DNA from: an uncultured Verrucomicrobiae bacterium
Lineage (GTDB): Bacteria; Verrucomicrobiota; Verrucomicrobiia; Chthoniobacterales; JAFAMB01
Length of the DNA stretch: 64,000 nt
NCBI GenBank assembly: GCA_963762565.1
Contig: CAVXLD010000010.1
Location: 256,001 to 320,000 of the forward strand
Reading direction: 5' to 3'
Shown: piece by piece, positions 1 to 64,000 of the stretch
Position numbering within the stretch: the first letter of the stretch is position 1
How the letters are laid out: each line of letters starts with the position of its first letter
Made by a program: the position numbers and the translations under genes
Notes under the pieces: model-generated
Database searches by the model: none
The model's input: only the letters and a program-made list of their open reading frames with translations
Told to the model about the DNA's origin: nothing

Positions 1-1779
1 TGGACAAACGACAAATTCGGTCTTCACGGAGATGGCAGCGGCGGCCGCGGCCAATTGGATATCTTTGAAATGTTTTTCACCCAGGAAGCCATGGATCAGT
101 TCAAGTTGTCTCCGGCTGAGTATGACGCAGTAAAGGCTCGAGAAGACGAAGAGAAGAAAAAGAAAGAGGCCGAAAAATCAAAGGAAGCAAAAGAACAAGC
201 AAGCCCTTCAGCTTCGCCCTCTCCCCAGACCAAAGAAGAGACCCCAAAGGTTGAGCCCATCAAGATTGACCTCGCAAATATCGAGGATCGGACAGCGCGG
301 CTGACCCTGGCGTCTGCTCAATTGTCTGACATGGTCCTGACGAAGGACGGCGAGCAATTGGTTTATATCGCTAAGAGCGATAAAGGGTACGAGCTCTGGC
401 TCCTGAAACCGCGAAGTAAAGATCTGAAACGGTTGGCCCAATTTGAGGCTCCGGATGTCGAGCATTTCGGACCACGATTCCCGATCGAGCTAAAACTCGA
501 TAAAGAAGAAAAAAACGTCTTCGTCCTGGCGAATGGCCACTTGAGCAAGGTCGAGCTGGCCTCCAGTAAAATGGAGCCGGTCAAATTCATGGCCGAAAAA
601 GAACTGAACGGAGCGGCCGAACGCGCCGCTCTCTTCGAGCACATGTGGCGCCAGGAAAAAGAGAAATTTTACGTAGCCGACATGGGAGGAGTCGACTGGG
701 ATTATTACAAGAAGGTCTACGCCAAGTTCCTACCCTACATCACGAACAATCGCGATTTTGCCGAAATGATGAGCGAGCTGCTCGGTGAGTTGAATGCCAG
801 CCACACCGGCTGTCGCTATTACCCGCAGGGCGGCGATCAGACAGCTTCGCTGGGTGCGTTCTTTGATCCTTCCTACAAAGGCGCCGGGATCAAGATCCAG
901 GAGATCATCGAAAAAGGTCCGTTAGTGGCAACCAATGGTCAGGTTCAGGCGGGAATGATTATCGAAAAAATCGACGGAGTGACGCTTACCCCGGGAATGG
1001 ATATCAGCCCCCTGTTAAACTTGAAAGCCGGCAAAGCGACTCTACTGAGCATCTTCGATCCAGCCAAAAACGCCCGTTCCGATGTAACCATGAAACCGGT
1101 CAGCCAAGCAGAGCTGATCGAGCTCTTGTATGATCGCTGGGTTAAAAGGCGGCGAGATCTGGTAAACCGGCTAAGCAACAGCACCATTGGCTACGTGCAC
1201 GTGCGCGGGATGACCGATGAAAGCTATCGGGAAACCTTTTCTGATGCGCTCGGCCGGGAACAAACCAAAAAAGCGCTCATCGTCGACACCCGCTACAATG
1301 GCGGAGGTAACTTGCACGATCAGTTAGCTACATTCCTCTCGGGAAAACCCTATCTGAAATTCTTCCCCCGTGGCCAATCTCTGGGCTGGGAACCAAATGA
1401 TAAGTGGGACCGCAATACCGCAATTCTAGCGAACGAAGGCGATTACTCGGATGGGATGTTGTTTCCTTGGGTTTATAAACACTTCAAGATCGGCAAGTTT
1501 ATCGGGATGCCTGTCCCTGGAACCGGCACCGCGGTCTGGTGGGAGTTTCAGCAAGATCCGACTCTCCTGTTTGGGATGCCGGAGGTCGGTTTTGTCGACG
1601 AAGAGGGCCATTACATGGAGAAGACCCAGGTCGAGCCCGATATCGAAGTCATGAACGACCCGAAGAGCGTGGCCGAAGGCCAGGATCTGCAAGTGGAGCG
1701 TGCGGTGGCGGAACTAATGAAAGAGGATCAGACCCCTGCGGTCGGGTCGAGCTCCCGCTCAACTGGCGCCTCGAGGTAA
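1..1779 (+). CDS. Tricorn-like S41 family peptidase, 5' partial
   Basis: Frame is open from the window start. Motifs ELNASHTG (His), a PDZ-like segment, IVDTRYNGGG, catalytic YSDG and GMPVPGT. Confidence 0.9.
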   Translation, partial: WTNDKFGLHGDGSGGRGQLDIFEMFFTQEAMDQFKLSPAEYDAVKAREDEEKKKKEAEKSKEAKEQASPSASPSPQTKEETPKVEPIKIDLANIEDRTARLTLASAQLSDMVLTKDGEQLVYIAKSDKGYELWLLKPRSKDLKRLAQFEAPDVEHFGPRFPIELKLDKEEKNVFVLANGHLSKVELASSKMEPVKFMAEKELNGAAERAALFEHMWRQEKEKFYVADMGGVDWDYYKKVYAKFLPYITNNRDFAEMMSELLGELNASHTGCRYYPQGGDQTASLGAFFDPSYKGAGIKIQEIIEKGPLVATNGQVQAGMIIEKIDGVTLTPGMDISPLLNLKAGKATLLSIFDPAKNARSDVTMKPVSQAELIELLYDRWVKRRRDLVNRLSNSTIGYVHVRGMTDESYRETFSDALGREQTKKALIVDTRYNGGGNLHDQLATFLSGKPYLKFFPRGQSLGWEPNDKWDRNTAILANEGDYSDGMLFPWVYKHFKIGKFIGMPVPGTGTAVWWEFQQDPTLLFGMPEVGFVDEEGHYMEKTQVEPDIEVMNDPKSVAEGQDLQVERAVAELMKEDQTPAVGSSSRSTGASR

Positions 1780-1888
1780 GAACAATTCGGTAGGGAGGAG
1801 CTCCCGCTCCTCCGCGCCCGATCGATCTCCTCAAAAATTTGCGGTTGAAGCCGCTGCGGTTTAGTTCTACTTTCACGACCTTTTCCGA

Positions 1889-1962
1889 GGAGTTATAGCT
1901 CAATTGGTTAGAGCGCCGCCCTGTCACGGCGGAGGTTGCGGGTTCGAGCCCCGTTAACTCCG
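1889..1962 (+). tRNA. tRNA-Asp (GTC), CCA not encoded
   Basis: Acceptor stem GGAGTTA/TAACTCC, D arm AGCTCAATTGGTTAGAGC, anticodon arm CCGCC-CTGTCAC-GGCGG, T loop GGTTCGAGCC. Confidence 0.97.
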
Positions 1963-2456
1963 GTTGTTTCCTCGAGACTCTCTTGAGGAGAAAGTACCCT
2001 GAAATACCTAGAAGTACGCGAAAGTCCTTCTTTAAGGGCTATACTTTAGGCTCGGTATGAGATCCGCGCTCGTAAGACTTCTGAGGTTTTCTCCGTCGCC
2101 GTAACGGTAAACCGGGGTGATTTTTACTATTGCCCGGAGCCACTGAGTTCTCATTCGGATCAGCACACTGCTGGCCCACATTTGCGGTGCTTCGGGTAAC
2201 AAGGCGACTTGCAAAGAGCTCTGACCAAAGAGCCCGCCGGTTACATCACGGAACGTTGCCGTACTCAACTCGAACGTGTCTCCTATTAAATTCCTCCACC
2301 GCGGCAAATGCTCTTTGTGGCAGATTTGTTGACTGACCCTTGACTGACCCCTTTTTTTCGCGCTCGGTCGCTTGCGGAATGTTCCCTTGGACATCACTCC
2401 GGTCAGCGAACATCGGTTTATGTTCCCAAAGTACATGTCAGGCGTTACACTCAGCG

Positions 2457-2717
2457 TTAGCGTCTTAACATTCTATCAGCGGCAAGCGTTGAATCTTTTG
2501 GGATCCAGCCGGTAAAGGTTTGATTCGGATACGCCGCTCCGAAATTCAAAAATGTGTTGCCGTTCTTGCTTGTGAAGACTTTAACCACCGTGCCTTCAAC
2601 GGTTGCTTGCTGGCCGGCCTCGGTGTCGGGAATGGTCGTCGCGGTTTGAGCATGCAGCGCCACAAGGAACCCAGAGAAAAGTATCGCCAAGAACAATGAA
2701 CGCGAGGGCGTTTTCAC
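2457..2717 (-). pseudogene. Secreted OB-fold protein, probably truncated
   Basis: Signal peptide, then VEGTVVKVFTSKNGNTFLNFGAAYPNQTFTGWIP. It appears to end before the rest of the OB barrel. Confidence 0.55.
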
Positions 2718-2777
2718 GGGGTGCCTTATTCTACTAAATGCGAAGCGTGCTCGTTCGCCCCTTCCTTGTCTGTTGGC

Positions 2778-4166
2778 TCACTTAGCATAAAGAAAAAATT
2801 CTTGAACCTTCCCGTCTCGTGTTCTGTAGAGCTCTGCTAGTAACCCAGTCTTCTCAAAGTCGAACTCTAACACGCTGTGGGCCATATCGCCTCTCTCGTT
2901 GGTGGAGAGTAGTTTTATCGACTTTGGTTCTCCTAGTTCCCTAAGGGAGTGAGCCGCACGCTCAACTTTTTCTGGCGTCAAGAAGGCGTCAAAGTCTTCA
3001 CTAAGAAGTGATCGGTCAATCTCTCCCTGCTGAAAGGCAGCAAAGAACTGCGCTGCGACCGTAATTGGATTCGACCCCGCGATCTTTGGTACAGGCTCTC
3101 CAATTTCCGCGGGGAGCAGAAGCGGTTCGAGATGTTCGATTAAGTCGTCCTTTGAAACGTTGTCGGTGTTCATGGTGATGAAGAAAGCGGATTGTGTTGA
3201 TGGCACGAATTCGTTCGACGACCTAAACCCATTGGCTGCTCCATCGTGTGAAAGCACGATTTGCCGAATCACTTCTTTAACAGCCAATCCTGCACCGTAA
3301 CCTGTGCCCACCCCGCTTTTGAGTAGACGGCTAGTCGTCATCAGACGATACGATTCAGGCTTTAAGACTTTCCCATTCATCAAAGCGAGATCCCAAGTGA
3401 CGATGTCGCTCGGCGTAGAATAAAGACTGCCGGCCGAAAACATCCATCCCGCGGGCTCTGGAGGTACCGGTTGCGGGTCTAAGCCGCCAAAGGAGCCGTA
3501 GCCGATCGCGGCTTCGGAGCTACCCGGATCGGATTCAAATCCGGAATGAGTCATCGCGAGCGGTCTGAGTATCCGTTCCTGCAAAAACTCCTCGTACGAT
3601 TTGCCAGAAACCTTCTCCACAACTCGACCCAAGATGAAATAGTTAGTGTTGCTGTAGGAGCACCGCGTGCCTGGTTCGAAATCAAGCGGTTGCTTTGCGT
3701 ACTCTTTAATGACTGCGTCGGTTGTGGTTGGTCGTGTCATCTCTCTGGTCAGAAAATCTAGAGGATAATAGTCGCGATACCCGGATACCATGTTCAGGAG
3801 ATCAAGGAGTCGAACGTCCTGAGCTCGAGTGAGATCCGGAAAGTACTTTGCAACTGGGTCGTCGATTGAGAGCTTGCCTTCCTCGGACAAAAGAAGGATT
3901 CAGGCTGCAGTAAACTCCTTTGTGACGGACGCAATGGCGAATCTCGTGTCTTTGTCGACCGGTCGTTTTGTTTCCTTTGAAGCGTAGCCGTAGCCTTTGC
4001 AGAAGGTAATCTTTCCTCCCTGCACAACGGCAACAGAGATTCGGACAAAAGGTTTACGGCTTACCTGGTCTGCGAAATAATCATCCAACTCCTTTGGATC
4101 TAGCGGCTTGGTTGGCGCCGTGCCCGTGACCGGTTGAGCCGATAAACTTTCGACCGACGCGAACAT
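2778..4166 (-). pseudogene. Serine hydrolase (beta-lactamase/AmpC-like) with an in-frame TGA
   Basis: ORFs 3900-4166 (ASVTK, the SxxK motif) and 2778-3890 (YSNTNY, HDG) are in the same frame and read KEFTAA*ILLLSEEGK. Confidence 0.85.
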
Positions 4167-4507
4167 CGCTAGTATTGCAAATGCGCGGCCGAGTCGAATC
4201 CTTTTAGCTGGCGTAAACAGTCTGCCGTCCCGCGCGCTGAAACCTCTTTGCCAACCGACAGCAGAATGTTTCCAGTTAGGTTCATAATTGCTAAACCTTT
4301 CTTGGTATATATGCCGATTCGAAACAATTTTTTGCTAATCAGTGAGCTCCTCTCGCTCATTCGTCCATTCGAACTGAGTTATCGAGTGCTATGAACGGCG
4401 ACCAAAGGGGCCGCCCGAGCTTTGCCGAAGGGAGACGCGAACGCGATCAACCCGGCTTCGGCCGCGCAATTCGCGTCTCCGGGACGGGCGCTCAGACGCA
4501 GAACCTC

Positions 4508-4714
4508 TTACCGATAGTACCATCGGTGATTCCGCCAGTAACGGCCGTGCCAGTAGGGGTGAGCGTAATATCGGTGTCCGGCCGGACCCCAGTAGTACCC
4601 AGGAGCGTAATACCCCGGCCCTACGGTAACGATTACGCGGGCAGCTTCAGCCGGTTTCGGGCACACGAGCGATACCGTGAACAATGCCGATATCGCTATT
4701 AGCATTCTTTTCAT
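4508..4714 (-). CDS. Small secreted Tyr/Trp/Arg/His-rich protein
   Basis: Sec signal ending AEA, then GPGYYAPGYYWGPAGHRYYAHPYWHGRYWRNHRWYYR. Confidence 0.65.
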   Translation of the reverse strand: MKRMLIAISALFTVSLVCPKPAEAARVIVTVGPGYYAPGYYWGPAGHRYYAHPYWHGRYWRNHRWYYR

Positions 4715-4798
4715 ACCTAAAATTCGCTGGTCGACGGACCTTCGGTTTTACTCCCAATATCCGTCGTACCGTTTACAGCATCGGATTAGCCAGGTCGT

Positions 4799-5005
4799 TT
4801 AGTATCGCTCGAGCACAACTTCTTTGGATTTCTTGTCGTCTCTCCAACCGAGGAAGGTAGTCTGTCGTAATTTGATCGTCCGCGGTCAGTTCGGCATACA
4901 CAATTTCGCAAACAAGCCTGGGCTGAACCCATTGGATTTTCTTTTTGATGTTCGGCGGATTAACGAAAGGGCACTTGTCGATGAAGAGCGGCTTCATTCG
5001 GTCTA
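4799..5005 (-). pseudogene. ATP-dependent DNA ligase (LigD-like) OB-domain fragment
   Basis: KCPFVNPP..WVQPRLVCEIVYAELTADDQ, then after a frameshift LRQTTFLGWRDDK. Confidence 0.75.
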
Positions 5006-5184
5006 CCGCGTCCGCTGTTGTAGCAGACCCTCCAGGGCTTGCGCAGGCGCGACAGCCAAACGCTGTAGGGATGCGCCAAGGCTTCGGATGCATTTTTGCG
5101 AAGTATGTTTCGCCGACTTGCAGCATCTACCAGAATAAGGCGCACGACCATGCTGGCTTGCGGCCCCTTTGAGTCGAGAGAAGC

Positions 5185-6499
5185 ATGAAAAGAATCAATT
5201 TGTTTAGATGGTTCGGCATTTGGCTGATCGCCGGCCTTGGTCTCATAGTGCTGGCGCCTGCCTCCAGATCGGCGACCCTTACCGTGTTGTACAGTTTCCA
5301 GAGTGGCGGCAGCGATGCCAATAATCCCAGCGCCGGGTTGGTGATGGATGCCGACGGCAATCTCTATGGTCCCAGCTATGGGGGCGGCAGCCCAGGCGGC
5401 GAAGGCGCGATATTTGAATTGAGCCCACCCCCGGCAGGGCAGACGGAATGGACCGAAACGATGATCCACGGCTTTTCCGCGATCGACGGACAAGATGATG
5501 GCGCCCACCCGGAGGGCAGCCTTCTCGTAGACTCGAATGGCAATCTGTACGGTACTACCACCGGCGGCGGCGGCCCTGGCAACGACGGCGGGGGCACGGT
5601 GTTTCAATTGGCGCCTCCGGCTACGACTGGGGCCCCTTGGACTCTCGCGACGCTTTACGTCTTTCCGGTGCAAGGTCGGGCTGGGGCATACGCCTGAGAC
5701 GCGCTTGTTGATGGACAACACAGGTGCGCTTTACGGCACAACGCCCTCGCAAGGCGCGGAAAAGCTCTCCGACGTGGTTCCTGGGCTGGTCTATGAGCTT
5801 AGCCCGCCGGCTGCCGGGCAGACGGCTTGGAGCTACAGCACACTCTACAGCTTCCCGGTTTCGAAGCACGGTACGATCTCTCCGATTTCCGGTCTGGTCG
5901 CCGACACGGATGGCGCACTTTACGGAACCTTCGTTGAATACAGTACGCCAGGGAAAACCGGAGTGTTCAAATTGACGCCGCCTGCGGAGGAGGGGGGCAA
6001 TTGGTCGGAGGCACCCATTTTCATGTTTCCAGACAGCAGCGGCACACCGGTTGGCGAGCTTACAATTGACGAATCAGGCGCCATCTACGGCGTAACCGAC
6101 GCTAGTGGGGGCAGCATCAATGGCACCGTGTTTCTGCTGACGCCTCCCGGCGGGACCCAGACCGCTTGGACGCAAACTATTCTGAGTAAATTCAAGACCT
6201 CTCGCTCAACCGCTAGCCCCAACGCTGGTGTCTTGTTTGGCAGCGACGGCCAACTTTACGGCAATACCCTTGGCGGCAAAGGCAAGTCAGCTGCCGGCAC
6301 CACGTACCAGTTGACGCCACCAGCAGGAGGTACGGGCGATTGGACGAATCAGACCTTGGTGCAGTTCAAGTTCAAGCCGGCCGGTGGTGGTCAGGATCCG
6401 CGTGGCAGTTTAGTTCTGGGCGCGGGTGGAGAGCTTTATGGCGTGACCGGAGCCGGAGGTGCGGACGATGTTGGGACGGTTTTCGAAGTCGCACCTTAG
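5185..6499 (+). pseudogene. Secreted Gloeo_Verruco (GloVer) tandem-repeat beta-propeller protein, frameshifted near 5660-5690
   Basis: Repeats of the type P.AGLV.D.DGNLYG..GG..G.VF.L.PP occur in both ORFs 5185-5697 and 5537-6499. Signal peptide present; ends TVFEVAP. Confidence 0.8.
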
Positions 6500-6519
6500 G
6501 GGAGCGTCCTTATTTTTTT

Positions 6520-6702
6520 ATTGACCAAGCTGTTGGATACCAGGCGCCGGCTTAATGATGCGTTCTAGCACGCCTCTACGCTCTAGAATTGGCTTTCCTG
6601 TTAGGTCTTCGCCTTTATGCCAAAGGATATCGAAGACGTAGTAGAGAGTTGGCGCAGTCGGTTGCTTTTGGAATCGCTGCAGAAGCTGAAAACGCGGTAT
6701 AT
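6520..6702 (-). pseudogene. LigD-like adenylation-domain fragment
   Basis: PRFQLLQR..YYVFDILWHKGEDLTGKPILERRGVLE. Confidence 0.75.
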
Positions 6703-7075
6703 GATTCACCTCTTCGAAAAACGTGAAGTCATTTGCATGGATGGTGTTGAAACTTTTGCCGGAGGCATTGATGAACTTTGTTTCCGGAGGGTTAGCTGCT
6801 TTGGCTAGCGGATACATACGCCATTGTTTCTTGAAACTTTCAACAGCAGGCTTTCGGGTCGCCGTTAACGAGTAATCCGCGTGCTCCAATCCAGTTCCCG
6901 AAGGTGGCGCAACGGGAGACGAAGTAACCATCTGGGATTGGCCCTTGGTAGTCTGGCGGGAGGAACAGGAATTTCCCGCCTTTCCCTTTGTCTGGACCGG
7001 CGTTGCCCATGTCGGTCACGTAGTGGAACCAAAGATCGTCAACGAAACCAAGGATATTAGGTGGTGTCTCGACCG
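6703..7075 (-). pseudogene. DUF1254/DUF1214-family internal fragment, frameshifted
   Basis: ETPPNILGFVDDLWFHYVTDMGNAGPDKGKGGKFLFLPPDY and YPLAKAANPPETKFINASGKSFNTIHAND lie in two frames. Confidence 0.7.
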
Positions 7076-7253
7076 CCGCGCCACGTCGGCCTAAAAACTT
7101 TTGCAGATTCCTGAGTATATCGCCACTCGCTTGGCCATCTTTAACCTGTGGAGAGCAATGAACTTGCTTCCCTAAACCATGGAATCCATGAAAAAAACAG
7201 GCACAGAAATTGTTCCTCACTGCGGCGACGAAATTGTTAGTCGCAACCCCTAA

Positions 7254-8030
7254 ATGAAACTTACTCACAGATTATTTGTAATCCCGCTTGCGCTCGGAGC
7301 GATCGTCACGATCACGGACAGGGCGAAGGCTGCGGGAACTGGCCCGGTCACGACCAACCTGGGGCTATGGTTGGAAGCAGATCAGGGATTGGCCTCCGAC
7401 GGTTCAACTTGGGCCGACCAGTCGGGCCTGGGTAACAATGCCACCGCCCTCCCCGGCAAAAATCCCACTGTGGTGGCAGACGTCTTCAATGGACTGCCGG
7501 CAGTCGAGTTCCGTCATCAGGCGATGAGTTTAGCCGCTCCGCCGATCACTTCACAACAGTTCACCATCGTGGTTTTGGCCACTGACAAGACCAAGACAAA
7601 CAGCAAGAACACCGGATTCAGGGAAATTTTCTCGAACTGGGATGGGACTAATACAACGACCTCCGTGTTCCTTGGAAATACGTATGTCAATCCTATCAAG
7701 GTACGCTTCACTGATTACATCGGAGGAGAAGAGCAAGGCGACACGGGTGTCGGCATGATCGGTCGGGCGTCAAAAGGATTTGTCTTAGTCGGAGTGAGCA
7801 GTGCGACGGATGCGCAAGTCCTTCTAAACGGGAAACTCCTTTACGATCTGGGAACGACGCTAGCGCCGCGAGATTTGAGCACGAGCTTCTACCTGGGTGA
7901 ACAAGGCAGTTTTGCCGGAGAGTACTGGAACGGCGACATCGAAGAGATATTGGTTTACAACGTCGCGCTTACCCACAAAGAGATCGTGCAGGACTGCGAT
8001 TACTTGAAGGCGAAATACGCAATTCCGTAG
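7254..8030 (+). CDS. Secreted LamG/concanavalin A-like jellyroll protein
   Basis: Signal peptide, LWLEAD..W.DQSG..N.A, and YWNGDIEEILVYN.AL..YLKAKY. Confidence 0.75.
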   Translation: MKLTHRLFVIPLALGAIVTITDRAKAAGTGPVTTNLGLWLEADQGLASDGSTWADQSGLGNNATALPGKNPTVVADVFNGLPAVEFRHQAMSLAAPPITSQQFTIVVLATDKTKTNSKNTGFREIFSNWDGTNTTTSVFLGNTYVNPIKVRFTDYIGGEEQGDTGVGMIGRASKGFVLVGVSSATDAQVLLNGKLLYDLGTTLAPRDLSTSFYLGEQGSFAGEYWNGDIEEILVYNVALTHKEIVQDCDYLKAKYAIP

Positions 8031-8038
8031 ACGACGTA

Positions 8039-8070
8039 TGTGGGGTCATCACCAAGGCGATGACCCCACA
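8039..8070. terminator. Hairpin after the LamG gene
   Basis: TGTGGGGTCATC / GATGACCCCACA 12-bp stem; no strong U tract. Confidence 0.45.
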
Positions 8071-8230
8071 ATTGGCGGGCGACTGCGGATCTAATCCAAA
8101 AAAACGAGGTTGGGATGTCGAGCGACTTCATTGACGGCATATTGACAGATACAGCCTCGTTTCGGTGCGTAGTGATGCGTTTCGGCTCGTATCTATTCCT
8201 ACGCAAGTGACTCTCTCCTAGGAAATTATA

Positions 8231-8255
8231 CGGGTTCGAGCCCCGTTAACTCCGG
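8231..8255 (+). repeat. attR-like duplicate of the tRNA-Asp 3' end
   Basis: Exact copy of 1939-1963. Confidence 0.92.
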
Positions 8256-8344
8256 AATGCTACTCACCAACTTATTTACCGCAAGAAGTGCGGTGAGTAA
8301 TCTGCTATTCACCGCAAATAAGGGCTTGTTTCCTCTGCTTCCCG

Positions 8345-8830
8345 CTACTTGGCCGCCGTTTCCTGGCTGAATAAGCAAACCCAACCATTCGCTCGCTTGG
8401 TCCAGAGCGCGGACACGTACACGTGAGCGGTAAATTCTTTACCGTGTGAGCTCCCTTTTTCGGTGACGTAGTAGGATATCAGGCCCGTGTCGGCTGAAAT
8501 GGGCAGGAACTTCTCATCTTCAATTTTGTAGTCCGCAAGCTTGAATCCCTCAGTGTGCTTGAGCACCTCTGCTTTGCTGGCTGGACCGAAGGCATCCACA
8601 AAAACCGCTTCATCCGCGATCAGATTTCCAAATGCGTTGAAGTCACCTGCTTTCAGGGCATCCAATTCCGCGCGTTCCTGGGCGAGGATTTGCTGACCAA
8701 CCGAGTTGTCCGAGATTGTTGGGGCGGGTGACGCCGGCGAAGGATCTGCGGCAGTGGCCTTTGGTCCGATGAGTAGGGTGCTGCCAACGCCAACTGCTGC
8801 AATGAGGATGCAAGCCGAGATTTTTTTCAT
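8345..8830 (-). CDS. Secreted NTF2-like (DUF4440) protein
   Basis: Signal peptide, ERAELDALKAGDF, and VSALWTKRANGWVCLFSQET. Confidence 0.75.
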   Translation of the reverse strand: MKKISACILIAAVGVGSTLLIGPKATAADPSPASPAPTISDNSVGQQILAQERAELDALKAGDFNAFGNLIADEAVFVDAFGPASKAEVLKHTEGFKLADYKIEDEKFLPISADTGLISYYVTEKGSSHGKEFTAHVYVSALWTKRANGWVCLFSQETAAK

Positions 8831-8967
8831 AGTTCGTCCTGAAAGAGATTCCATTTGTAATTAGCTGAGTATCCGCAGGCAAAGGCACTGCCAGATGTTT
8901 CCGGTCTTGGCCAGCCGAAGCAAAATTCTCGTCTGTTTTAACGCGAACTTCTATAAACGGCCACGAT

Positions 8968-9339
8968 ATGCTGAAGCGATCGTTTATCCTTGTTCTTTTT
9001 CTAGTCTCGTTTGTCGCACTCGCTGCGCCAGCAGCCAACGTCGAAGTCGCCAGGGTGCCCATGCCACAACTCGCACCTCTACAATGGGAACTGCTGCGCC
9101 AACAACAAGGCGGTCACTTTCATCCGCTCGCCATCGATGTGAACCTTGCCATGAGATATGGGAAAATCTTGAGCGTGAGCGTCCGCCGCGGGACCGGACA
9201 CGACGATATCGACAAGACGATTGTGAAGTGGATTGAAACCAATTGGAAAACGTATCCTTCGTTCGCAGGCGGAGACAAATTTGTGATTTCGATGAATGTC
9301 GATCCGGCTGTTCGTGAGGTTGTGTTTCGGAGGAGCTAG
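8968..9339 (+). CDS. Small secreted TonB C-terminal-like protein, paralog 1
   Basis: Signal peptide and GKILSVSVRRGTGHDDIDKTIVKWIETNW, resembling the TonB_C V..SSG..LD..W pattern. Paralogous to 9634-10080. Confidence 0.6.
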   Translation: MLKRSFILVLFLVSFVALAAPAANVEVARVPMPQLAPLQWELLRQQQGGHFHPLAIDVNLAMRYGKILSVSVRRGTGHDDIDKTIVKWIETNWKTYPSFAGGDKFVISMNVDPAVREVVFRRS

Positions 9340-9617
9340 GAGCTAGGGGTGGCGTCGCGGCTTTGGTAGAGGCTCCAGAAGAGCCCGGTGATTGACCAAG
9401 GGTTAACCGCACGAACGCCGAGAGATAATGAGCAAGGCCGATAGACGCGCCGAGCCGTGGCCCACGATATACCACGGCTCGGCGCGATCTAAGAGGTAAC
9501 AGCACGAGGTGGAGTGACGTCACTTAAAGCTTCGCTCAAACGATTGAATTAATCGGGAGCCTCGCCCCACCAAGGCAACACGCCCTCCTAACTCCTAGAT
9601 TCTAGCTCCTAGCTCCT
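9331..9617. repeat. Composite palindrome: AGGAGCT heptamer shell (G) around a family A element (9365-9571)
   Basis: Ends aggagctaggagctag / ctagctcctagctcct, central hairpin cgcgccgagccgtgg / ccacggctcggcgcg, right arm GGGAGCCTCGCCCCACC. Confidence 0.85.
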
Positions 9618-9633
9618 CTATATTGGCGCTGCT

Positions 9634-10080
9634 ATGAAAAAGAGGCTTTTTGCGCTCTCGCTTTCTTTGTCTTTCCTAGTCTCTGCGCCAGCTGCGCTGG
9701 CAGGTTATGTCCAGATTGGCAGGGTTCCTATGCCGGAACTGACTTCATCGGAATGGGCCATGATAAGGCATCAGCAAGGACCGAATCCGCAAATCATCCC
9801 TGTGGATATAAACCTCGCTGTCAATCAGGGCGTCGTCTACGCGGTCAGTATCCGCCACGGAAGCGGCTACCTGGACATCGACAACACGATCGTGAGATGG
9901 ATCGCCACCAATTGGAGAACAGACAATTGGTTCAGGGGCGGCGATGCCTATGTTGTGTCTCTGGACGTAGATCCGGTTCTTCACCATGTCGTTTTCCGGA
10001 ACAACGATGGGAATGTCAGAAACACTGTTCCTTTGATCGAAACCCTTAGAGCGGACGCCTCATTGATAAAGGTAAACTGA
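9634..10080 (+). CDS. Small secreted TonB C-terminal-like protein, paralog 2
   Basis: RVPMPEL..W..GVVYAVSIRHGSGYLDIDNTIVRWIATNW aligns with paralog 1. Confidence 0.6.
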   Translation: MKKRLFALSLSLSFLVSAPAALAGYVQIGRVPMPELTSSEWAMIRHQQGPNPQIIPVDINLAVNQGVVYAVSIRHGSGYLDIDNTIVRWIATNWRTDNWFRGGDAYVVSLDVDPVLHHVVFRNNDGNVRNTVPLIETLRADASLIKVN

Positions 10081-10146
10081 CGGCCCTATCTAGACGCCGT
10101 AGCACTGGATCGCTCGCTTCCTTCGCGGTCATCCTCGATCGGGAAC

Positions 10147-10243
10147 AAAGTAAACAGTAATCAGTAATCAGTTTCGATCAGTTTTCGAGAACTGGCCAGC
10201 CGCCAGTTACTGATTACTGGCACACTGATTACTGATTACTTTT
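10147..10243. repeat. Inverted heptamer arrays (CAGTAAT)n ... (ACTGATT)n
   Basis: cagtaatcagtaatcagt on the left, actgattactgattact on the right. Confidence 0.8.
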
Positions 10244-10283
10244 GAGATCCGCGCGACAGACTATTGATCGGCCGCCCGGGCGG

Positions 10284-10691
10284 CTACTTCTTAGCGGCCG
10301 TTTCTTTCTCCGGAGCTGGTTTCTCTTCCACCACCGGCTGATCGACCCACTCGATGTAGGCCATGGGCGCTGAATCGCTGGCGCGTGGTCCGAGCTTGAT
10401 GATGCGCACATAACCGCCCGCTCGAGATCCGCTTCTGGGCGCCACATCCGCAAACAGCCTGCGAACCGCTTCCTTTTGTCTCAAGAAGGCGAAAGCCAGC
10501 CGGCGGGCATGCAGATCGTTACGTTTTCCCAGAGTAACCATTCTCTCGGCATAAGGCCGGACCGCCTTAGCTTTTGCCAGAGTCGTCCGGATCCGACTAT
10601 GCTCGATAAGGCTGCAGACCTGGTTGGCTAGCAGCAAATTCCGATGCTCGGCCTTCCGGCCGAGCTTAATGGTTTTCTTCGTGTGTCGCAT
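10284..10691 (-). CDS. rplQ: 50S ribosomal protein L17
   Basis: MRH..KLGR..HR, RIRTTLAKAK, GGYVRIIKLGPRASDSAPMA. Confidence 0.98.
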   Translation of the reverse strand: MRHTKKTIKLGRKAEHRNLLLANQVCSLIEHSRIRTTLAKAKAVRPYAERMVTLGKRNDLHARRLAFAFLRQKEAVRRLFADVAPRSGSRAGGYVRIIKLGPRASDSAPMAYIEWVDQPVVEEKPAPEKETAAKK

Positions 10692-10697
10692 ATTAGA

Positions 10698-11732
10698 CTA
10701 GAGCGTGACGAGCTTGCCGTCATCGTTTCGGTCCACATTCGAGGTCGGTTCCACCAACCCCATTTCGAACTTCATCCCTAAGCTAAGCCCAAGCTGTTGT
10801 AACTTTTCTTTGATCTCGTTGAGAGATTTTTTTCCGAAATTCCGGTACTTCAGCATTTCGGCTTCCGTCTTCATCGCCAGTTGGCCGACGGTCGTGATAT
10901 TGGCATTGTTCAAGCAGTTGGCAGCTCGAACCGAGAGTTCGATCTCGTTAACGCTCATATTGAGCAGCTTCTTCAGCCGGGTATTTTCCTGACTGGTCTC
11001 TTCCGTGGTCTGGTCGAATTCGACCTGGCTATCATCGTAGTTTACGAACACGTCGAGGTGATGCCGCAGAATCGCCGAAGCCTGGAGCAACGCATCGTCC
11101 GGCGTAATCCGGCCATCGGTCCAAACCTCCAATAGGAGTTTGTCGTAGTCGGTTCGCTGCCCGACTCGGGTATTCTCGACCGCATACTTAACTCGGGTAA
11201 CCGGCGAGAAAATCGAATCGATCGGGATCACCCCAATCGGTGTATCCGGGCGTTTGTTTTCGTCTCCAGTAAAGAACCCGCGTCCGACTTTGACGTCGAA
11301 CTCCGCTTCAAATTTTTGCTTCTTGTCCAGCGTACAGATGAGTTGATCCGTGTTAAGGACTTCAATCCCGGTCACGGTCTGAATCTCGCCGGCCGTAATT
11401 GGTCCTTCCTTATTAACGGTCAGGCTGACGGTTCTAGGTTCGTGATCGACTGCCTTGAATTTCACTTTCTTGAGGTTGAGCACGATATCGGTCAGGTCCT
11501 CAACGACGCCCGGGAGCGAAGCGAACTCGTGTTCTGCTCCAAAAATGCGAATGCTGGTGATGGCTGCTCCTTCTAGCGAGGAAAGCAGAACTCGGCGAAG
11601 GGAGTTACCGACGGTGTGACCATATCCGGCCTCAAAAGGCTCGGCGATGAATTTTGCGTAAGTTTCGGTTGCTGTCGCCTCATCCTTAGTGAGGCTTTTG
11701 GGCATCTCGAAACGTCCAAGACGAACTGGCAT
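10698..11732 (-). CDS. rpoA: RNA polymerase alpha subunit
   Basis: EPFEAGYGHTVGNSLRRVLLSS, ELSVRAANCL, NFGKKSLNEI. Confidence 0.99.
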   Translation of the reverse strand: MPVRLGRFEMPKSLTKDEATATETYAKFIAEPFEAGYGHTVGNSLRRVLLSSLEGAAITSIRIFGAEHEFASLPGVVEDLTDIVLNLKKVKFKAVDHEPRTVSLTVNKEGPITAGEIQTVTGIEVLNTDQLICTLDKKQKFEAEFDVKVGRGFFTGDENKRPDTPIGVIPIDSIFSPVTRVKYAVENTRVGQRTDYDKLLLEVWTDGRITPDDALLQASAILRHHLDVFVNYDDSQVEFDQTTEETSQENTRLKKLLNMSVNEIELSVRAANCLNNANITTVGQLAMKTEAEMLKYRNFGKKSLNEIKEKLQQLGLSLGMKFEMGLVEPTSNVDRNDDGKLVTL

Positions 11733-11863
11733 AATCTTCTATTTCTTTTTAACCGGGTTACCCCTGACGCGTGCGGCTCCCAACGCTGCTGCTGGAGGCC
11801 CAGGGACCTACGGTCATTTAGTTGCTCGCGCGGAGCCGGGAACGAACACTAACCGCTCAGTTT

Positions 11864-11869
11864 TGTCAA
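11864..11869 (-). promoter_or_regulatory. Candidate -35 element (TTGACA) for rpoA-rplQ
   Basis: Perfect TTGACA about 130 bp upstream of the rpoA start; the -10 match is poor. Confidence 0.4.
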
Positions 11870-11883
11870 ATGGCGGGAAAACC

Positions 11884-12106
11884 AACCGCAGATGGACGCG
11901 GATAAGAGGTATTATCCGCAGATTACGCAGATTTCGCAGATTTCGATTCGGGGCTCTATGCTACCCAGGGTTACAGAAAACGCGACCGAGCCAGAAAGAT
12001 GTTTTCATCTGACGGATGTGCCCGGCACAAAACCGAAATCTGCGTAATCTGCGTAATCTGCGGATATTAACCTCTTATCTGCGTTAATCTGTGTCCATCT
12101 GCGGTT
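11884..12106. repeat. Family E palindrome (CCGCAGATTACGCAGATT ... AATCTGCGTAATCTGCGG)
   Basis: Long inverted arms built from 9-mer CGCAGATTA-like units; a homolog lies at 50146-50276. Confidence 0.88.
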
Positions 12107-12186
12107 AAGGAGTTTGATTTCGTTTGCGTTCCCACGCGTCACGGCGTTGACGGCGCTACCGGTTGTGATTGGTTGCTGTCACTCCG

Positions 12187-13395
12187 ATGGCCCTCCACGA
12201 AGTTTTTGTTTATGACGCCCTGCGTACCCCCCGGACACGGGGGAAGCCGACCGGCGGGTTACATATCCTGACGCCGGTCGCTCTGGTTACCACTCTCCTT
12301 ACCGAACTGCGTAAGCGATACGCTGGCATCGAGTCGAAAGTGGACGAAGTGATCCTAGGTTGTTGCGAACAATTCAACGACCAGGGCGGGAACCTGGCGA
12401 GATCTGCGGCGCTGGCAGCTGGGTTCCCGAATCATGTGCCAGGTCTAATGGTCTCCCGCTTCTGCGGATCCGGCCTGGACGCAGTCAATACTGGTGCGGC
12501 CAAGGTGATGGCCGGCCAAGCCGATCTCCTCGTGGTCGGCGGAGTCGAAATGTTGTCGCTTTTTGCGATTTTCGGCTCCGGCGGTCCCATGGTGTCAGAC
12601 CCAGAATTCGAAGACCAGGTGCCACCAGTACCACAGGGAATTGCGGCAGATTTGATCGCAACGCTCCAAGGGTACAGCCGGCGAGATGTCGATAGTTTCG
12701 CCGCCGCCTCTCAACAACGAGCGGATGCCGCCTGGAGAAACGGTTGGTTTTCCAATTCAATTGTTCCTGTCGAAACCGCCGAAGGAACCGTGAAACTCGA
12801 CGAATTGGTCCGAGAAAACGTAACCACCGAAAGTCTGAGCAAGCTCACACCTGCTTTCGCCAAGCTAGGGGCCGAAGGTTACGAGGACCTGGTTCGCCTG
12901 CGTTACCCACAGGTCAGCCGGGTCAATTACGTACATCATGCCGGCAACTCTTCCGGTATCGCGGATGGCGCCGGGGTTGTTCTGCTCGGGAACCGCGAAA
13001 TTGGGCAGGCCTTTAACCTGCAGCCGCGGGCTCGCATCCTAGCAACGGCCAGCGCTGGCGATGAGCCTTGTATCATGCTCACCGCCCCGGCCGAAGCAAC
13101 CCGGCGGGCGCTGCGCCGGCTAGACTTTGAGTTTTCGGATATCGATTTGTACGAGGTAAACGAGGCATTTGCCTCCGTAGTTCTTTACTTCATGGAAAAA
13201 ACGAAGGTAACTCATGAAAAAGTGAACGTGGCCGGAGGCTCTATCGCCATGGGACATCCGGTGGGCGCTACGGGAGCAATGTTGGTTGGAACACTGGTTG
13301 ATGAGTTGCAGCGGCGACAACTCCAGCGAGGCGCCGTAACGATGTGCACGGGACTCGGGATGGGAGTCGCTACCATATTGGAATCGTGTCTATGA
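12187..13395 (+). CDS. Acetyl-CoA C-acyltransferase (thiolase)
   Basis: RFCGSG (Cys), NEAF, GHPVGATG, C-terminal CTGLG. Confidence 0.93.
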   Translation: MALHEVFVYDALRTPRTRGKPTGGLHILTPVALVTTLLTELRKRYAGIESKVDEVILGCCEQFNDQGGNLARSAALAAGFPNHVPGLMVSRFCGSGLDAVNTGAAKVMAGQADLLVVGGVEMLSLFAIFGSGGPMVSDPEFEDQVPPVPQGIAADLIATLQGYSRRDVDSFAAASQQRADAAWRNGWFSNSIVPVETAEGTVKLDELVRENVTTESLSKLTPAFAKLGAEGYEDLVRLRYPQVSRVNYVHHAGNSSGIADGAGVVLLGNREIGQAFNLQPRARILATASAGDEPCIMLTAPAEATRRALRRLDFEFSDIDLYEVNEAFASVVLYFMEKTKVTHEKVNVAGGSIAMGHPVGATGAMLVGTLVDELQRRQLQRGAVTMCTGLGMGVATILESCL

Positions 13396-15320
13396 TCGAG
13401 GTTATTCCGTTCCCCGCCCGCCTCTCCCCCTCCCTCGTTGCTGACCTCAAGCGGGCGGCAGAAGACCCGAAGGTCGAAGGGATCATCCTCGAATTTTCCG
13501 ACGCTAATGTGACTACTGAGGACGAGCTCCGTCTTTTGTTACGGGGCGATGATGTCATCCACCCGCTACGAGACACACTCCGATTGCTAGAGACGCAACC
13601 GAAGCCCTTGGTCGCTCTCATCCACCAGTCTTTGAGCGGTCTGGCCTTCGAGGTTTGTTTGGCGTGTCACACTCGCATAGTTTCAAATCCTGACGTCGCG
13701 TTTCACTGGGGGTGGTTCGATCTCGGCATATTGCCTGCCCTGGGGACTGGGCGCCGGCTTTCTCATATCGCCGGCCTTGAGAAGACGGTTCAGGTTTTGC
13801 TTTTCGGAGCGCGGCTTTCCCCGGCAGAGACCGCTGCTGAAAATGCCAAAGGCAACGATCGAGAAACCGCTGAAAATTGGATCAAAGAGCATCCGAAGCC
13901 GGTCCAGTCATGGGACGCGACCGATATCACCCGTTCGCCGCTCTCCAGTCAGGCCCTCGTCAATCGTGAGATCCTACAACACGCTTATATCCAGTTAAGG
14001 AAGCGAACCCCTGCCGGCGACGGGGCCGGGAGCTTATTGCTCCAAGCATTGCATGACGGTTTAGAACGCTCGTTCACTGGCGCGCTCCGGATAGAAAAGG
14101 CTGCGTTCCACAACGCGCGCGACCTGATGTCAACCAAGAATCGGATCTGGGTCCAAGAGCTAAGGCAGCGAGCGATCCGGCGTGCGGCCGATCAGACTGA
14201 TGCGGTCGAAGTGATCGGCGTGTTAGGCGCTGGTCTCATGGGGACTGGTATCGCGCTCAGCGCGCTGATGGCGGGACGCCAGGTGGTTTTATTCGAGATC
14301 GACGCCGAGGCAGCTAAGCGATCCGCTGCCAGAATCGAGAAAATATTAGGCCGGCAGCCTGCCGGTCAGCTCGCTGGGCTTCGTCTCACCCAGCAACTAG
14401 ACGATCTGTCCCACTGCGATTTCGTTATCGAAGCAGTATTTGAACGGTTTGACGTGAAAACCAATCTCCTCAAAAGGCTCGCTTCAGTCCTGTCGAGACC
14501 CACGGTCATCGCCTCCAACACTACCACTTTTCCGATTGCCGACTTAGCGACTGCGGTTCCGGATCCGGGCCGATTTATCGGCACTCATTTTTTCGCTCCG
14601 GTTGAGCAGATGGAGCTCTTGGAAATCATTCTTGGCCGCGAGACAACCGAAGAAACATTAAACAAAGCGTTGGCGTTAGCTAAAGCGCTCGGGAAAACGC
14701 CGGCAGTGGTTAAAGACGGCCCCGGCTTCTACACCAGCCGGGTGGTCATGGCTTACGTCCAAGAGGCGTTGTTCATGCTGGAAGAGGGCGCGAACCCAAC
14801 CTTAGTCGACCAGTGCGCTCGGAACGCCGGGATGGTGATCGGTCCTTTGGCCATGGCTGATCTTACCTCGCTGGAGTTGCTGGCTGACATTTTCCGAAAT
14901 CTACTAAAGCACGGGCGCGGTGCGGCGGCTGAGTCCGGGCGCACCCTTGAGATTCTTTCCCGGTTCCTTTCAACCGACCGCAAGGGCCGAAGATCCGGCT
15001 CGGGCATCTACGATTACCCTTCTCCATCTGGACGGCAGGAATGGCTGGGTCTGATCGACTGGTTCCCTCGTTCGGCCTTATCCGATGTCGAGATCACCGA
15101 CCGGCTTTTCTACATCCAAACCGTGGAAACGATGCGGACGTTGAAGGAAGGCATTATCGCCGAGGCCGAGACCGCCGATCTGGCGTCGGTATTGGGATGG
15201 CGATACCCGGTCTTCCGAGGCGGGACGATGCGATATCTGGAGAATGCAGGAAAAGATCGATTCGAAGCGACCCGGCATGGTTTGGAAAAAAAATTCGGTC
15301 TAAGGTTTGCATTGCCGTAG
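13392..15320 (+). CDS. FadB/FadJ-like 3-hydroxyacyl-CoA dehydrogenase with a degenerate crotonase domain
   Basis: GAGLMG, IEAVFE, SNT, HFFAPV..LLEI. Overlaps the thiolase stop as ATGA. Confidence 0.88.
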   Translation: MIEVIPFPARLSPSLVADLKRAAEDPKVEGIILEFSDANVTTEDELRLLLRGDDVIHPLRDTLRLLETQPKPLVALIHQSLSGLAFEVCLACHTRIVSNPDVAFHWGWFDLGILPALGTGRRLSHIAGLEKTVQVLLFGARLSPAETAAENAKGNDRETAENWIKEHPKPVQSWDATDITRSPLSSQALVNREILQHAYIQLRKRTPAGDGAGSLLLQALHDGLERSFTGALRIEKAAFHNARDLMSTKNRIWVQELRQRAIRRAADQTDAVEVIGVLGAGLMGTGIALSALMAGRQVVLFEIDAEAAKRSAARIEKILGRQPAGQLAGLRLTQQLDDLSHCDFVIEAVFERFDVKTNLLKRLASVLSRPTVIASNTTTFPIADLATAVPDPGRFIGTHFFAPVEQMELLEIILGRETTEETLNKALALAKALGKTPAVVKDGPGFYTSRVVMAYVQEALFMLEEGANPTLVDQCARNAGMVIGPLAMADLTSLELLADIFRNLLKHGRGAAAESGRTLEILSRFLSTDRKGRRSGSGIYDYPSPSGRQEWLGLIDWFPRSALSDVEITDRLFYIQTVETMRTLKEGIIAEAETADLASVLGWRYPVFRGGTMRYLENAGKDRFEATRHGLEKKFGLRFALP

Positions 15321-15371
15321 GGGTGACGAACTTGCCGCGAAGCGGTTAAAGCAAGGGCCGGGCGCAAAACC

Positions 15372-15493
15372 GGGAGGGCGCGCGTCCCCGCGCGCCGCCA
15401 GGACCTGCCACCGCTCAACGAATATTTCGGGTCCGCGATCACAACGGGTCCTCGACTTCGGTAACAACGGATCGCGAGGACGCGATCCCTCCC
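15372..15493. repeat. Family C REPIN-like element (122 bp)
   Basis: GGGAGGGCGCGCGTCCCCGCGCG ... GGATCGCGAGGACGCGATCCCTCCC. Confidence 0.88.
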
Positions 15494-15680
15494 TGGCGAT
15501 GGACGCACCCACGATCCAAGAACGGCCTCGGGCCAAAAAGGCGCGGGCACACACCCGAATCGGCCTCCAAATCACTGACAAAAAATCGCCAAAACAGCGC
15601 TTTTCCCCTCGGGGCGTTACTCCAAGTTACAGATTTTCGTCGAGAATCCGGGAGCGGATAGATATATTGATGGCCAGATA

Positions 15681-16874
15681 ATGATTCAAAGAGATTACCT
15701 GATCGTTGGAGGCGGGATCGGGGCGGCCAGTGCTTGCAACGCGTTGCGTCAATATGACCCAAAGGGTGCGGTAACCTTAGTTAGTAACGAGGCTTTTCTA
15801 CCCTACAATCGTCCTGAACTCTCCAAATCTGTCCTGAAGAACGGTAGCCCGTCGGTCGAGAGACTCGCCGACCATTCCGAGGATTGGTACCGAAAACGGA
15901 ATATTGAGCTGCGGCTGGGCACCATCGTCCGCGAATTCAATATTGAGCGGCGTCTGGCAGTGATGGAAAACGGACAGGCGATCGAATTTCGAAAAGCGTG
16001 TTTAGCCACTGGGAGCCGGCCCCGGAGGCCCCAGGTCGCCGGCGCTACGCTAGGCAACGTCGTATACCTACGGACCTATCGCGATGTGCTGGCCGTTCGC
16101 GAGATTCTCGCCTCGGAAAAACATGTTGTTGTTGTCGGCTCAGGCTATCTGGGAGCCGAGGTGACTTCGTCGCTCATCGGCTCCGGGGCGAAACTGACGC
16201 TCCTTAGTCGCGACAAATCTGTCTGGCAGGATCTGCTGGATCCGGAGACTTCACGCTGGTTGACCGATCTTTTTGCAGAAGACGGTGTTCAATTGATGCT
16301 GAACGAAAACCTGAACGGTTTCGAAGGTAAGACCGTCGTCCGGAACATCCAGACTAAGAGCGGTATTCGTTTTCCAGCTGGACTGGCAATAGTCGTGATC
16401 GGCACGGAGCCGAATCTACAGTTGGTCTTAAATACCCCGCTCAGCAGCCCAGGCGGGTGCCCTGTTAACGAATACCTCGAGAGCGACGAAAAAGGCATTT
16501 ATGCCGTCGGCGACATCGCCCTTTATCCAGACCGTATTTTTGGAGGCGCCAGACGGGAGACCAGCTGCGAAATGGCAAAGCTTCAAGGAGCCACAGCGGG
16601 TGCGAACATGACGGGTCGAAAACGCCAAAAGTTCGACGTTATCCCGGTCTCCTCTGCCGTTGTGCTAGGTATGCATTTCGATCTGGTCGGCGACTTTGCC
16701 ATAGCTCATCTCGACGGAGAGATCGAAGGTTCACGCGAGAAGAAGAATTTTATTGCCCGTTACCACCGAGGCGAAAGTTTGGTGGCAGCTGTGTTGTGCA
16801 ATCGAAAACCGGAAGAGGTGAGCAAACTCCAGGAAGAAATCCGGGTCAGTATGCAGTCCAGGCTCAAGAAGTAA
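15681..16874 (+). CDS. FAD/NAD(P)-dependent oxidoreductase (ferredoxin reductase/AIF-like)
   Basis: GGGIG, PYNRPELSK, ATGS, GSGYLGAE, IYAVGDIA. Confidence 0.88.
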   Translation: MIQRDYLIVGGGIGAASACNALRQYDPKGAVTLVSNEAFLPYNRPELSKSVLKNGSPSVERLADHSEDWYRKRNIELRLGTIVREFNIERRLAVMENGQAIEFRKACLATGSRPRRPQVAGATLGNVVYLRTYRDVLAVREILASEKHVVVVGSGYLGAEVTSSLIGSGAKLTLLSRDKSVWQDLLDPETSRWLTDLFAEDGVQLMLNENLNGFEGKTVVRNIQTKSGIRFPAGLAIVVIGTEPNLQLVLNTPLSSPGGCPVNEYLESDEKGIYAVGDIALYPDRIFGGARRETSCEMAKLQGATAGANMTGRKRQKFDVIPVSSAVVLGMHFDLVGDFAIAHLDGEIEGSREKKNFIARYHRGESLVAAVLCNRKPEEVSKLQEEIRVSMQSRLKK

Positions 16875-17205
16875 CGCCGTCAGCGCCGGGAACGTCGACA
16901 ACGCCGGGAAAGGGAACCTGGTGGGGCGAGGCTCCCGAAAGACCTACAGGGATAATCGGAGGCAATAAGATGACTCGACGCCGCAAAGCGATAATAGGCC
17001 GGAAATCCCGCCGAGCCGTTGTCGCCTGATGTGCCACCTTTTAGGCCTGGCCACACCATAGACCTGCGGCTCGGCGGCGCAGCCACCTTGTGCGCGTCGG
17101 GCTGAAATAAATCAGCAGGCTTTGTGAAAACACGGTCGTAGTTCGGGAGCCTCGCCCCACCAATGTTTGCCGGCCCTACCGGCGCTATTGGCATTGACGG
17201 CGTTA
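16872..17205. repeat. Composite palindrome with a family A core (16920-17161)
   Basis: Outer TAACGCCGTCA / TGACGGCGTTA; inner GGTGGGGCGAGGCTCCCGAA / TTCGGGAGCCTCGCCCCACC. Confidence 0.88.
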
Positions 17206-18102
17206 AAAGACCAGGGGCACGCCTTCGTCCATGATCTTCACGGAGTGCTCCAATTTGTGACGGGAGATTTCCTCCTTGAGTCTTTGGACGGGCTCTTCCA
17301 CCGGTTCGTAGCTGAGCCTGAATGAACCGTAGTGCATCGGTATCATGTACTTCGCTTTGAGTTCCTTGAAGGCGCGAACCGCCTGTTCCGGATTCATGTG
17401 AACTTCGCGTTTCGTGGGCGGCTCATACGCGCCGATCGGTAAGAGCGCTATCTCGGTCGGCAAGTTCTCGCCGATTTGGCTGAACCCGTCGAAATAGGCG
17501 CTATCGCCGCAATGAAAAATTGAGCGTGATCCGAGGCGGACATGAAAACCTCCAAACCCTCGATACCGATCGTGGAGAACTCTTGCTCCCCAATGAAGGC
17601 AAGGAGTGAGTGTGACGTGGATATCGCCGACCGAAAGTGATTCCCAGGGTTGCATCTCGTGTACTCGGTTAAACCCGAGACCTTCTACGAGCGTGCCGAC
17701 ACCCTCAGGTACAATAATTGGCTGCGCCGCGGCGACTCTGCGCAAGGTTCTCCGATCCAAATGATCGAAATGGGCATGAGTTACCAGGACCAGATCGATA
17801 TCTGGAAGATGGTCTAACCGAATCCCTGGATGCCGGAGCCGTTTGATCACCTTCAACCAAAGAGACCAGATTGGATCGATCAAAATATTCAGACCACGCC
17901 AGCTGATTAAAAACGAGGCATGGCCGATCCAGGTCAGACAAACTTGGTCGGCCGATAAGATTGGGAACAGGGGGCGCAAGGCTCTACCGCGACGGCGGAC
18001 AAACAACGACGGCAGATAAATCTCGGTAATGAAATTTCTACGCAACCAACCTTTACCGGGTCGAAGACTGACCGGCCGGCCTATTAATCTCTTTGAGACC
18101 AT
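17203..18102 (-). CDS. MBL-fold metallo-hydrolase (NAPE-PLD/RomA-like)
   Basis: TWIGHAS, THAHFDHLD, GDSAY, LLPIGAYEP, IPMHYG. Confidence 0.9.
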   Translation of the reverse strand: MVSKRLIGRPVSLRPGKGWLRRNFITEIYLPSLFVRRRGRALRPLFPILSADQVCLTWIGHASFLISWRGLNILIDPIWSLWLKVIKRLRHPGIRLDHLPDIDLVLVTHAHFDHLDRRTLRRVAAAQPIIVPEGVGTLVEGLGFNRVHEMQPWESLSVGDIHVTLTPCLHWGARVLHDRYRGFGGFHVRLGSRSIFHCGDSAYFDGFSQIGENLPTEIALLPIGAYEPPTKREVHMNPEQAVRAFKELKAKYMIPMHYGSFRLSYEPVEEPVQRLKEEISRHKLEHSVKIMDEGVPLVF

Positions 18103-18131
18103 GCGTCTTGCGGTGCTGGCGCTTCCGTCCC

Positions 18132-18445
18132 GGGAGGGCGCGCTGCCTGTCCGACGTAGCCCGTGCTCCCGCGTTTGTTCCTCGTTTGGCCCAGCGAAGT
18201 CGGATCCTCGCGCGCCGCGAAAACGGTCCCGGCCTTGAAATATAGTTTATTCGCTCGATATGAAAAAACCTTGGACTCCGCGAACCATGGATCGCGAGGA
18301 CGCGATCCCTCCCGGTCTTTGGGTAGCTCATCAGCGTCCCCGCGTGCCGCTAAAACCGGTCCCCGCCTTGAAATATAATTTATTCGCTCGATATGAGAAA
18401 ACCTCGAACTCTGCGAACCACGGATCGCGAGGACGCGATCCCTCC
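18132..18445. repeat. Family C element carrying a family I insertion (18144-18204), plus a tandem partial duplicate
   Basis: Near-identical ~110 bp units at 18205-18313 and 18337-18445. Confidence 0.88.
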
Positions 18446-18459
18446 CCGTCCGGGGTTCA

Positions 18460-18849
18460 TTAGCCATCGTTTCGCGGGACGCGAAGTTCAAAACGGGGAA
18501 TCCGAGCAACAAAAGGTTCACCACCCTCACCTATACCCAAAAAAGCGCCTTCGGCGACGCTATCCTCTGCAATAACATGATAACTGTTGTAGCTGAATTT
18601 TTCTCCTGGCTGGAGCCGGGGAAACTCACCTACAACGCCATCCCCTTCAACGACCAGCTTGCCACCATGAGAATCGGTTACAACCCATTTTCGTCCACGG
18701 ATCGTCACGTTTTCGGGCGAATCATTACGAATTGTAATAAAGTACACAAAAGGATACGGACGATCCGGGGGAGCTTCCAATGTCGGCACATAGACGACTT
18801 TATCAATCGTGACCCTTACCTCGGACAGTTCGCGGAACGCGTTGCTCAT
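18460..18849 (-). CDS. apaG: ApaG domain protein
   Basis: FVYFITIRN..RKWVVTD.HG..VEGDGVVGEFPRLQPGEKFSYNS. Confidence 0.9.
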   Translation of the reverse strand: MSNAFRELSEVRVTIDKVVYVPTLEAPPDRPYPFVYFITIRNDSPENVTIRGRKWVVTDSHGGKLVVEGDGVVGEFPRLQPGEKFSYNSYHVIAEDSVAEGAFLGIGEGGEPFVARIPRFELRVPRNDG

Positions 18850-18883
18850 GGTTAATTTACCAGCCCGTTAAGAGAGTTATTTC

Positions 18884-19684
18884 ATGGAGCCACCGCCTGT
18901 AGTCGTTACCATCGCCGGATCGGATAGCTCAGCCGGAGCCGGAATCCAGGCTGATCTAAAGACATTTACTTATTTCCGCGTATTTGGCCAGAGCGTCGTA
19001 ACCTGCATTGTAGCGGAGGTTCCGGGAAGGGTACAAAGGATCGAACCAGTCAGCGCTGAAGCCGTGCAGGACCAGCTCAGGCTAAGCCTGGAATATTTCC
19101 CGGTGAGCGCGATCAAGACCGGGATGCTGTACTCAAAGGAAATCATCAGCGCCGTGTGCGAGACCCTGGAGGAAATTCCCTCTAAAGTAAGACCGGCATT
19201 GGTAGTCGACCCCGTTATGGTAGCGTCCTCGGGCGATTCACTATTGCAGAAGGATGCTTTGGAGATCTATCGGAACCGTCTATTTCCTTTGGCCACGGTT
19301 GTTACTCCTAACCGTGACGAGACTGCGATTATTCACGGACGTACCGTTGAGACGGTAACGGAATTAGAAGCAATCGGCCCAGAATTGGTTCAACGCTACG
19401 GAACCGCATTCCTGCTGAAAGGAGGTCACTGGCCAGGTGATTTAGCGATCGACTATCTTGCGACGCAAGCTGGTATCACGCGCTTAGCCGAACCATTTGT
19501 CGCCGCCAAATCCACACACGGAACTGGCTGCACCTTATCAGCTGCGCTCGCAGCCGGTCTGGCTCTGGGTGACACTTTGCCGGCCGCAGCTCGCCGGGCG
19601 AAAACGTTCGTCACGCGGGCCATTGCCGAATCAATGACCTGGTCCGGCCAGCATGGTCAGGTTATGGCGCTCAAGCATTGGTGA
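18884..19684 (+). CDS. thiD: Hydroxymethylpyrimidine/phosphomethylpyrimidine kinase
   Basis: TIAGSDSSAGAGIQADLKT, KTGML, VDPVM, HGTGCTLSAA. Confidence 0.95.
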   Translation: MEPPPVVVTIAGSDSSAGAGIQADLKTFTYFRVFGQSVVTCIVAEVPGRVQRIEPVSAEAVQDQLRLSLEYFPVSAIKTGMLYSKEIISAVCETLEEIPSKVRPALVVDPVMVASSGDSLLQKDALEIYRNRLFPLATVVTPNRDETAIIHGRTVETVTELEAIGPELVQRYGTAFLLKGGHWPGDLAIDYLATQAGITRLAEPFVAAKSTHGTGCTLSAALAAGLALGDTLPAAARRAKTFVTRAIAESMTWSGQHGQVMALKHW

Positions 19685-19688
19685 GGAC

Positions 19689-19918
19689 GTGGAGCGCTGC
19701 CTCGCTTGCGAGGCCGTAAGGGGTCGCCACCCGTGGAGCGCTGCCTCGCTTGCGAGGCCGTGGTGAACAAGGATGATATGGTGCGCTAGGCGTATCGTCG
19801 GCTGCGCTCTGCAACGTGAAGAGGCACAAGTCCCAAGACAGAGCGATGACCGAAAAAGGTTTGCATCAATAAGTCGCTTTGTTCACCACGGCCTCGCAAG
19901 CGAGGCAGCGCTCCACGG
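19689..19918. repeat. Family B element with a duplicated left arm
   Basis: GTGGAGCGCTGCCTCGCTTGCGAGGCC twice, then the inverted GGCCTCGCAAGCGAGGCAGCGCTCCAC. Confidence 0.9.
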
Positions 19919-20015
19919 TCTCCGACCGCCACAAATCACAAAGTACTTCTCATTTGCCCGCCAATTCTTCCCACCTTGTTTTGTCGCCCGGCCCTCATAT
20001 ACTGCAAACACCCCC

Positions 20016-21281
20016 ATGTCTAAGAAACTACTCTGGTTAGGATTACTGGCGCTAAGCACCTTCGGCGCCAATCACGTTCAAGGAAAGACCCAACTCATTA
20101 TTGAGAGCTGGCGTAGCGACGATCTTAAGATCTGGCGAGATACGATTATCCCTGCATTTACTAAGCAGCACCCCGATATCGAGGTCGTCTATTCGCCCAC
20201 TCCCCCAACAGAATATAACGCGGTTCTAGATTCAAAACTCAAGGCAGGAACTGCCGGCGATTTGATCGCCTGCCGGCCGTTCGACAAATCGCTGGATATG
20301 TATAACGCTAGCCAACTCGTTGCGCTCAATGATCTGCCGGGCATGGACAATTACTCGAAATTCGCCTTGGCTGCTTGGTCGACCGACAACGGCAAAACTT
20401 CTTTCGCCGTGCCGATGGCATCCGTGATCCACGGGTTTATCTATAACAAAGCAATTTTTAAGGAACTCGCCTTGAGTATCCCCAAGACAGAAAAAGAATT
20501 TCTAGCCGTCTTGGACAAAATTAAGGCTAATGGCAAATACAGCCCGCTGGTGATGGGAACCAAGGATCAGTGGGAATCCGCCACCATGGGCTACCAAAAC
20601 ATCGGACCCACGTTGTGGGACGGTGAAACCGGCCGCAAAGCCTTGATCGATGGTTCCGCCCAATACAACAAAGGCGGCTTTTTGGCAGCGTTCGAAGCCT
20701 TGGCCAAATGGAAGCCTTACCTGGCGCCCGGATATCAAGCTTTAGCCTACTCGGATGCGCAGAATCTATTCGCTCAAGGCCGTGGAGCTATCTATCCGGC
20801 GGGCTCGTGGGATATTGCTGTGTTCCGCCAGATGAATCCAAAATTGGATTTTGGCGCCTTCAAACCGTACTCGTTCGAAGGGAAGAGTGAGGTCGTGGTT
20901 GATCAACAACCTGACATCGCCTTAGGGCTGAATGCAGCCAGCAAAAACAAAGAGGCGGCCCGCACCTTCCTAGCCTGGGTGGCGACACCGGAATTTGCCG
21001 AACTATATGGCAACGCTTTGCCCGGATTCTTTCCGTTGGCCAACGGCACCTACACCCCCAAAGATCCTGTCGCTCAGGAATTCGCCAGTTGGCTTAAAGA
21101 GGGTCCAACTTCGTTCCGATGCTCGTACCAGATCCTCTCTCGCAATGCCAATCCGAACAACGAAAACGATCTTTGGAATGCATGTGCTCAGGTGTTAAAC
21201 GGCACTTATACTCCGCAACAAGCCGCGGATTTCGTACAGAAGGATCTAGCTTCCTGGTACAAACCACAGCAAGCGCGGTAA
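20016..21281 (+). CDS. Carbohydrate ABC transporter substrate-binding protein
   Basis: Signal peptide MSKKLLWLG, ESWRSDD, FIYNK, AIYPAGSWD. The ORF-track extension upstream runs through the repeat. Confidence 0.9.
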   Translation: MSKKLLWLGLLALSTFGANHVQGKTQLIIESWRSDDLKIWRDTIIPAFTKQHPDIEVVYSPTPPTEYNAVLDSKLKAGTAGDLIACRPFDKSLDMYNASQLVALNDLPGMDNYSKFALAAWSTDNGKTSFAVPMASVIHGFIYNKAIFKELALSIPKTEKEFLAVLDKIKANGKYSPLVMGTKDQWESATMGYQNIGPTLWDGETGRKALIDGSAQYNKGGFLAAFEALAKWKPYLAPGYQALAYSDAQNLFAQGRGAIYPAGSWDIAVFRQMNPKLDFGAFKPYSFEGKSEVVVDQQPDIALGLNAASKNKEAARTFLAWVATPEFAELYGNALPGFFPLANGTYTPKDPVAQEFASWLKEGPTSFRCSYQILSRNANPNNENDLWNACAQVLNGTYTPQQAADFVQKDLASWYKPQQAR

Positions 21282-21284
21282 TAG

Positions 21285-21486
21285 CGAAACGGCGCACGGG
21301 CGAAACGGCGAGCGGGCGAGTCGGAGCCTTGCTGGTAGGGCGAGGCTCCGGAACGACCTGAACATTTTCGCGAAGATCAATCGCTCGACCCAATCGATCA
21401 ATGAGTTACGCCGAAATGCCGCCGAGCCGTCACCGAGCGCGTGCCATTGTTTCGCCGTTTCGCCCACTCGCCCATTCGCCGTTTCG
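21285..21486. repeat. Inverted CGAAACGG-type arrays enclosing half of a family A element (21334-21430)
   Basis: cgaaacggcg ... cgccgtttcg ends, with GGTAGGGCGAGGCTCCGGAA and GCCGAGCCGT inside. Confidence 0.8.
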
Positions 21487-21514
21487 AGAACTCATGCTGG
21501 CTAAGTAATACATA

Positions 21515-22450
21515 GTGCTCTCCAATCTCATGCGGAAACGCGGCTCTTTCCCTACCCACATCTTGGTTTTTCTGGGACCGGCGGTGTTGATCTATACCGC
21601 GTTCATGATTTATCCGCTCATTGACTCGCTTTGGCTGTCACTGAATAACAAGGCGGCCGGCGGCGGGCAGATCTTTGTCGGTATCCAGAACTATCTGACT
21701 CTGTTCAGCCAAGAAAAATGGTCGCATCCGTTTTTGAATGCGCTCCGGAACAACGCCCTATTTTTCGTCATTCACATGGTGGCGCAAAATCCCATTGGCC
21801 TGTTTCTGGCTGTGCTTCTAGCCAGACGAATCCGGGGAAGCGCTATTTATCGAACGATGATCTTTACTCCAACCATTCTCTCCGTGGTCATCGTCGGTTT
21901 TGTCTGGAAATTGATTTTAAATCCGGCTTGGGGCATCTCCCGAACAATGTTGGGTGCTGTCGGTTTGAGCGGCTTGGGAGACACCCCTTGGTTAGGCTTA
22001 GAGTCCACTACGTTAACCACTCTATCCCTGATCTCAGTCTGGCAGAACGTCGGAATCCCGATGATGCTGTTTCTGGCGGCGCTTATCCGAGTCCCGGATG
22101 ATCTGATGGAAGCAGCCCGAGTCGATGGGGCCGGCGGTTGGAAGATCTTTTGGCGAATCCAGTTTCCCTTGATTTTACCAACAGTCGGAATCGTCGCCGT
22201 GCTGACCTTTGTCGGAAACTTTAATGCCTTCGATTTAATCTACGCCACGCAAGGAGCGCTAGCCCCTCCGAACTTTGCCTCGGACATCCTAGGCACCTTT
22301 TTCTATCGGACCTTCTTCGGTTACCAATTACAGCCGGCTGACCCGTTTATGGGCGCCACCGTTGCCGGCATGATGCTGCTCATCATTCTGGTCGGGGTAC
22401 TGATTTACCTGTTTGGCTGGCAACGCCGTCTGCAACAAATCCAGTTTTAG
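21515..22450 (+). CDS. Carbohydrate ABC transporter permease
   Basis: Transmembrane segments and the EAARVDGA motif. Confidence 0.92.
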   Translation: MLSNLMRKRGSFPTHILVFLGPAVLIYTAFMIYPLIDSLWLSLNNKAAGGGQIFVGIQNYLTLFSQEKWSHPFLNALRNNALFFVIHMVAQNPIGLFLAVLLARRIRGSAIYRTMIFTPTILSVVIVGFVWKLILNPAWGISRTMLGAVGLSGLGDTPWLGLESTTLTTLSLISVWQNVGIPMMLFLAALIRVPDDLMEAARVDGAGGWKIFWRIQFPLILPTVGIVAVLTFVGNFNAFDLIYATQGALAPPNFASDILGTFFYRTFFGYQLQPADPFMGATVAGMMLLIILVGVLIYLFGWQRRLQQIQF

Positions 22451-22460
22451 ATCAACCATC

Positions 22461-23288
22461 GTGCAATCGAAGTTTTGGCCAACCGTCGGGACGCATGCCG
22501 CGCTGCTTGCCTACTCAGCACTAGCGCTGTTCCCGGTCTTGTTGATCATGATGAACTCGTTCAAAGATCGGCTATCGATCTTTGGCGCCCCATTTGCCTT
22601 TCCTACACCAGACACTTTTACCTTAGACGGCTATCAAACATTAGGTTCAAGCGCTCATTTTGAACTCTATTTTCTCAATAGTTTCTTCGTCACCGCAAGC
22701 TCGCTGTTATTGATCCTGATTGTCAGCTCGATGGCTGCGTTCGCGCTCGCCGAGTACAAGTTCAGGTTCAACCTGATGACCTCTCTCTACCTCTCGATCG
22801 GGATCATGGTGCCGATCCGCTTAGGCACCGTGGGTATTCTCCAGCTGATCGTCTTCCTGCATCTGGTTAACACTCTTTGGTGTCTAATCCTGATCTACAC
22901 AGCCCAAGGCATCCCGCTGGCGATTTTCGTCCTGACGACCTTCATGCGGCAGGTGCCTCGTGATCTTAAAGACGCAGCCCGGATCGATGGCGCTAGCGAA
23001 TACCGGATCTACTTGCTGATCCTGCCTTTGGTACGACCGGCTCTCGGGTCCGTCCTAGCGATTTCCATGCTGCCGATCTGGAACGATCTTTGGTTCCCAC
23101 TCATCTTGGCGCCCGGCGAAGCGACCAAGACCCTAGTCCTCGGAGCCCAAACTTTCTTGGGCGAATTCCAGAACGACTATGGCGCGGTGTTAGCAGCGCT
23201 GACTTTGGCGATCTTGCCTCCGGTCTTGCTCTACGCGATCTTCGCGCGCCAATTGATCCGCGGCATTACCGCCGGTGCGGTGAAGTGA
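22461..23288 (+). CDS. Carbohydrate ABC transporter permease
   Basis: DAARIDGAS, WNDLWFPL, GITAGAVK. Confidence 0.92.
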   Translation: MQSKFWPTVGTHAALLAYSALALFPVLLIMMNSFKDRLSIFGAPFAFPTPDTFTLDGYQTLGSSAHFELYFLNSFFVTASSLLLILIVSSMAAFALAEYKFRFNLMTSLYLSIGIMVPIRLGTVGILQLIVFLHLVNTLWCLILIYTAQGIPLAIFVLTTFMRQVPRDLKDAARIDGASEYRIYLLILPLVRPALGSVLAISMLPIWNDLWFPLILAPGEATKTLVLGAQTFLGEFQNDYGAVLAALTLAILPPVLLYAIFARQLIRGITAGAVK

Positions 23289-23298
23289 GGACGTGAAA

Positions 23299-23481
23299 GG
23301 TGATTAGTGATTGGTGATTGGATGGCAGCGGCGGTCGAATTGAATTTAGGCCCAGCACGGGGAGGGATCGCGTCCTCGCGATCCGTTTTCTACGAAGCCG
23401 GGCACGTGCTGTAACCGCGGACGAAATTACGCCTTTGGGTTCTGGCACGTCCTCGCAGCGCGCGGGGACGCGCGCCCTCCC
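23299..23481. repeat. GGTGATT heptamer run plus a family C element (23360-23481, 122 bp)
   Basis: Reverse-orientation homolog of 15372-15493 that aligns without gaps. Confidence 0.87.
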
Positions 23482-23555
23482 GGCTTGCCGTGCCGGAATC
23501 ACGCGACTCCCAGTATTGACGTTTATCGCCAACGAGCGCATGAGAGATACCGGCT

Positions 23556-24530
23556 ATGCGCGTAGGAATAATCGGTACCGGAACCATGGGCGAAGTGCAT
23601 GCTGCGGCCTGGCAATCCGCAGGCGCGGAGTTGACTGGTTGTTTCTCATCAAATCCGGCACAGGCGGAAGAGTTCGCAAAGCGTTACCAAACCCAGGCCT
23701 TTGCCAGCTACTCTGAACTCCTCAACAGCGCAGACATTATAGACGTTTGTACGCCGACTACGCTACATAAACCAATGGTGTTAGCCGCGGCTAAAGCCGG
23801 CAAACACGTGGTCTGTGAGAAACCGATCGCTCTCACCATTGGAGACGCGCAAGCCATGATCGACGCCTGCCGAGGCGTCCGCTTTTTTGTCGGCATGGTG
23901 CTGCGTTTTTTTCCACAATATCGGGCGGCTAAAGAGTCTGTGGTGGCGGGGCGGATTGGTAAGCCTGCTGTTCTGCGACTCAAGCGGGTTAGTTACGTAC
24001 CGCAAAAACCGCCAGACGACTGGTACTTCAACGAAGCAATCTCCGGCGGAATGGTCATAGACCTCATGATTCATGATTTCGACTATGTCCGATGGCTAGC
24101 TGGTGAGGTCGAACGCGTTTATGCGTTAAGGAGTTCAACTGCGGAAGGGCCTCGCCAGTATGTGCAAGCCATTCTCCGGATGCGAAGCGGCGCGATCGCT
24201 CTGATTGAGGGGGGGTGGGCAAACCCACCCGGGGTTTTTCGAACTTCGCTCGATCTGTCGGGTACGGAGGGTTTGATCGAATGGAGCTCCGATGAGCCGT
24301 CTCCCCTGCTTACCTTGTTTCCGCCAAAACCGGGAGAGACCGCTTCGGTTGGCTTGCCAATAGCCGGTTTAACTGATGACCCTTATACGGCGGAACTCCG
24401 GCATGCGTATCACTGCATCCAAAGCGGTGCTCCGTTCGAGGTCACCGCTGAAGACGCTCTGGAAGCACTCCGGATTGGTTTGGCGGTCAAGGAATCGCTG
24501 ACGAAAGGCAAGCCGGCTAGGTTAGTATGA
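23556..24530 (+). CDS. Gfo/Idh/MocA oxidoreductase
   Basis: IIGTGTMG, CEKP, DLMIHDFD. Confidence 0.92.
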   Translation: MRVGIIGTGTMGEVHAAAWQSAGAELTGCFSSNPAQAEEFAKRYQTQAFASYSELLNSADIIDVCTPTTLHKPMVLAAAKAGKHVVCEKPIALTIGDAQAMIDACRGVRFFVGMVLRFFPQYRAAKESVVAGRIGKPAVLRLKRVSYVPQKPPDDWYFNEAISGGMVIDLMIHDFDYVRWLAGEVERVYALRSSTAEGPRQYVQAILRMRSGAIALIEGGWANPPGVFRTSLDLSGTEGLIEWSSDEPSPLLTLFPPKPGETASVGLPIAGLTDDPYTAELRHAYHCIQSGAPFEVTAEDALEALRIGLAVKESLTKGKPARLV

Positions 24531-24563
24531 GCCTATAGAGTGCTGAACCAGTTTCCTAACCCT

Positions 24564-25589
24564 ATGCGTATCGGTATTCTCAGTATTGCCCATCTTCACG
24601 CGGAAGGATACCAGGCGAATCTAAGAGCGATTCCGGGCGTCGAACTGGTCGGGTTCTCGCATGAAAATTCTGGGGAAGGCCAAGCATTCAGCCAGAAGTT
24701 TAACGTGTCCTGGTTCCCGACCCATCGGGAGCTGTTAGCTCAAGAGTTAGACGGAGTGGTGATTTGCTCCGAGAACGCGCATCATCGCCAACTAGTGGAG
24801 TTAGCCGCGGAAGCCGGTTGCCAGATCCTTTGCGAGAAACCGATCGAGACCAATCTCGGGGACGCAGAAGCGATGAAAACAGCCTGCGAGAAATACGGGG
24901 TACAATTCATGACGGCGTTCCCCATGCGTTTTGCTCCATCCACCCAGGCTGTGCGGACCATGATCCAGCAGGGCGAATTAGGAAGCGTCTTCGGAGTGAA
25001 TGGCACCAATCACAGCGAAAATCCGAGCCGCCATCGCGCGTGGTTTGCTAACAAAGACCTGGCCGGAGGCGGAGCTGCCATGGACCACATCGTACACTTA
25101 GCGGATCTGTTACGTTGGTCTTTCCAGGCCGAAATAGTGGAGGTCTACGCGGAGCTGGATAACCTGTTTCGAGCGGGCGACCAGCAAGTGGACACCGCCG
25201 GATTGCTCCTGGTCAAACTCTCTAATGCTGTGCAAGCCAGCATCGACTGCAGTTGGAGTCGTCCGACTTCGTACCCGCGTTGGGGTCACCTGAAAATGGA
25301 GGTAATCGGCGAGCGAGGCGTCGCGGTTATGGATAGTTTCGCCCAGCATCTGACGCTGTATTCGAAGGGCGCCGGACGAAATCCCGATTGGGTCGGCTTC
25401 GGTCCCGATCCGAACCAACCAATGATTCGGGAGTTCGTAGATTCAATTCGAGAGCAACGAGAACCGTCTGTAACCTGGAACGATGGTTACCAAGCGCTAC
25501 GCGTCGTCTTAGCAGCGTACGAGTCAGCGCAGAGCAACCAGCCAGTCGGACTCGCCTTAGGCTCGTCCGAAATAGCAAATAGCAAATAG
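24564..25589 (+). CDS. Gfo/Idh/MocA oxidoreductase
   Basis: CEKP and GGGAAMDHIVH. The C-terminus and stop are encoded by the downstream repeat. Confidence 0.9.
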   Translation: MRIGILSIAHLHAEGYQANLRAIPGVELVGFSHENSGEGQAFSQKFNVSWFPTHRELLAQELDGVVICSENAHHRQLVELAAEAGCQILCEKPIETNLGDAEAMKTACEKYGVQFMTAFPMRFAPSTQAVRTMIQQGELGSVFGVNGTNHSENPSRHRAWFANKDLAGGGAAMDHIVHLADLLRWSFQAEIVEVYAELDNLFRAGDQQVDTAGLLLVKLSNAVQASIDCSWSRPTSYPRWGHLKMEVIGERGVAVMDSFAQHLTLYSKGAGRNPDWVGFGPDPNQPMIREFVDSIREQREPSVTWNDGYQALRVVLAAYESAQSNQPVGLALGSSEIANSK

Positions 25590-25810
25590 CAGATAGCAAA
25601 TAAAGGGCTGCGCCCTTCTACCCGTCTCGCGGGCGCTGCTTCGTCGCTCCGCTTCCTGCCAGACAGGCAAATCTTCAAATCGCCGATACCCAGCCGCATT
25701 AGATACACGTTTTTTAGAGTTACACTATTCCCAACGTGTTCCCGTCAAGCCCAGCGTCCAATTTGCTATCTGCTATTTGCTATTCCGGACGAGCCTAAGG
25801 CGAGTCCGGC
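25545..25810. repeat. MITE-like palindrome with ~50 bp inverted arms including AATAGCA heptamers
   Basis: cggactcgccttaggctcgtccgaaatagcaaatagc ... gctatttgctattccggacgagcctaaggcgagtccg. Confidence 0.85.
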
Positions 25811-27406
25811 CTACTCCAAGAACGGCTTCTGAGGCGGCGGTCCCCCTCTACCTTTCTTTACCTCCACATCTGACCGGTTCCACCAGCCGCCACCTAAGGC
25901 CTGGAACAGTGCTGCTGTATCCGCATAGCGATTCGCTTTGGCCACCACCAAATTAGTGAGCGCCTGGTAATACGCCTGCTCCGCGGTCAGTAAAGAAAGA
26001 TAAGCGATCGCGCCGGCTTGCAGTTGTTTTCGGGTGATATCCAAGGTCGTAGTGGCCGCTTGTTCGGCATACGCGGCTGTCTTAACCGCTTCCGCATCGG
26101 ATTGGATGGCGCGAAGCGAGTCGGCTACATTTTGGAATGCAGTGATAACCGTACTTTTGTACTGGGCCGCTGCTTGATCATAATTGGCTCGAGCGGCCCG
26201 CGTCCGGTGGAGCAGCGTGCCACCTTCGAAGATGGGCTGAGTCAGACTGGCGGCGAGCGTAAAGTAGCCCGTGCCGGGAGCAAAGAGTTGGGCAAATTCA
26301 AGCGCCTGGCTTCCGCCGTTGCCGCTCAAGTTGATATTCGGAAGCATGTTAGCGACAGCAACACCAATTTGAGCGCACGCGGAATGGAGCTGCTCCTCCG
26401 CAGCACGCACATCAGGTCGTTGGTCAACTAATTTCGATGGCAGGCTAACGGGTAGATCCTGGGGAAGCCGCAGAGCGTCGAGAGTAAACTTTTGCCAAAC
26501 CCCTTCGCCGGGGAAACGACCTGCCAATGCGGCAAGTAAGTCGCGTTGCTGGGCCAACTGTTTCTCTAGCGGAGGCAAAGTCGCCTGCACCTGAGCTAAA
26601 GCGGTTTCCTGGGTGGCCACATCCGCACCGGCGATTTGACCCAGCGTCAATTGCTTTCGCATGATGTCTAGGGCGTCGGTCGCGACCCGGATCGTTTCCT
26701 CGATCGCTTCGATTTCGCCCCGCAGCGCAGCCTCTGTGATTGCTGCAGTAACGACGTTCGAAGTTAAAGTCAGGTAAGTCGCTTCGAGCTGGTAGCGCTG
26801 GTTATCCGCTTGCGCTTGCAATGATTCCACTGTGCGCCGATTCAAGCCGAACACATCCGGAGTGTAAGAAACGCTGAGCGCCGTTGTATACAGGCTGTAG
26901 TAAGGGTTCCCCGTGTTGGCCACAGGCGTGATCGTGCTGGTCGCAGTCTTGTTTCGGCTTGGGGTAAAGTTAGCCGAAAGACTTGGGTAATAGGAGCCTT
27001 TTTGCGCCAGTACATTTTCCTGAGCGGCGCGCAGAGCGGCCTGGGCTGCCTCCAAACTCGGGTTGTCTTTTAACGCCTCGTCAACTAACTCATCCAGCGC
27101 TTCAGAATGGAAGACTCTCCACCATTGTCCCGGGATATCCAAACCTGCCACGAAGCGCTGCGATTCACCGGCTGAAACTTTGGCGCCGGTGGTTCGGCCT
27201 GCTAATCGTTCCGGCGTATAACCGTTAACTTGCGGCGCCGTTGGCCGATAGAAATTTGGTCCTACGGCGCAACCGGCCAGTATGGCTGTGAGGGCAAGCG
27301 GAAAAATTGATGCTAGCCCAAGGCTAAATCGTCCTCGTGCTCGTGCTCGTCCTCGTCCTCGAGAGAGTGTGTTGTCCCTAATGTTGTGGAATAAGGCTCG
27401 ACTCAT
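25811..27406 (-). CDS. RND efflux outer membrane lipoprotein (NodT/OprM family)
   Basis: LAGC lipobox, AVGPNF, WW..F, RPDVRAAE, LFQALGGGW. Confidence 0.92.
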   Translation of the reverse strand: MSRALFHNIRDNTLSRGRGRARARGRFSLGLASIFPLALTAILAGCAVGPNFYRPTAPQVNGYTPERLAGRTTGAKVSAGESQRFVAGLDIPGQWWRVFHSEALDELVDEALKDNPSLEAAQAALRAAQENVLAQKGSYYPSLSANFTPSRNKTATSTITPVANTGNPYYSLYTTALSVSYTPDVFGLNRRTVESLQAQADNQRYQLEATYLTLTSNVVTAAITEAALRGEIEAIEETIRVATDALDIMRKQLTLGQIAGADVATQETALAQVQATLPPLEKQLAQQRDLLAALAGRFPGEGVWQKFTLDALRLPQDLPVSLPSKLVDQRPDVRAAEEQLHSACAQIGVAVANMLPNINLSGNGGSQALEFAQLFAPGTGYFTLAASLTQPIFEGGTLLHRTRAARANYDQAAAQYKSTVITAFQNVADSLRAIQSDAEAVKTAAYAEQAATTTLDITRKQLQAGAIAYLSLLTAEQAYYQALTNLVVAKANRYADTAALFQALGGGWWNRSDVEVKKGRGGPPPQKPFLE

Positions 27407-27477
27407 TTCGGAGAAGCGTTTCAGTCATTGACGCTCCATGAGTGCTGGTCCTTTTCGAGCACAAGCACGAGCACGAG
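27328..27477. repeat. Family F hexamer palindrome (CTCGTC/CTCGTG)n ... (GAGCAC)n
   Basis: tcgtcctcgtgctcgtgctcgtcctcgtcctcga / tcgagcacaagcacgagcacga. Confidence 0.8.
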
Positions 27478-27503
27478 ATGATCAAGAGTTATTCGCATCG
27501 GGA

Positions 27504-30500
27504 TTACTTTACCGCCGCCAGCTCTGGCACTTCCTTCCTCTCTGTTCGCCGGCCACGACGGGAGAAGATATCAATTAGAACCGGGAGGATGATAAGAATG
27601 AGAATGGGCGCCAACGTAATTCCGCCCACGACCACCAGAGCGAGTGGCTTTTGTACTTGAGAACCGATACCGGTCGAAATCGCAGCCGGCAGCAAACCAA
27701 CACAGGCAGCCACACAGGTCATCATAATCGGCCGCAATTGAACCTGGCAGGCACGCAACAAGGCCTCTTCTCTATCGAGGTCGCTTGAAGCTAACAAATT
27801 AAACGATGAAATCACGATAATGCCTCCCATGACGGAAATGCCAAACAGAGCAATGAAACCGATCGCGGCAGATACGCTAAACGGGGTCCCAGTAATCGCC
27901 AGAGTGAAAACACCTCCAATCAATGCCAAGGGCATCACACTGGCAGCCAAAAATGTATCCACAACCGAGGAGAAGTTGACCCAAAGTAAAAGCACAATGA
28001 GCACAAGGCTGATCATCGTAGCCACGCTGAGCCGGCTAATGGCTTCTTGTAGTTCTCCAAATTCGCCAGCCCACTCCAGGCGGGAACCCGCCGGCAGATG
28101 AACCTTCTCAGCCATCTTCTGTTGAGCTTCTAGGATTGCGCCGCCCAAATCACGGCCACGAACGCCGAACCGGATCGGGATATAGCGTTCCTGATTTTCA
28201 CGGTAAATAAACGAGTAACTCGGTACCATCTTTACGGTCGCGACCGCGCTCAACGGGATCTGAATAGTGCCGGAAGCCGTGGAAACTCCGATCGGAATAT
28301 TTCGCATCGCTTCGAGGCTTTGCCGGTACTCCGGCGCAAGGCGAACCACGATGGGGAAATTGCGATCGCTGCCATACTCGTAGGCATTGCCGGCCGCCTG
28401 TCCGCCGATAGCCGTCTGAACCACCGCATTAATATCGCCGGGTGCTAAGCCGTACCGCGCAGCTTTGACTCGGTCGACATCGATGTTGATCGTCGGCTGG
28501 CCAAAGGCGTCGAATACGGAAAGATCAGTAACCCCAGAAACTCCATCCATTACATCCTTGATCTGATAGGCAGTCTTCTGCAGAGCTTCCAGATCGTTGC
28601 CGTAGAGCTTGATCGAGTTCTCTCCTTTTACTCCGGACGCGGCTTCCTCGACATTGTCCTCGATATTTTGCGAAAACTCGAGATCGACCCCTGGAAACGG
28701 CTCGGAGAGCGCGGTATTCAGTTGCTGGGTGAGCTTCTCTTTGTCCAAACCCGCGGGCCATGAATCGAACGGCTTAAGCGGAACAAACATCTCAAGATTA
28801 AAGAAACCCGTGGTATCCGTGCCGTCATCAGGCCGGCCGAGCTGAGATACGACCGTTATAACCTCAGGAAAGCTCTTTACTATCTGGCGCATCCGGTTGG
28901 CGTAACCTTGGCCTTCTTCGAGTGAGACCGTCGGAGGGAAAGTCGCGCGGATCCAGAAGTTACCTTCCTCAAGCTTCGGCAGAAACTCCAACCCGAGCGA
29001 CCGTCCGGCGATTAAGGCCGCGATAACCAAAACCGCGGCTCCGCCAATCGCCAAGATCCGGTTGGCTAACATAAATTTTAAAAGCGGCGTGTACACTCGC
29101 CGTATGAGCCGAACCGGGATGGTTTCCTTCTCTTCGACCTTTTCGGGAAGTAACAGAGCGCTCATAGCGGGGGTCACCGTAAATGTTGCGATCAACCCAC
29201 CGGCAATCGCATAAGCATAGGTCCTCGCCATCGGCCCAAAGATGTGACCCTCAACGCCGGCTAAAGTAAATAAGGGAACAAACCCCGCGATAATAATCGC
29301 GGCGGAGAAGAAAATCGGCTGGTTAACCTCCATGGCCGAATTGGCGATCACCGAAAATCGGCCACGCAACTCCATCGGCACGCGAGATTGAGTCCTGACA
29401 TTCGAATGAGCAAAACGTTCTTCCGGCTTTTGGGAGAGGTGGCGGTAGATGTTTTCCATCATGATGACCGTCGCATCGACGATCAAACCGAAATCAATTG
29501 CGCCGACGGAGAGCAGGTTGGCCGATTCGCCTCGGACCAACATGATGATAATTGCAAAAAATAACGCGAAGGGAATGGTTAGCGCAACAATCACCGCGCT
29601 GCGCAGATTGCCGATGAAGATCCATTGGACAAGAAAGATCAGCACAATTCCGACAACCAGGTTATGGAGTACCGTGTGCGTCGTGACGGCGATGAGCTCG
29701 CTGCGATCATAGATCTTTTCCAAATGGACCCCGGGCGGAAGGATCCCCGTGGTATTGATCTTGTTAACCTCCTCTTCAACTCGGTGAATGGTAGGAAGGC
29801 TTTGCTCTCCACGCCGCATTAAGACGATGCCTTGGACGATATCTTCATCCTTATCCTGACCAGCAATCCCCAGCCGAGGCTGATACCCAATCGCAACCTG
29901 GGCTACATCCTTGATCCGAATCGGTGACCCATTATTTTGGCTCACCATGGTATTCCCGATATCATCAACCGTGTGAATGAGACCAACGCCACGAACCACC
30001 GCAGTTTGCGGTCCGAAATTTACCGTCTGACCACCGACATTGATGTTGGCATTGTTTAAGGCTTGTTGGATCTGAGGAATCGTGACTCCGTAAGAGAATA
30101 ATTTTTTCTGGTCGACGATAACCTCGTAGTTTTTGGTTTTACCGCCCCAGCCGGTCACGTCCACAACTCCGGGAACCGCCTTGAAACGTCGCTCCAGGAC
30201 CCAGTCCTCAAGCGTTTTCAAATCCATCACCGAATAGCCGGGCGGACCAACCACCCGATACCGATAAATTTCACCAATCGGGCTCTCGGGTGAGATTTGA
30301 GGGACAACTCCGTTCGGCAACGGCGGCAATTGGGATAAACGGTTGATTACCCGTTGTTCCGCCTCTTCATACGTAAGATCATAAGTAAACGCGATCCGCA
30401 CATCCGAGAGTCCAAAAAGTGAAATGGTTCGGACGGAGGTGACATGAGGAATACCGGCCATCTGAATCTCGATCGGGATCGTGATGTAACGTTCGATCTC

Positions 30501-30677
30501 TTCGGCGGATTGACCGGTGCTTTGCGTTATTACTTCCACCAACGGTGGTACAGGATCCGGATAAGCTTCGATGTTGAGCTGGATGAAGCAGACGATGCCG
30601 GCGCCGAACAGCAACATCGTCAGGATCACAATGATCGTCGGCCGCTTCAGAGCGAAGTTAATGACGCTATTCATCAT
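27504..30677 (-). CDS. CusA/CzcA family heavy-metal RND permease
   Basis: IEAYPD, EEIERYIT.PIE, GAIDFGLIVD, RPIMMT, GSQVQKPLA. Confidence 0.93.
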   Translation of the reverse strand: MMNSVINFALKRPTIIVILTMLLFGAGIVCFIQLNIEAYPDPVPPLVEVITQSTGQSAEEIERYITIPIEIQMAGIPHVTSVRTISLFGLSDVRIAFTYDLTYEEAEQRVINRLSQLPPLPNGVVPQISPESPIGEIYRYRVVGPPGYSVMDLKTLEDWVLERRFKAVPGVVDVTGWGGKTKNYEVIVDQKKLFSYGVTIPQIQQALNNANINVGGQTVNFGPQTAVVRGVGLIHTVDDIGNTMVSQNNGSPIRIKDVAQVAIGYQPRLGIAGQDKDEDIVQGIVLMRRGEQSLPTIHRVEEEVNKINTTGILPPGVHLEKIYDRSELIAVTTHTVLHNLVVGIVLIFLVQWIFIGNLRSAVIVALTIPFALFFAIIIMLVRGESANLLSVGAIDFGLIVDATVIMMENIYRHLSQKPEERFAHSNVRTQSRVPMELRGRFSVIANSAMEVNQPIFFSAAIIIAGFVPLFTLAGVEGHIFGPMARTYAYAIAGGLIATFTVTPAMSALLLPEKVEEKETIPVRLIRRVYTPLLKFMLANRILAIGGAAVLVIAALIAGRSLGLEFLPKLEEGNFWIRATFPPTVSLEEGQGYANRMRQIVKSFPEVITVVSQLGRPDDGTDTTGFFNLEMFVPLKPFDSWPAGLDKEKLTQQLNTALSEPFPGVDLEFSQNIEDNVEEAASGVKGENSIKLYGNDLEALQKTAYQIKDVMDGVSGVTDLSVFDAFGQPTINIDVDRVKAARYGLAPGDINAVVQTAIGGQAAGNAYEYGSDRNFPIVVRLAPEYRQSLEAMRNIPIGVSTASGTIQIPLSAVATVKMVPSYSFIYRENQERYIPIRFGVRGRDLGGAILEAQQKMAEKVHLPAGSRLEWAGEFGELQEAISRLSVATMISLVLIVLLLWVNFSSVVDTFLAASVMPLALIGGVFTLAITGTPFSVSAAIGFIALFGISVMGGIIVISSFNLLASSDLDREEALLRACQVQLRPIMMTCVAACVGLLPAAISTGIGSQVQKPLALVVVGGITLAPILILIILPVLIDIFSRRGRRTERKEVPELAAVK

Positions 30678-30712
30678 GTTAGTCTTCGCTCACTTTTCAG
30701 CCGATGAGATTC

Positions 30713-31993
30713 CTAGTCTGAGTGGGCCGCGCGATCGATAAATAAACTACCGCTGGTGACGACCTGTTCGCCGGTCTTCACCCCTTCCAGGACTTGAACC
30801 ATTCCATCTTGAACCCAGCCCGGATGAATCTGGCGCAGACTCAAAGTTTTATCTTTCCCGGCGATCCATACTCGGGCCGTTTCGCCTTCGTAAACAACGC
30901 CTTCCTCCGGTACCGCCGGTGAATCGACGGAATTCCCGACAATAATGCTGAAATTTGCAAACATCTCCGGCTTGAGTGCTCCATCTGGGTTGTCGACTTC
31001 TGCTCTCACCGGTAGCCGATGCGTGTTAGGATCGATGGAAGCGGCAACATAAGTGAGCTTCGCGCTAAACCGGCGGCCAGGAAACGCCAGCACATGTACT
31101 TCCACCGGATCACCCACCCGCATGGACGGGGCGTTATCTTCGTGAACGTTGGCCAGGAGCCAAACCTTGGTCATGTCGCCAATCGAAAAAATCGGGGAAG
31201 AACCACCGTTAGCTCCACTATTGATGTATTGACCAAGCCCAACTTGACGTTGGGTCACAATTCCGCCGATGGGGGCAAATACCATCGCTTCCGGGCTTAG
31301 GTTCAGTGCATCGGAAGTATTCTCAATCGCGGCAATGTCAGCCTCACTCTTGCCCAGAATGCGCAACCGATTTCGAACGGCAGCAAGAGCAATCTGCGCC
31401 GAGCGAAACGAGCCCTCCGCAGTGGCGAGATCGACTTGGCTCTGCTGCCAATCCTTCAATGGTGCACCCTTGCTGTCATAGAGGTCGTGCTGCCGTTTCT
31501 CGGTGGTCTGCGCCAAGTTAAGTTGCGCTTGCGTGGTGTGGAGAGTTGACACCGCGTTAATTAAATCGTTCTGCGCTTGCACCAATTCGGTTGCCTCGAT
31601 TGACAGCAACGGTTGTCCCTCCTTAACCTCGTCGCCGGCCTTTACGAAGAGTTTGGTGACCCTCCCTGAATAGGGAGAAAAGACCGGTGTAGTCGCATCA
31701 TCATCGTTGGCGATCTTCCCGTCAGTGCTATGCTGGTCCTGGAAGGTTTTTAATTGCACCGTCTCGAGCTTGAGACTTTGCCACTGAGCATCGGTTGGCC
31801 GAAATGAATTGGGTGATGCACTGGGTTGAGCCTCAGCAGCCTCACCGTTCGGTTTCCCGCTAAACAAACCCAGGATCGACCGCATCCCAAAGAACACGAC
31901 AATCACGCCCGCGAGCGCCGCGACGATCAGGAGCTGCGCCGCCCTAGGCAGCTTCGGAGACCTTGGCGGCTTCGGAGATGATGACTGATGCAT
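30713..31993 (-). CDS. RND periplasmic adaptor (CzcB-like)
   Basis: N-terminal TM, SPYSGRV, APIGG.V, LKPEMFA. Confidence 0.92.
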   Translation of the reverse strand: MHQSSSPKPPRSPKLPRAAQLLIVAALAGVIVVFFGMRSILGLFSGKPNGEAAEAQPSASPNSFRPTDAQWQSLKLETVQLKTFQDQHSTDGKIANDDDATTPVFSPYSGRVTKLFVKAGDEVKEGQPLLSIEATELVQAQNDLINAVSTLHTTQAQLNLAQTTEKRQHDLYDSKGAPLKDWQQSQVDLATAEGSFRSAQIALAAVRNRLRILGKSEADIAAIENTSDALNLSPEAMVFAPIGGIVTQRQVGLGQYINSGANGGSSPIFSIGDMTKVWLLANVHEDNAPSMRVGDPVEVHVLAFPGRRFSAKLTYVAASIDPNTHRLPVRAEVDNPDGALKPEMFANFSIIVGNSVDSPAVPEEGVVYEGETARVWIAGKDKTLSLRQIHPGWVQDGMVQVLEGVKTGEQVVTSGSLFIDRAAHSD

Positions 31994-32050
31994 GCTATTT
32001 GGTTCCAGATGAAAACGGGCATAAACTACTGAAAGGACCTATTTGAAGCA

Positions 32051-32068
32051 CATTACCATTTGGTAATG
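32051..32068. promoter_or_regulatory. Palindromic operator CATTAC-N6-GTAATG (CusR/HprR/CzcR-type box)
   Basis: CATTACCATTTGGTAATG lies 58 bp upstream of the RND adaptor start, next to the cognate two-component genes. Confidence 0.7.
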
Positions 32069-32280
32069 TTGGTAATCTCGCGAGCGCTAGCAGGATGATT
32101 CGATCCATGTTTACGAAAGCGTGTCTCGCTGCCGGCCCCGGCCTCAGGAGCTTTTCGACGTTTTGCAGCAGTTTTGCAGCAACACCTTATCAGGTCTCCG
32201 CTCGCAAATTATTAGGTCTGCTATCGCAAGTTCCGGTAGTTCCGTAGAAGCGATCTGCGATTGTGATCGCCGCGGCGCAA

Positions 32281-33645
32281 TCACGTTCTTACTCGTGGCA
32301 AAACAATACGCGCGGTAAGGCCCGGACTAGCATCCTCCAAAGCAAAGGTGCCGGCGTGGAGATGGCTGATAGAGCTCACTATCGGTAACCCGAGACCGTT
32401 CCCAGGTTGTGTGCGGCTCTGATCTCCGCGATAAAACCGCGTCATCACTTTTTCTCTTTCTTCAGTAGGGATGCCCGGCCCATCATCCTGAACCACTATG
32501 GACACCGTGCTGCGGTCTTGAACTGCTCGGACTCGCACCGTGGCGTCGCTCCCGGCATACTTGAGCGCGTTATCCACCAGGTTCGCGGTTGCGCTGGCCA
32601 AAAGATCTTTATCGCCGAGCGTGGTTGGTTCGCCTTCGATCCCGAGTGTCAGACGAATGCCTTTTGCCTCTGCCGCCGCGTCATAGAATTCGACGACATC
32701 TGTCACAATTTCCTTGAGGGCAACTGGCTCAAAAGATTGGCGCCGAGTACCTGACTCCGCCTCGGCGATCTGAAGTAGCTTATCAAAAACAATCGTTAGG
32801 TCGTCGATCTGATGGATCGCATTGGTAGCGGCATTGGAAAGCATCTTTACCGTTCGTTCCTCGCGCAGGGCCTCATCCAGCAGGCTACGGATGCGGCCTA
32901 ACGGCGTGCGCAAATCGTGAGCGATGGCATTGGAAACATTCCGGACGCCCTCCATCAAATGCTGGATCTGATCCAGCATATTGTTGATGTCGTGGTTTAG
33001 ACGGGTGAATTCGTCGTCGGAGTCGAGCACCGGAATACGGCGGCTAAGATCCCCGGCTTCTATATCTAATACCGTATGCCGGATGGCAGCAACACGGTGC
33101 TCGAGTTGGTGGCGAAATAAGATTGCGCCGCCAATCGCAATCACGATGCCCAAAACGCCGCCAATCGCCAGAGAGCGCAGCACCAGTTGATTGATATCGT
33201 GGATATCCTGCATGTCTCGACCGACAATCAGGAACGCCCCATTCGGCAATTCGTGCGGTAGGAGCCGGCTAACGGACAGTTTGTCGTTGCGGATGACTTT
33301 TCGGTAGGTGAGACGATCCAGCGGCATCGAACTCCCGGTTACAGGGTCGATATTGCCGACAATCTTCTTCCCGTCCGGTCCTACCAGGAGATACACTTCT
33401 GTATCCGTGTCGATACCGTCGGTTAACAACTCCTCAATTCCTTCCTCAACCCCGGTCACTCCCCGTTCTTCGAAGCGCTTGTTAAGCCGGTCTAATTCTC
33501 CATAGAGTCTGGCATTGATCTCGCGACTGATGGCGCCAACCGTCCCAAAATACAAGATAGTCGAGATTACGGCGACAGTGGCGATTACCAGAATGCCGTA
33601 GCTCAGCGCCAGGCGGAACCCGACCGTTTTGAGTAACCTAATCAT
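32281..33645 (-). CDS. Sensor histidine kinase (HAMP)
   Basis: Two TM segments, IAHDLRTPL, NLVDNALKY, DDGPGI, GNGLGL. Confidence 0.95.
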   Translation of the reverse strand: MIRLLKTVGFRLALSYGILVIATVAVISTILYFGTVGAISREINARLYGELDRLNKRFEERGVTGVEEGIEELLTDGIDTDTEVYLLVGPDGKKIVGNIDPVTGSSMPLDRLTYRKVIRNDKLSVSRLLPHELPNGAFLIVGRDMQDIHDINQLVLRSLAIGGVLGIVIAIGGAILFRHQLEHRVAAIRHTVLDIEAGDLSRRIPVLDSDDEFTRLNHDINNMLDQIQHLMEGVRNVSNAIAHDLRTPLGRIRSLLDEALREERTVKMLSNAATNAIHQIDDLTIVFDKLLQIAEAESGTRRQSFEPVALKEIVTDVVEFYDAAAEAKGIRLTLGIEGEPTTLGDKDLLASATANLVDNALKYAGSDATVRVRAVQDRSTVSIVVQDDGPGIPTEEREKVMTRFYRGDQSRTQPGNGLGLPIVSSISHLHAGTFALEDASPGLTARIVLPRVRT

Positions 33646-34336
33646 ATACTGAGACCATGTAACCGACGCCGCGCACAGTATGGAGCAACTGCGGAGAGAA
33701 CCCTTTGTCGATCTTCTGCCGGAGCCGGCTAATCTGAACATCAATTACGTTTGTTTGGGGGTCAAAATGGTACTCCCAAACGGCCTCCAGCAGCATAGTA
33801 CGGGTAACCACCTGACCTTGATGCCGTACCAGGTACTCCAAAAGTCGGAACTCGCGGGGCTGCAGAGCAATCACTTGACCAGCCCGTTCCGCTCGGCGCT
33901 TTGTCAGATCAAGCTTAAGATCTGCGATTTGCAACTCCGCTGCGTCTACATACATCGCGGATCGTCGCAGTAATGCTTGGACGCGCGCGAGTAATTCGGA
34001 GAAAGCAAACGGCTTGGTCAAATAATCGTCGCCGCCGCTGCGTAGCCCTCGGACCCGCTCGTCTAAACTCGCCAATGCACTCAGAATCAAGACTGGCGTC
34101 GATTTACGGAGATCGCGCATCTTCTGCACGATAGTAAGCCCGTCGATATTGCCAGGTAACAATCTGTCCAGGATCACCACGTCCCACTTCCCGTCTGCCG
34201 CCCGATTCAGGCCGTCAACGCCATTCTGGGACCAACTGACATCGAAACCCACCTCTCGCAGTCCGTTGCAAATATAGCGCGCAGTATCCGCTTCATCTTC
34301 GATTACCAGGCAACACTTTTTAACGCTACTCCTCAC
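33638..34336 (-). CDS. OmpR-family response regulator (CusR/CopR-like)
   Basis: VIEDE, ILDRLLP, DDYLTKPFAFSEL, FDPQTNVIDV, HTVRGVGY. Start codon uncertain (GTG). Confidence 0.93.
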   Translation of the reverse strand: MRSSVKKCCLVIEDEADTARYICNGLREVGFDVSWSQNGVDGLNRAADGKWDVVILDRLLPGNIDGLTIVQKMRDLRKSTPVLILSALASLDERVRGLRSGGDDYLTKPFAFSELLARVQALLRRSAMYVDAAELQIADLKLDLTKRRAERAGQVIALQPREFRLLEYLVRHQGQVVTRTMLLEAVWEYHFDPQTNVIDVQISRLRQKIDKGFSPQLLHTVRGVGYMVSVYD

Positions 34337-34459
34337 AACCAGTGATTCTAGATTCTGTCCGACCTGCTTACGGTTTCTTGAAACGCTTTGCTGTAATAAA
34401 ACCACTCAACAGTATTCAAGCGGCAAGCTCGACCACCCTAAACTTTTAACCAGTCTACC

Positions 34460-35776
34460 CTAAAAGGTCAAAGTCGAGCGTAGTCCGATCACAGTGGCAT
34501 TTCGCGCAGCAAAGGTTGCGCCGGGATTGACGATGTATTGGAAGTCCGGCTGCAAAGTTAACCAGGAGGTAAGCTTGGCTGCGTACGTCACTTCAATCAG
34601 AGTTTCAGATGTGTAATGCGATCCGCCTTGGTTGTTGCGATTTGCTTCTCGGCTGATCCCGCTATGAGTAACTCCAATGCCAAAGATGTCCTCATTGCGA
34701 CCTCCGAAAAGGCCATTGTAATTAAATCCGGCATCAATATAGCGCGATACAAAACCAAACTCCGGCGGCATAAATCCGATCCGGCAAAAGAGCTCTAAGC
34801 TGGGGGCCTTCGCCTGTTTATCAGTTACCGTTTTCTGCCAAATCGCCTGGTCAATTGTCGCGTAGAATCCATACCCGCTTCGATCGGCTGAATCCGGGTT
34901 GGAATTTAGGAAGCCGTCATATCGGCTATGGAACATGCATCCCAGTTTGTAAGTAGCCGGAAGACCAACCGCATCGGGCTCGCGGTTTACTTTGTAGTCG
35001 GCCTCCCAGAATGTCATTATTCCGTCTCTACCACGAATATTTGGGAGCCCGCTATTGTTTGTCTTTTCAGAAAGTGTGCTTCCACTGTAAAGGCCTATTT
35101 TGACATCTAGCCGTGGGATTGGGTGCCAGAGTAGGCGTATTCCGGGGGCCGACGACGGGTAAGTGGGCACAAATGGATAGTTATTGCCCAGGAATGTGTA
35201 AGCGCCGAAAGAGCCGCAAACGAAGAGATTCGAATAATCAGAATAATAGAACTCGTTGTCGGCTAGAAACTGGCCAATTTTGATCGAGAACCGGTCATCG
35301 AACATCGATTGTTCGTACCAATATTCCGCGAACCTGGCTGTGTCATAGCCATCGATATTGCTGACGGTACTGAGGTCCGCTGTATAGCCCTTCGATAAGC
35401 TCGAGCCATGAATTTCGAATCCTGAGATGTGAAAACTCCCTCCTTTCAAGCCGATGTTCTTTGACAGGTCGATATCGAGGTCCAGTTCCAGTAGACCCTG
35501 ATAGGTGGCCCCTGTCCGTATTCCGCCGCTTACATTTCCAAAAACGTCTGTAGTGTAGATCCCGCTTACCGTTATCCCAAGGCTATCAAGCGTTTTGCGT
35601 ACGCCGCCCAGACCACCCAGCGGAGAAGGGACTGGAGCAAATATTGGGGGAGGCGGTGGTGCCGCCGGGTTACCGAAATCCACCCCTTGTGCTGAGCAGA
35701 TTTTAGTACTCCCAAGGACAAGGCCGAATACGATAAAAATCAAATCCAGCGTTTCTGTCCGGATTCTCAAGCCCAT
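34460..35776 (-). CDS. OprB-family carbohydrate-selective porin
   Basis: GNVSGG, E.WYEQ, KIGQF, LQPDFQYIVNPG, C-terminal F. Confidence 0.88.
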   Translation of the reverse strand: MGLRIRTETLDLIFIVFGLVLGSTKICSAQGVDFGNPAAPPPPPIFAPVPSPLGGLGGVRKTLDSLGITVSGIYTTDVFGNVSGGIRTGATYQGLLELDLDIDLSKNIGLKGGSFHISGFEIHGSSLSKGYTADLSTVSNIDGYDTARFAEYWYEQSMFDDRFSIKIGQFLADNEFYYSDYSNLFVCGSFGAYTFLGNNYPFVPTYPSSAPGIRLLWHPIPRLDVKIGLYSGSTLSEKTNNSGLPNIRGRDGIMTFWEADYKVNREPDAVGLPATYKLGCMFHSRYDGFLNSNPDSADRSGYGFYATIDQAIWQKTVTDKQAKAPSLELFCRIGFMPPEFGFVSRYIDAGFNYNGLFGGRNEDIFGIGVTHSGISREANRNNQGGSHYTSETLIEVTYAAKLTSWLTLQPDFQYIVNPGATFAARNATVIGLRSTLTF

Positions 35777-35938
35777 CCTGAAAGCGGAGGAGTTCAGGGC
35801 ACAAGAGGTCAATGCGTTTAGTTTGACAATTTCGTCATTTCTCGACACATCGTTCCAGGCAAACCGAATTTCAGTTCTTGATCCGGGCAGAGAATTTAAC
35901 GCTAAGGAATCTTCGTAACAACCCGCCTCGAACATGCA

Positions 35939-36478
35939 ATGACGCCTCAAATCGCTCTTCTCCGCGCCGTCAACGTCGGCGGTATTAAGGTTAGCATGGC
36001 AGATTTGAAGGCTTTATTAGTCGATCTCGGGTTCGAGGACGTCCGCACGTTGCTTAACTCCGGGAACGTCGTGTTCCGTGGAAAAAGCAAGACCGGAGAG
36101 GAACTCGAAAAGTTGTTGGAGACGGAGTTTGCCAAAAGAGCAGGCAGGCCGACAGAGTTTTTTGTGCGGACCGCCGAAGAATGGACATCGATCATTGACC
36201 GGAACCCGATGACCAACGAGGCGCGGCATGATCCAGGTCATCTTTTGATGGTAGTGCTAAAAAGTACTCCTACCAATCAAGAGGTTGATGCATTAAGAGC
36301 CGCTATTGTTGGGCCAGAGGTCGTGGAGGCCGACGGCAGGCAAGCCTACATTTATTATCCGGCCGGAGTCGGACAGTCCAAATTAACTGCCAAATTGATC
36401 GAAAAGAAGCTAGGCAGCCCGGGCACAGGGCGCAATTGGAATACGGTGTTGAAGTTAGCCACAATGGTCGAGGGGTGA
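35939..36478 (+). CDS. DUF1697 protein
   Basis: IALLRAVNVGG, VRTLLNSGNVVF, TGRNWNTV.KL. Confidence 0.9.
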   Translation: MTPQIALLRAVNVGGIKVSMADLKALLVDLGFEDVRTLLNSGNVVFRGKSKTGEELEKLLETEFAKRAGRPTEFFVRTAEEWTSIIDRNPMTNEARHDPGHLLMVVLKSTPTNQEVDALRAAIVGPEVVEADGRQAYIYYPAGVGQSKLTAKLIEKKLGSPGTGRNWNTVLKLATMVEG

Positions 36479-36505
36479 TTGAGGACCCACACGGCGAAGC
36501 TCTTT

Positions 36506-36715
36506 GGTGGGGCGAGGCTCCCGAACGTCCGGAACAGTGTGACGAAGTTTCCGGTGGTGCCTGCCCAAACGATGGTTAGGCCACGAAACGCGCCGAGCCG
36601 TGGTCTATCGTGGGCCACGGCTCGGCGCGATCTTCGTCCTTTCTCACGGACTGGGAGAGCTCTGTGCGATTTGCTTCGGTTCAATCGTTCGGACGTTCGG
36701 GAGCCTCGCCCCACC
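36506..36715. repeat. Family A element (210 bp)
   Basis: Outer arms GGTGGGGCGAGGCTCCCGAACGTCCG and a central GCCGAGCCGTGG hairpin. Confidence 0.9.
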
Positions 36716-36735
36716 AAAGATCACGCCCTTCGCAA

Positions 36736-37557
36736 CTACGCTCCATTCCCCTCAACCGGCTCATCCCCGCGGGCGGCGCCGGTCATGATCGCAACCACTT
36801 CGGACATGGTGTGCTTTTGTGGCGTCGCCACTGCCGCCCGGCGTCCAAGCCGCATAATCTGAATCCGGTCCGCCACCTCGAAAACATGCGGCATATCGTG
36901 ACTGATCAGAATTACCGCGAGCCCTCGATCACGAATCGTGCGAATCAAATTCAGCACCTGACCGGATTCACGGACACCAAGAGCTGCAGTCGGTTCGTCC
37001 ATAATAACCAACCGGCGAGCGAATATTGCGGCCCGGGCAACTGCTACGCCTTGGCGTTGTCCGCCGGAAAGCTTCTCCACCGCGCTATCGATAGCCGGAA
37101 GATGAAACTTGAGCTGATCCATTTCATGCTGGGCTTCACGTCTCATCCGGTTCTTGTCCAACAGCCTGAACCAGCTGCCCAGCGGTCCTTTTTGTCGCAA
37201 TTCCCTGCCCAGAAACAAATTTGTGGCAATATCTAGGGCAGGCGCGACCGCCAAGTCCTGGTACACCGTTTCAATTCCGAGCTTTCTGGCGTCTAGGGGA
37301 CTCCGGAAATGTACTGGTTTACCATCGAGCAAAACTTCTCCTTCATCCGGGACAACTGCGCCGCACAACACCTTGATCAAGGTGCTCTTCCCGGCGCCGT
37401 TGTCTCCCACCACGGCCAGCACTTCGCCAGCTCTCAATTCGAGGTCCGCATGATCCAAGGCCGTAACTTGCCCGTACCGTTTCGTGATACCTCGAGCTTC
37501 CAACACCACGGTGCCTTTCGGCGGCAAAGTCACTTTTGTACTGGCATCGGTTGTCAT
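36736..37557 (-). CDS. Monosaccharide ABC ATP-binding protein (FrcA-like)
   Basis: GDNGAGKST, ETVYQDLA, LSGGQRQ, DEPTAALG. Confidence 0.92.
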   Translation of the reverse strand: MTTDASTKVTLPPKGTVVLEARGITKRYGQVTALDHADLELRAGEVLAVVGDNGAGKSTLIKVLCGAVVPDEGEVLLDGKPVHFRSPLDARKLGIETVYQDLAVAPALDIATNLFLGRELRQKGPLGSWFRLLDKNRMRREAQHEMDQLKFHLPAIDSAVEKLSGGQRQGVAVARAAIFARRLVIMDEPTAALGVRESGQVLNLIRTIRDRGLAVILISHDMPHVFEVADRIQIMRLGRRAAVATPQKHTMSEVVAIMTGAARGDEPVEGNGA

Positions 37558-38543
37558 CGCTGTTTCCTTCTCGAAATTTGATCCAGGGCTACCGCGCTAA
37601 TCACAAGAATGCCGGTTACCAGATCCTGCCAGAGCGGATCGATGCCGGTGAGGGTCAGACCGTTTCGCAACACGGACACAATCAAGGTGCCGATCAAGGT
37701 GCCCCATACGCTGCCCCGGCCACCAAAGAGGCTGGTCCCACCGATTACCACCGCGGTGATGCTATCAAGATTACCGTTCTGCAAAGCGTTAGGATCGGCG
37801 TTGGGTATACGTCCCAGCGCCAACCAAGCTCCTATTCCGTAAAGCAACCCAGCAAAGGTATAAACCGAGAGTAACCGGGCTTGGACCGGAATACCAACTA
37901 ACCGAGCGGCTTCACGGTTGTTTCCAATCGCATAAACATGCCGGCCCCAAGCAGTCTGACTAAGTAAATACCAGACGATAAGATAAAGGCCGAACATGAC
38001 GATCATCCCATAGGTGATCGAGGTGTCCCCAACCGGAAAAGCGTTTCCAGTCCAGGAAAGCAAATCGTCTGTAACCGGAAAGGCGCCACCTTGAGCCGTT
38101 AATCGCGTGATCGCGGTGATGATGCCAAGCAACCCCAGCGTCACGATAAATGGCGGGAGCATCAGGCGGCTGACTAGCAACCCTGCGATAAGCCCGAAGC
38201 TCGTACAGATGAAGAGCGCAAATAACAGAGAGATGACTGGGTTTTGCTGGTCCGCTACTAACCGCCCGGCAAGGATCGTTCCCAACACGGCGATACCCCC
38301 GTTGGCCAGGTCGATCCCCGCCGTCAGGATGATCATCGTTTGTCCGATTGCCAGAGTGCCGACAATGACGCTTTGTTGCACCACCAGCGAAAGATTGCTG
38401 GTAGCGAAGAAGGTCTTCGTCGACAACGAGAAGACGGCGCAAAAGACAATCAAAACAATCAGCGGGCCAAACGTCGGGGTGGTGATCAGCTTAGCGAGCC
38501 CGCTGCTCGGTCGCTTGGAAGCGCTGAGGCTGCTGGTGCTCAT
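37554..38543 (-). CDS. Monosaccharide ABC permease (FrcC-like)
   Basis: ILTAGIDL, PPFIVTLG, GRHVYAIG, GGTSLFGGRG. Confidence 0.92.
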   Translation of the reverse strand: MSTSSLSASKRPSSGLAKLITTPTFGPLIVLIVFCAVFSLSTKTFFATSNLSLVVQQSVIVGTLAIGQTMIILTAGIDLANGGIAVLGTILAGRLVADQQNPVISLLFALFICTSFGLIAGLLVSRLMLPPFIVTLGLLGIITAITRLTAQGGAFPVTDDLLSWTGNAFPVGDTSITYGMIVMFGLYLIVWYLLSQTAWGRHVYAIGNNREAARLVGIPVQARLLSVYTFAGLLYGIGAWLALGRIPNADPNALQNGNLDSITAVVIGGTSLFGGRGSVWGTLIGTLIVSVLRNGLTLTGIDPLWQDLVTGILVISAVALDQISRRKQR

Positions 38544-38577
38544 CGGCTAATCGAAGAGATGATATTGGCCGGATTAG

Positions 38578-38833
38578 CCGCGAAGCGGCTACAGAGAATA
38601 GCCCAGGTCTTTAGGCCTGGGTATGGTCCGGGCAGGACCTCGGCCCGAAGGGGCGACCGAGGTTTAAACGCGGCAATGGTCGAAAAAGCGTTCTTCATTT
38701 CTGAGCACGTAATCTCAACACACCGTTCACTCGAAAAACACCGCTTACATTCGGCCGCCCTTTCAGGGCGAATGGTCACGGGCCTCGAACCCAGGCCTAA
38801 AGGCCTGGGCTACAATGTGTAACCGCTTCGCGG
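38578..38833. repeat. Family H REPIN-like palindrome
   Basis: CCGCGAAGCGG..AGCCCAGGTCTTTAGGCCTGGG ... CCCAGGCCTAAAGGCCTGGGCT..CCGCTTCGCGG; a fragment also lies near 15334. Confidence 0.82.
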
Positions 38834-38932
38834 TCGAGTCGAGAGACTCCCCGAAGGCGATCCCCTATTGATTCGAGGTCCATCGGGCGAACAGGTCTTA
38901 ACATGCCTGACAGCTGTACGTCCTACCGAGTC

Positions 38933-39988
38933 TTACGGTGCAACCATCGCAAGCAACCGATCTTTGCCTGCCACCGACCCATTCAACCCCCAGCAATTTT
39001 GCAGGCCCCATTTCGTATCCTTCGACTCAAGACCGCTAAAAGGTTTGTCGGTAATTAGGCTCGCTCCGGTATTAATAAAGCCGCTTGGCTTCTTCCCGGT
39101 CTTCACGTAGTCGACCACGTAATCGACTCCCTTGGTCGCCATGATCTTCGGAAATTGCATCACCGTGGCCACGATCTTGCCTTGTTGAACGTATTGGACA
39201 CCCAGACGCCCGCCGTCGATCGAAGTCAGAACGATATCCTTGGTTTTTCCGCGTGCCTTAATTGCGGCGTATGCACCTTCAGCCGCCGGTTCGTTAATCG
39301 TGTAGACAACGTTGATGTCGGGATGGGCGGTCAGCAAGTTCTCCATCGCGGTCTGACCTTCGTCCTGAGCACCATGTGTGTTCTGTTTTCCAACAATAGC
39401 CGGGTCTCCTTCCTTGATGCCGAACCCTTTCAAAAACCCGTCGTGTCGCTGGTTGTCAACAGTACCGCCAGGGGTACCATCCAGCATTGCCAGCTTGGGC
39501 TGCTTATCGCCTAGCGCCTTACGGGCATACTCGCCTTGAAGGACGCCCGCTTCGAAATTGTCTGTGGCTAGCGTCGCATCGACCGCATCAGCCGGGTCCG
39601 TGGCGGTGTCCAGCGCAATCACCAGGACTCCTTTGTCGCGCGCCTTTTTTATTATACCGAGCATACCGGTCGAGTTGTTCGGTGTGATCAGGATTCCCTT
39701 GACTCCCGCGCTGATCAGGTCCTCGACAGCAGCGACCTGCCCCTCGTTGTCGCCGTCGAATTTGCCGAATCGGGCGATTAGTTTCGCGCCTTGTTTTTCT
39801 GCTTCCGCGGTCGCGGCCTGGCGCAACTTAACAAAGTAAGGGTTAACTTCGGTCTTGGTGACAAGGCCAATAACGATCTGGTCGCCGGCGGCCTTCGCCG
39901 CTGGCGTCGGTTGATTAAGAAATGCCAACGTCACCCACATAAGGGAGGCGGCGGCAAGTTTCGTAGAGCGGGGGATATTAATGCGCAT
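38933..39988 (-). CDS. Sugar-binding protein (FrcB-like, fructose/ribose/mannose type)
   Basis: LVTKTEVNPYFV, GKFDGDNEGQ, ALDT..ATDNF, YTINEPAA, MQFP. Confidence 0.88.
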   Translation of the reverse strand: MRINIPRSTKLAAASLMWVTLAFLNQPTPAAKAAGDQIVIGLVTKTEVNPYFVKLRQAATAEAEKQGAKLIARFGKFDGDNEGQVAAVEDLISAGVKGILITPNNSTGMLGIIKKARDKGVLVIALDTATDPADAVDATLATDNFEAGVLQGEYARKALGDKQPKLAMLDGTPGGTVDNQRHDGFLKGFGIKEGDPAIVGKQNTHGAQDEGQTAMENLLTAHPDINVVYTINEPAAEGAYAAIKARGKTKDIVLTSIDGGRLGVQYVQQGKIVATVMQFPKIMATKGVDYVVDYVKTGKKPSGFINTGASLITDKPFSGLESKDTKWGLQNCWGLNGSVAGKDRLLAMVAP

Positions 39989-40073
39989 AATGGGTTGGTT
40001 GGGATTGAAGGGGGGATAGAGTGGGTGGGACGAACAAATCTTTGCACCGCAAAGGCGCGGCGTGTCAACTATA

Positions 40074-40094
40074 AATAAATCGGAATGATTTATT
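40074..40094. promoter_or_regulatory. Candidate ROK-regulator operator AATAAATC-N5-GATTTATT
   Basis: Perfect palindrome between the divergent binding-protein and regulator genes, next to a minus-strand TTGACA (40063-40068). Confidence 0.6.
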
Positions 40095-40188
40095 ATTTGC
40101 TGTTTCTTCTCCGCTCTTCTAGACTCGCCTTTAGCGGCCACTACCCCTTGTTCCCCAGACTGCTCGCCCTCAGTTAGTCATCGTCGGA

Positions 40189-41445
40189 ATGGATTCGAAT
40201 AAAATGCCCGACATTTTGTCTTCGCCTGGAACGTCTGGCCCTAGCACTACCCGGAACGTCGATCCGAGCCGCGGAACCAATCAGTCGGGTGTTAAGCTCT
40301 ACAACGAGCGGTTGGTTCTCTCCTTGATCCGAAGCCATCGAAGCCTCTCGAAAACCGAGATCGCAAGACGCACCGGTCTTTCCACCCAGACGAGCTCGGT
40401 AATCATGAAGCAGCTCGAAAACGACGGACTGCTAATTAAAGGAGCACCGATTCGGGGCAAGGTCGGGCAACCTTCTGTGCCGATGTCGCTTAACCCGGAA
40501 GGAGCTTTCTCGATTGGATTTAAATTCGGGCGACGAACCGCGGACCTGGTATTGATGGACTTTGTCGGCCAGGTTAGACGGATACTGCGCGATAATTACG
40601 CTTACCCCACCCCGAATGAGCTCGAACGATTTGTGCGTTCCGGAGTCGCGGAGATCATTGAGCACCTGAACGAAGAGCAAACCAAACGAATCTGCGGGCT
40701 TGGGATAGCTGCTCCTTTCGAAATGTGGGGCTGGGAGGATGAAGTTGGCGCGCCCCACGAGATACAGGAAGCCTGGCGAAGCTACGATATTAAGACGGAA
40801 GTGGAACGGCTGGTACCGTGGCCGGTACACTTTTGCAACGATGCCACGGCCGCGTGCGCTGCTGAACTGGCCTTTGGTAATCGGTCGCGATACACAAATT
40901 TTCTTTATATCTTCTTTGCCACGCTGATCGGGGGCGGAATCGTACTGAATGGGGCTCTTTATCCGGGTCGGGCTGGTTACGCCGGCGCGTTCGGCTCGGT
41001 ACTGGTGCCCGATATCAACGAATCAAACCCGCCGTCCACCAAGAGCTTAATTCGTTGTGCCTCTAATTATCTTCTTGAGAACATGTTGAAGGACGAGGGT
41101 AAGGACCCCTCCTTCCTCTGGCAATCACCGAATGACTGGAGCACGGCTGGCGCAACCTTGGAGGCGTGGATCGAGCAGGCCGCCACCAGCGTCAGCGTCG
41201 CGATCGCCTCAGCAATCTCGATCATCGATTTCGAGGCCATAGTGCTCGATGGAGCATTCCCGCAAGCAGTCCGATCCGCACTGGTCCAGCGGGTTCGTGA
41301 GAGATTTAGCCGCATGGATCTCCAAGGAGTTGCGCCGGCCGAGATTGTGGAAGGTGCGATTGGAAGGGATGCGCGGGTGCTCGGAGCGGCAAGCCTGCCA
41401 TTGTTGGCTGGTTTCGCTAGAGACCGCGACCTGCTTTTTTACTAA
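40189..41445 (+). CDS. ROK-family transcriptional regulator (FrcR-like)
   Basis: HTH with YNERLVLSLIR..EIARRTGLS, GKVGQPS, NDATAAC.AE. Confidence 0.9.
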   Translation: MDSNKMPDILSSPGTSGPSTTRNVDPSRGTNQSGVKLYNERLVLSLIRSHRSLSKTEIARRTGLSTQTSSVIMKQLENDGLLIKGAPIRGKVGQPSVPMSLNPEGAFSIGFKFGRRTADLVLMDFVGQVRRILRDNYAYPTPNELERFVRSGVAEIIEHLNEEQTKRICGLGIAAPFEMWGWEDEVGAPHEIQEAWRSYDIKTEVERLVPWPVHFCNDATAACAAELAFGNRSRYTNFLYIFFATLIGGGIVLNGALYPGRAGYAGAFGSVLVPDINESNPPSTKSLIRCASNYLLENMLKDEGKDPSFLWQSPNDWSTAGATLEAWIEQAATSVSVAIASAISIIDFEAIVLDGAFPQAVRSALVQRVRERFSRMDLQGVAPAEIVEGAIGRDARVLGAASLPLLAGFARDRDLLFY

Positions 41446-41489
41446 AGAGCCCGGAAATTTGGAAAGTGAGAACCAAAAGAGCATCCCCA

Positions 41490-41730
41490 CTTCGCCAAGG
41501 CGGATCCAATCCGGACAGGACGCAGCACTCCAATGCTCCGACACTCCCCGCCCGCAACGCTTCGCGTAGCGATGCGGGCGGGCACCACTCAGCGCAGCCC
41601 GAATCGAGGACAGCCTGTCCGACGAAGCCCAAGCTCTATGTTGCCGACCGCTCAAGTCGGCCTCGCAAGCGAGGCACGCTCCACAACCGGCACACTGGCG
41701 AAGTCGGAAGGACGACGACGAGCACGCGTA
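41490..41730. repeat. Composite of repeat fragments: GC hairpin, F arm interrupted by family I (41612-41708), B arm inside family I
   Basis: CCCGCCCGCA..TGCGGGCGGG; GAGGAC-AGCCTGTCCGAC..GTCGGA-AGGACGACGACGAG; GGCCTCGCAAGCGAGGC. Confidence 0.7.
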
Positions 41731-41747
41731 CGAAGCCCCTAGCGCGC

Positions 41748-42668
41748 ATCAGCTCGGACATCCTGATCGGCATTGATTGGGGTGGAACCAAGATCGAAGG
41801 AATGGCTCTAACCCAGGAAGGGAAAGAGCTGCTCCGGGTCCGCGAGGACACGCCGCGTCACGACTACGAAGGTTGCCTGCGAATCATTGTAAATCTCGTC
41901 GAACGTCTGGAGAATGAGATCGGCTGTCGCGGTAAAGTCGGGATCGGAATCCCGGGTTCACTGGAACCTAAGTCACGCCTAGGAAAAGGTGCTAGCTCGA
42001 CTTGGCTGCTCGGCAAGCCCGTGGAACGCGATCTGAGAACTGCGCTGGACAGAGAAATCCGCGTGGAGAACGATGCGGATTGTCTGGCGGCCTCTGAAGC
42101 CGTGGATGGCGCTGGAGCAGGATATCAGGTTGTCTTTGCTGTGATTCTCGGAAGTGGCGCCGGCGCCGGCATCGCTATCAATGGACGAGCCCATCACGGA
42201 CCGAACAACAGCGGCGGCGAGTGGGGTCATAACCCGTTGCCTTATCCAAACACTAGCGAAATTCCGGGATCGCCCTGTTACTGTGGCAAGCACGGTTGCA
42301 TGGAAACCTGGGTATCGGGCCGCGCGTTTCAGGCAGACTATGCGCGTCACTGCGCAATCGAGTTAGCCGCAAAAGAGATTATTGCGAGAATGCGTGCAGG
42401 AGAACATCTCGCCCGGCTGATTTGGCACCGCTACCTCGATCGAGTCGCCCGCGGATTGTCGATCGTCGTCAATACTCTTGACCCCGACATCTTCGTGATG
42501 GGTGGCGGCATGTCTAATGTCGACGAGCTCTATACCGAACTTCCGGCTCAATTGGCGCGATACACCTTTTCCACGGTATTCGAGACGCCGATTCGAAAAG
42601 CGATCCATGGAGATTCCAGCGGAGTGCGCGGGGCAGCGTGGCTGTGGAAAGAGTCTAGGCGCGTATGA
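41748..42668 (+). CDS. ROK-family sugar kinase (Mak/fructokinase-like); start uncertain
   Basis: IGIDWGGTK, ENDADC, GEWGH, CYCGKHGCME, HGDSSGVRGAAWL. Confidence 0.88.
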   Translation: MSSDILIGIDWGGTKIEGMALTQEGKELLRVREDTPRHDYEGCLRIIVNLVERLENEIGCRGKVGIGIPGSLEPKSRLGKGASSTWLLGKPVERDLRTALDREIRVENDADCLAASEAVDGAGAGYQVVFAVILGSGAGAGIAINGRAHHGPNNSGGEWGHNPLPYPNTSEIPGSPCYCGKHGCMETWVSGRAFQADYARHCAIELAAKEIIARMRAGEHLARLIWHRYLDRVARGLSIVVNTLDPDIFVMGGGMSNVDELYTELPAQLARYTFSTVFETPIRKAIHGDSSGVRGAAWLWKESRRV

Positions 42669-42670
42669 CT

Positions 42671-42915
42671 GGAGGGGAGCCGCTTTGTAAGTTCGCAGCT
42701 CTGCCGGTTACTAGCAGGCGGCTCCCGGGAATAACCCAGCGTGACCCATTTATCTGGCAGCTTCCCGAATCAAAGGCTCCCACCTGCGGGCCGAAAAAGG
42801 TAGCGGACGCTGGACAATTCCCGGGAGCCGCTTGTTCACCACCCGTTTTGGCTACTCTTGGCATTCGACAGAACACATTGGATTCCTGAGACACATGGCA
42901 AAGCGGCTCCCCTCC
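42671..42915. repeat. Family D element (four alternating GGGAGCCGC cores)
   Basis: GGAGGGGAGCCGCTTTG ... GCGGCTCCCGGGAA ... TTCCCGGGAGCCGC ... CAAAGCGGCTCCCCTCC. Confidence 0.9.
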
Positions 42916-42945
42916 AACTGAACCCCCTTAACCTTTCTCCTCCCT

Positions 42946-43722
42946 ATGCCCGACCTAACCGCCCGCTACGAATTCGCCTCCGACCTTATTAAAGAGGCCG
43001 GACAGCTTGCGCTCGATTACTTCCACCGACTCGGAACCCTGACAATCAAACAGAAAGGGCAACAAGACATGGCTAGTGAAGCGGATCTCAATGTCGAGAT
43101 GCTTATTCGGAACCGCCTGAGCAGCCGGTTCCCTGAGGACGCGTTCCTGGGGGAAGAGACCGGCCGCACGGAGTTCTCGGCCGGCCAAGGTGTTTGGGTG
43201 GTTGACCCGATTGATGGCACCCAACCTTTCATCAATGGTCTCGCCGGTTGGTGTGTATCGATCGCGTTCGTCCTGAATGGGAAACTGGAGATGGGCTTGG
43301 TTTATGGTCCGGCTCGCGGGGAACTGTTTCAAGGTTACCGGGACCAACCCGCGACCTTGAATGGTAACCCGATCCGAGTTGGCAACGCGAAGCGCCTAGT
43401 CGATGGCATTCTCGGCGTCGGCTACTCACCAAGGATACAACCAGATGAATTCCTGCCACTCTTTTCTCGTCTTCTAAACCAAGGATCAATGTTTTATCGG
43501 GAAGGTTGCGGCGCGCTAGCATTGTGCTACGTGGCCGCCGGGAGGCTGATTGGCTATGTCGAGCCTCATATCAATTCTTGGGATTGCCTCGGGGCTTTGG
43601 CCGTAGTGCAGGCTGCCGGCGGAGTCATTAACGATTTCCTCGCCAATGACGGTCTTTGGAACGGGAACCGCGTCATTGCAGGTCCACCGACGTTGTATTC
43701 GACGTTGGTCGGGTTGTTTTGA
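42946..43722 (+). CDS. Inositol monophosphatase family protein
   Basis: GEE, WVVDPIDGT, WD motif. Confidence 0.92.
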   Translation: MPDLTARYEFASDLIKEAGQLALDYFHRLGTLTIKQKGQQDMASEADLNVEMLIRNRLSSRFPEDAFLGEETGRTEFSAGQGVWVVDPIDGTQPFINGLAGWCVSIAFVLNGKLEMGLVYGPARGELFQGYRDQPATLNGNPIRVGNAKRLVDGILGVGYSPRIQPDEFLPLFSRLLNQGSMFYREGCGALALCYVAAGRLIGYVEPHINSWDCLGALAVVQAAGGVINDFLANDGLWNGNRVIAGPPTLYSTLVGLF

Positions 43723-43765
43723 AAGGGGGAACTGGTTGCCCTTTAGGGGAACGAGTTAGGATGTC

Positions 43766-44207
43766 GTGTTGCAGCTCTATCCCAATCGTTCTCGTCCTCG
43801 TCGTCGTCCTCGTCCTCGAAAGGCGTGGCACGTTGATGCGACGACCGATTGTCCAGCGCCCCGGAGGGGAGCCGCTTTGGCGTTAATCTGTCCGCCCTCG
43901 CGAAATTCGTCTCAACATTAATCCGGCTGAAACGTGCAAAAACAGGCGGCTCCCGGGAATGACCCAGCGGTCCGCAGGTCTATTTGCGGCTGTAAACGAA
44001 ATCGGCGCCGCGGGTGAATCATCGCGCTGGGTTATTCGCGGGAGCCGCCTGATGCGACATTTAGTGGTCGGATGAGCCCTGAAAGAAACATCGCGAGGTC
44101 GCCTTGTACATGCCAAAGCGGCTCCCCTCCAGGCGTTGGACAATCGCACATCGCATCAACGTGCCACGCCTTTCGAGGACGAGAACGATTTCGTAGAGCT
44201 GCGACAC
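43766..44207. repeat. ~440 bp nested palindrome: F shell around a family D core (43863-44130)
   Basis: Long complementary arms TCGAAAGGCGTGGCACGTTGATGCGA / TCGCATCAACGTGCCACGCCTTTCGA. Confidence 0.9.
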
Positions 44208-44253
44208 CGCAGCGTAGCTCCAAGTGCGCGGTTCCTCCGAGCGGTCTCCCACC

Positions 44254-45762
44254 TTACCGATACAACCGATGATTGATCGGCTGGAGCTGCGAAAAAAGGT
44301 CACGATAAATCTGGTACCGCGCCTCCAATTCTTTGGCCTGCTCTGCGTTAGGCTCCAAGCTAATCTCTTCCTGACGCACTGCAGCTGCCGCCGCCGAACC
44401 GCTTCCGTATACGCCCGTGCCGACGCCGGCCAATAATGCTACGCCTAATGCGACTGCCTCCCGAACGGGACTGATCTTCAAAGGCAGACCATAGACATCC
44501 GCTTTAATCTGGGCCAGCAGGCGGTTCTGCATTGGAATTCCGATTGTAATGATCTCCTTCGGTCGCGGTTGGCCAGCCACTGTTTCCATGGCTTCTACAA
44601 TTGCCCTTTCTTCGAACGCGATTCCCTCTAACACCGCTCTGAACATCGCAGCTCGAGTAGTAGTTGATCGAAGCCCGACAAACGCTCCAGCGGCGAGCGC
44701 ATCGGGAAAGGGCGTCAGGCTGCGAACCAGATGCGGAACAAAGATCGGTATGGCGTGATGGGTGCCCGCTGCTTCGCCGGTCAGGGTCGCAAAGTCCGCT
44801 TTGCCTCCCAACTGTTGCTGGAACCATTCGATGGCGGAGCCAGCCGTAAACAGCCCGCCGGTCAGATAAAAAACCGGTTCATCGATCCAGACTGCTCCTT
44901 GAGCTAAGCCGTGATCGGGAAGAGTCCGGCTGAAGTTCGGCTTATCGGCGATAGCTAGCAAGGTAGCAGAGGTCCCTAGGCTGTCGGTTACTACCTCTCT
45001 GGCCAACCCACTCACTGCAAATGTGCCACTAAGTTGGTCATGGACGCCGACACAAACCGTGCAGGTAATAGGAAGATTGGTTTCTTTAGCCGCAGCCGGC
45101 GTAACGGGTCCAAGCACACTCCCGCTTTGTAGAATGGGCGGCAAAATATCGGGATTGATGCCGACTTCAGTGAGCAGCTCGGTCGCCCAGATCCCCTTGG
45201 CTAGATTATAGGCCAATGTGCGACAGGCTAAACTAGGATCGGTCGCCGGCACGTTGCTAAGCCGGTAAGCAATGTAATCCGCCAAGTGGAGCCACCGCGC
45301 CGCTTTCGCGAATAGCTCAGGTTGATGATTCTTAACCCAAAGCAATTTGCACAGTCCGAACATCGGATCCGGATTCAGGCCGGAAAGCCGAAACAAGCGA
45401 TCGTATCCAATTCGGTCCCGGAGCCAGGCATATTCTTCTTTTGTCCTGAGGTCGAACCAGGCAATCGCCGGTCCCAATGAGGAACCGGCTTTATCGATCG
45501 GAAACAGCGATTCTGCCACACCGGCGACGGCAATCCCTTTGATACTTTCTGGCGATTCAACCCTGGCGACCACAGAGTGGATTGTCCGGCATACTGCCTG
45601 CCAAATCGGTTCGGGATCAAACTCGGTCCACCCTGGTTTGGGGTAGCTAAGCGGCGTCCTTTCATCGGCTTGGAATACGATTCCGCCTGCTGAATCGAGA
45701 GCCAGACATTTAATGTTCGTCGTTCCGACGTCGAGGCCGAGCAACAAGTCAAGGTGCGGCAT
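44254..45762 (-). CDS. FGGY-family carbohydrate kinase
   Basis: LGLDVGTTNIK, WFDLR, HDQ, SLGTS, RAVLEGIA. Confidence 0.92.
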   Translation of the reverse strand: MPHLDLLLGLDVGTTNIKCLALDSAGGIVFQADERTPLSYPKPGWTEFDPEPIWQAVCRTIHSVVARVESPESIKGIAVAGVAESLFPIDKAGSSLGPAIAWFDLRTKEEYAWLRDRIGYDRLFRLSGLNPDPMFGLCKLLWVKNHQPELFAKAARWLHLADYIAYRLSNVPATDPSLACRTLAYNLAKGIWATELLTEVGINPDILPPILQSGSVLGPVTPAAAKETNLPITCTVCVGVHDQLSGTFAVSGLAREVVTDSLGTSATLLAIADKPNFSRTLPDHGLAQGAVWIDEPVFYLTGGLFTAGSAIEWFQQQLGGKADFATLTGEAAGTHHAIPIFVPHLVRSLTPFPDALAAGAFVGLRSTTTRAAMFRAVLEGIAFEERAIVEAMETVAGQPRPKEIITIGIPMQNRLLAQIKADVYGLPLKISPVREAVALGVALLAGVGTGVYGSGSAAAAAVRQEEISLEPNAEQAKELEARYQIYRDLFSQLQPINHRLYR

Positions 45763-45885
45763 TGGTGATGACTCTTTAGCCTGCATCGATGGCAATTGCC
45801 ACCTGCGAACGAGCGGAAACGAGCGTGAGCGAGCCAGAACGTCGAACTCCACGTCTGTGGCTGAGGCGCCTGTTCGGCGTTCCAA

Positions 45886-46152
45886 GGGTTACCCCAGGTG
45901 ATCAAGCCGGATGGCTTATACCAGAGTCAACAACGGTTCGGAATGTACCGGTGGCACGTGATGGATCCGATTCGTTTTCATCAGGATTTGCGCGTAACCA
46001 TCCAAGCACTGGGTTGGAGATCAACTCAGGAAGGTCAACGCCGCTATTTACCGTTACAGGACGACATCGCTTCAACCGCATTCTGGTACCAAACCGAACC
46101 CCACGCGGCCTTTCCAACGCTGCCGGATCTCAATTTCCTGGAAGTGATTTGA
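45886..46152 (+). pseudogene. C-terminal remnant of a DUF2961/GH172 glycoside hydrolase
   Basis: GYPQVIKPDGLY.SQQRFGMYRWH..DPIRF..DLRVTIQALGW..DDIASTAFWYQ; no N-terminal part. Confidence 0.8.
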
Positions 46153-46420
46153 AGGCAGATGACGCCAAAGCGTTCTCGAAATATCCGCAGAGGCCACAGA
46201 TTACGCCACCGATGAGCGATTTCTCGCTGTAGCGTAGAGCCAATTGTAAGGCAGACGGCTACATCTGAACATCGTCGGTTTCGCTATCGCGCTGCTGTGT
46301 GAAGCAAACGTTGTGACATAGAGCGCCAAACCTGATAAATCTGCGTCACGACTTCCCCTGCGTCACCATGGCCTCGCAAGCGAGACATTTCCAGGGTTTC
46401 CCACTGAATCGGCATACCCC

Positions 46421-46837
46421 TCACTTCGCTCTGACCAGCAGAAGCGGGACATTGATGTTATGGCGGACGTGATGGGCTGTGGTGCCGAGGAATATATCGG
46501 CAACCAAACGATGCCCATGGGTGCTCATGGCGACAAGGTCGCAGCCCTCTTTTTCGACCCATTTTACAATTTCCTGTGAGGGATCCCCGTAAGCGAGTTC
46601 GGCGTCTGCCTTGACACCAACGGAACAAAACTCCTTCCGAACCTTTTCCAAATAAGCCTTATCTTCGGTAATTTCGTCGCTGATTGCTTCCGGACCGTAG
46701 GTCCGCGCCGCCCAACCATCGGCTACGTGCAATAAGACGACCCGGCTCTGCATGGCCACCGCCAGTGCCTTGATATGTTCAATGATCGCACGGTCGGTCG
46801 GGGTTGCTTCCAAGGTGACCAGGATTTTGTCGTACAT
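46421..46837 (-). CDS. Universal stress protein (Nramp-associated)
   Basis: MYDKILV, GDP..EI, DLVAMSTHGH, LGTT, PLLLV. Confidence 0.9.
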   Translation of the reverse strand: MYDKILVTLEATPTDRAIIEHIKALAVAMQSRVVLLHVADGWAARTYGPEAISDEITEDKAYLEKVRKEFCSVGVKADAELAYGDPSQEIVKWVEKEGCDLVAMSTHGHRLVADIFLGTTAHHVRHNINVPLLLVRAK

Positions 46838-46852
46838 GCGGGCCCCCGTTCT

Positions 46853-48264
46853 TTAGTGGCCTACTATAACCGCCCAGACCTGCTGTAGGGAATCCGGTAG
46901 ACTGTAAATGTCCATGACGGTAATCAGAATGGCGCTGACCCAGCCGCCAAACAATAGGAATCGGCGGCTGCGCCACTTGCCCATTCGTTTGCTCGAGCCG
47001 GCGAACAGTAGCAACGGAAACATAGCAAACGGTAATTCTAGACAAAGGACGACCTGGCTCAGGTTAATTAAGTCGGTGATACTGCCATCTCCGCGGAAAC
47101 TGATAATTAGAATCGCAGGGACTACCGCAATTGTGCGCGTGATCAGCCTGCGGACCCAAGGCTGAATGCGCCAACGCATAAACCCTTCCATGACGACTTG
47201 ACCGGCGAGAGTTCCGGTGATCGTGCTACTCTGTCCGCTGGCTAGAAGTGCAACAGCGAACAGAGTACTGGCCAAGGTCGTTCCCAGAAGTGGCGCCAAT
47301 GTCAAATGGGCCACTCGGATCCAATCGCTGTCTGGACTGAAATGCACTGTCTGGCCGCCGGCCGCGACCACGCTGGTTTTGCCGTAAAATACAATCGCCG
47401 CCAGTACCAGGATGGCTGCATTAACGAAAAAAGCGATGGTCAGAGCCATCGTGGTATCAACCGTATTGAAACGGATAGCGCGACGAATCGAAGGCTCGTC
47501 ATTCTGCAACTTGCGAGTCTGCACCAACGCGGTGTGCAAATAGAGATTGTGGGGCATAACGGTCGCCCCAATGATACCGATTGCCACTACCAGCATGCCG
47601 CTCTGGGTAAAGTCGGGGCGCACCATCGCATGAGCCATTTCGAGAAAATCCGGCCGGGTCGGCGCCAACCCGAAGATCTCGATCGCATAACAGCCGCCGA
47701 TGGTGACCACAAAAACGGCGACCACGGCTTCAATGAGCCGCATACCGAACCCTTGCAGAGCCAGGAGCAACAACACGTCGAACGCCGTGATGATGATCGC
47801 CCACTGCATCGGGATATGGAACAGCATGTTCAGCGCGACCGCACTACCGAGCGACTCGGCCAAATCCGTCATGCAGATCGCGAATTCCATCGAGATCCAG
47901 TTGGGCCAGCGGGTCCAACGCGGAGACCAATCGCGGCAACATTGAGCAAGATCCTTCCCGGTAGCAACGCCTAAGCGGGCAGCAATCAGCTGCAGGAAAA
48001 TCGCCATTAAACTCGCCAGCGCCACCACCCAGAGCAGGCCATATTTGAACTGGGCGCCACCTGCAAGATCGGTACCCCAGTTACCGGGATCCATGTAACC
48101 GACGCTCACCAGAATGGCCGGCCCAACGAACCCCGCCATTGTCGGATAAAGCCGGCTTTAGCCGGAGGTATTTCCACCGAACCATGCACGCCTTCTAGCG
48201 AAAGGTGTACGACATGTGACTCCTCGACTTTGGCCGGTTTCTCCTTGGTCAGTGGTTCCCTCAT
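46853..48264 (-). CDS. mntH: Nramp Mn2+/Fe2+ transporter; apparent frameshift near 48133
   Basis: GYMDPGNW, MPHNLYLH, GTLAGQ.VMEG. The N-terminal SLEGVHGSV segment is in another frame starting at ATG 48264. Confidence 0.88.
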
Positions 48265-48325
48265 AGGCGTTTTGGCGCTTTGACGGCTAAGGTCAATGTG
48301 CGCCGCTAACTCAACGGCCTGAGTA

Positions 48326-48377
48326 TTAGTCAGCCCAGAAAAAGTTAGTCCGCCCTGAATTAGTTTACAAGAACTAA
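48326..48377. promoter_or_regulatory. Candidate DtxR/MntR-type operators upstream of mntH
   Basis: Direct repeats TTAGTCAGCCCAGAA and TTAGTCCGCCCTGAA, then the palindrome TTAGTT-N6-AACTAA. Confidence 0.45.
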
Positions 48378-48415
48378 AGTCGTTTATAGACGCTAAGTGG
48401 CCTCTGTTTCCTCTG

Positions 48416-49324
48416 TTACCTCCTGTTTACAAACGCGTGTTCCCTGGCCAGCATCGCCATCTTCCGCTCTGTCCCCCATTGGTAACGGCCGAAATCACCC
48501 GTTGCCCGGATCACGCGATGGCATGGAATCAACACGGCCACCGGGTTTGTAGCCACCGCCGTCGCAGTAGCGCGCACCGCCAGCGGATTCCCGATCTTTT
48601 CTGCCAAAAAATGATAAGGAATCAAGAAGCCCGACGGAATCTCAATCAATGCCCGCCACACCTGGAGCCGTAACGGCGATCCTTTCAACAAGAGGCCAAG
48701 CCGCCGTTTGGGCGCCTCCCCGTTTAAGCGGACGTCGATCTCGCCCCGAATTTCGGCAACCGCCGTGGGATCATGAATCAACATCGCCTCCGGCCAATTG
48801 TTTTTGAGTTCGGTCAACGCATGCCTGGCGTCCTGGACAAAGGAAAATCGGCAGATCCCTCGAGGGGTCGTCGCCAGCAGCGCCGGCCCCAGGACGGTCT
48901 CCACCAGCGCCCAATGGATCTGCAACCCGGCCGAATTCTTGAATTCGCCGGGAGTCATATGATCGATGGTCAGAAAAAGATCGTGTAGCCTGGACGGCCC
49001 TGAAAGCCCGACCGATAGCGCCGTTGACAGCAAGGAGTTCGATTCCCGCAAGAGCGTCTTGGCATTCGTCAAAGTGATGAACTGAACGAACTCCTTTGGG
49101 GTTAATCCCGCGAATTCCACAAACAAGCGATGAAAATGGAATTCGCTCATTCCTAACTCCCGCGCCACTTCAGCCAATGCCGGTTGATCTTCAGACCGGC
49201 TAACCAATAGCCGGATTGCACGCTCCATTTTCGCAAAATGCGAAGACGGATTTTTTATTCGGCTCACAGACGTATCCGAAGCGGAAGACGGCCGGTTTTC
49301 TATGGACTGGCTGGATTCGGTCAT
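48416..49324 (-). CDS. AraC-HTH plus methylated-DNA-protein-cysteine methyltransferase (Ada-like)
   Basis: SEFHFHRLF..G.TPK, GLSGPSRLHDLF, IPCHRVI. Confidence 0.92.
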   Translation of the reverse strand: MTESSQSIENRPSSASDTSVSRIKNPSSHFAKMERAIRLLVSRSEDQPALAEVARELGMSEFHFHRLFVEFAGLTPKEFVQFITLTNAKTLLRESNSLLSTALSVGLSGPSRLHDLFLTIDHMTPGEFKNSAGLQIHWALVETVLGPALLATTPRGICRFSFVQDARHALTELKNNWPEAMLIHDPTAVAEIRGEIDVRLNGEAPKRRLGLLLKGSPLRLQVWRALIEIPSGFLIPYHFLAEKIGNPLAVRATATAVATNPVAVLIPCHRVIRATGDFGRYQWGTERKMAMLAREHAFVNRR

Positions 49325-49368
49325 GATCGATCCTATCAGCCGATCGCAATTAACCGACCCGTTTCTTG

Positions 49369-50115
49369 CTACAACTGGATCCGGTAAAAGAAATAACTGC
49401 CCATCGCCAGGAACAGGATTGCGGCAAACGTGAGCACGCCAAAATCCATCGCTAGACCAAAATGAGAAGATCCTATGAGAGCGGCCCGGAGACCATCCAC
49501 CCCATAGGCCAGTGGATCAAATCTCGCCACGGCTTCCAAGACCGGTGGAGCATGGCGCAACGGATAAAGTGCGCCCGATAGGAAATAGATCGGCATCACT
49601 AAGAAATTCATGACCAATTGAAAGCCCTGAAAATCTGAAAGCAGCGACGCCACCGCAGTGCCAAGTGCGGTAAACAAGAACCCGATCAAGACCATAAAAG
49701 CGATCGCTACCGGAATCATCGCCCAATTGACCGGCCGAAACCCCGCCAGCGTACAAACGAATACCACGATAATACCTTGGAGAACGGCGACCGTCGCGCC
49801 TCCCAATGTTCTGCCCAGCATGATCAGAATTCTTGGCACGGGCGCAACCATCGTCTCCTTGAGAAACCCAAACTGTTTGTCCCAAAGGAGCTCAATCCCG
49901 TTGAACATCGCCGTGAAAAGAATCGTCATGCCGATCACCCCGGGAGCAAGAAACTGTAAGTAGCTCCCTTCGCCCGCTCGCTGAAAAATCGGCCCGAAAC
50001 CGAACCCAAACGCCACCAAATACAAAACGGGTTGGCCGAGGGAAGCAATGATCCGCGAACGCGACCGTATATACCGCGTCAACTGCCGAATCCAAAGTAT
50101 GTAAATGCAGCTCAT
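49369..50115 (-). CDS. ABC-2 type permease
   Basis: FLAPG, DKQFGFLKE..VAPV, FLSGALYP. Confidence 0.9.
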   Translation of the reverse strand: MSCIYILWIRQLTRYIRSRSRIIASLGQPVLYLVAFGFGFGPIFQRAGEGSYLQFLAPGVIGMTILFTAMFNGIELLWDKQFGFLKETMVAPVPRILIMLGRTLGGATVAVLQGIIVVFVCTLAGFRPVNWAMIPVAIAFMVLIGFLFTALGTAVASLLSDFQGFQLVMNFLVMPIYFLSGALYPLRHAPPVLEAVARFDPLAYGVDGLRAALIGSSHFGLAMDFGVLTFAAILFLAMGSYFFYRIQL

Positions 50116-50145
50116 CGATTTACGCCTGTTCCACTAAATGAAAAG

Positions 50146-50276
50146 ATCCGCAGATTACGCAGATTTCGTATTGGTATTTGAACACGCGTAATCAGGTAAA
50201 AACGCGACTCGCCCAAGACGAGCATTTCGCCGAGACCGATCCAGGCCTCGAACCGAAATCTGCGTAATCTGCGGAT
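50146..50276. repeat. Family E palindrome, inside the ABC operon
   Basis: ATCCGCAGATTACGCAGATTTCG / CGAAATCTGCGTAATCTGCGGAT. Confidence 0.88.
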
Positions 50277-50282
50277 ATAAAA

Positions 50283-51068
50283 TCATCTGCGGAACATCCT
50301 GGCCATGTTTCGCATGCGGTCGGCAGAAGAAACTTCCTCTTCACGAATCGCTGAGCCGGTTAAACTAAGGAAAGCTTGTTCGAGTGACTCGGCGCCAGTG
50401 GATGCTTTTAGCTCCGATGCCGTCCCTTCCGCCACAATCTTACCGTGGTCGATAATCGCAATCCGGTCAGCAACTCGTTCCGCCTCATCCATATAATGGG
50501 TGGTCAGAAAGACGGTAACCTGCTCCTCTCGATTGAGTTGTCTTACTTGAGCCCAGAGTTGATGCCGCGTTTGCGGATCTAATCCCAGAGTGGGTTCATC
50601 AAGAAAAATGATCTTAGGCGTATGTAGCAGGCAACGAGCGATTTCGAGGCGGCGCCGCATTCCGCCGGAAAACTCTTTAACAAACGAGTCTCTCCGTTCC
50701 CAGAGCCCAAAGATCTCTAACAGACGAGCGATGCGTTCGCGCCGTACTCGCTTCGGTACGTGGTACAGCACACCGTGAAATTCAATGTTCTCGTAAGCGG
50801 TGAGTTCTGTATCAAGACTCGGATCCTGGAACACGATACCGATTCTTTTGCGCACTTGATTGGGGTGCTTTGTTGGATCAAGACCGTCAATCGCCACCGA
50901 ACCGCCGGTTGGCGTCAGCAAAGTCGTTAACATCTTGATCGTGGTGCTTTTGCCTGCTCCGTTCGGTCCGAGAAAGGCAAAGACCTCACCCTTCTTCACG
51001 TTGAACGAAACGTCCTGAACTGCCGGAAAATCCCCGAAGCGCTTAGTCAGATTCTGAACTGAGATCAT
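50283..51068 (-). CDS. ABC ATP-binding protein (DrrA-like)
   Basis: GPNGAGKST, FSGGMRRRLE, DEPTLGLDP, TTHYMDEA. Confidence 0.92.
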   Translation of the reverse strand: MISVQNLTKRFGDFPAVQDVSFNVKKGEVFAFLGPNGAGKSTTIKMLTTLLTPTGGSVAIDGLDPTKHPNQVRKRIGIVFQDPSLDTELTAYENIEFHGVLYHVPKRVRRERIARLLEIFGLWERRDSFVKEFSGGMRRRLEIARCLLHTPKIIFLDEPTLGLDPQTRHQLWAQVRQLNREEQVTVFLTTHYMDEAERVADRIAIIDHGKIVAEGTASELKASTGAESLEQAFLSLTGSAIREEEVSSADRMRNMARMFRR

Positions 51069-51120
51069 TAGCCCCTCCTTGCTGCGAAAGCTGTAAGGCG
51101 TGGCGACGAGAACGTCAATC

Positions 51121-51369
51121 TTTAGGAGCTAGGAGGCGTGTCGGGGCTCTATCGTAATCGTTCTCGTCGTCGTCCTCGTCCTCGAAGAGCGAATTCCTCC
51201 CAAATTTTACGATAGACCAGGAATTTCGACTGATGCCAGAGATTCACACGGCGACCATGCAACACAAGCCAGCTAACACGCAACTTTCGAGGACGACGAG
51301 GAGGACGAGGACGATTACGATCAAGCCGCAAACGCGCCTCCTAGCTCCTAGATTCTAGCTCCTCCTAAA
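51121..51369. repeat. G heptamer shell around a family F palindrome (51151-51321)
   Basis: taggagctaggaggcg / cgcctcctagctccta; ATCGTAATCGTTCTCGTCGTCG / CGAGGACGATTACGAT. Confidence 0.85.
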
Positions 51370-51374
51370 CGAAA

Positions 51375-51403
51375 ATTGCTCCCGAGCCCAAACTCGGGAG
51401 CAA
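51375..51403. terminator. Probable intrinsic terminator of the Gly/Trp-rich gene
   Basis: TTGCTCCCGAG / CTCGGGAGCAA stem followed by T residues on the minus strand. Confidence 0.55.
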
Positions 51404-51434
51404 ATCATCTTAAACTTGAACTGAGAGAATCAAA

Positions 51435-51728
51435 TTACCGGCGCCAGCCGCCGCGCCAACCCCCATGCCAGCCACCGCGCCAACCTCCACGCCAGCCCCA
51501 GCCGCCACGCCAGCCCCATCCGCCGTGCCAGTAGCCCCAGTAAGGACGGCCCCAGCCCCAACCACCATACCAGGATGGGTAGGGATAGTAGGCCGGCCCA
51601 TAAGACGGGCCTCCATAGTAAGCAGGGGCAGGGGCAGCCGAAACGGCTACTCCCGCGTCAGCTTTGCTAGGGACTAAGCAGAAAAGACCGGCGACAGCGA
51701 GGATCAATAACAGAAACCTCTTCATCAT
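51435..51728 (-). CDS. Small secreted Gly/Trp/Tyr/Arg-rich repeat protein
   Basis: Signal peptide ending ADA; tail of GGW(R/H/G) repeats. Confidence 0.7.
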   Translation of the reverse strand: MMKRFLLLILAVAGLFCLVPSKADAGVAVSAAPAPAYYGGPSYGPAYYPYPSWYGGWGWGRPYWGYWHGGWGWRGGWGWRGGWRGGWHGGWRGGWRR

Positions 51729-51906
51729 TTTTACTCCTCTAATTTCCATCAAACTAATATCAATAAGCTTGCCTGCGGGCGAAGGTGACCCCTCGATCAT
51801 GACAGGCGGGCCACTCAATGAGACGTGATCAGTCACATTCCAGTTACAGCCGGACAAACGAGGACGATTTACGATAGAGCGACGCCCGCTGCTCCTCCTG
51901 GCTCCC

Positions 51907-52198
51907 AGTGTCCTGTCCCATAAATAACGTGGCTTTCGCCGTCGGTCAGTTGGCTGTTTTTCAAGGCGCGAGCGAAGCGCCCATATCTGGTTCATACGGG
52001 TCGAGCGAGCAACGCGGAAAAACAGCCAACTGGCCACGGCCCGGACGGTTGCGATGAAAATGGGCCGGCGGCTGCGTTGCTCGTCGGTTACGTATCGATC
52101 TAGATATGCGCCCTCTACCGCCAGTCCGGCTCGGACCGCCTTGCCGGCGGCCCATTTTGATCGCAACGAAAGCCACGTTATTTATGGGACAGGACACT
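51907..52198. mobile_element. MITE with perfect 32-bp terminal inverted repeats
   Basis: AGTGTCCTGTCCCATAAATAACGTGGCTTTCG and its reverse complement; CCAG/CTAG junctions. Confidence 0.8.
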
Positions 52199-52227
52199 AG
52201 ATTCTCGATCCTAGCTCCTCTTTTCAC

Positions 52228-52256
52228 TTGACGCCCCAGCCCGAGAACAGCATCTT
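52228..52256 (+). promoter_or_regulatory. Candidate rpmB promoter
   Basis: TTGACG-N17-CATCTT. Confidence 0.4.
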
Positions 52257-52282
52257 TCCGCTCTTTTCGAAAAAGGGGTTCT

Positions 52283-52546
52283 ATGTCTAGAGTCTGCAGC
52301 ATCACCGGGGCAAAGCCCAGCAAGGGGCACATCATCCATCGTCGTGGTATGGCCAAGAAAAAAGGCGGCGTGGGCCAACATGTCACGGCAAACACACCAC
52401 GGCTTTTTGTACCGAATCTTAAGACTCGGCGGATCTGGGTACCCGAGCTCGAGCGTTTTGTAACCGTGAAGTTAAGCGCGCGCGCGCTCAAAACCGTCGC
52501 CAAAAACGGCGCCTATCAAACTCTCAAAGCAGCCGGCTTAGTTTGA
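52283..52546 (+). CDS. rpmB: 50S ribosomal protein L28
   Basis: MSRVCSITG, KKKGGVG, RLFVPNL, LSARALKT. Confidence 0.95.
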   Translation: MSRVCSITGAKPSKGHIIHRRGMAKKKGGVGQHVTANTPRLFVPNLKTRRIWVPELERFVTVKLSARALKTVAKNGAYQTLKAAGLV

Positions 52547-52586
52547 AACAGCCTGCATCGCTCATCCGGTGGCTACCGGATGAGCG

Positions 52587-53555
52587 ATGCAAGCTGTAGA
52601 AAAGCGAAAGATTATTCCGGTGAGTGTCTTGACCGGGTTCTTGGGAGCCGGGAAAACGACACTCGTAAACCACATCTTGCGAGAACAGTCCGAATATAAA
52701 TTCGGTCTGATCATCAACGAGATCGGGGAAATTGGCATCGACGGCCAATTAGTCCAGACCGAGACCGAAGATGTGGTGGAGATGAGCAATGGCTGCATTT
52801 GTTGCACCATTAGAAAAGACCTGGTTAAAGGCATTCAAAAGCTCCTCAAAAGAGGCAACCTGGACTATATCCTGATCGAAACAACCGGGATCGCGGACCC
52901 TGGGCCGGTCGCGCAAACGTTTCTGAACGTCCCGCAACTTCAACAATACGCGCGGCTCGATTCGATTATCACGCTCGTCGATGCCGAGAATATTCGTCAC
53001 CAGCTCAAGGAGACTACGGTCGCGAAAGAGCAGGTCGCGTTAGCGGACTTTATCCTGTTGAACAAAACCGATTTGGTCAGCCAACAGGAACTGACTGCGG
53101 TGGAAGAATCACTCGCAACCATCAATCCGTTCGCCCGGGTGTTCCGGACTGAACACTCGAAGGTGAACTTGAAGGAGTTGCTCGACGTTGACGTCTTCAA
53201 TCTTGATCAGAAGCTTTCCGTTGACCCGGAATTCTTAAACGAATTGAAGAACGGCGAACATTCCGACATCAATTCTTTCTCATTCAAGTTCGATCGGCCG
53301 TTTGAAATTGAGGAATTTGATGAGCAGCTACAGTCGATCTGCGAAGGGAGTCAGGTTTATCGGGCCAAAGGCATCATCTGGGTCAGCGGTAATCCGCGGC
53401 GAGCGGTCTTCCACGGCGTTAACAACCGGTTCACTATCTATTGGGATAGACTGTGGGAAAAAGAAGAGCCTCGTTTCAGCCAGCTCGTCTTTATCGGCAA
53501 AGATCTGCAAAAAGAAACCTTCGCGGAGAAGCTCGAAGATTGTTTGGCAGGGTAA
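52587..53555 (+). CDS. COG0523/CobW-family GTPase metallochaperone
   Basis: TGFLGAGKTT, NEIGEIGID, GCICC, ETTGIADP, NKTD. Confidence 0.93.
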   Translation: MQAVEKRKIIPVSVLTGFLGAGKTTLVNHILREQSEYKFGLIINEIGEIGIDGQLVQTETEDVVEMSNGCICCTIRKDLVKGIQKLLKRGNLDYILIETTGIADPGPVAQTFLNVPQLQQYARLDSIITLVDAENIRHQLKETTVAKEQVALADFILLNKTDLVSQQELTAVEESLATINPFARVFRTEHSKVNLKELLDVDVFNLDQKLSVDPEFLNELKNGEHSDINSFSFKFDRPFEIEEFDEQLQSICEGSQVYRAKGIIWVSGNPRRAVFHGVNNRFTIYWDRLWEKEEPRFSQLVFIGKDLQKETFAEKLEDCLAG

Positions 53556-53584
53556 GTGTTGTTAGGGCAAGGCTGCCGTAATTT

Positions 53585-53816
53585 GGTGGGGCGAGGCTCC
53601 GGAATAGCCGAAAAAGCGACGCAGCGCAGAATAACGTTTCGTCGGCATATCGGAAGCAACACCTGAAAACTGCCGAGCCGTGGGTCGCGCAACGCACGGC
53701 TCGGCAGCTTCTAGGTGTTGCTCACTCTAGACCAACGAAACATTTTCTGGCGCTGCGCTTACCGAAGGGCTGTTCCGGAGCCTCGCCCTACCAACTTTGG
53801 CGGGCCTCGCCCTACC
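53585..53816. repeat. Family A element (53585-53792) with an extra right-arm piece
   Basis: GGTGGGGCGAGGCTCCGGAA ... GCCGAGCCGTG/CACGGCTCGGC ... TTCCGGAGCCTCGCCCTACC. Confidence 0.9.
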
Positions 53817-53819
53817 TAT

Positions 53820-54821
53820 CTACGATTTCGCCGTGTCGCGCTGGGACTCGATCGAAGCCAGGTCGGCATCGACCATGATACGAACGAGTTCCTCAAATCG
53901 GACTTGAGGTTCCCAGTTCAACATCTTCTTCGCTTTGGTGGCATCGCCGATCAGCAGATCAACCTCGGCCGGGCGTTCATACCTACCGTCGTGTTTGACA
54001 AACTCTTTCCAATCAAGCCCAACTCGCTCAAACGCCAGCTCCACAAATTCACGAACGCTGTGGGTCTCATTGGTGGCCAGGATATAATCGTCAGGCCGAT
54101 CTTGTTGGAGCATCAGCCACATTCCCTGAACGTATTCAGGCGCGTATCCCCAGTCGCGTCTGGCATCAAGGTTTCCCAGATAAAGGGCTTTATCTAACCC
54201 ACATTTAATTCGAGCAACGGCTCGCGAGATCTTCCTGGTAACAAACGTCTCCCCTCGCCTGGGACTTTCGTGGTTAAAAAGGATCCCGTTGCTCGCATGC
54301 AACCCGTAGCTCTCCCGATAATTCACGGTTGCCCAATAGGAAAACACCTTGGCCACTCCATAAGGACTCCTTGGCCAAAAAGGTGTTCTTTCCGTTTGCG
54401 GCACTTCCTGTACTTTGCCGAACATCTCACTGCTGGAAGCTTGATAAAAACGGGGCTTAACTCCGGATTCGCGAATGGCCTCTAGAATTCGAATCGTACC
54501 GATGCCGGTGACATCCGCCGTATACTCTGGGATATCGAAGCTCACGCGAACGTGACTCTGGGCTCCCAAGTGGTAGATCTCGTCGGGCTGGAGCTTGTAA
54601 AGGAGCTTTACCAGGTGGCCTGAATCCGCCAGATCGCCGTAATGAAGAAAGAGCCGGACTCCGTGCACATGGGGGTCCTGGTAGAGGTGATCGATTCGTG
54701 AAGTGTTAAAGGTGCTGGCTCGACGAATGATCCCGTGTACCTCGTAATCTTTGCCGAGTAAAAAATCCGCCAGGTACGAACCGTCTTGGCCCGTGATTCC
54801 AGTGATTAAAGCGCGTTTCAC
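53820..54821 (-). CDS. gmd: GDP-mannose 4,6-dehydratase
   Basis: [43 protein letters not shown]. Confidence 0.98.
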
Positions 54822-54839
54822 TAAGTGTTTGAATCTCTA

Positions 54840-55619
54840 CTAGTCTATTTCGGGAATTCCAGGCGCCAGATCATGCAGAATCCGTCTCTGATGCTCAATG
54901 ATCCCGGCGATGGCTCGTTGACCGGCTGCTAACATCCCCGAAAGATCCGTTCCAGAAAAGGTTGCTTCTTCACCCGTCCCTTGAATCTCGATAAATTCTC
55001 CGCGATGACTCATCACCAAGTTAAGATCAACGGTGGCTTTCTTATCTTCCTTGTAATCCAAGTCAACGAACACCTGGCCCTCAACCATACCGACACTGAC
55101 CGCAGCGACCAAGGAACGCAAAGGCCATTTTTCGAGAGTGCCGGCAGCCATTAGTTTAGCAAAGGCAAGAGCAACTGCGACGGTCGCTCCCGAGATTGCG
55201 GCCGTCCGAGTTCCTCCGTCGGCCCGCAATACATCGCAATCCACCCAGACTGTGCGCGGCCCAAGCAGATCGAGATCGATCGCGGCTCTCAGCGAGCGTC
55301 CAATCAATCGTTGAATCTCAACCCCACGGCCGTCGAGTTTCCCTTTTGAAACATCTCGTGGCCGCCGCGTAAGGGTCGAATAAGGCAGCATTGAATATTC
55401 GGCCGTAATCCACCCCCCGAGAACGTTCTGCTCCTTCATCCAACGGGGTACGGTGTCCTCCAAGCACACCGCACAAATGACCTGCGTGTCGCCGGTTGAC
55501 ACCAAAACCGACCCACTGGCGTGGGGAGCGATGTTCGGCACGATTTTGAACGAACGCGCCTGATCGGACGATCGATCCTCAGAGCGTTGAATTACTGGTA
55601 TAGCCGGGTGTTCCTCCAT
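54840..55619 (-). CDS. rph: Ribonuclease PH
   Basis: GWITAEYSMLP, EIQRLIGRSLR, ADGGTRTAAI, EIQGTGE. Confidence 0.97.
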   Translation of the reverse strand: MEEHPAIPVIQRSEDRSSDQARSFKIVPNIAPHASGSVLVSTGDTQVICAVCLEDTVPRWMKEQNVLGGWITAEYSMLPYSTLTRRPRDVSKGKLDGRGVEIQRLIGRSLRAAIDLDLLGPRTVWVDCDVLRADGGTRTAAISGATVAVALAFAKLMAAGTLEKWPLRSLVAAVSVGMVEGQVFVDLDYKEDKKATVDLNLVMSHRGEFIEIQGTGEEATFSGTDLSGMLAAGQRAIAGIIEHQRRILHDLAPGIPEID

Positions 55620-55644
55620 AGCGCGAAACGGCCAAGGATAGGAG

Positions 55645-55987
55645 AGGAGTTCAAGGAGTTCAAGGAGTTCAAGAACAGGTAGGGCGAGGCTCCGGAATCG
55701 GGGGTCGCCACCCGTGGAGCGCTGCCTCGCTTGCGAGGCCGATGGTGAGCAAGGGGAAATGTGACTCAGGCTAAAAAATGTGGCTGCGCTCTGTATGCTG
55801 GCGTGATTTCGGTGTTTGGTTTCTCTAGGTCCCTAAGCGGCGAAAATTGCACACGCTCAATAGCGCTGGCAGCCGACAAGCCTGCGACATCTGTGCCCCT
55901 GCTCACCATCGGCCTCGCAAGCGAGGCAGCGCTCCCCGGGTGGCGACCCCTATCCCAGGAGCCTCGCCGTACCGGTCCTTGAACTCC
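55645..55987. repeat. Four-layer nested palindrome (AGGAGTTCA 9-mers > A arms > GGGGTCGCCACCC > B arms)
   Basis: Each layer has its inverted partner on the right in mirrored order. Confidence 0.9.
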
Positions 55988-56018
55988 GTCCCCCTCTAGT
56001 GGATGCTGCCTGCCGCTA

Positions 56019-56873
56019 ATGGAAGTCTTTGTTCAGGTCCCGGCATCGACCACCAATCTTGGTCCTGGCTTCGATTGCCTCGGCGTGGCCCTACAATTAT
56101 GGAACCGAACCCGAGTTCGCTGCGTCAACGGTTCAAGCCCGTCACTCAGCCCCCGTCCCAAGATGGTCGACGAAGCCGCCCAAGCTTTTTTCTCCAATTC
56201 CACTATTACTCCTTTCGAATTTGATTGGAGCTTACAAGGGGACGTGCCTCCAGCTCGGGGTCTGGGTAGCAGTGTGACTTTGCGGTTGGGCGTGCTCATG
56301 GGGCTCAACCAGCTCGCCGGCAATATTTATTCTACATTGGAGCTCAAACAGCTTTGTGACCGGCTGGAAGGCCACCCCGATAACACGGCCGCGGCGCTGA
56401 ACGGCGGTTTCACCGTGGTCAATGCCCGCAGGAAAGCGGTCCAGCGTTTTGATGTGTCCTCAGATCTCCATTTCGTGTTATTCATCCCGGACTTCGAAGT
56501 CGCAACTTCGGAAGCTAGGAAAGTATTGCCCGCAACCTATTCAAGGTCGGATATCGTGGAGAATCTCGCTAACGTCGCACTGATCGCCACAGCATTTGCC
56601 ACTCAGGACTACGAGTCTTTGCGCGGTGCGTTCACCGACCGCTTACATGAACCGTACCGAGAACCGTTGGTACCGATGTTGCGCGATGTGGTAAGCGCCG
56701 GTCAAAAGGCAGGCGCGCTCGGCGGTTTTTTGAGCGGCTCCGGTTCAACCGTTGCTTGTTTGACCACCCAAGATCCGCAACCGGTCGCGGACGCCATGCA
56801 AGCCGCCGCCGGAAAGGCCAAAGGCAAGATCACTATCGTGCAGGCCGATAATTCCGGCGCCCAGATCTTATAA
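56019..56873 (+). CDS. thrB: Homoserine kinase
   Basis: VPASTTNLGPGFD, PPARGLGSS, EGHPDN, LSGSGST. Confidence 0.96.
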   Translation: MEVFVQVPASTTNLGPGFDCLGVALQLWNRTRVRCVNGSSPSLSPRPKMVDEAAQAFFSNSTITPFEFDWSLQGDVPPARGLGSSVTLRLGVLMGLNQLAGNIYSTLELKQLCDRLEGHPDNTAAALNGGFTVVNARRKAVQRFDVSSDLHFVLFIPDFEVATSEARKVLPATYSRSDIVENLANVALIATAFATQDYESLRGAFTDRLHEPYREPLVPMLRDVVSAGQKAGALGGFLSGSGSTVACLTTQDPQPVADAMQAAAGKAKGKITIVQADNSGAQIL

Positions 56874-56885
56874 AGGAGATTCAAG

Positions 56886-58082
56886 ATGCCCGGTCGACTG
56901 GATGAACTCGAACAATACGCGATCGATGTCATTCTCGAGCGCCGCCACGGGATCCGGCCCAGCCTTCTCAGAATCACTCTCCGGCTCCTTTCTCATTTGT
57001 ATCTAGGGCTTGTCCAATTGCGCATTTATCTTTACCGGACCAGGATCTTAAGAGACCGCCAGCTCGGTTGTCTGGTAATCAGCATCGGCAATCTGACCGT
57101 CGGTGGAACTGGAAAGACGCCGGTCGTAGAAAAGTTTGCCCGCGCTTTGCAAAAGGGCGGCCGCCGGGTGGCGATCCTGAGCCGCGGATACAAGAGCGTT
57201 GATAGTCGAAAAAAGAAAACCTGGCTCGAAAAGATTTTGCGGAAAGGCGGTCAAACGCCGCCTCGGGTGGTATCGGATGGCCGGCGGATTCTGCTCGATT
57301 CAGCCAGTGCCGGAGACGAGCCCTATATGCTCGCGTCGAATCTCAAAGGCGTCGCCGTCGTGGTCGACAAGGACCGGGTTAAAGGTGGTCTGCATGCCAT
57401 AAAAGCGCTGCGCGCCGACACCCTTCTCCTCGATGACGGTCTTCAATACCTGCACCTCAAACATCGGCTCGATATCGTCCTGATCGACCGTCAAGCGCCG
57501 TTTGGAAACGAGTACCTTCTGCCGCGAGGCACGCTGCGCGAACCACCCAAGAATCTTCAGCGGGCCAACTATATCTTCATAACCAAGTGCAACGAAGAAC
57601 CGAACGACGAACTAATCGCGAGGATTCGTAAATACAATCGAACAGCCGAGATCATCGAATGCGCTCATAAGCCGCTCTATTTGCGACACCTTTACAAGGA
57701 TGAACGCCTTCCGCTGGATTATCTGCAGGGTTTATACATAGGCTCCGTTTGTGGAATCGCTGCTCCGGAAAGCTTTGAAAACGGGCTCCGGCAGTTGGGA
57801 GCACGCATCGAACTCTCGCGCAAATTCGCCGACCACCACCGGTACACCGAAGCCGAGCTCCAGAGCTTCCTGCAACGCTGCGTGAAACGTGACGTCAGTG
57901 CGGTGGTCACAACGGAAAAGGACGCCGTCCGATTCCCGGCCATCAGCCCATTGCCGCTTCCAGCCTACTACCTGAGAGTCGAGATCGAGATACTTCGTGG
58001 AGACGAGACCTGGGAACAATGCGTACAACGCATCTGCTCGCCTCGTAGCCTGCAACGTCCCCGGCAACTCTCCTACCTGTGA
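56886..58082 (+). CDS. lpxK: Tetraacyldisaccharide 4'-kinase
   Basis: [34 protein letters not shown]. Confidence 0.96.
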
Positions 58083-58161
58083 ACGCGATCGGCTTTCACA
58101 ATTCTAATTCGGCCAGTCACTTAAACAAAACGCCCTGAACCTTGTCTAACGGGGCAGCTTC

Positions 58162-59196
58162 ATGCAATCGCGCCACAACAAATTGAGGATAGGAATTGTC
58201 GGTGCCGGAAGTATCGTTAAAAAGCGCCACCTCCCCGCACTGAATCAGATCGAAGACGTCAAGATTGTGGGGGTCTGCAACTCCAGCTACGAAAGCTCAG
58301 AAAAGTTCTGTTCCCAATTTCTTCCAGAGGCGAAGCCTTACGCGAATTGGGCTGAATTGCTCGCTGAACCGGACATTGATATCATCTGGATCGGGACCTC
58401 TCCTTACTTACACGCCACGATAGCGGTTTCGGCGCTTGAAGCGGGGAAACATGTGTTCTGTCAGGCTAGGATGGCAATGAACCTAGTAGAAGCCGAAGAG
58501 ATGTGCGCCGCTTTGCAGCGACATCCGCATCTGGTCACCATGCTTTGCCCACCGCCGCATGGACTCCGCGGGAGCCGATTGATCCAGAAACTGATGGCCG
58601 ACGAGTATGTCGGCCGGCCGCATCACCTCCGTTTACACAGTTTTAGCGCAGAATATCTGGACCTGGACGCTCCTCCGCATTGGCGACAACGAGATGAATA
58701 TTCGGGCCTCAATGTCCTCACACTCGGGATCTACGCTGAAGTTCTTCAGCGTTGGTTCGGCCCGATTTCCAGTCTCGTGGCTCATCGAAAAACGATCGCG
58801 CCTTTGCGGCAGACCTACGAGGTCCGAATCCCGGATATGGTGACAGTCCTTTGCACCTTCACTAACGGCATAGAAGGCGTTCTTGAATTCAGCGGGATTG
58901 TTCCGCTTCCTGCACCTGACCGATTAGAGCTTTATGGTCATCGAGGAAGGTTGGCGTACGACTTTTCAAAGGACGTGATAACTGGAGCCCAGTTGGGTGA
59001 TTCTGCGCCGGCTGCGATTCCGGTCCCACCAGAATTAGAGCAAACTTGGCGGGTTGAAGCCGATTTTATTGCCGCCGTCCGGTCTCCTGGCGGAATCTTG
59101 CCTCAACCCGGCTTCGGCGAAGGGCTGCAATATATGAAGGTGGTCCAGGCGGTCGCCGATTCCATCGATCAGGGCCGGGAAATCGAAATAGTGTAA
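58162..59196 (+). CDS. Gfo/Idh/MocA oxidoreductase (CQARM variant)
   Basis: IVGAGSI, and GKHVFCQARM in place of EKP. Confidence 0.85.
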   Translation: MQSRHNKLRIGIVGAGSIVKKRHLPALNQIEDVKIVGVCNSSYESSEKFCSQFLPEAKPYANWAELLAEPDIDIIWIGTSPYLHATIAVSALEAGKHVFCQARMAMNLVEAEEMCAALQRHPHLVTMLCPPPHGLRGSRLIQKLMADEYVGRPHHLRLHSFSAEYLDLDAPPHWRQRDEYSGLNVLTLGIYAEVLQRWFGPISSLVAHRKTIAPLRQTYEVRIPDMVTVLCTFTNGIEGVLEFSGIVPLPAPDRLELYGHRGRLAYDFSKDVITGAQLGDSAPAAIPVPPELEQTWRVEADFIAAVRSPGGILPQPGFGEGLQYMKVVQAVADSIDQGREIEIV

Positions 59197-59580
59197 ATCG
59201 TAATCGTTCTCGTTCTCGTCGTCGTCCTCGTCCTCGAAGGGTTTGTGAACGCCGGACGAGCTTGCGGATTCCACCCGCCCTGGAGCCCTGGAGGGGAGCC
59301 GCTTTATAATATTGCAGCTCTATCGGTTGGCAGCAGGCGGCTCCCACGAACGTCTCCACGTGATGCAGTTCTATCGCGAGTCGCGTTCTCACGGCAACGG
59401 AACAGATACGATGGGGAAACATCACGCTGGGTAGTTCCCGGGAGCCGCCCGCTAACAACGTTTGTCGGCCAGATCCTGCCCTGAGGCGAATATCGTGAGG
59501 TCGCCTCGCACGTGCCAAAGCGGCTCCCCTCCAGGTCCTGGGCAGCTACACGCGTTGTCCCCAAACCTTTCGAGGACGAC
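59196..59580. repeat. F shell around a family D core (59290-59532)
   Basis: Same architecture as 43766-44207. Confidence 0.88.
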
Positions 59581-59600
59581 AACAGCTCGCCGACGCTCGC

Positions 59601-60926
59601 CTACTCCGGCGCCACAGCCGCCGGCACCATGATGGCGTCTCGCATCCCGTGCACAATCTTTTTGTCCGGCGGAACAATGGTCGCTAGAACGCCTCCCAGA
59701 ACCACGTCCCGTGGAGAAACCACGAAGTAATAAGGGCAAAGACGAACCCTTCCGCGTAGAACCCGGATTTCGCCGCTTTGTACATCCAAGTATTTCTGCT
59801 CGAAAAGCCCTCCCCGATAAAAACGCTGCAAAATATACGGATTCGTTGAAAACGCTGCTAACGCCTTATCGATTTGCTCGGCCCAAATGTGGTGTGGCAA
59901 ATCGGGTGCGATATGGACGCCTCGGCTGCCCCAAGCCCGCTCCGAGAACCCGCTGATTTTGAGAACGAGTTCCCGTTCCTTTTGGCTGAACTCCTTGAGC
60001 TCCTTCCAATCTTGAACTTCTAGACCCGGGATCACGGCATTATGCGGCAAAGGGGTTGGATCCAAAATCCAGGTGTGAGGAAAGAAGCGGCGCAACAACC
60101 GCCAGTGCCGGTCACTAAGTTCGCGACGCCAGAACTGGGTTAACGGCCTCGACCAGAACAAACCAAACGCCAACTTTTCTTCTAAGAAAGGTTTTAGCGG
60201 CGGGGTGACTTGCAGGTTCCCTTTATGGATACCGTCAAACAGTTGTTCTCTGTAGCGCAGCTTACCAAGATCGAACAACTCGAAGAAACGATAGACCGGC
60301 ACATCTTGAGGAAAGGCCCAATCCTCCGCCCGGACGACTTCCCTGTCCGAGCTTCCCAGTGAGCGCAACCGCTCCACCAACCATTGCATTTCCGGCCGAT
60401 AGGTCGCTGACTCATCGGACACCGCGATGACTCCTTTTGGAAAAATCCGCCCAAACCCATTTACCATCCCGTTCCGGGTCCCGATCACGTCGAACCCTAG
60501 GTCGCTATACGTCTGATTCAGCCAGTCTGTAAGACCAATACCCCCCGGAACCGAATCTAATTCGGTGATGGTCCAACCCTGGTCAGTGAGAATGATGTCC
60601 GGCCGAATCACTGCGGGAAGGACATCGGGATTCGCGCGCGCCGCTCGAATAAGGTCAGGAGGTTTGCCAGCTTCAAAGTACTCCTTGATCCAACTCGGCT
60701 TTTTGCCCTTACAGCTTTGGAAATACAAACGGTTGGTAGCCCGGACGAATTTAAACAGCCAGTGCCCGAGGCGTTCCAGCTGGTCAACCACATCCGCAGA
60801 AAGGAGAAATGGCTCCGGAGAAACCAACCATTCTTTACCGGCAAACAAACCGGTGGCGGGCATGCTTTGCAGAACCGCGCGCGCCCGCTCCAGCTCGACG
60901 GAATTCAATGTGCTTTCGGCACTCAC
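59601..60926 (-). CDS. Uncharacterised circularly permuted ATP-grasp-like protein
   Basis: IRPDIIL..ITELDSVPGG, LVLKISGFS..WGSRGV, YILQRF. Confidence 0.6.
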   Translation of the reverse strand: MSAESTLNSVELERARAVLQSMPATGLFAGKEWLVSPEPFLLSADVVDQLERLGHWLFKFVRATNRLYFQSCKGKKPSWIKEYFEAGKPPDLIRAARANPDVLPAVIRPDIILTDQGWTITELDSVPGGIGLTDWLNQTYSDLGFDVIGTRNGMVNGFGRIFPKGVIAVSDESATYRPEMQWLVERLRSLGSSDREVVRAEDWAFPQDVPVYRFFELFDLGKLRYREQLFDGIHKGNLQVTPPLKPFLEEKLAFGLFWSRPLTQFWRRELSDRHWRLLRRFFPHTWILDPTPLPHNAVIPGLEVQDWKELKEFSQKERELVLKISGFSERAWGSRGVHIAPDLPHHIWAEQIDKALAAFSTNPYILQRFYRGGLFEQKYLDVQSGEIRVLRGRVRLCPYYFVVSPRDVVLGGVLATIVPPDKKIVHGMRDAIMVPAAVAPE

Positions 60927-61519
60927 GCGAGTTTCTTTAGCGCTCGACGCACGAGCTCATCCGTCTCCAATTGCTCACCGGCATCGTGCACCTCGCGGAG
61001 CGCCTTTTGCGCTTCAACCTGTTTAAAGCCGAGCGAAATTAAGGCCAATACCGCATCATTCACTTTTGAAGCACCATCATGCCGGCCGGCAGCCGCCGCT
61101 TCCCAGGCTGCTGCGACACCGACCTTATCTTTCAATTCAAGAACAATTCGTTCCGCAGTCTTTTTCCCGAGACCGCTGATCCGGGCCAGCGCGACGATAT
61201 CATGATTCACAACCGCGGACTTGAATTGGGAAACACTCATACCGCTAAGCACCGCCAAGGCGAGCTTTGGCCCCACCCCAGTGACGTGTTGAAGTAGCAA
61301 ACGGAACAAGTCCCTCTCCGCAGAGCTCAAGAAACCAAACAAAAGATGCGCGTCCTCTCGTACCACCAAATGAGTCAACAACCGTACCCGCTGACCCACG
61401 GGAGGCAGATGTTCAAAACTGGAGAGTGGAATTTGCGCTAAGTAACCAACCCCATGTACAGAAACGATGACTTGAGTTGGCCAAGCCTCGGCTAGCTCAC
61501 CATCCAGAAAAGCAATCAT
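60923..61519 (-). CDS. ruvA: Holliday junction branch migration protein RuvA
   Basis: MIAFLDG, GVGY, VREDA..LFGF, GVGPKLA, GLGKKTAERIVLELKDK. Confidence 0.97.
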   Translation of the reverse strand: MIAFLDGELAEAWPTQVIVSVHGVGYLAQIPLSSFEHLPPVGQRVRLLTHLVVREDAHLLFGFLSSAERDLFRLLLQHVTGVGPKLALAVLSGMSVSQFKSAVVNHDIVALARISGLGKKTAERIVLELKDKVGVAAAWEAAAAGRHDGASKVNDAVLALISLGFKQVEAQKALREVHDAGEQLETDELVRRALKKLA

Positions 61520-61576
61520 GTTGAGCTATAGAAGTACCCGGTCGCTTCGAAACTTCAAATGCCACAACACGCTTAA

Positions 61577-61855
61577 CGTTCGGCGTTTGGCGTTTGGCGC
61601 TCGGCGTTCGGCGTTTGGCGTTCGGCTTTCTGCACTTCGTTCAGGTCCTCCAGATGAACGCGGGCCCATCGCCGGGGAGGGATCGCTGCCTGTCCGACAT
61701 AGCCTTCTCTTCCTGGTTTCTTTTCTCCCGGCTTTGGCGACGTCGGATCCTCGCGATCCGTGGTTCGCGGAGCTGAGGGTCCTTTTAAGCCAGGGATTAA
61801 ATTACGCGCAAAAGCTGACAACGTCTTCCCGGCGCGCGGGGACGGGCGCCCTCCC
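61577..61855. repeat. Seven CGTTYGG-type heptamers plus a family C element (61675-61855) carrying a family I insertion (61687-61747)
   Basis: GGGAGGGATCGC-TGCCTGTCCGAC..GTCGGA-TCCTCGCGATCC. Confidence 0.87.
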
Positions 61856-61871
61856 CGATTGTTCCGCGCTT

Positions 61872-62450
61872 ATCCACTTCGCCCGCTTCTTACTCTTCGC
61901 TTGTCTCTGCCTGTCCCTATCCGGAATCGCACGCGCTGAACCCGTCATCATCCTGGACCCCTATTTCTATCGAACGCCTGTATCCGAACCCATCGATGGG
62001 TCCAGCAAGACGGTACTAGCTTACTACGATGAAACCGGCGGGAGAGTGACATCACTCCCGAACCCTCCTCGCCAGCCCGTTTCTGAGCTCCACACCTTAG
62101 CGGTCGCCTATGCTCAATCGATCTTGAAACAAACGAGCCCCACGCTCATTCGCGATAAACACGGCGTCATTGCGGCCATTCGAATCGAAGGTCACGACCC
62201 CGCCTTTTCATCCATTCTTTTGACCCCAGGGTTTGCGGGGCGTTTCACGAACCTCTTAGGAAAGGATTGCTTGGTATCCGTGCCCAATCGCGAAACCGTG
62301 TATCTGTTCCCACGGCTGGGCGGTAACATGGAGCAATTCGCCATCCCGCTACGCGGGATCTACCACAATAGTGTATGGCCAGTCTCAACCGAGCTCTTCG
62401 AGTGGCGAAATGGCGCGCTTCACTCGATCAGAGACTTTGAAGCCGATTAG
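61872..62450 (+). CDS. Hypothetical exported protein; start uncertain
   Basis: Signal-like RFLLFACLCLSLSGIARA followed by a globular domain (VSVPNRETVYLF, WPVSTELF). The upstream part of the ORF is repeat-derived. Confidence 0.55.
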   Translation: MHFARFLLFACLCLSLSGIARAEPVIILDPYFYRTPVSEPIDGSSKTVLAYYDETGGRVTSLPNPPRQPVSELHTLAVAYAQSILKQTSPTLIRDKHGVIAAIRIEGHDPAFSSILLTPGFAGRFTNLLGKDCLVSVPNRETVYLFPRLGGNMEQFAIPLRGIYHNSVWPVSTELFEWRNGALHSIRDFEAD

Positions 62451-62656
62451 GAGATGAACCTGCGCGGCCGGGTTGGGGATGCTGGATAGTGGAGACAGTT
62501 AGTTTGGTTTGATTGACAGTTAATAGAGTAAATATGGAAATTATTAGCAAAGAATTTCAGGCCGCATAGGCATGCTTTTGGAAATTACTGAAAACAAATT
62601 TGTTATTTGTAACCGTCTATTTTGTTAGTACCGCTCTGTCGACATAAATAGTTTTA

Positions 62657-62665
62657 TGTTATAAT
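62657..62665 (+). promoter_or_regulatory. Extended -10 promoter TGnTATAAT
   Basis: TGTTATAAT lies 36 bp upstream of ATG 62701 in an AT-rich region. Confidence 0.6.
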
Positions 62666-62700
62666 CCCCCGTTCCAACCGCACAGACCCGCTTTTTTCCC

Positions 62701-64000
62701 ATGAATGGCTCGACCGATGCCCCATTGCATCTCGATCATTGGCGCATTAACCGAGGTCGTATTGGCTTGGCAATTTTCGTTTTTCTCCTGACCCTGGGCG
62801 CTGCCGCCGTCTTCACCTATTTCGGTCCAGGCACCTATGTCGCATCGGCTACCGTCGAGGTCCAAACGAACGAGACTGGGCAGCCTGTCGCTCAAGCTTC
62901 GACCACAGACGAGACGAATGATTCGAATTTCGACGCAGGCCAACTTGAAGATTTCTTCAGCCATCAGGTGCTGGATCCAGTGATTCAGTCGTTGGATCTG
63001 CGGACGAAATGGTCCCAACAGGGTGCAGAGCTTTCGTTGGAAAGCGCATACGACAAATTGAGCGGCATGGTCGCTCTCGACGTACTGACCCAGCACTCCA
63101 TTCAGCTCAGTGTAGAAGCCGTCAGTCCAAAAGAGGCAATGCTCCTCGCCAATACCATTGCTCAAGAGTACGCCCATCAGCAAAGTTTGAAGCAGCAGAC
63201 GGCGATCAAAGAGGAAGCGGACCAACTCCAGAACAAGGCGCGACTGAGGGAGACTACCGTTAGTAACCTCTTTGCCGAAGCATCTCGTTTAAGAACTGCA
63301 GCCGGCTATGTAGATCCGAATCCGGACAGCAGCGACACTTCGCTACGGCCAGAGGAATCGACAACCCCGGCCAGTGAGGAAAAAGTGAGTGAAATCCAGG
63401 CGAAGATTGCGAACCTCAAAAGCAGGCTGGATACGCTGGACCACTTGAAGACCGATAACTTGGCGCAGGCGACTGCCTTGTTGAATTTGAACGACCCGGT
63501 GCTCGAACAGAAGTTCCCGCTTTATCAAAACGCCCTGGCGGAAAAGGCTCGCTTGCTTAGCTCCGGCTTGGGGCACAACCATCCTGACGTGCGGACGCTT
63601 CAGGAGCAAATCGACGCGATCGAAGAACAAATACGTCAGGAGGTCGCTACTATTCGTACCGAGTTATCCGCCCAACTGGCTACGGCGCAGAATGATTTAA
63701 TCACCATCGAGACAAACCTGAGCGCGAACCAGGGCGAGAAAAAAAGAAACGAGGCCAACGCGCAATATGTTGAGGCCAAGCAACGCTACGATTTGGCGCG
63801 TGAAGCACTGGCAAACGCGAAAGCATTGGCGACCGCCAAAGCCAAGCTGAACTCCGAAACCTCCCAGAGTACAAAAGCGCCTCAACCCGTGGTGATCAGC
63901 AAATTGGCTACGACCGCTTTGAGAACAGGCCGGTTCAGCGTTTCTTTCAATCTTCTGGTAGGCGCAGCCGCGGGTTTATTGCTTGGGCTCATAGCCGCTG
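62701..64000 (+). CDS. Wzc/GumC-like polysaccharide co-polymerase, 3' partial (absent from the ORF track)
   Basis: Frame from ATG 62701, translated at the start, in places and at the end: TM1, Y.ASATVEV, SPKEAMLLANTIAQEY, coiled coils, LGHNHPDV, and TM2 NLLVGAAAGLLLG at the window end. Confidence 0.85.
   Translation, partial: MNGSTDAPLHLDHWRINRGRIGLAIFVFLLTLGAAAVFTYFGPGTYVASATVEVQTNETGQPVAQASTTDETNDSNFDAGQLEDFFSHQVLDPVIQSLDLRTKWSQQGAELSLESAYDKLSGMVALDVLTQHSIQLSVEAVSPKEAMLLANTIAQEYAHQQSLKQQTAIKEEADQLQNKARLRETTVSNLFAEASRLRTAAGYVDPNPDSSDTSLRPEESTTPASEEKVSEIQAKIANLKSRLDTLDHLKTDNLAQATALLNLNDPVLEQKFPLYQNALAEKARLLSSGLGHNHPDVRTLQEQIDAIEEQIRQEVATIRTELSAQLATAQNDLITIETNLSANQGEKKRNEANAQYVEAKQRYDLAREALANAKALATAKAKLNSETSQSTKAPQPVVISKLATTALRTGRFSVSFNLLVGAAAGLLLGLIAA

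Follow-up and report, generated by a model that had tools for sequence, protein, structure and literature searches.

The layered palindromes in the 64,000-nt stretch of DNA analysed as a whole (the window, C10:256001-320000) are best explained, with a probability of roughly 0.6, by a genome-wide population of two kinds of gene-less, hairpin-forming repeats that would be layered by loop-targeted RAYT activity. The genome belongs to an uncultured soil bacterium of the Chthoniobacterales (Verrucomicrobiota), MAGs of this order being the rpoA neighbours. The first kind would comprise large REPIN-like doublets of the sister families A/C, E/D, B, H/I and J with inverted, GGAG/GTAG-tagged arms, each family probably relying for mobilisation in trans on a single-copy RAYT of its own (REP-associated tyrosine transposase, Y1 HUH) encoded elsewhere, as the arrangement of arms flanking these genes suggests. 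The second kind would consist of about 660 hairpins with stems made of inverted arrays of 6-9-nt words, a polarity fixed per type and mostly unique, unstructured loops. The ssDNA-specific Y1 machinery would prefer to land in the single-stranded loop that an extruded hairpin exposes, and this would give rise to the layered palindromes: array hairpins and other REPINs would receive a REPIN or a whole RAYT unit in their loops, usually losing most of the old loop. The loop as ssDNA target is the step that we infer, while comparison of loci shows the centre preference and the replacement. Some composites (F>linker>E/D) may later have multiplied as units. Judged from the sequences compared, true layering is separable and recent.

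Hairpin-rich intergenic gaps

Repeat finding in the window gave 50 inverted-repeat pairs with a spacing below 200 nt. When folded as ssDNA with mononucleotide shuffles as background, 18 of the 28 intergenic gaps had z < -3 (14 had z < -5) compared to only 3 of 28 evenly spaced control segments of 300 nt. The observation of about 20 intergenic inverted-repeat loci, operons included, made in a first-pass annotation, held. The hairpin sites (Table 1) were found in convergent, divergent and same-strand (operon) gene contexts. Our reading of the five nested loci at 9331, 43766, 51121, 55645 and 59196 matched the earlier one, except that in the nesting described as F>D, with F (CGTCCT-type arrays) correctly placed outermost, a layer E between F and D had been missed, E/D being one REP hairpin. 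The claim that the window encodes no mobilising enzyme held for RAYTs, as none of the 12 Pfam Y1 matches and none of the 5 tblastn matches fell within it. The description of the families as unrelated went too far: a GGGAGCC core recurs in the A', D' and E arms, and the transposases of A and of E/D have 33% identity.

Table 1. Repeat sites in window coordinates, with layers given from the outermost inwards (>) and z-scores of ssDNA folding
Position	Layers	z	Context and relatives
9330..9618	GGAGCTA heptamer arrays (9330-9348 / 9586-9618) > A arms (degenerate left 9362-9376, right 9554-9574) > C hairpin (9446-9486)	-6.3	Element absent in L002/L003, orthologous gap ~85 nt
10149..10243	AATCAGT heptamer array pair, short loop	-6.3	Convergent genes either side
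11886..12103	CGCAGATGGA-type outer words > CGCAGATTA arrays (11917-12062) > unique centre	-12.4	Outer words and second word layer kept in L001 and L003; E/D doublet at centre in L001 only
15373..15492	I/H REPIN-like doublet (GGAGGGCGCGCGTCC ... reverse complement of GGAGGGATCGCGTCC)		Element absent in L001 and L003; L001 orthologous gap 61 nt (blast coordinates)
16920..17161	A-family doublet, centre degenerate and C-like	-5.5	L001 gap 81 nt (blast coordinates), without element
19683..19927	B-family cluster: tandem B REPs (19683-19717, 19722-19760) vs inverted B (19888-19922)	-7.7	Empty in L001, since blast blocks there are just 19 nt apart
21284..21486	GGCGAAAC-type 8-mer array pair with one A arm inside, near 21330		
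23361..23480	H/I REPIN-like doublet	-3.8	
25547..25808	Small hairpin CGGACTCGCCTTAGGCTCGTCCG > AATAGCA arrays > unique centre, 160 nt	-8.3	Left AATAGCA array overlaps end of ORF 24540-25589
27329..27477	Hexamer array pair CTCGTG/CTCGTC (F-like)		Efflux genes on both sides
36501..36720	A/C element: central C hairpin between A arms	-9.1	
38578..38833	Inverted REP pair, Acido-Lenti-1 per Rfam		RF01687 at 38576-38621, 37.6 bits
42671..42915	E/D REPIN doublet		Strain-polymorphic
43766..44190	CGTCCT-type arrays (F) > conserved linker > E/D doublet (E pair 43863-44130)	-15.3	Many matches of roughly 400 nt, 70-76% identity, in congeners
50146..50276	CGCAGATTA array pair, unique 85-nt loop		Within ABC-transporter operon
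51121..51365	GGAGCTA arrays > linker > CGTCCT-type arrays > unique centre	-11.3	
53563..53814	A-like outer half sites > A/C element; entire interior an imperfect palindrome		
55645..55990	GGAGTTCAA 9-mer arrays > A arms > B REPs > centre	-13.4	
59196..59590	CGTCCT-type arrays > E/D doublet, one arm short, one long (E pair 59290-59532)		Arrays begin at stop of ORF 58162-59196
61577..61857	GGCGTTY heptamer array (left side only) adjoining H/I-type doublet		Last site

REPIN families and their RAYT genes

The genome-wide motif counts were 524 for A, 381 for E, 298 for D, 247 for B, 244 for H and 241 for I, with the inverted doublet as the predominant arrangement, as in REPIN systems. Tightly spaced convergent pairs outnumbered divergent and tandem ones for A (about 203-205 vs 19 and 21), E (165 vs 11 and 8) and D (109 vs 5 and 4), H and I partnered each other in 166 doublets, and the B motifs, mainly in tandem runs with a 43-nt period (55 tandem vs 52 convergent), were more BIME-like. 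The REPs are imperfect palindromes with an unpaired 5' GTAG/GGAG tetranucleotide, GGAG being followed by the stem GGGAGCCGC ... GCGGCTCCC in E/D, by a CGCTGCCTCGCTTGCGAGGC hairpin in B and by GGATCGCG/GGCGCGCG hairpins in H/I; the A arms have a GTAG/GTGG tag, but no hairpin of their own. Two candidate nestings were rejected: a single GGAG-tagged REP stem has E as one strand and D as the other, with D inside 156 of the 165 E pairs, and a single element carries A as its outer and C as its inner repeat, the autonomous copy having its RAYT between the C halves. The E motif reached 168–353 copies in all five congeners and 0–2 copies in 25 other genomes.

The earlier suggestion that several families are REP/REPIN-like and linked to RAYTs gained support from RAYT genes flanked by family arms. 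The E/D-flanked gene (C1:579808-580269, 153 aa, protein with PDHIHAF and YVRNNPV motifs) occupies a locus (C1:579570-580374) with the order E D E D, gene, D' E', a layout also present around a RAYT of the congener G003 (L137). The A-flanked gene is located at C10:17378-17833 (locus C10:17164-18009), and the J-flanked gene (C7:542253-542699) has a perfect inverted repeat of 31 nt as arms. Y1 genes were associated with B on both sides in G004 (L144) and upstream only in G003 (L140), where the contig ends just downstream, while the window's own genome (93.7% complete, 15 contigs), in which tblastn gave one locus per RAYT type, yielded no RAYT with B or H/I arms around it. The closest solved structure for both tested RAYTs was E. 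coli TnpA-REP 4ER8 (E 6.7e-8 and 1.1e-6), with an alignment spanning the HUH and Y..NPV motifs, the match to the IS200-type 2F4F being far weaker (E 0.17); by these alignments, the proteins classify as HUH-Y1 enzymes nearer to TnpA-REP than to IS200/IS605 TnpA. The Pfam Y1_Tnp profile did not match the A-RAYT at E <= 0.01 and scored another RAYT at 21.9 bits, under the cut-off of 23. The Acido-Lenti-1 motif of site 38578-38833 also flanks a Y1 transposase gene in L085.

Array hairpins and the origin of layering

The array hairpins, which form the outermost layers, are inverted pairs of tandem arrays: adjacent pairs of the same unit were inverted in 492 cases and direct in 54, covering 118 unit types, and the array pairs amounted to 663 once non-adjacent pairing was permitted. 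The commonest units (AATGACA, CGTCCT, GGTGATT, AATAGCA, GGAGCTA and CGCAGATTA) were without G3+ tracts. In 353 of 362 pairs the words had the polarity prevailing in their family, and 268 of 432 loops were without any other match in the genome; fixed polarity and mostly unique loops are unexplained by the REPIN model. We know of no enzyme for array hairpins. Mobilisation by RAYT is backed for several REPIN families by the RAYT flanking, but not for the outer array layers. A further reading, in which these hairpins would not be transposed copies but, given the one polarity per word type and the mostly unique loops, would be written in place by a directional process and then be used as landing pads whose single-stranded loops are cut out and exchanged by RAYTs, is speculative and unlikely; if true, it would represent a loop-cassette exchange system building and remodelling layered palindromes across a whole bacterial genus.

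REPINs were located within array pairs in 63 cases and up to 150 nt outside them in 12, a ratio confounded by the often coding flanks, where insertions are not tolerated; between REPINs of different families, 9 were inside and 1 adjacent. The array was outermost in 63 of 68 array-REPIN containments, and another family was inside none of the 165 E pairs. With strict motifs, 93 of 1155 scored loci were multilayered, both numbers being rough because the scoring missed several window cases, so that nesting is a minority state. The earlier proposal that the families target each other's hairpin centres survived with regard to separable layers and centre preference, but failed for E>D and A>C. A simple splitting of the centre by insertion did not hold either, since the centre is usually replaced (median leftover of 23 nt around A within arrays vs a 103-nt median loop). 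Replacement of centres is not predicted by plain insertion.

The empty and partly filled alleles sought in relatives were present, with outer layers conserved and inner ones different. At three orthologous sites the outer arrays were common to species while the inner content differed; in genomes of the same genus the centre was taken up by A>B, by E/D, by a further array pair or by unique DNA, with some sites empty. At 55645 the 9-mer arrays were kept around unique DNA in G002, around an E/D doublet in G003 and around a further array pair in G004. The orthologue of 53563-53814 contained A/C in G002 and G004, 8-mer arrays > J family in G003 and 8-mer arrays > E/D in G005, and was empty (56 nt) in G001. 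The orthologue of 50146-50276 had the same unit type in G003, GCGCAAAG-type arrays in G002 and G005, a more degenerate word pair of CGCAAAG/CACGAAG type in G004 and 69 nt without arrays in G001. A single strain-level change was detected, a half-deletion of the doublet in which 5 letters took the place of 42671-42822 in contigs from two soil metagenome runs, each of a separate study (flanks of 155 and 102 nt). The evidence for mobility is wholly comparative, with no transposition event, circular intermediate, target motif or de novo insertion seen.

With dozens of loci having the same array arms, homologous recombination or gene conversion between loci could swap their centres, making loop-targeted transposition unneeded. 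Such a cassette exchange would fit centres that are replaced and not interrupted, the recurrence of a single array unit at up to 51 loci and the linker common to some F>linker>E/D composites; it is doubtful, however, given the short arms (median 30 nt) of variable word order and the presence of one inner family, A, within no fewer than 8 array types, frequently right next to their words, and it leaves REPIN-in-REPIN cases and the first entry into an array type unexplained. Outward growth, in which the inner element would be oldest and the words would be added symmetrically via slippage and hairpin-templated copying, is improbable: the three sites with common outer arrays and differing inner content oppose it, and left and right arm lengths within a unit type were no more alike than permuted pairs (0.606 vs a mean of 0.586), even though arrays abut the A termini at ~11 nt per side, GTGAAAG arrays bracket an entire RAYT-REP unit in G004 and the word polarity is fixed.

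In enterobacteria, REPs terminate transcription, stabilise mRNA or act as supercoiling sites; the host might likewise keep the present hairpins, some of which lie in operons or flush with stop codons, as structural signals with stems lengthened by selection. This we consider quite improbable, because they are equally found between divergent genes, e.g., at 11886-12103 (upstream of rpoA) and 55645, relatives are empty at orthologous sites, unit types vary by species at one site and loops fold no better than controls (z -0.26 vs -0.22). That each layered locus is a copy of one fixed multi-part element holds for E with D and for A with C, and the F>E/D composite of roughly 400 nt has many diverged copies in congeners, but the idea is very improbable and refuted as a general account by the orthologue differences, the absence of F arrays from 131 of 165 E/D doublets and of detectable C from 129 of 203 A pairs, and the 600 of 663 array pairs free of REPINs.

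Relation to known repeat systems

Work on REPIN-RAYT systems has mostly concerned 1–3 families with doublets of ~100 nt in proteobacteria. The elements found here resemble them, as far as the available part of Bertels and Rainey (2011, PMC3116915) describes, in the predominant inverted doublets, GGAG/GTAG-tagged arms, singlet remnants, a single cognate HUH-Y1 gene for each family with that family's arms around it, and genus-level distribution. In contrast, they are 200–290 nt long with loops of 27–90 nt within each REP (those of E/D far exceeding the loops of classical REPs), no fewer than five sister systems with strongly divergent RAYTs coexist, and concentric layering is common rather than exceptional. 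The first-pass statement that no description of such nesting was known was too strong, since the consulted parts of two papers already report REPINs inserted into or adjoining REPINs (Bertels and Rainey, 2011, PMC3116915) and convergent heptamer arrays (Rehm et al., 2015, PMC4692102). The latter, 70 and 75 pairs of intergenic GGGAATC arrays in Xanthomonas with potential stem-loops, are similarly paired convergently on opposite strands, but, within the sections available, represent one G-rich quadruplex-forming unit, while the many unit types here mostly lack G tracts, each type keeps to one polarity, and the arrays enclose unique loops and other nested repeats. Quadruplex-type heptamer SSRs were rejected as an assignment: G3+ tracts are missing from the commonest units and only the convergent-pair geometry is in common.

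In Nostoc, as Elhai and colleagues are said to have described in 2008, very small repeats are embedded in tandem heptamers (STRR) and nested in their own copies; by that description they are cyanobacterial, 21–27 nt long and not known to have been linked to a RAYT. Inverted ends, present in the elements described here, are also expected of a MITE of a DDE transposon, an assignment made unnecessary for A/C, E/D, B and J by their association with RAYTs but conceivable for the array hairpins. Insertion sequences that target REPs (Tobes and Pareja, 2006, PMC1525189; ISPpu9, PMC12288879) likewise use palindromic repeats as preferred landing sites for mobile DNA, although the incomers, in the excerpts at hand, are complete ISs that use different types of transposase, in contrast to the gene-less hairpin repeats and RAYT units here, where the outcome is a symmetric layered palindrome.

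The genus carries at least five sister REPIN systems with giant arms and divergent RAYTs plus hundreds of tandem-word hairpins, and its natural alleles, with one repeat in place of another's loop, offer a comparative system for RAYT questions, such as the insertion target and whether hairpin loops serve as one. Partial precedents exist in the systems compared. For annotation, the results are a warning that selfish repeat DNA accounts for much of the intergenic "structure" of soil Verrucomicrobia, one or more of the sRNA motifs in Rfam among it.

Hairpins of the window and their repeat families

Repeat finding in the window revealed 50 inverted-repeat pairs with a spacing below 200 nt, and the hairpin sites were located between convergent, divergent and co-directional genes, operon interiors included. 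When folded as single-stranded DNA, 18 of the 28 intergenic gaps had z-scores (from mononucleotide shuffles) below -3 and 14 of the 28 below -5, whereas of 28 control segments placed at even spacing only three fell below -3. Reading of 17 loci placed all five nested sites exactly at the positions proposed in the first-pass annotation. The gene content of the window is that of ordinary housekeeping and transport genes. The assembly that holds it (6.12 Mb, 15 contigs, 54% G+C) belongs, judging from rpoA and the neighboring genes, to the Chthoniobacterales, Verrucomicrobiota; RpoA is 98% identical in three soil MAGs, with synteny at about 80–90% DNA identity. A cyanobacterial origin was ruled out by a HIP1 count of only 463 and by the Chthoniobacterales neighbors of rpoA. 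Homopolymers were unexpectedly frequent genome-wide (A runs of at least 14 nt at 680 14-mer positions, C runs of at least 14 nt at 349) and may be either long tracts or an assembly artefact.

The REPIN-like families were defined de novo from 14-mer counts assembled greedily; genome-wide motif mapping then gave 524 matches for A (GGKRGGGCGAGGCTCC), 381 for E (GGAGGGGAGCCGCTTTG), 298 for D (CAGGCGGCTCCCGGGAA), 247 for B, 244 for H, 241 for I and 144 for C. Convergent, tightly spaced pairs were almost the sole arrangement of A, E, D and C. Two layer pairs initially read as nested, E with D and A with C, proved to be single elements: D was present within 156 of the 165 E pairs and, because E (GGGAGCCGC) is complementary to D (GCGGCTCCC), each E-D half forms one GGAG-tagged REP hairpin with a loop of 27 nt or roughly 90 nt, the whole E-D...D'-E' arrangement being a REPIN-like (inverted REP) doublet. 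In the autonomous A copy the transposase gene lies between two C halves within the A arms, and the central C hairpin of gene-less copies marks where the lost gene had been. H and I are distinct GGAG hairpins, pairing with each other in 166 doublets. The copy number of the E motif was 168–353 in each of the five same-genus genomes, compared with 0–2 in 25 further genomes from the family and order.

Features in the window (plain positions) and elsewhere. G000, the genome that carries the window; C, its contigs; G001–G005, same-genus congeners; L001–L003, DNA of near relatives; other L, individual loci; X > Y, X outside and Y in the center
Position	Feature	Flanks, relatives or remarks
5537-6499	ORF with four GloVer (Gloeo_Verruco) choice-of-anchor repeats	no relation to the repeat finding
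9329-9634; 15320-15563; 16913-17201; 19686-19976	elements in G000	absent from nearest relatives
24540-25589	ORF	ends within AATAGCA array (25570-25601)
38578-38833	palindrome	Acido-Lenti-1 match in one arm (38576-38621)
42671-42822	left half of E/D doublet	5 letters in soil metagenome contigs
50116-50282	CGCAGAT-type arrays	relatives: CGCAGAT-type and GCGCAAAG-type arrays, both clear; G004 word pair more degenerate; G001 empty
51907-52200	~300-nt repeat (100-nt consensus, 67 copies); internal inverted repeat 52048-52167	overlaps ORFs 51435-52166 and 51961-52503; many 80–93% copies in 5/5 congeners; summed depth very high in soil metagenomes
53556-53819	A/C	A/C in G002 and G004 (homologous, interior diverged); G003: 8-mer arrays > J; G005: 8-mer arrays > E/D; G001 empty (56 nt)
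55620-56018	GGAGTTCAA arrays > A > B	arrays kept in three congeners with different centers: G002, unique sequence of 100 nt; G003, E/D doublet; G004, a further array pair
58162-59196	ORF	stop is start of CGTCCT-type array (59196-59240)
upstream of rpoA	outer CGCAGAT words > CGCAGATTA arrays > unique center	two outer word layers common to L001 and L003; E/D doublet in center of L001 only
C1:579808-580269	E/D-flanked gene, 153 aa; motifs PDHIHAF and YVRNNPV	arranged as E D E D, gene, D' E'
C10:17164-18009	A-flanked RAYT; motifs MPDHLHLF and YMFMNPV	A A ..C-half, gene, C'-half.. A'
C7:542253-542699	third RAYT paralogue	perfect 31-nt inverted repeat of J family (CGGTAGGGCGAAAATCTCGGCGCGCC)
C1:531701-532027; C3:501577-501867	Y1_Tnp domain in 352–357 aa frames	flanked on either side by inverted repeats (AGGGTCACGTCT; AAAAGGGGTCAGTCAA)
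C5:482843-483169	Y1_Tnp domain in 352–357 aa frame	repeated TATAGACGCGACCCC on one side
C12:565110-565436	Y1_Tnp domain in 352–357 aa frame	no flanking repeats seen
L138 1226-2016 (G004:C350)	complete RAYT gene between REP arms of its own (CGGAGGGGCGTTGCATTC family)	whole unit lies between inverted arrays of the heptamer GTGAAAG
L085 1351-1396 and 1984-2029	Acido-Lenti-1, inverted	both sides of classical Y1 gene
L084 1368-1412	Acido-Lenti-1	one side of classical Y1 gene

Transposase genes flanked by the repeats

Pfam Y1_Tnp was matched at 12 places in the genome and at none within the window, which agrees with the earlier statement that no mobilizing enzyme is encoded there. The proposed link of the families to RAYTs (REP-associated tyrosine, Y1 HUH, transposases) held in part: RAYT genes were flanked by A/C, E/D and J in G000 and by B in congeners, but the array layers are different. 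The E/D-flanked gene was the second-weakest of the Pfam Y1_Tnp matches, and a RAYT of G003 is arranged in the same way, with four E/D units on one side and two-and-a-half on the other. The A-flanked RAYT, missed by Pfam, was found by scanning ORFs between distant A arms and aligns to the E/D enzyme at 33% identity (E 5e-25). The 17 frames scanned comprised seven ordinary small genes (DUF520, OsmC, CutA1, AAA_26, DUF3016, cupin and YceD), the E/D RAYT with a Y1_Tnp match below threshold and nine frames without a family. Searching by tblastn with the A and E/D proteins yielded the third paralogue, whose J family has 85 copies, and a fourth, split, on C4. The best match among all solved structures for both tested proteins was 4ER8 (E. 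coli TnpA-REP), spanning the HUH and tyrosine motifs.

A Y1 gene of G004 was flanked by B, and one of G003 had B upstream, its contig ending just downstream; no flanking inverted repeats were found at the congener Y1 genes L141 and L142. The frames at L150 and L152 were dropped as genes, since they looked like translated repeats. The complete RAYT gene at L138 demonstrates that array hairpins also house autonomous units. The five classical Y1 genes had small REPs of their own, one of which corresponds to the Rfam motif Acido-Lenti-1 (RF01687); from its positions, this 'sRNA' looks like the REP of a RAYT in G000. The four 352–357 aa frames extend roughly 200 residues beyond the Y1_Tnp domain, and one of them is directly followed by four tandem B REPs.

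Tandem-word arrays and the order of layers

The whole genome contained 7464 short tandem arrays (TRF). Adjacent arrays of the same unit, belonging to 118 unit types, formed 492 inverted versus 54 direct pairs, and the inverted pairs increased to 663 once non-adjacent partners were allowed. None of the A–I motifs was present inside 426 of the 492 adjacent inverted pairs, and these outer layers differ in kind from the REPIN families. Among the 432 loops of at least 30 nt, 313 matched no other loop. An origin as captured genomic fragments was rejected, 268 of the 432 being without any other genome match and the few low-copy matches mostly being nearby hairpin loops; hidden palindromes were rejected as well (ssDNA fold z -0.26 versus -0.22 in controls, n = 181). 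Polarity relative to the loop was constant per unit type in 353 of 362 pairs (types with at least five pairs), and this fixed polarity, combined with loops that are unique, is what is least well explained about the array hairpins.

Multilayered loci made up 93 of the 1155 outermost loci with strict motifs, an undercount because degenerate arms hid three of the five nested loci of the window. Arrays lay outside REPINs 63 times and inside five times, and other families were never found inside E/D doublets. The layers were separable, as first proposed, and not a fixed unit: of the 165 E/D doublets, 11 had CGTCCT-type arrays at both ends, 23 at a single end and 131 at neither, A occurred within at least eight array types, and 600 of the 663 array pairs were without any REPIN. 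REPINs were inside array pairs 63 times and outside within 150 nt 12 times, and inside other-family REPINs nine times and beside them once, the inside/outside ratio being confounded by coding flanks. The sequence left around A had a median of 23 nt versus a median loop of 103 nt: the center was usually replaced, not split.

Natural alleles, a possible insertion route and known systems

The strongest evidence comes from orthologous sites, where the anticipated empty and partly filled alleles were found: outer arrays were kept with differing centers, and some sites were empty. Two soil metagenome runs, each belonging to a separate study, had contigs in which the left half of the E/D doublet (42671-42822) was replaced by 5 letters, with matching flanks of 155 and 102 nt and a REP singlet left, which points to strain-level polymorphism; metagenome contigs mostly ended at repeats, and joints with sides below 31 nt were disregarded, leaving this one. 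Outer layers kept around differing inner ones indicate that the outer layers predate the inner.

IS200/IS605 elements, mobilized by HUH-Y1 enzymes, move as single strands. RAYT-driven elements would do so by analogy with these relatives, and their preferred targets would be loops, whether in array hairpins or in other REPINs, since an extruded hairpin loop would offer single-stranded DNA; loop loss would go with the entry or come after it. Such single-strand entry into hairpin loops, with loop loss, is the most economical reading. Recombination between loci with common arms, swapping their centers, could produce the same pattern. Outward growth, with the inner element first and layers added around it, is disfavored: the orthologous sites speak against it, and hairpin-templated symmetrization of arm lengths was not seen (0.606 versus a permuted mean of 0.586, no likeness beyond unit-type expectation). 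A host function of the hairpins is likewise disfavored, since orthologous sites can be empty and unit types turn over between relatives.

A narrow literature search found no published description of concentric nesting of REPINs or RAYT repeats. Single components have precedents: the GTAG repeats reported by Di Nocera et al. (2013, PMC3733652) include those of Verrucomicrobia (Opitutus terrae), 70–75 convergent heptamer array pairs are reported for Xanthomonas (Rehm et al., 2015, PMC4692102), and IS elements using REPs as targets are reported by Tobes and Pareja (2006, PMC1525189). Because of these precedents the system described here is not wholly new; it is set apart by how many sister RAYT systems it has, by the arm size, by the hundreds of tandem-word hairpins and by a layering documented by natural alleles.
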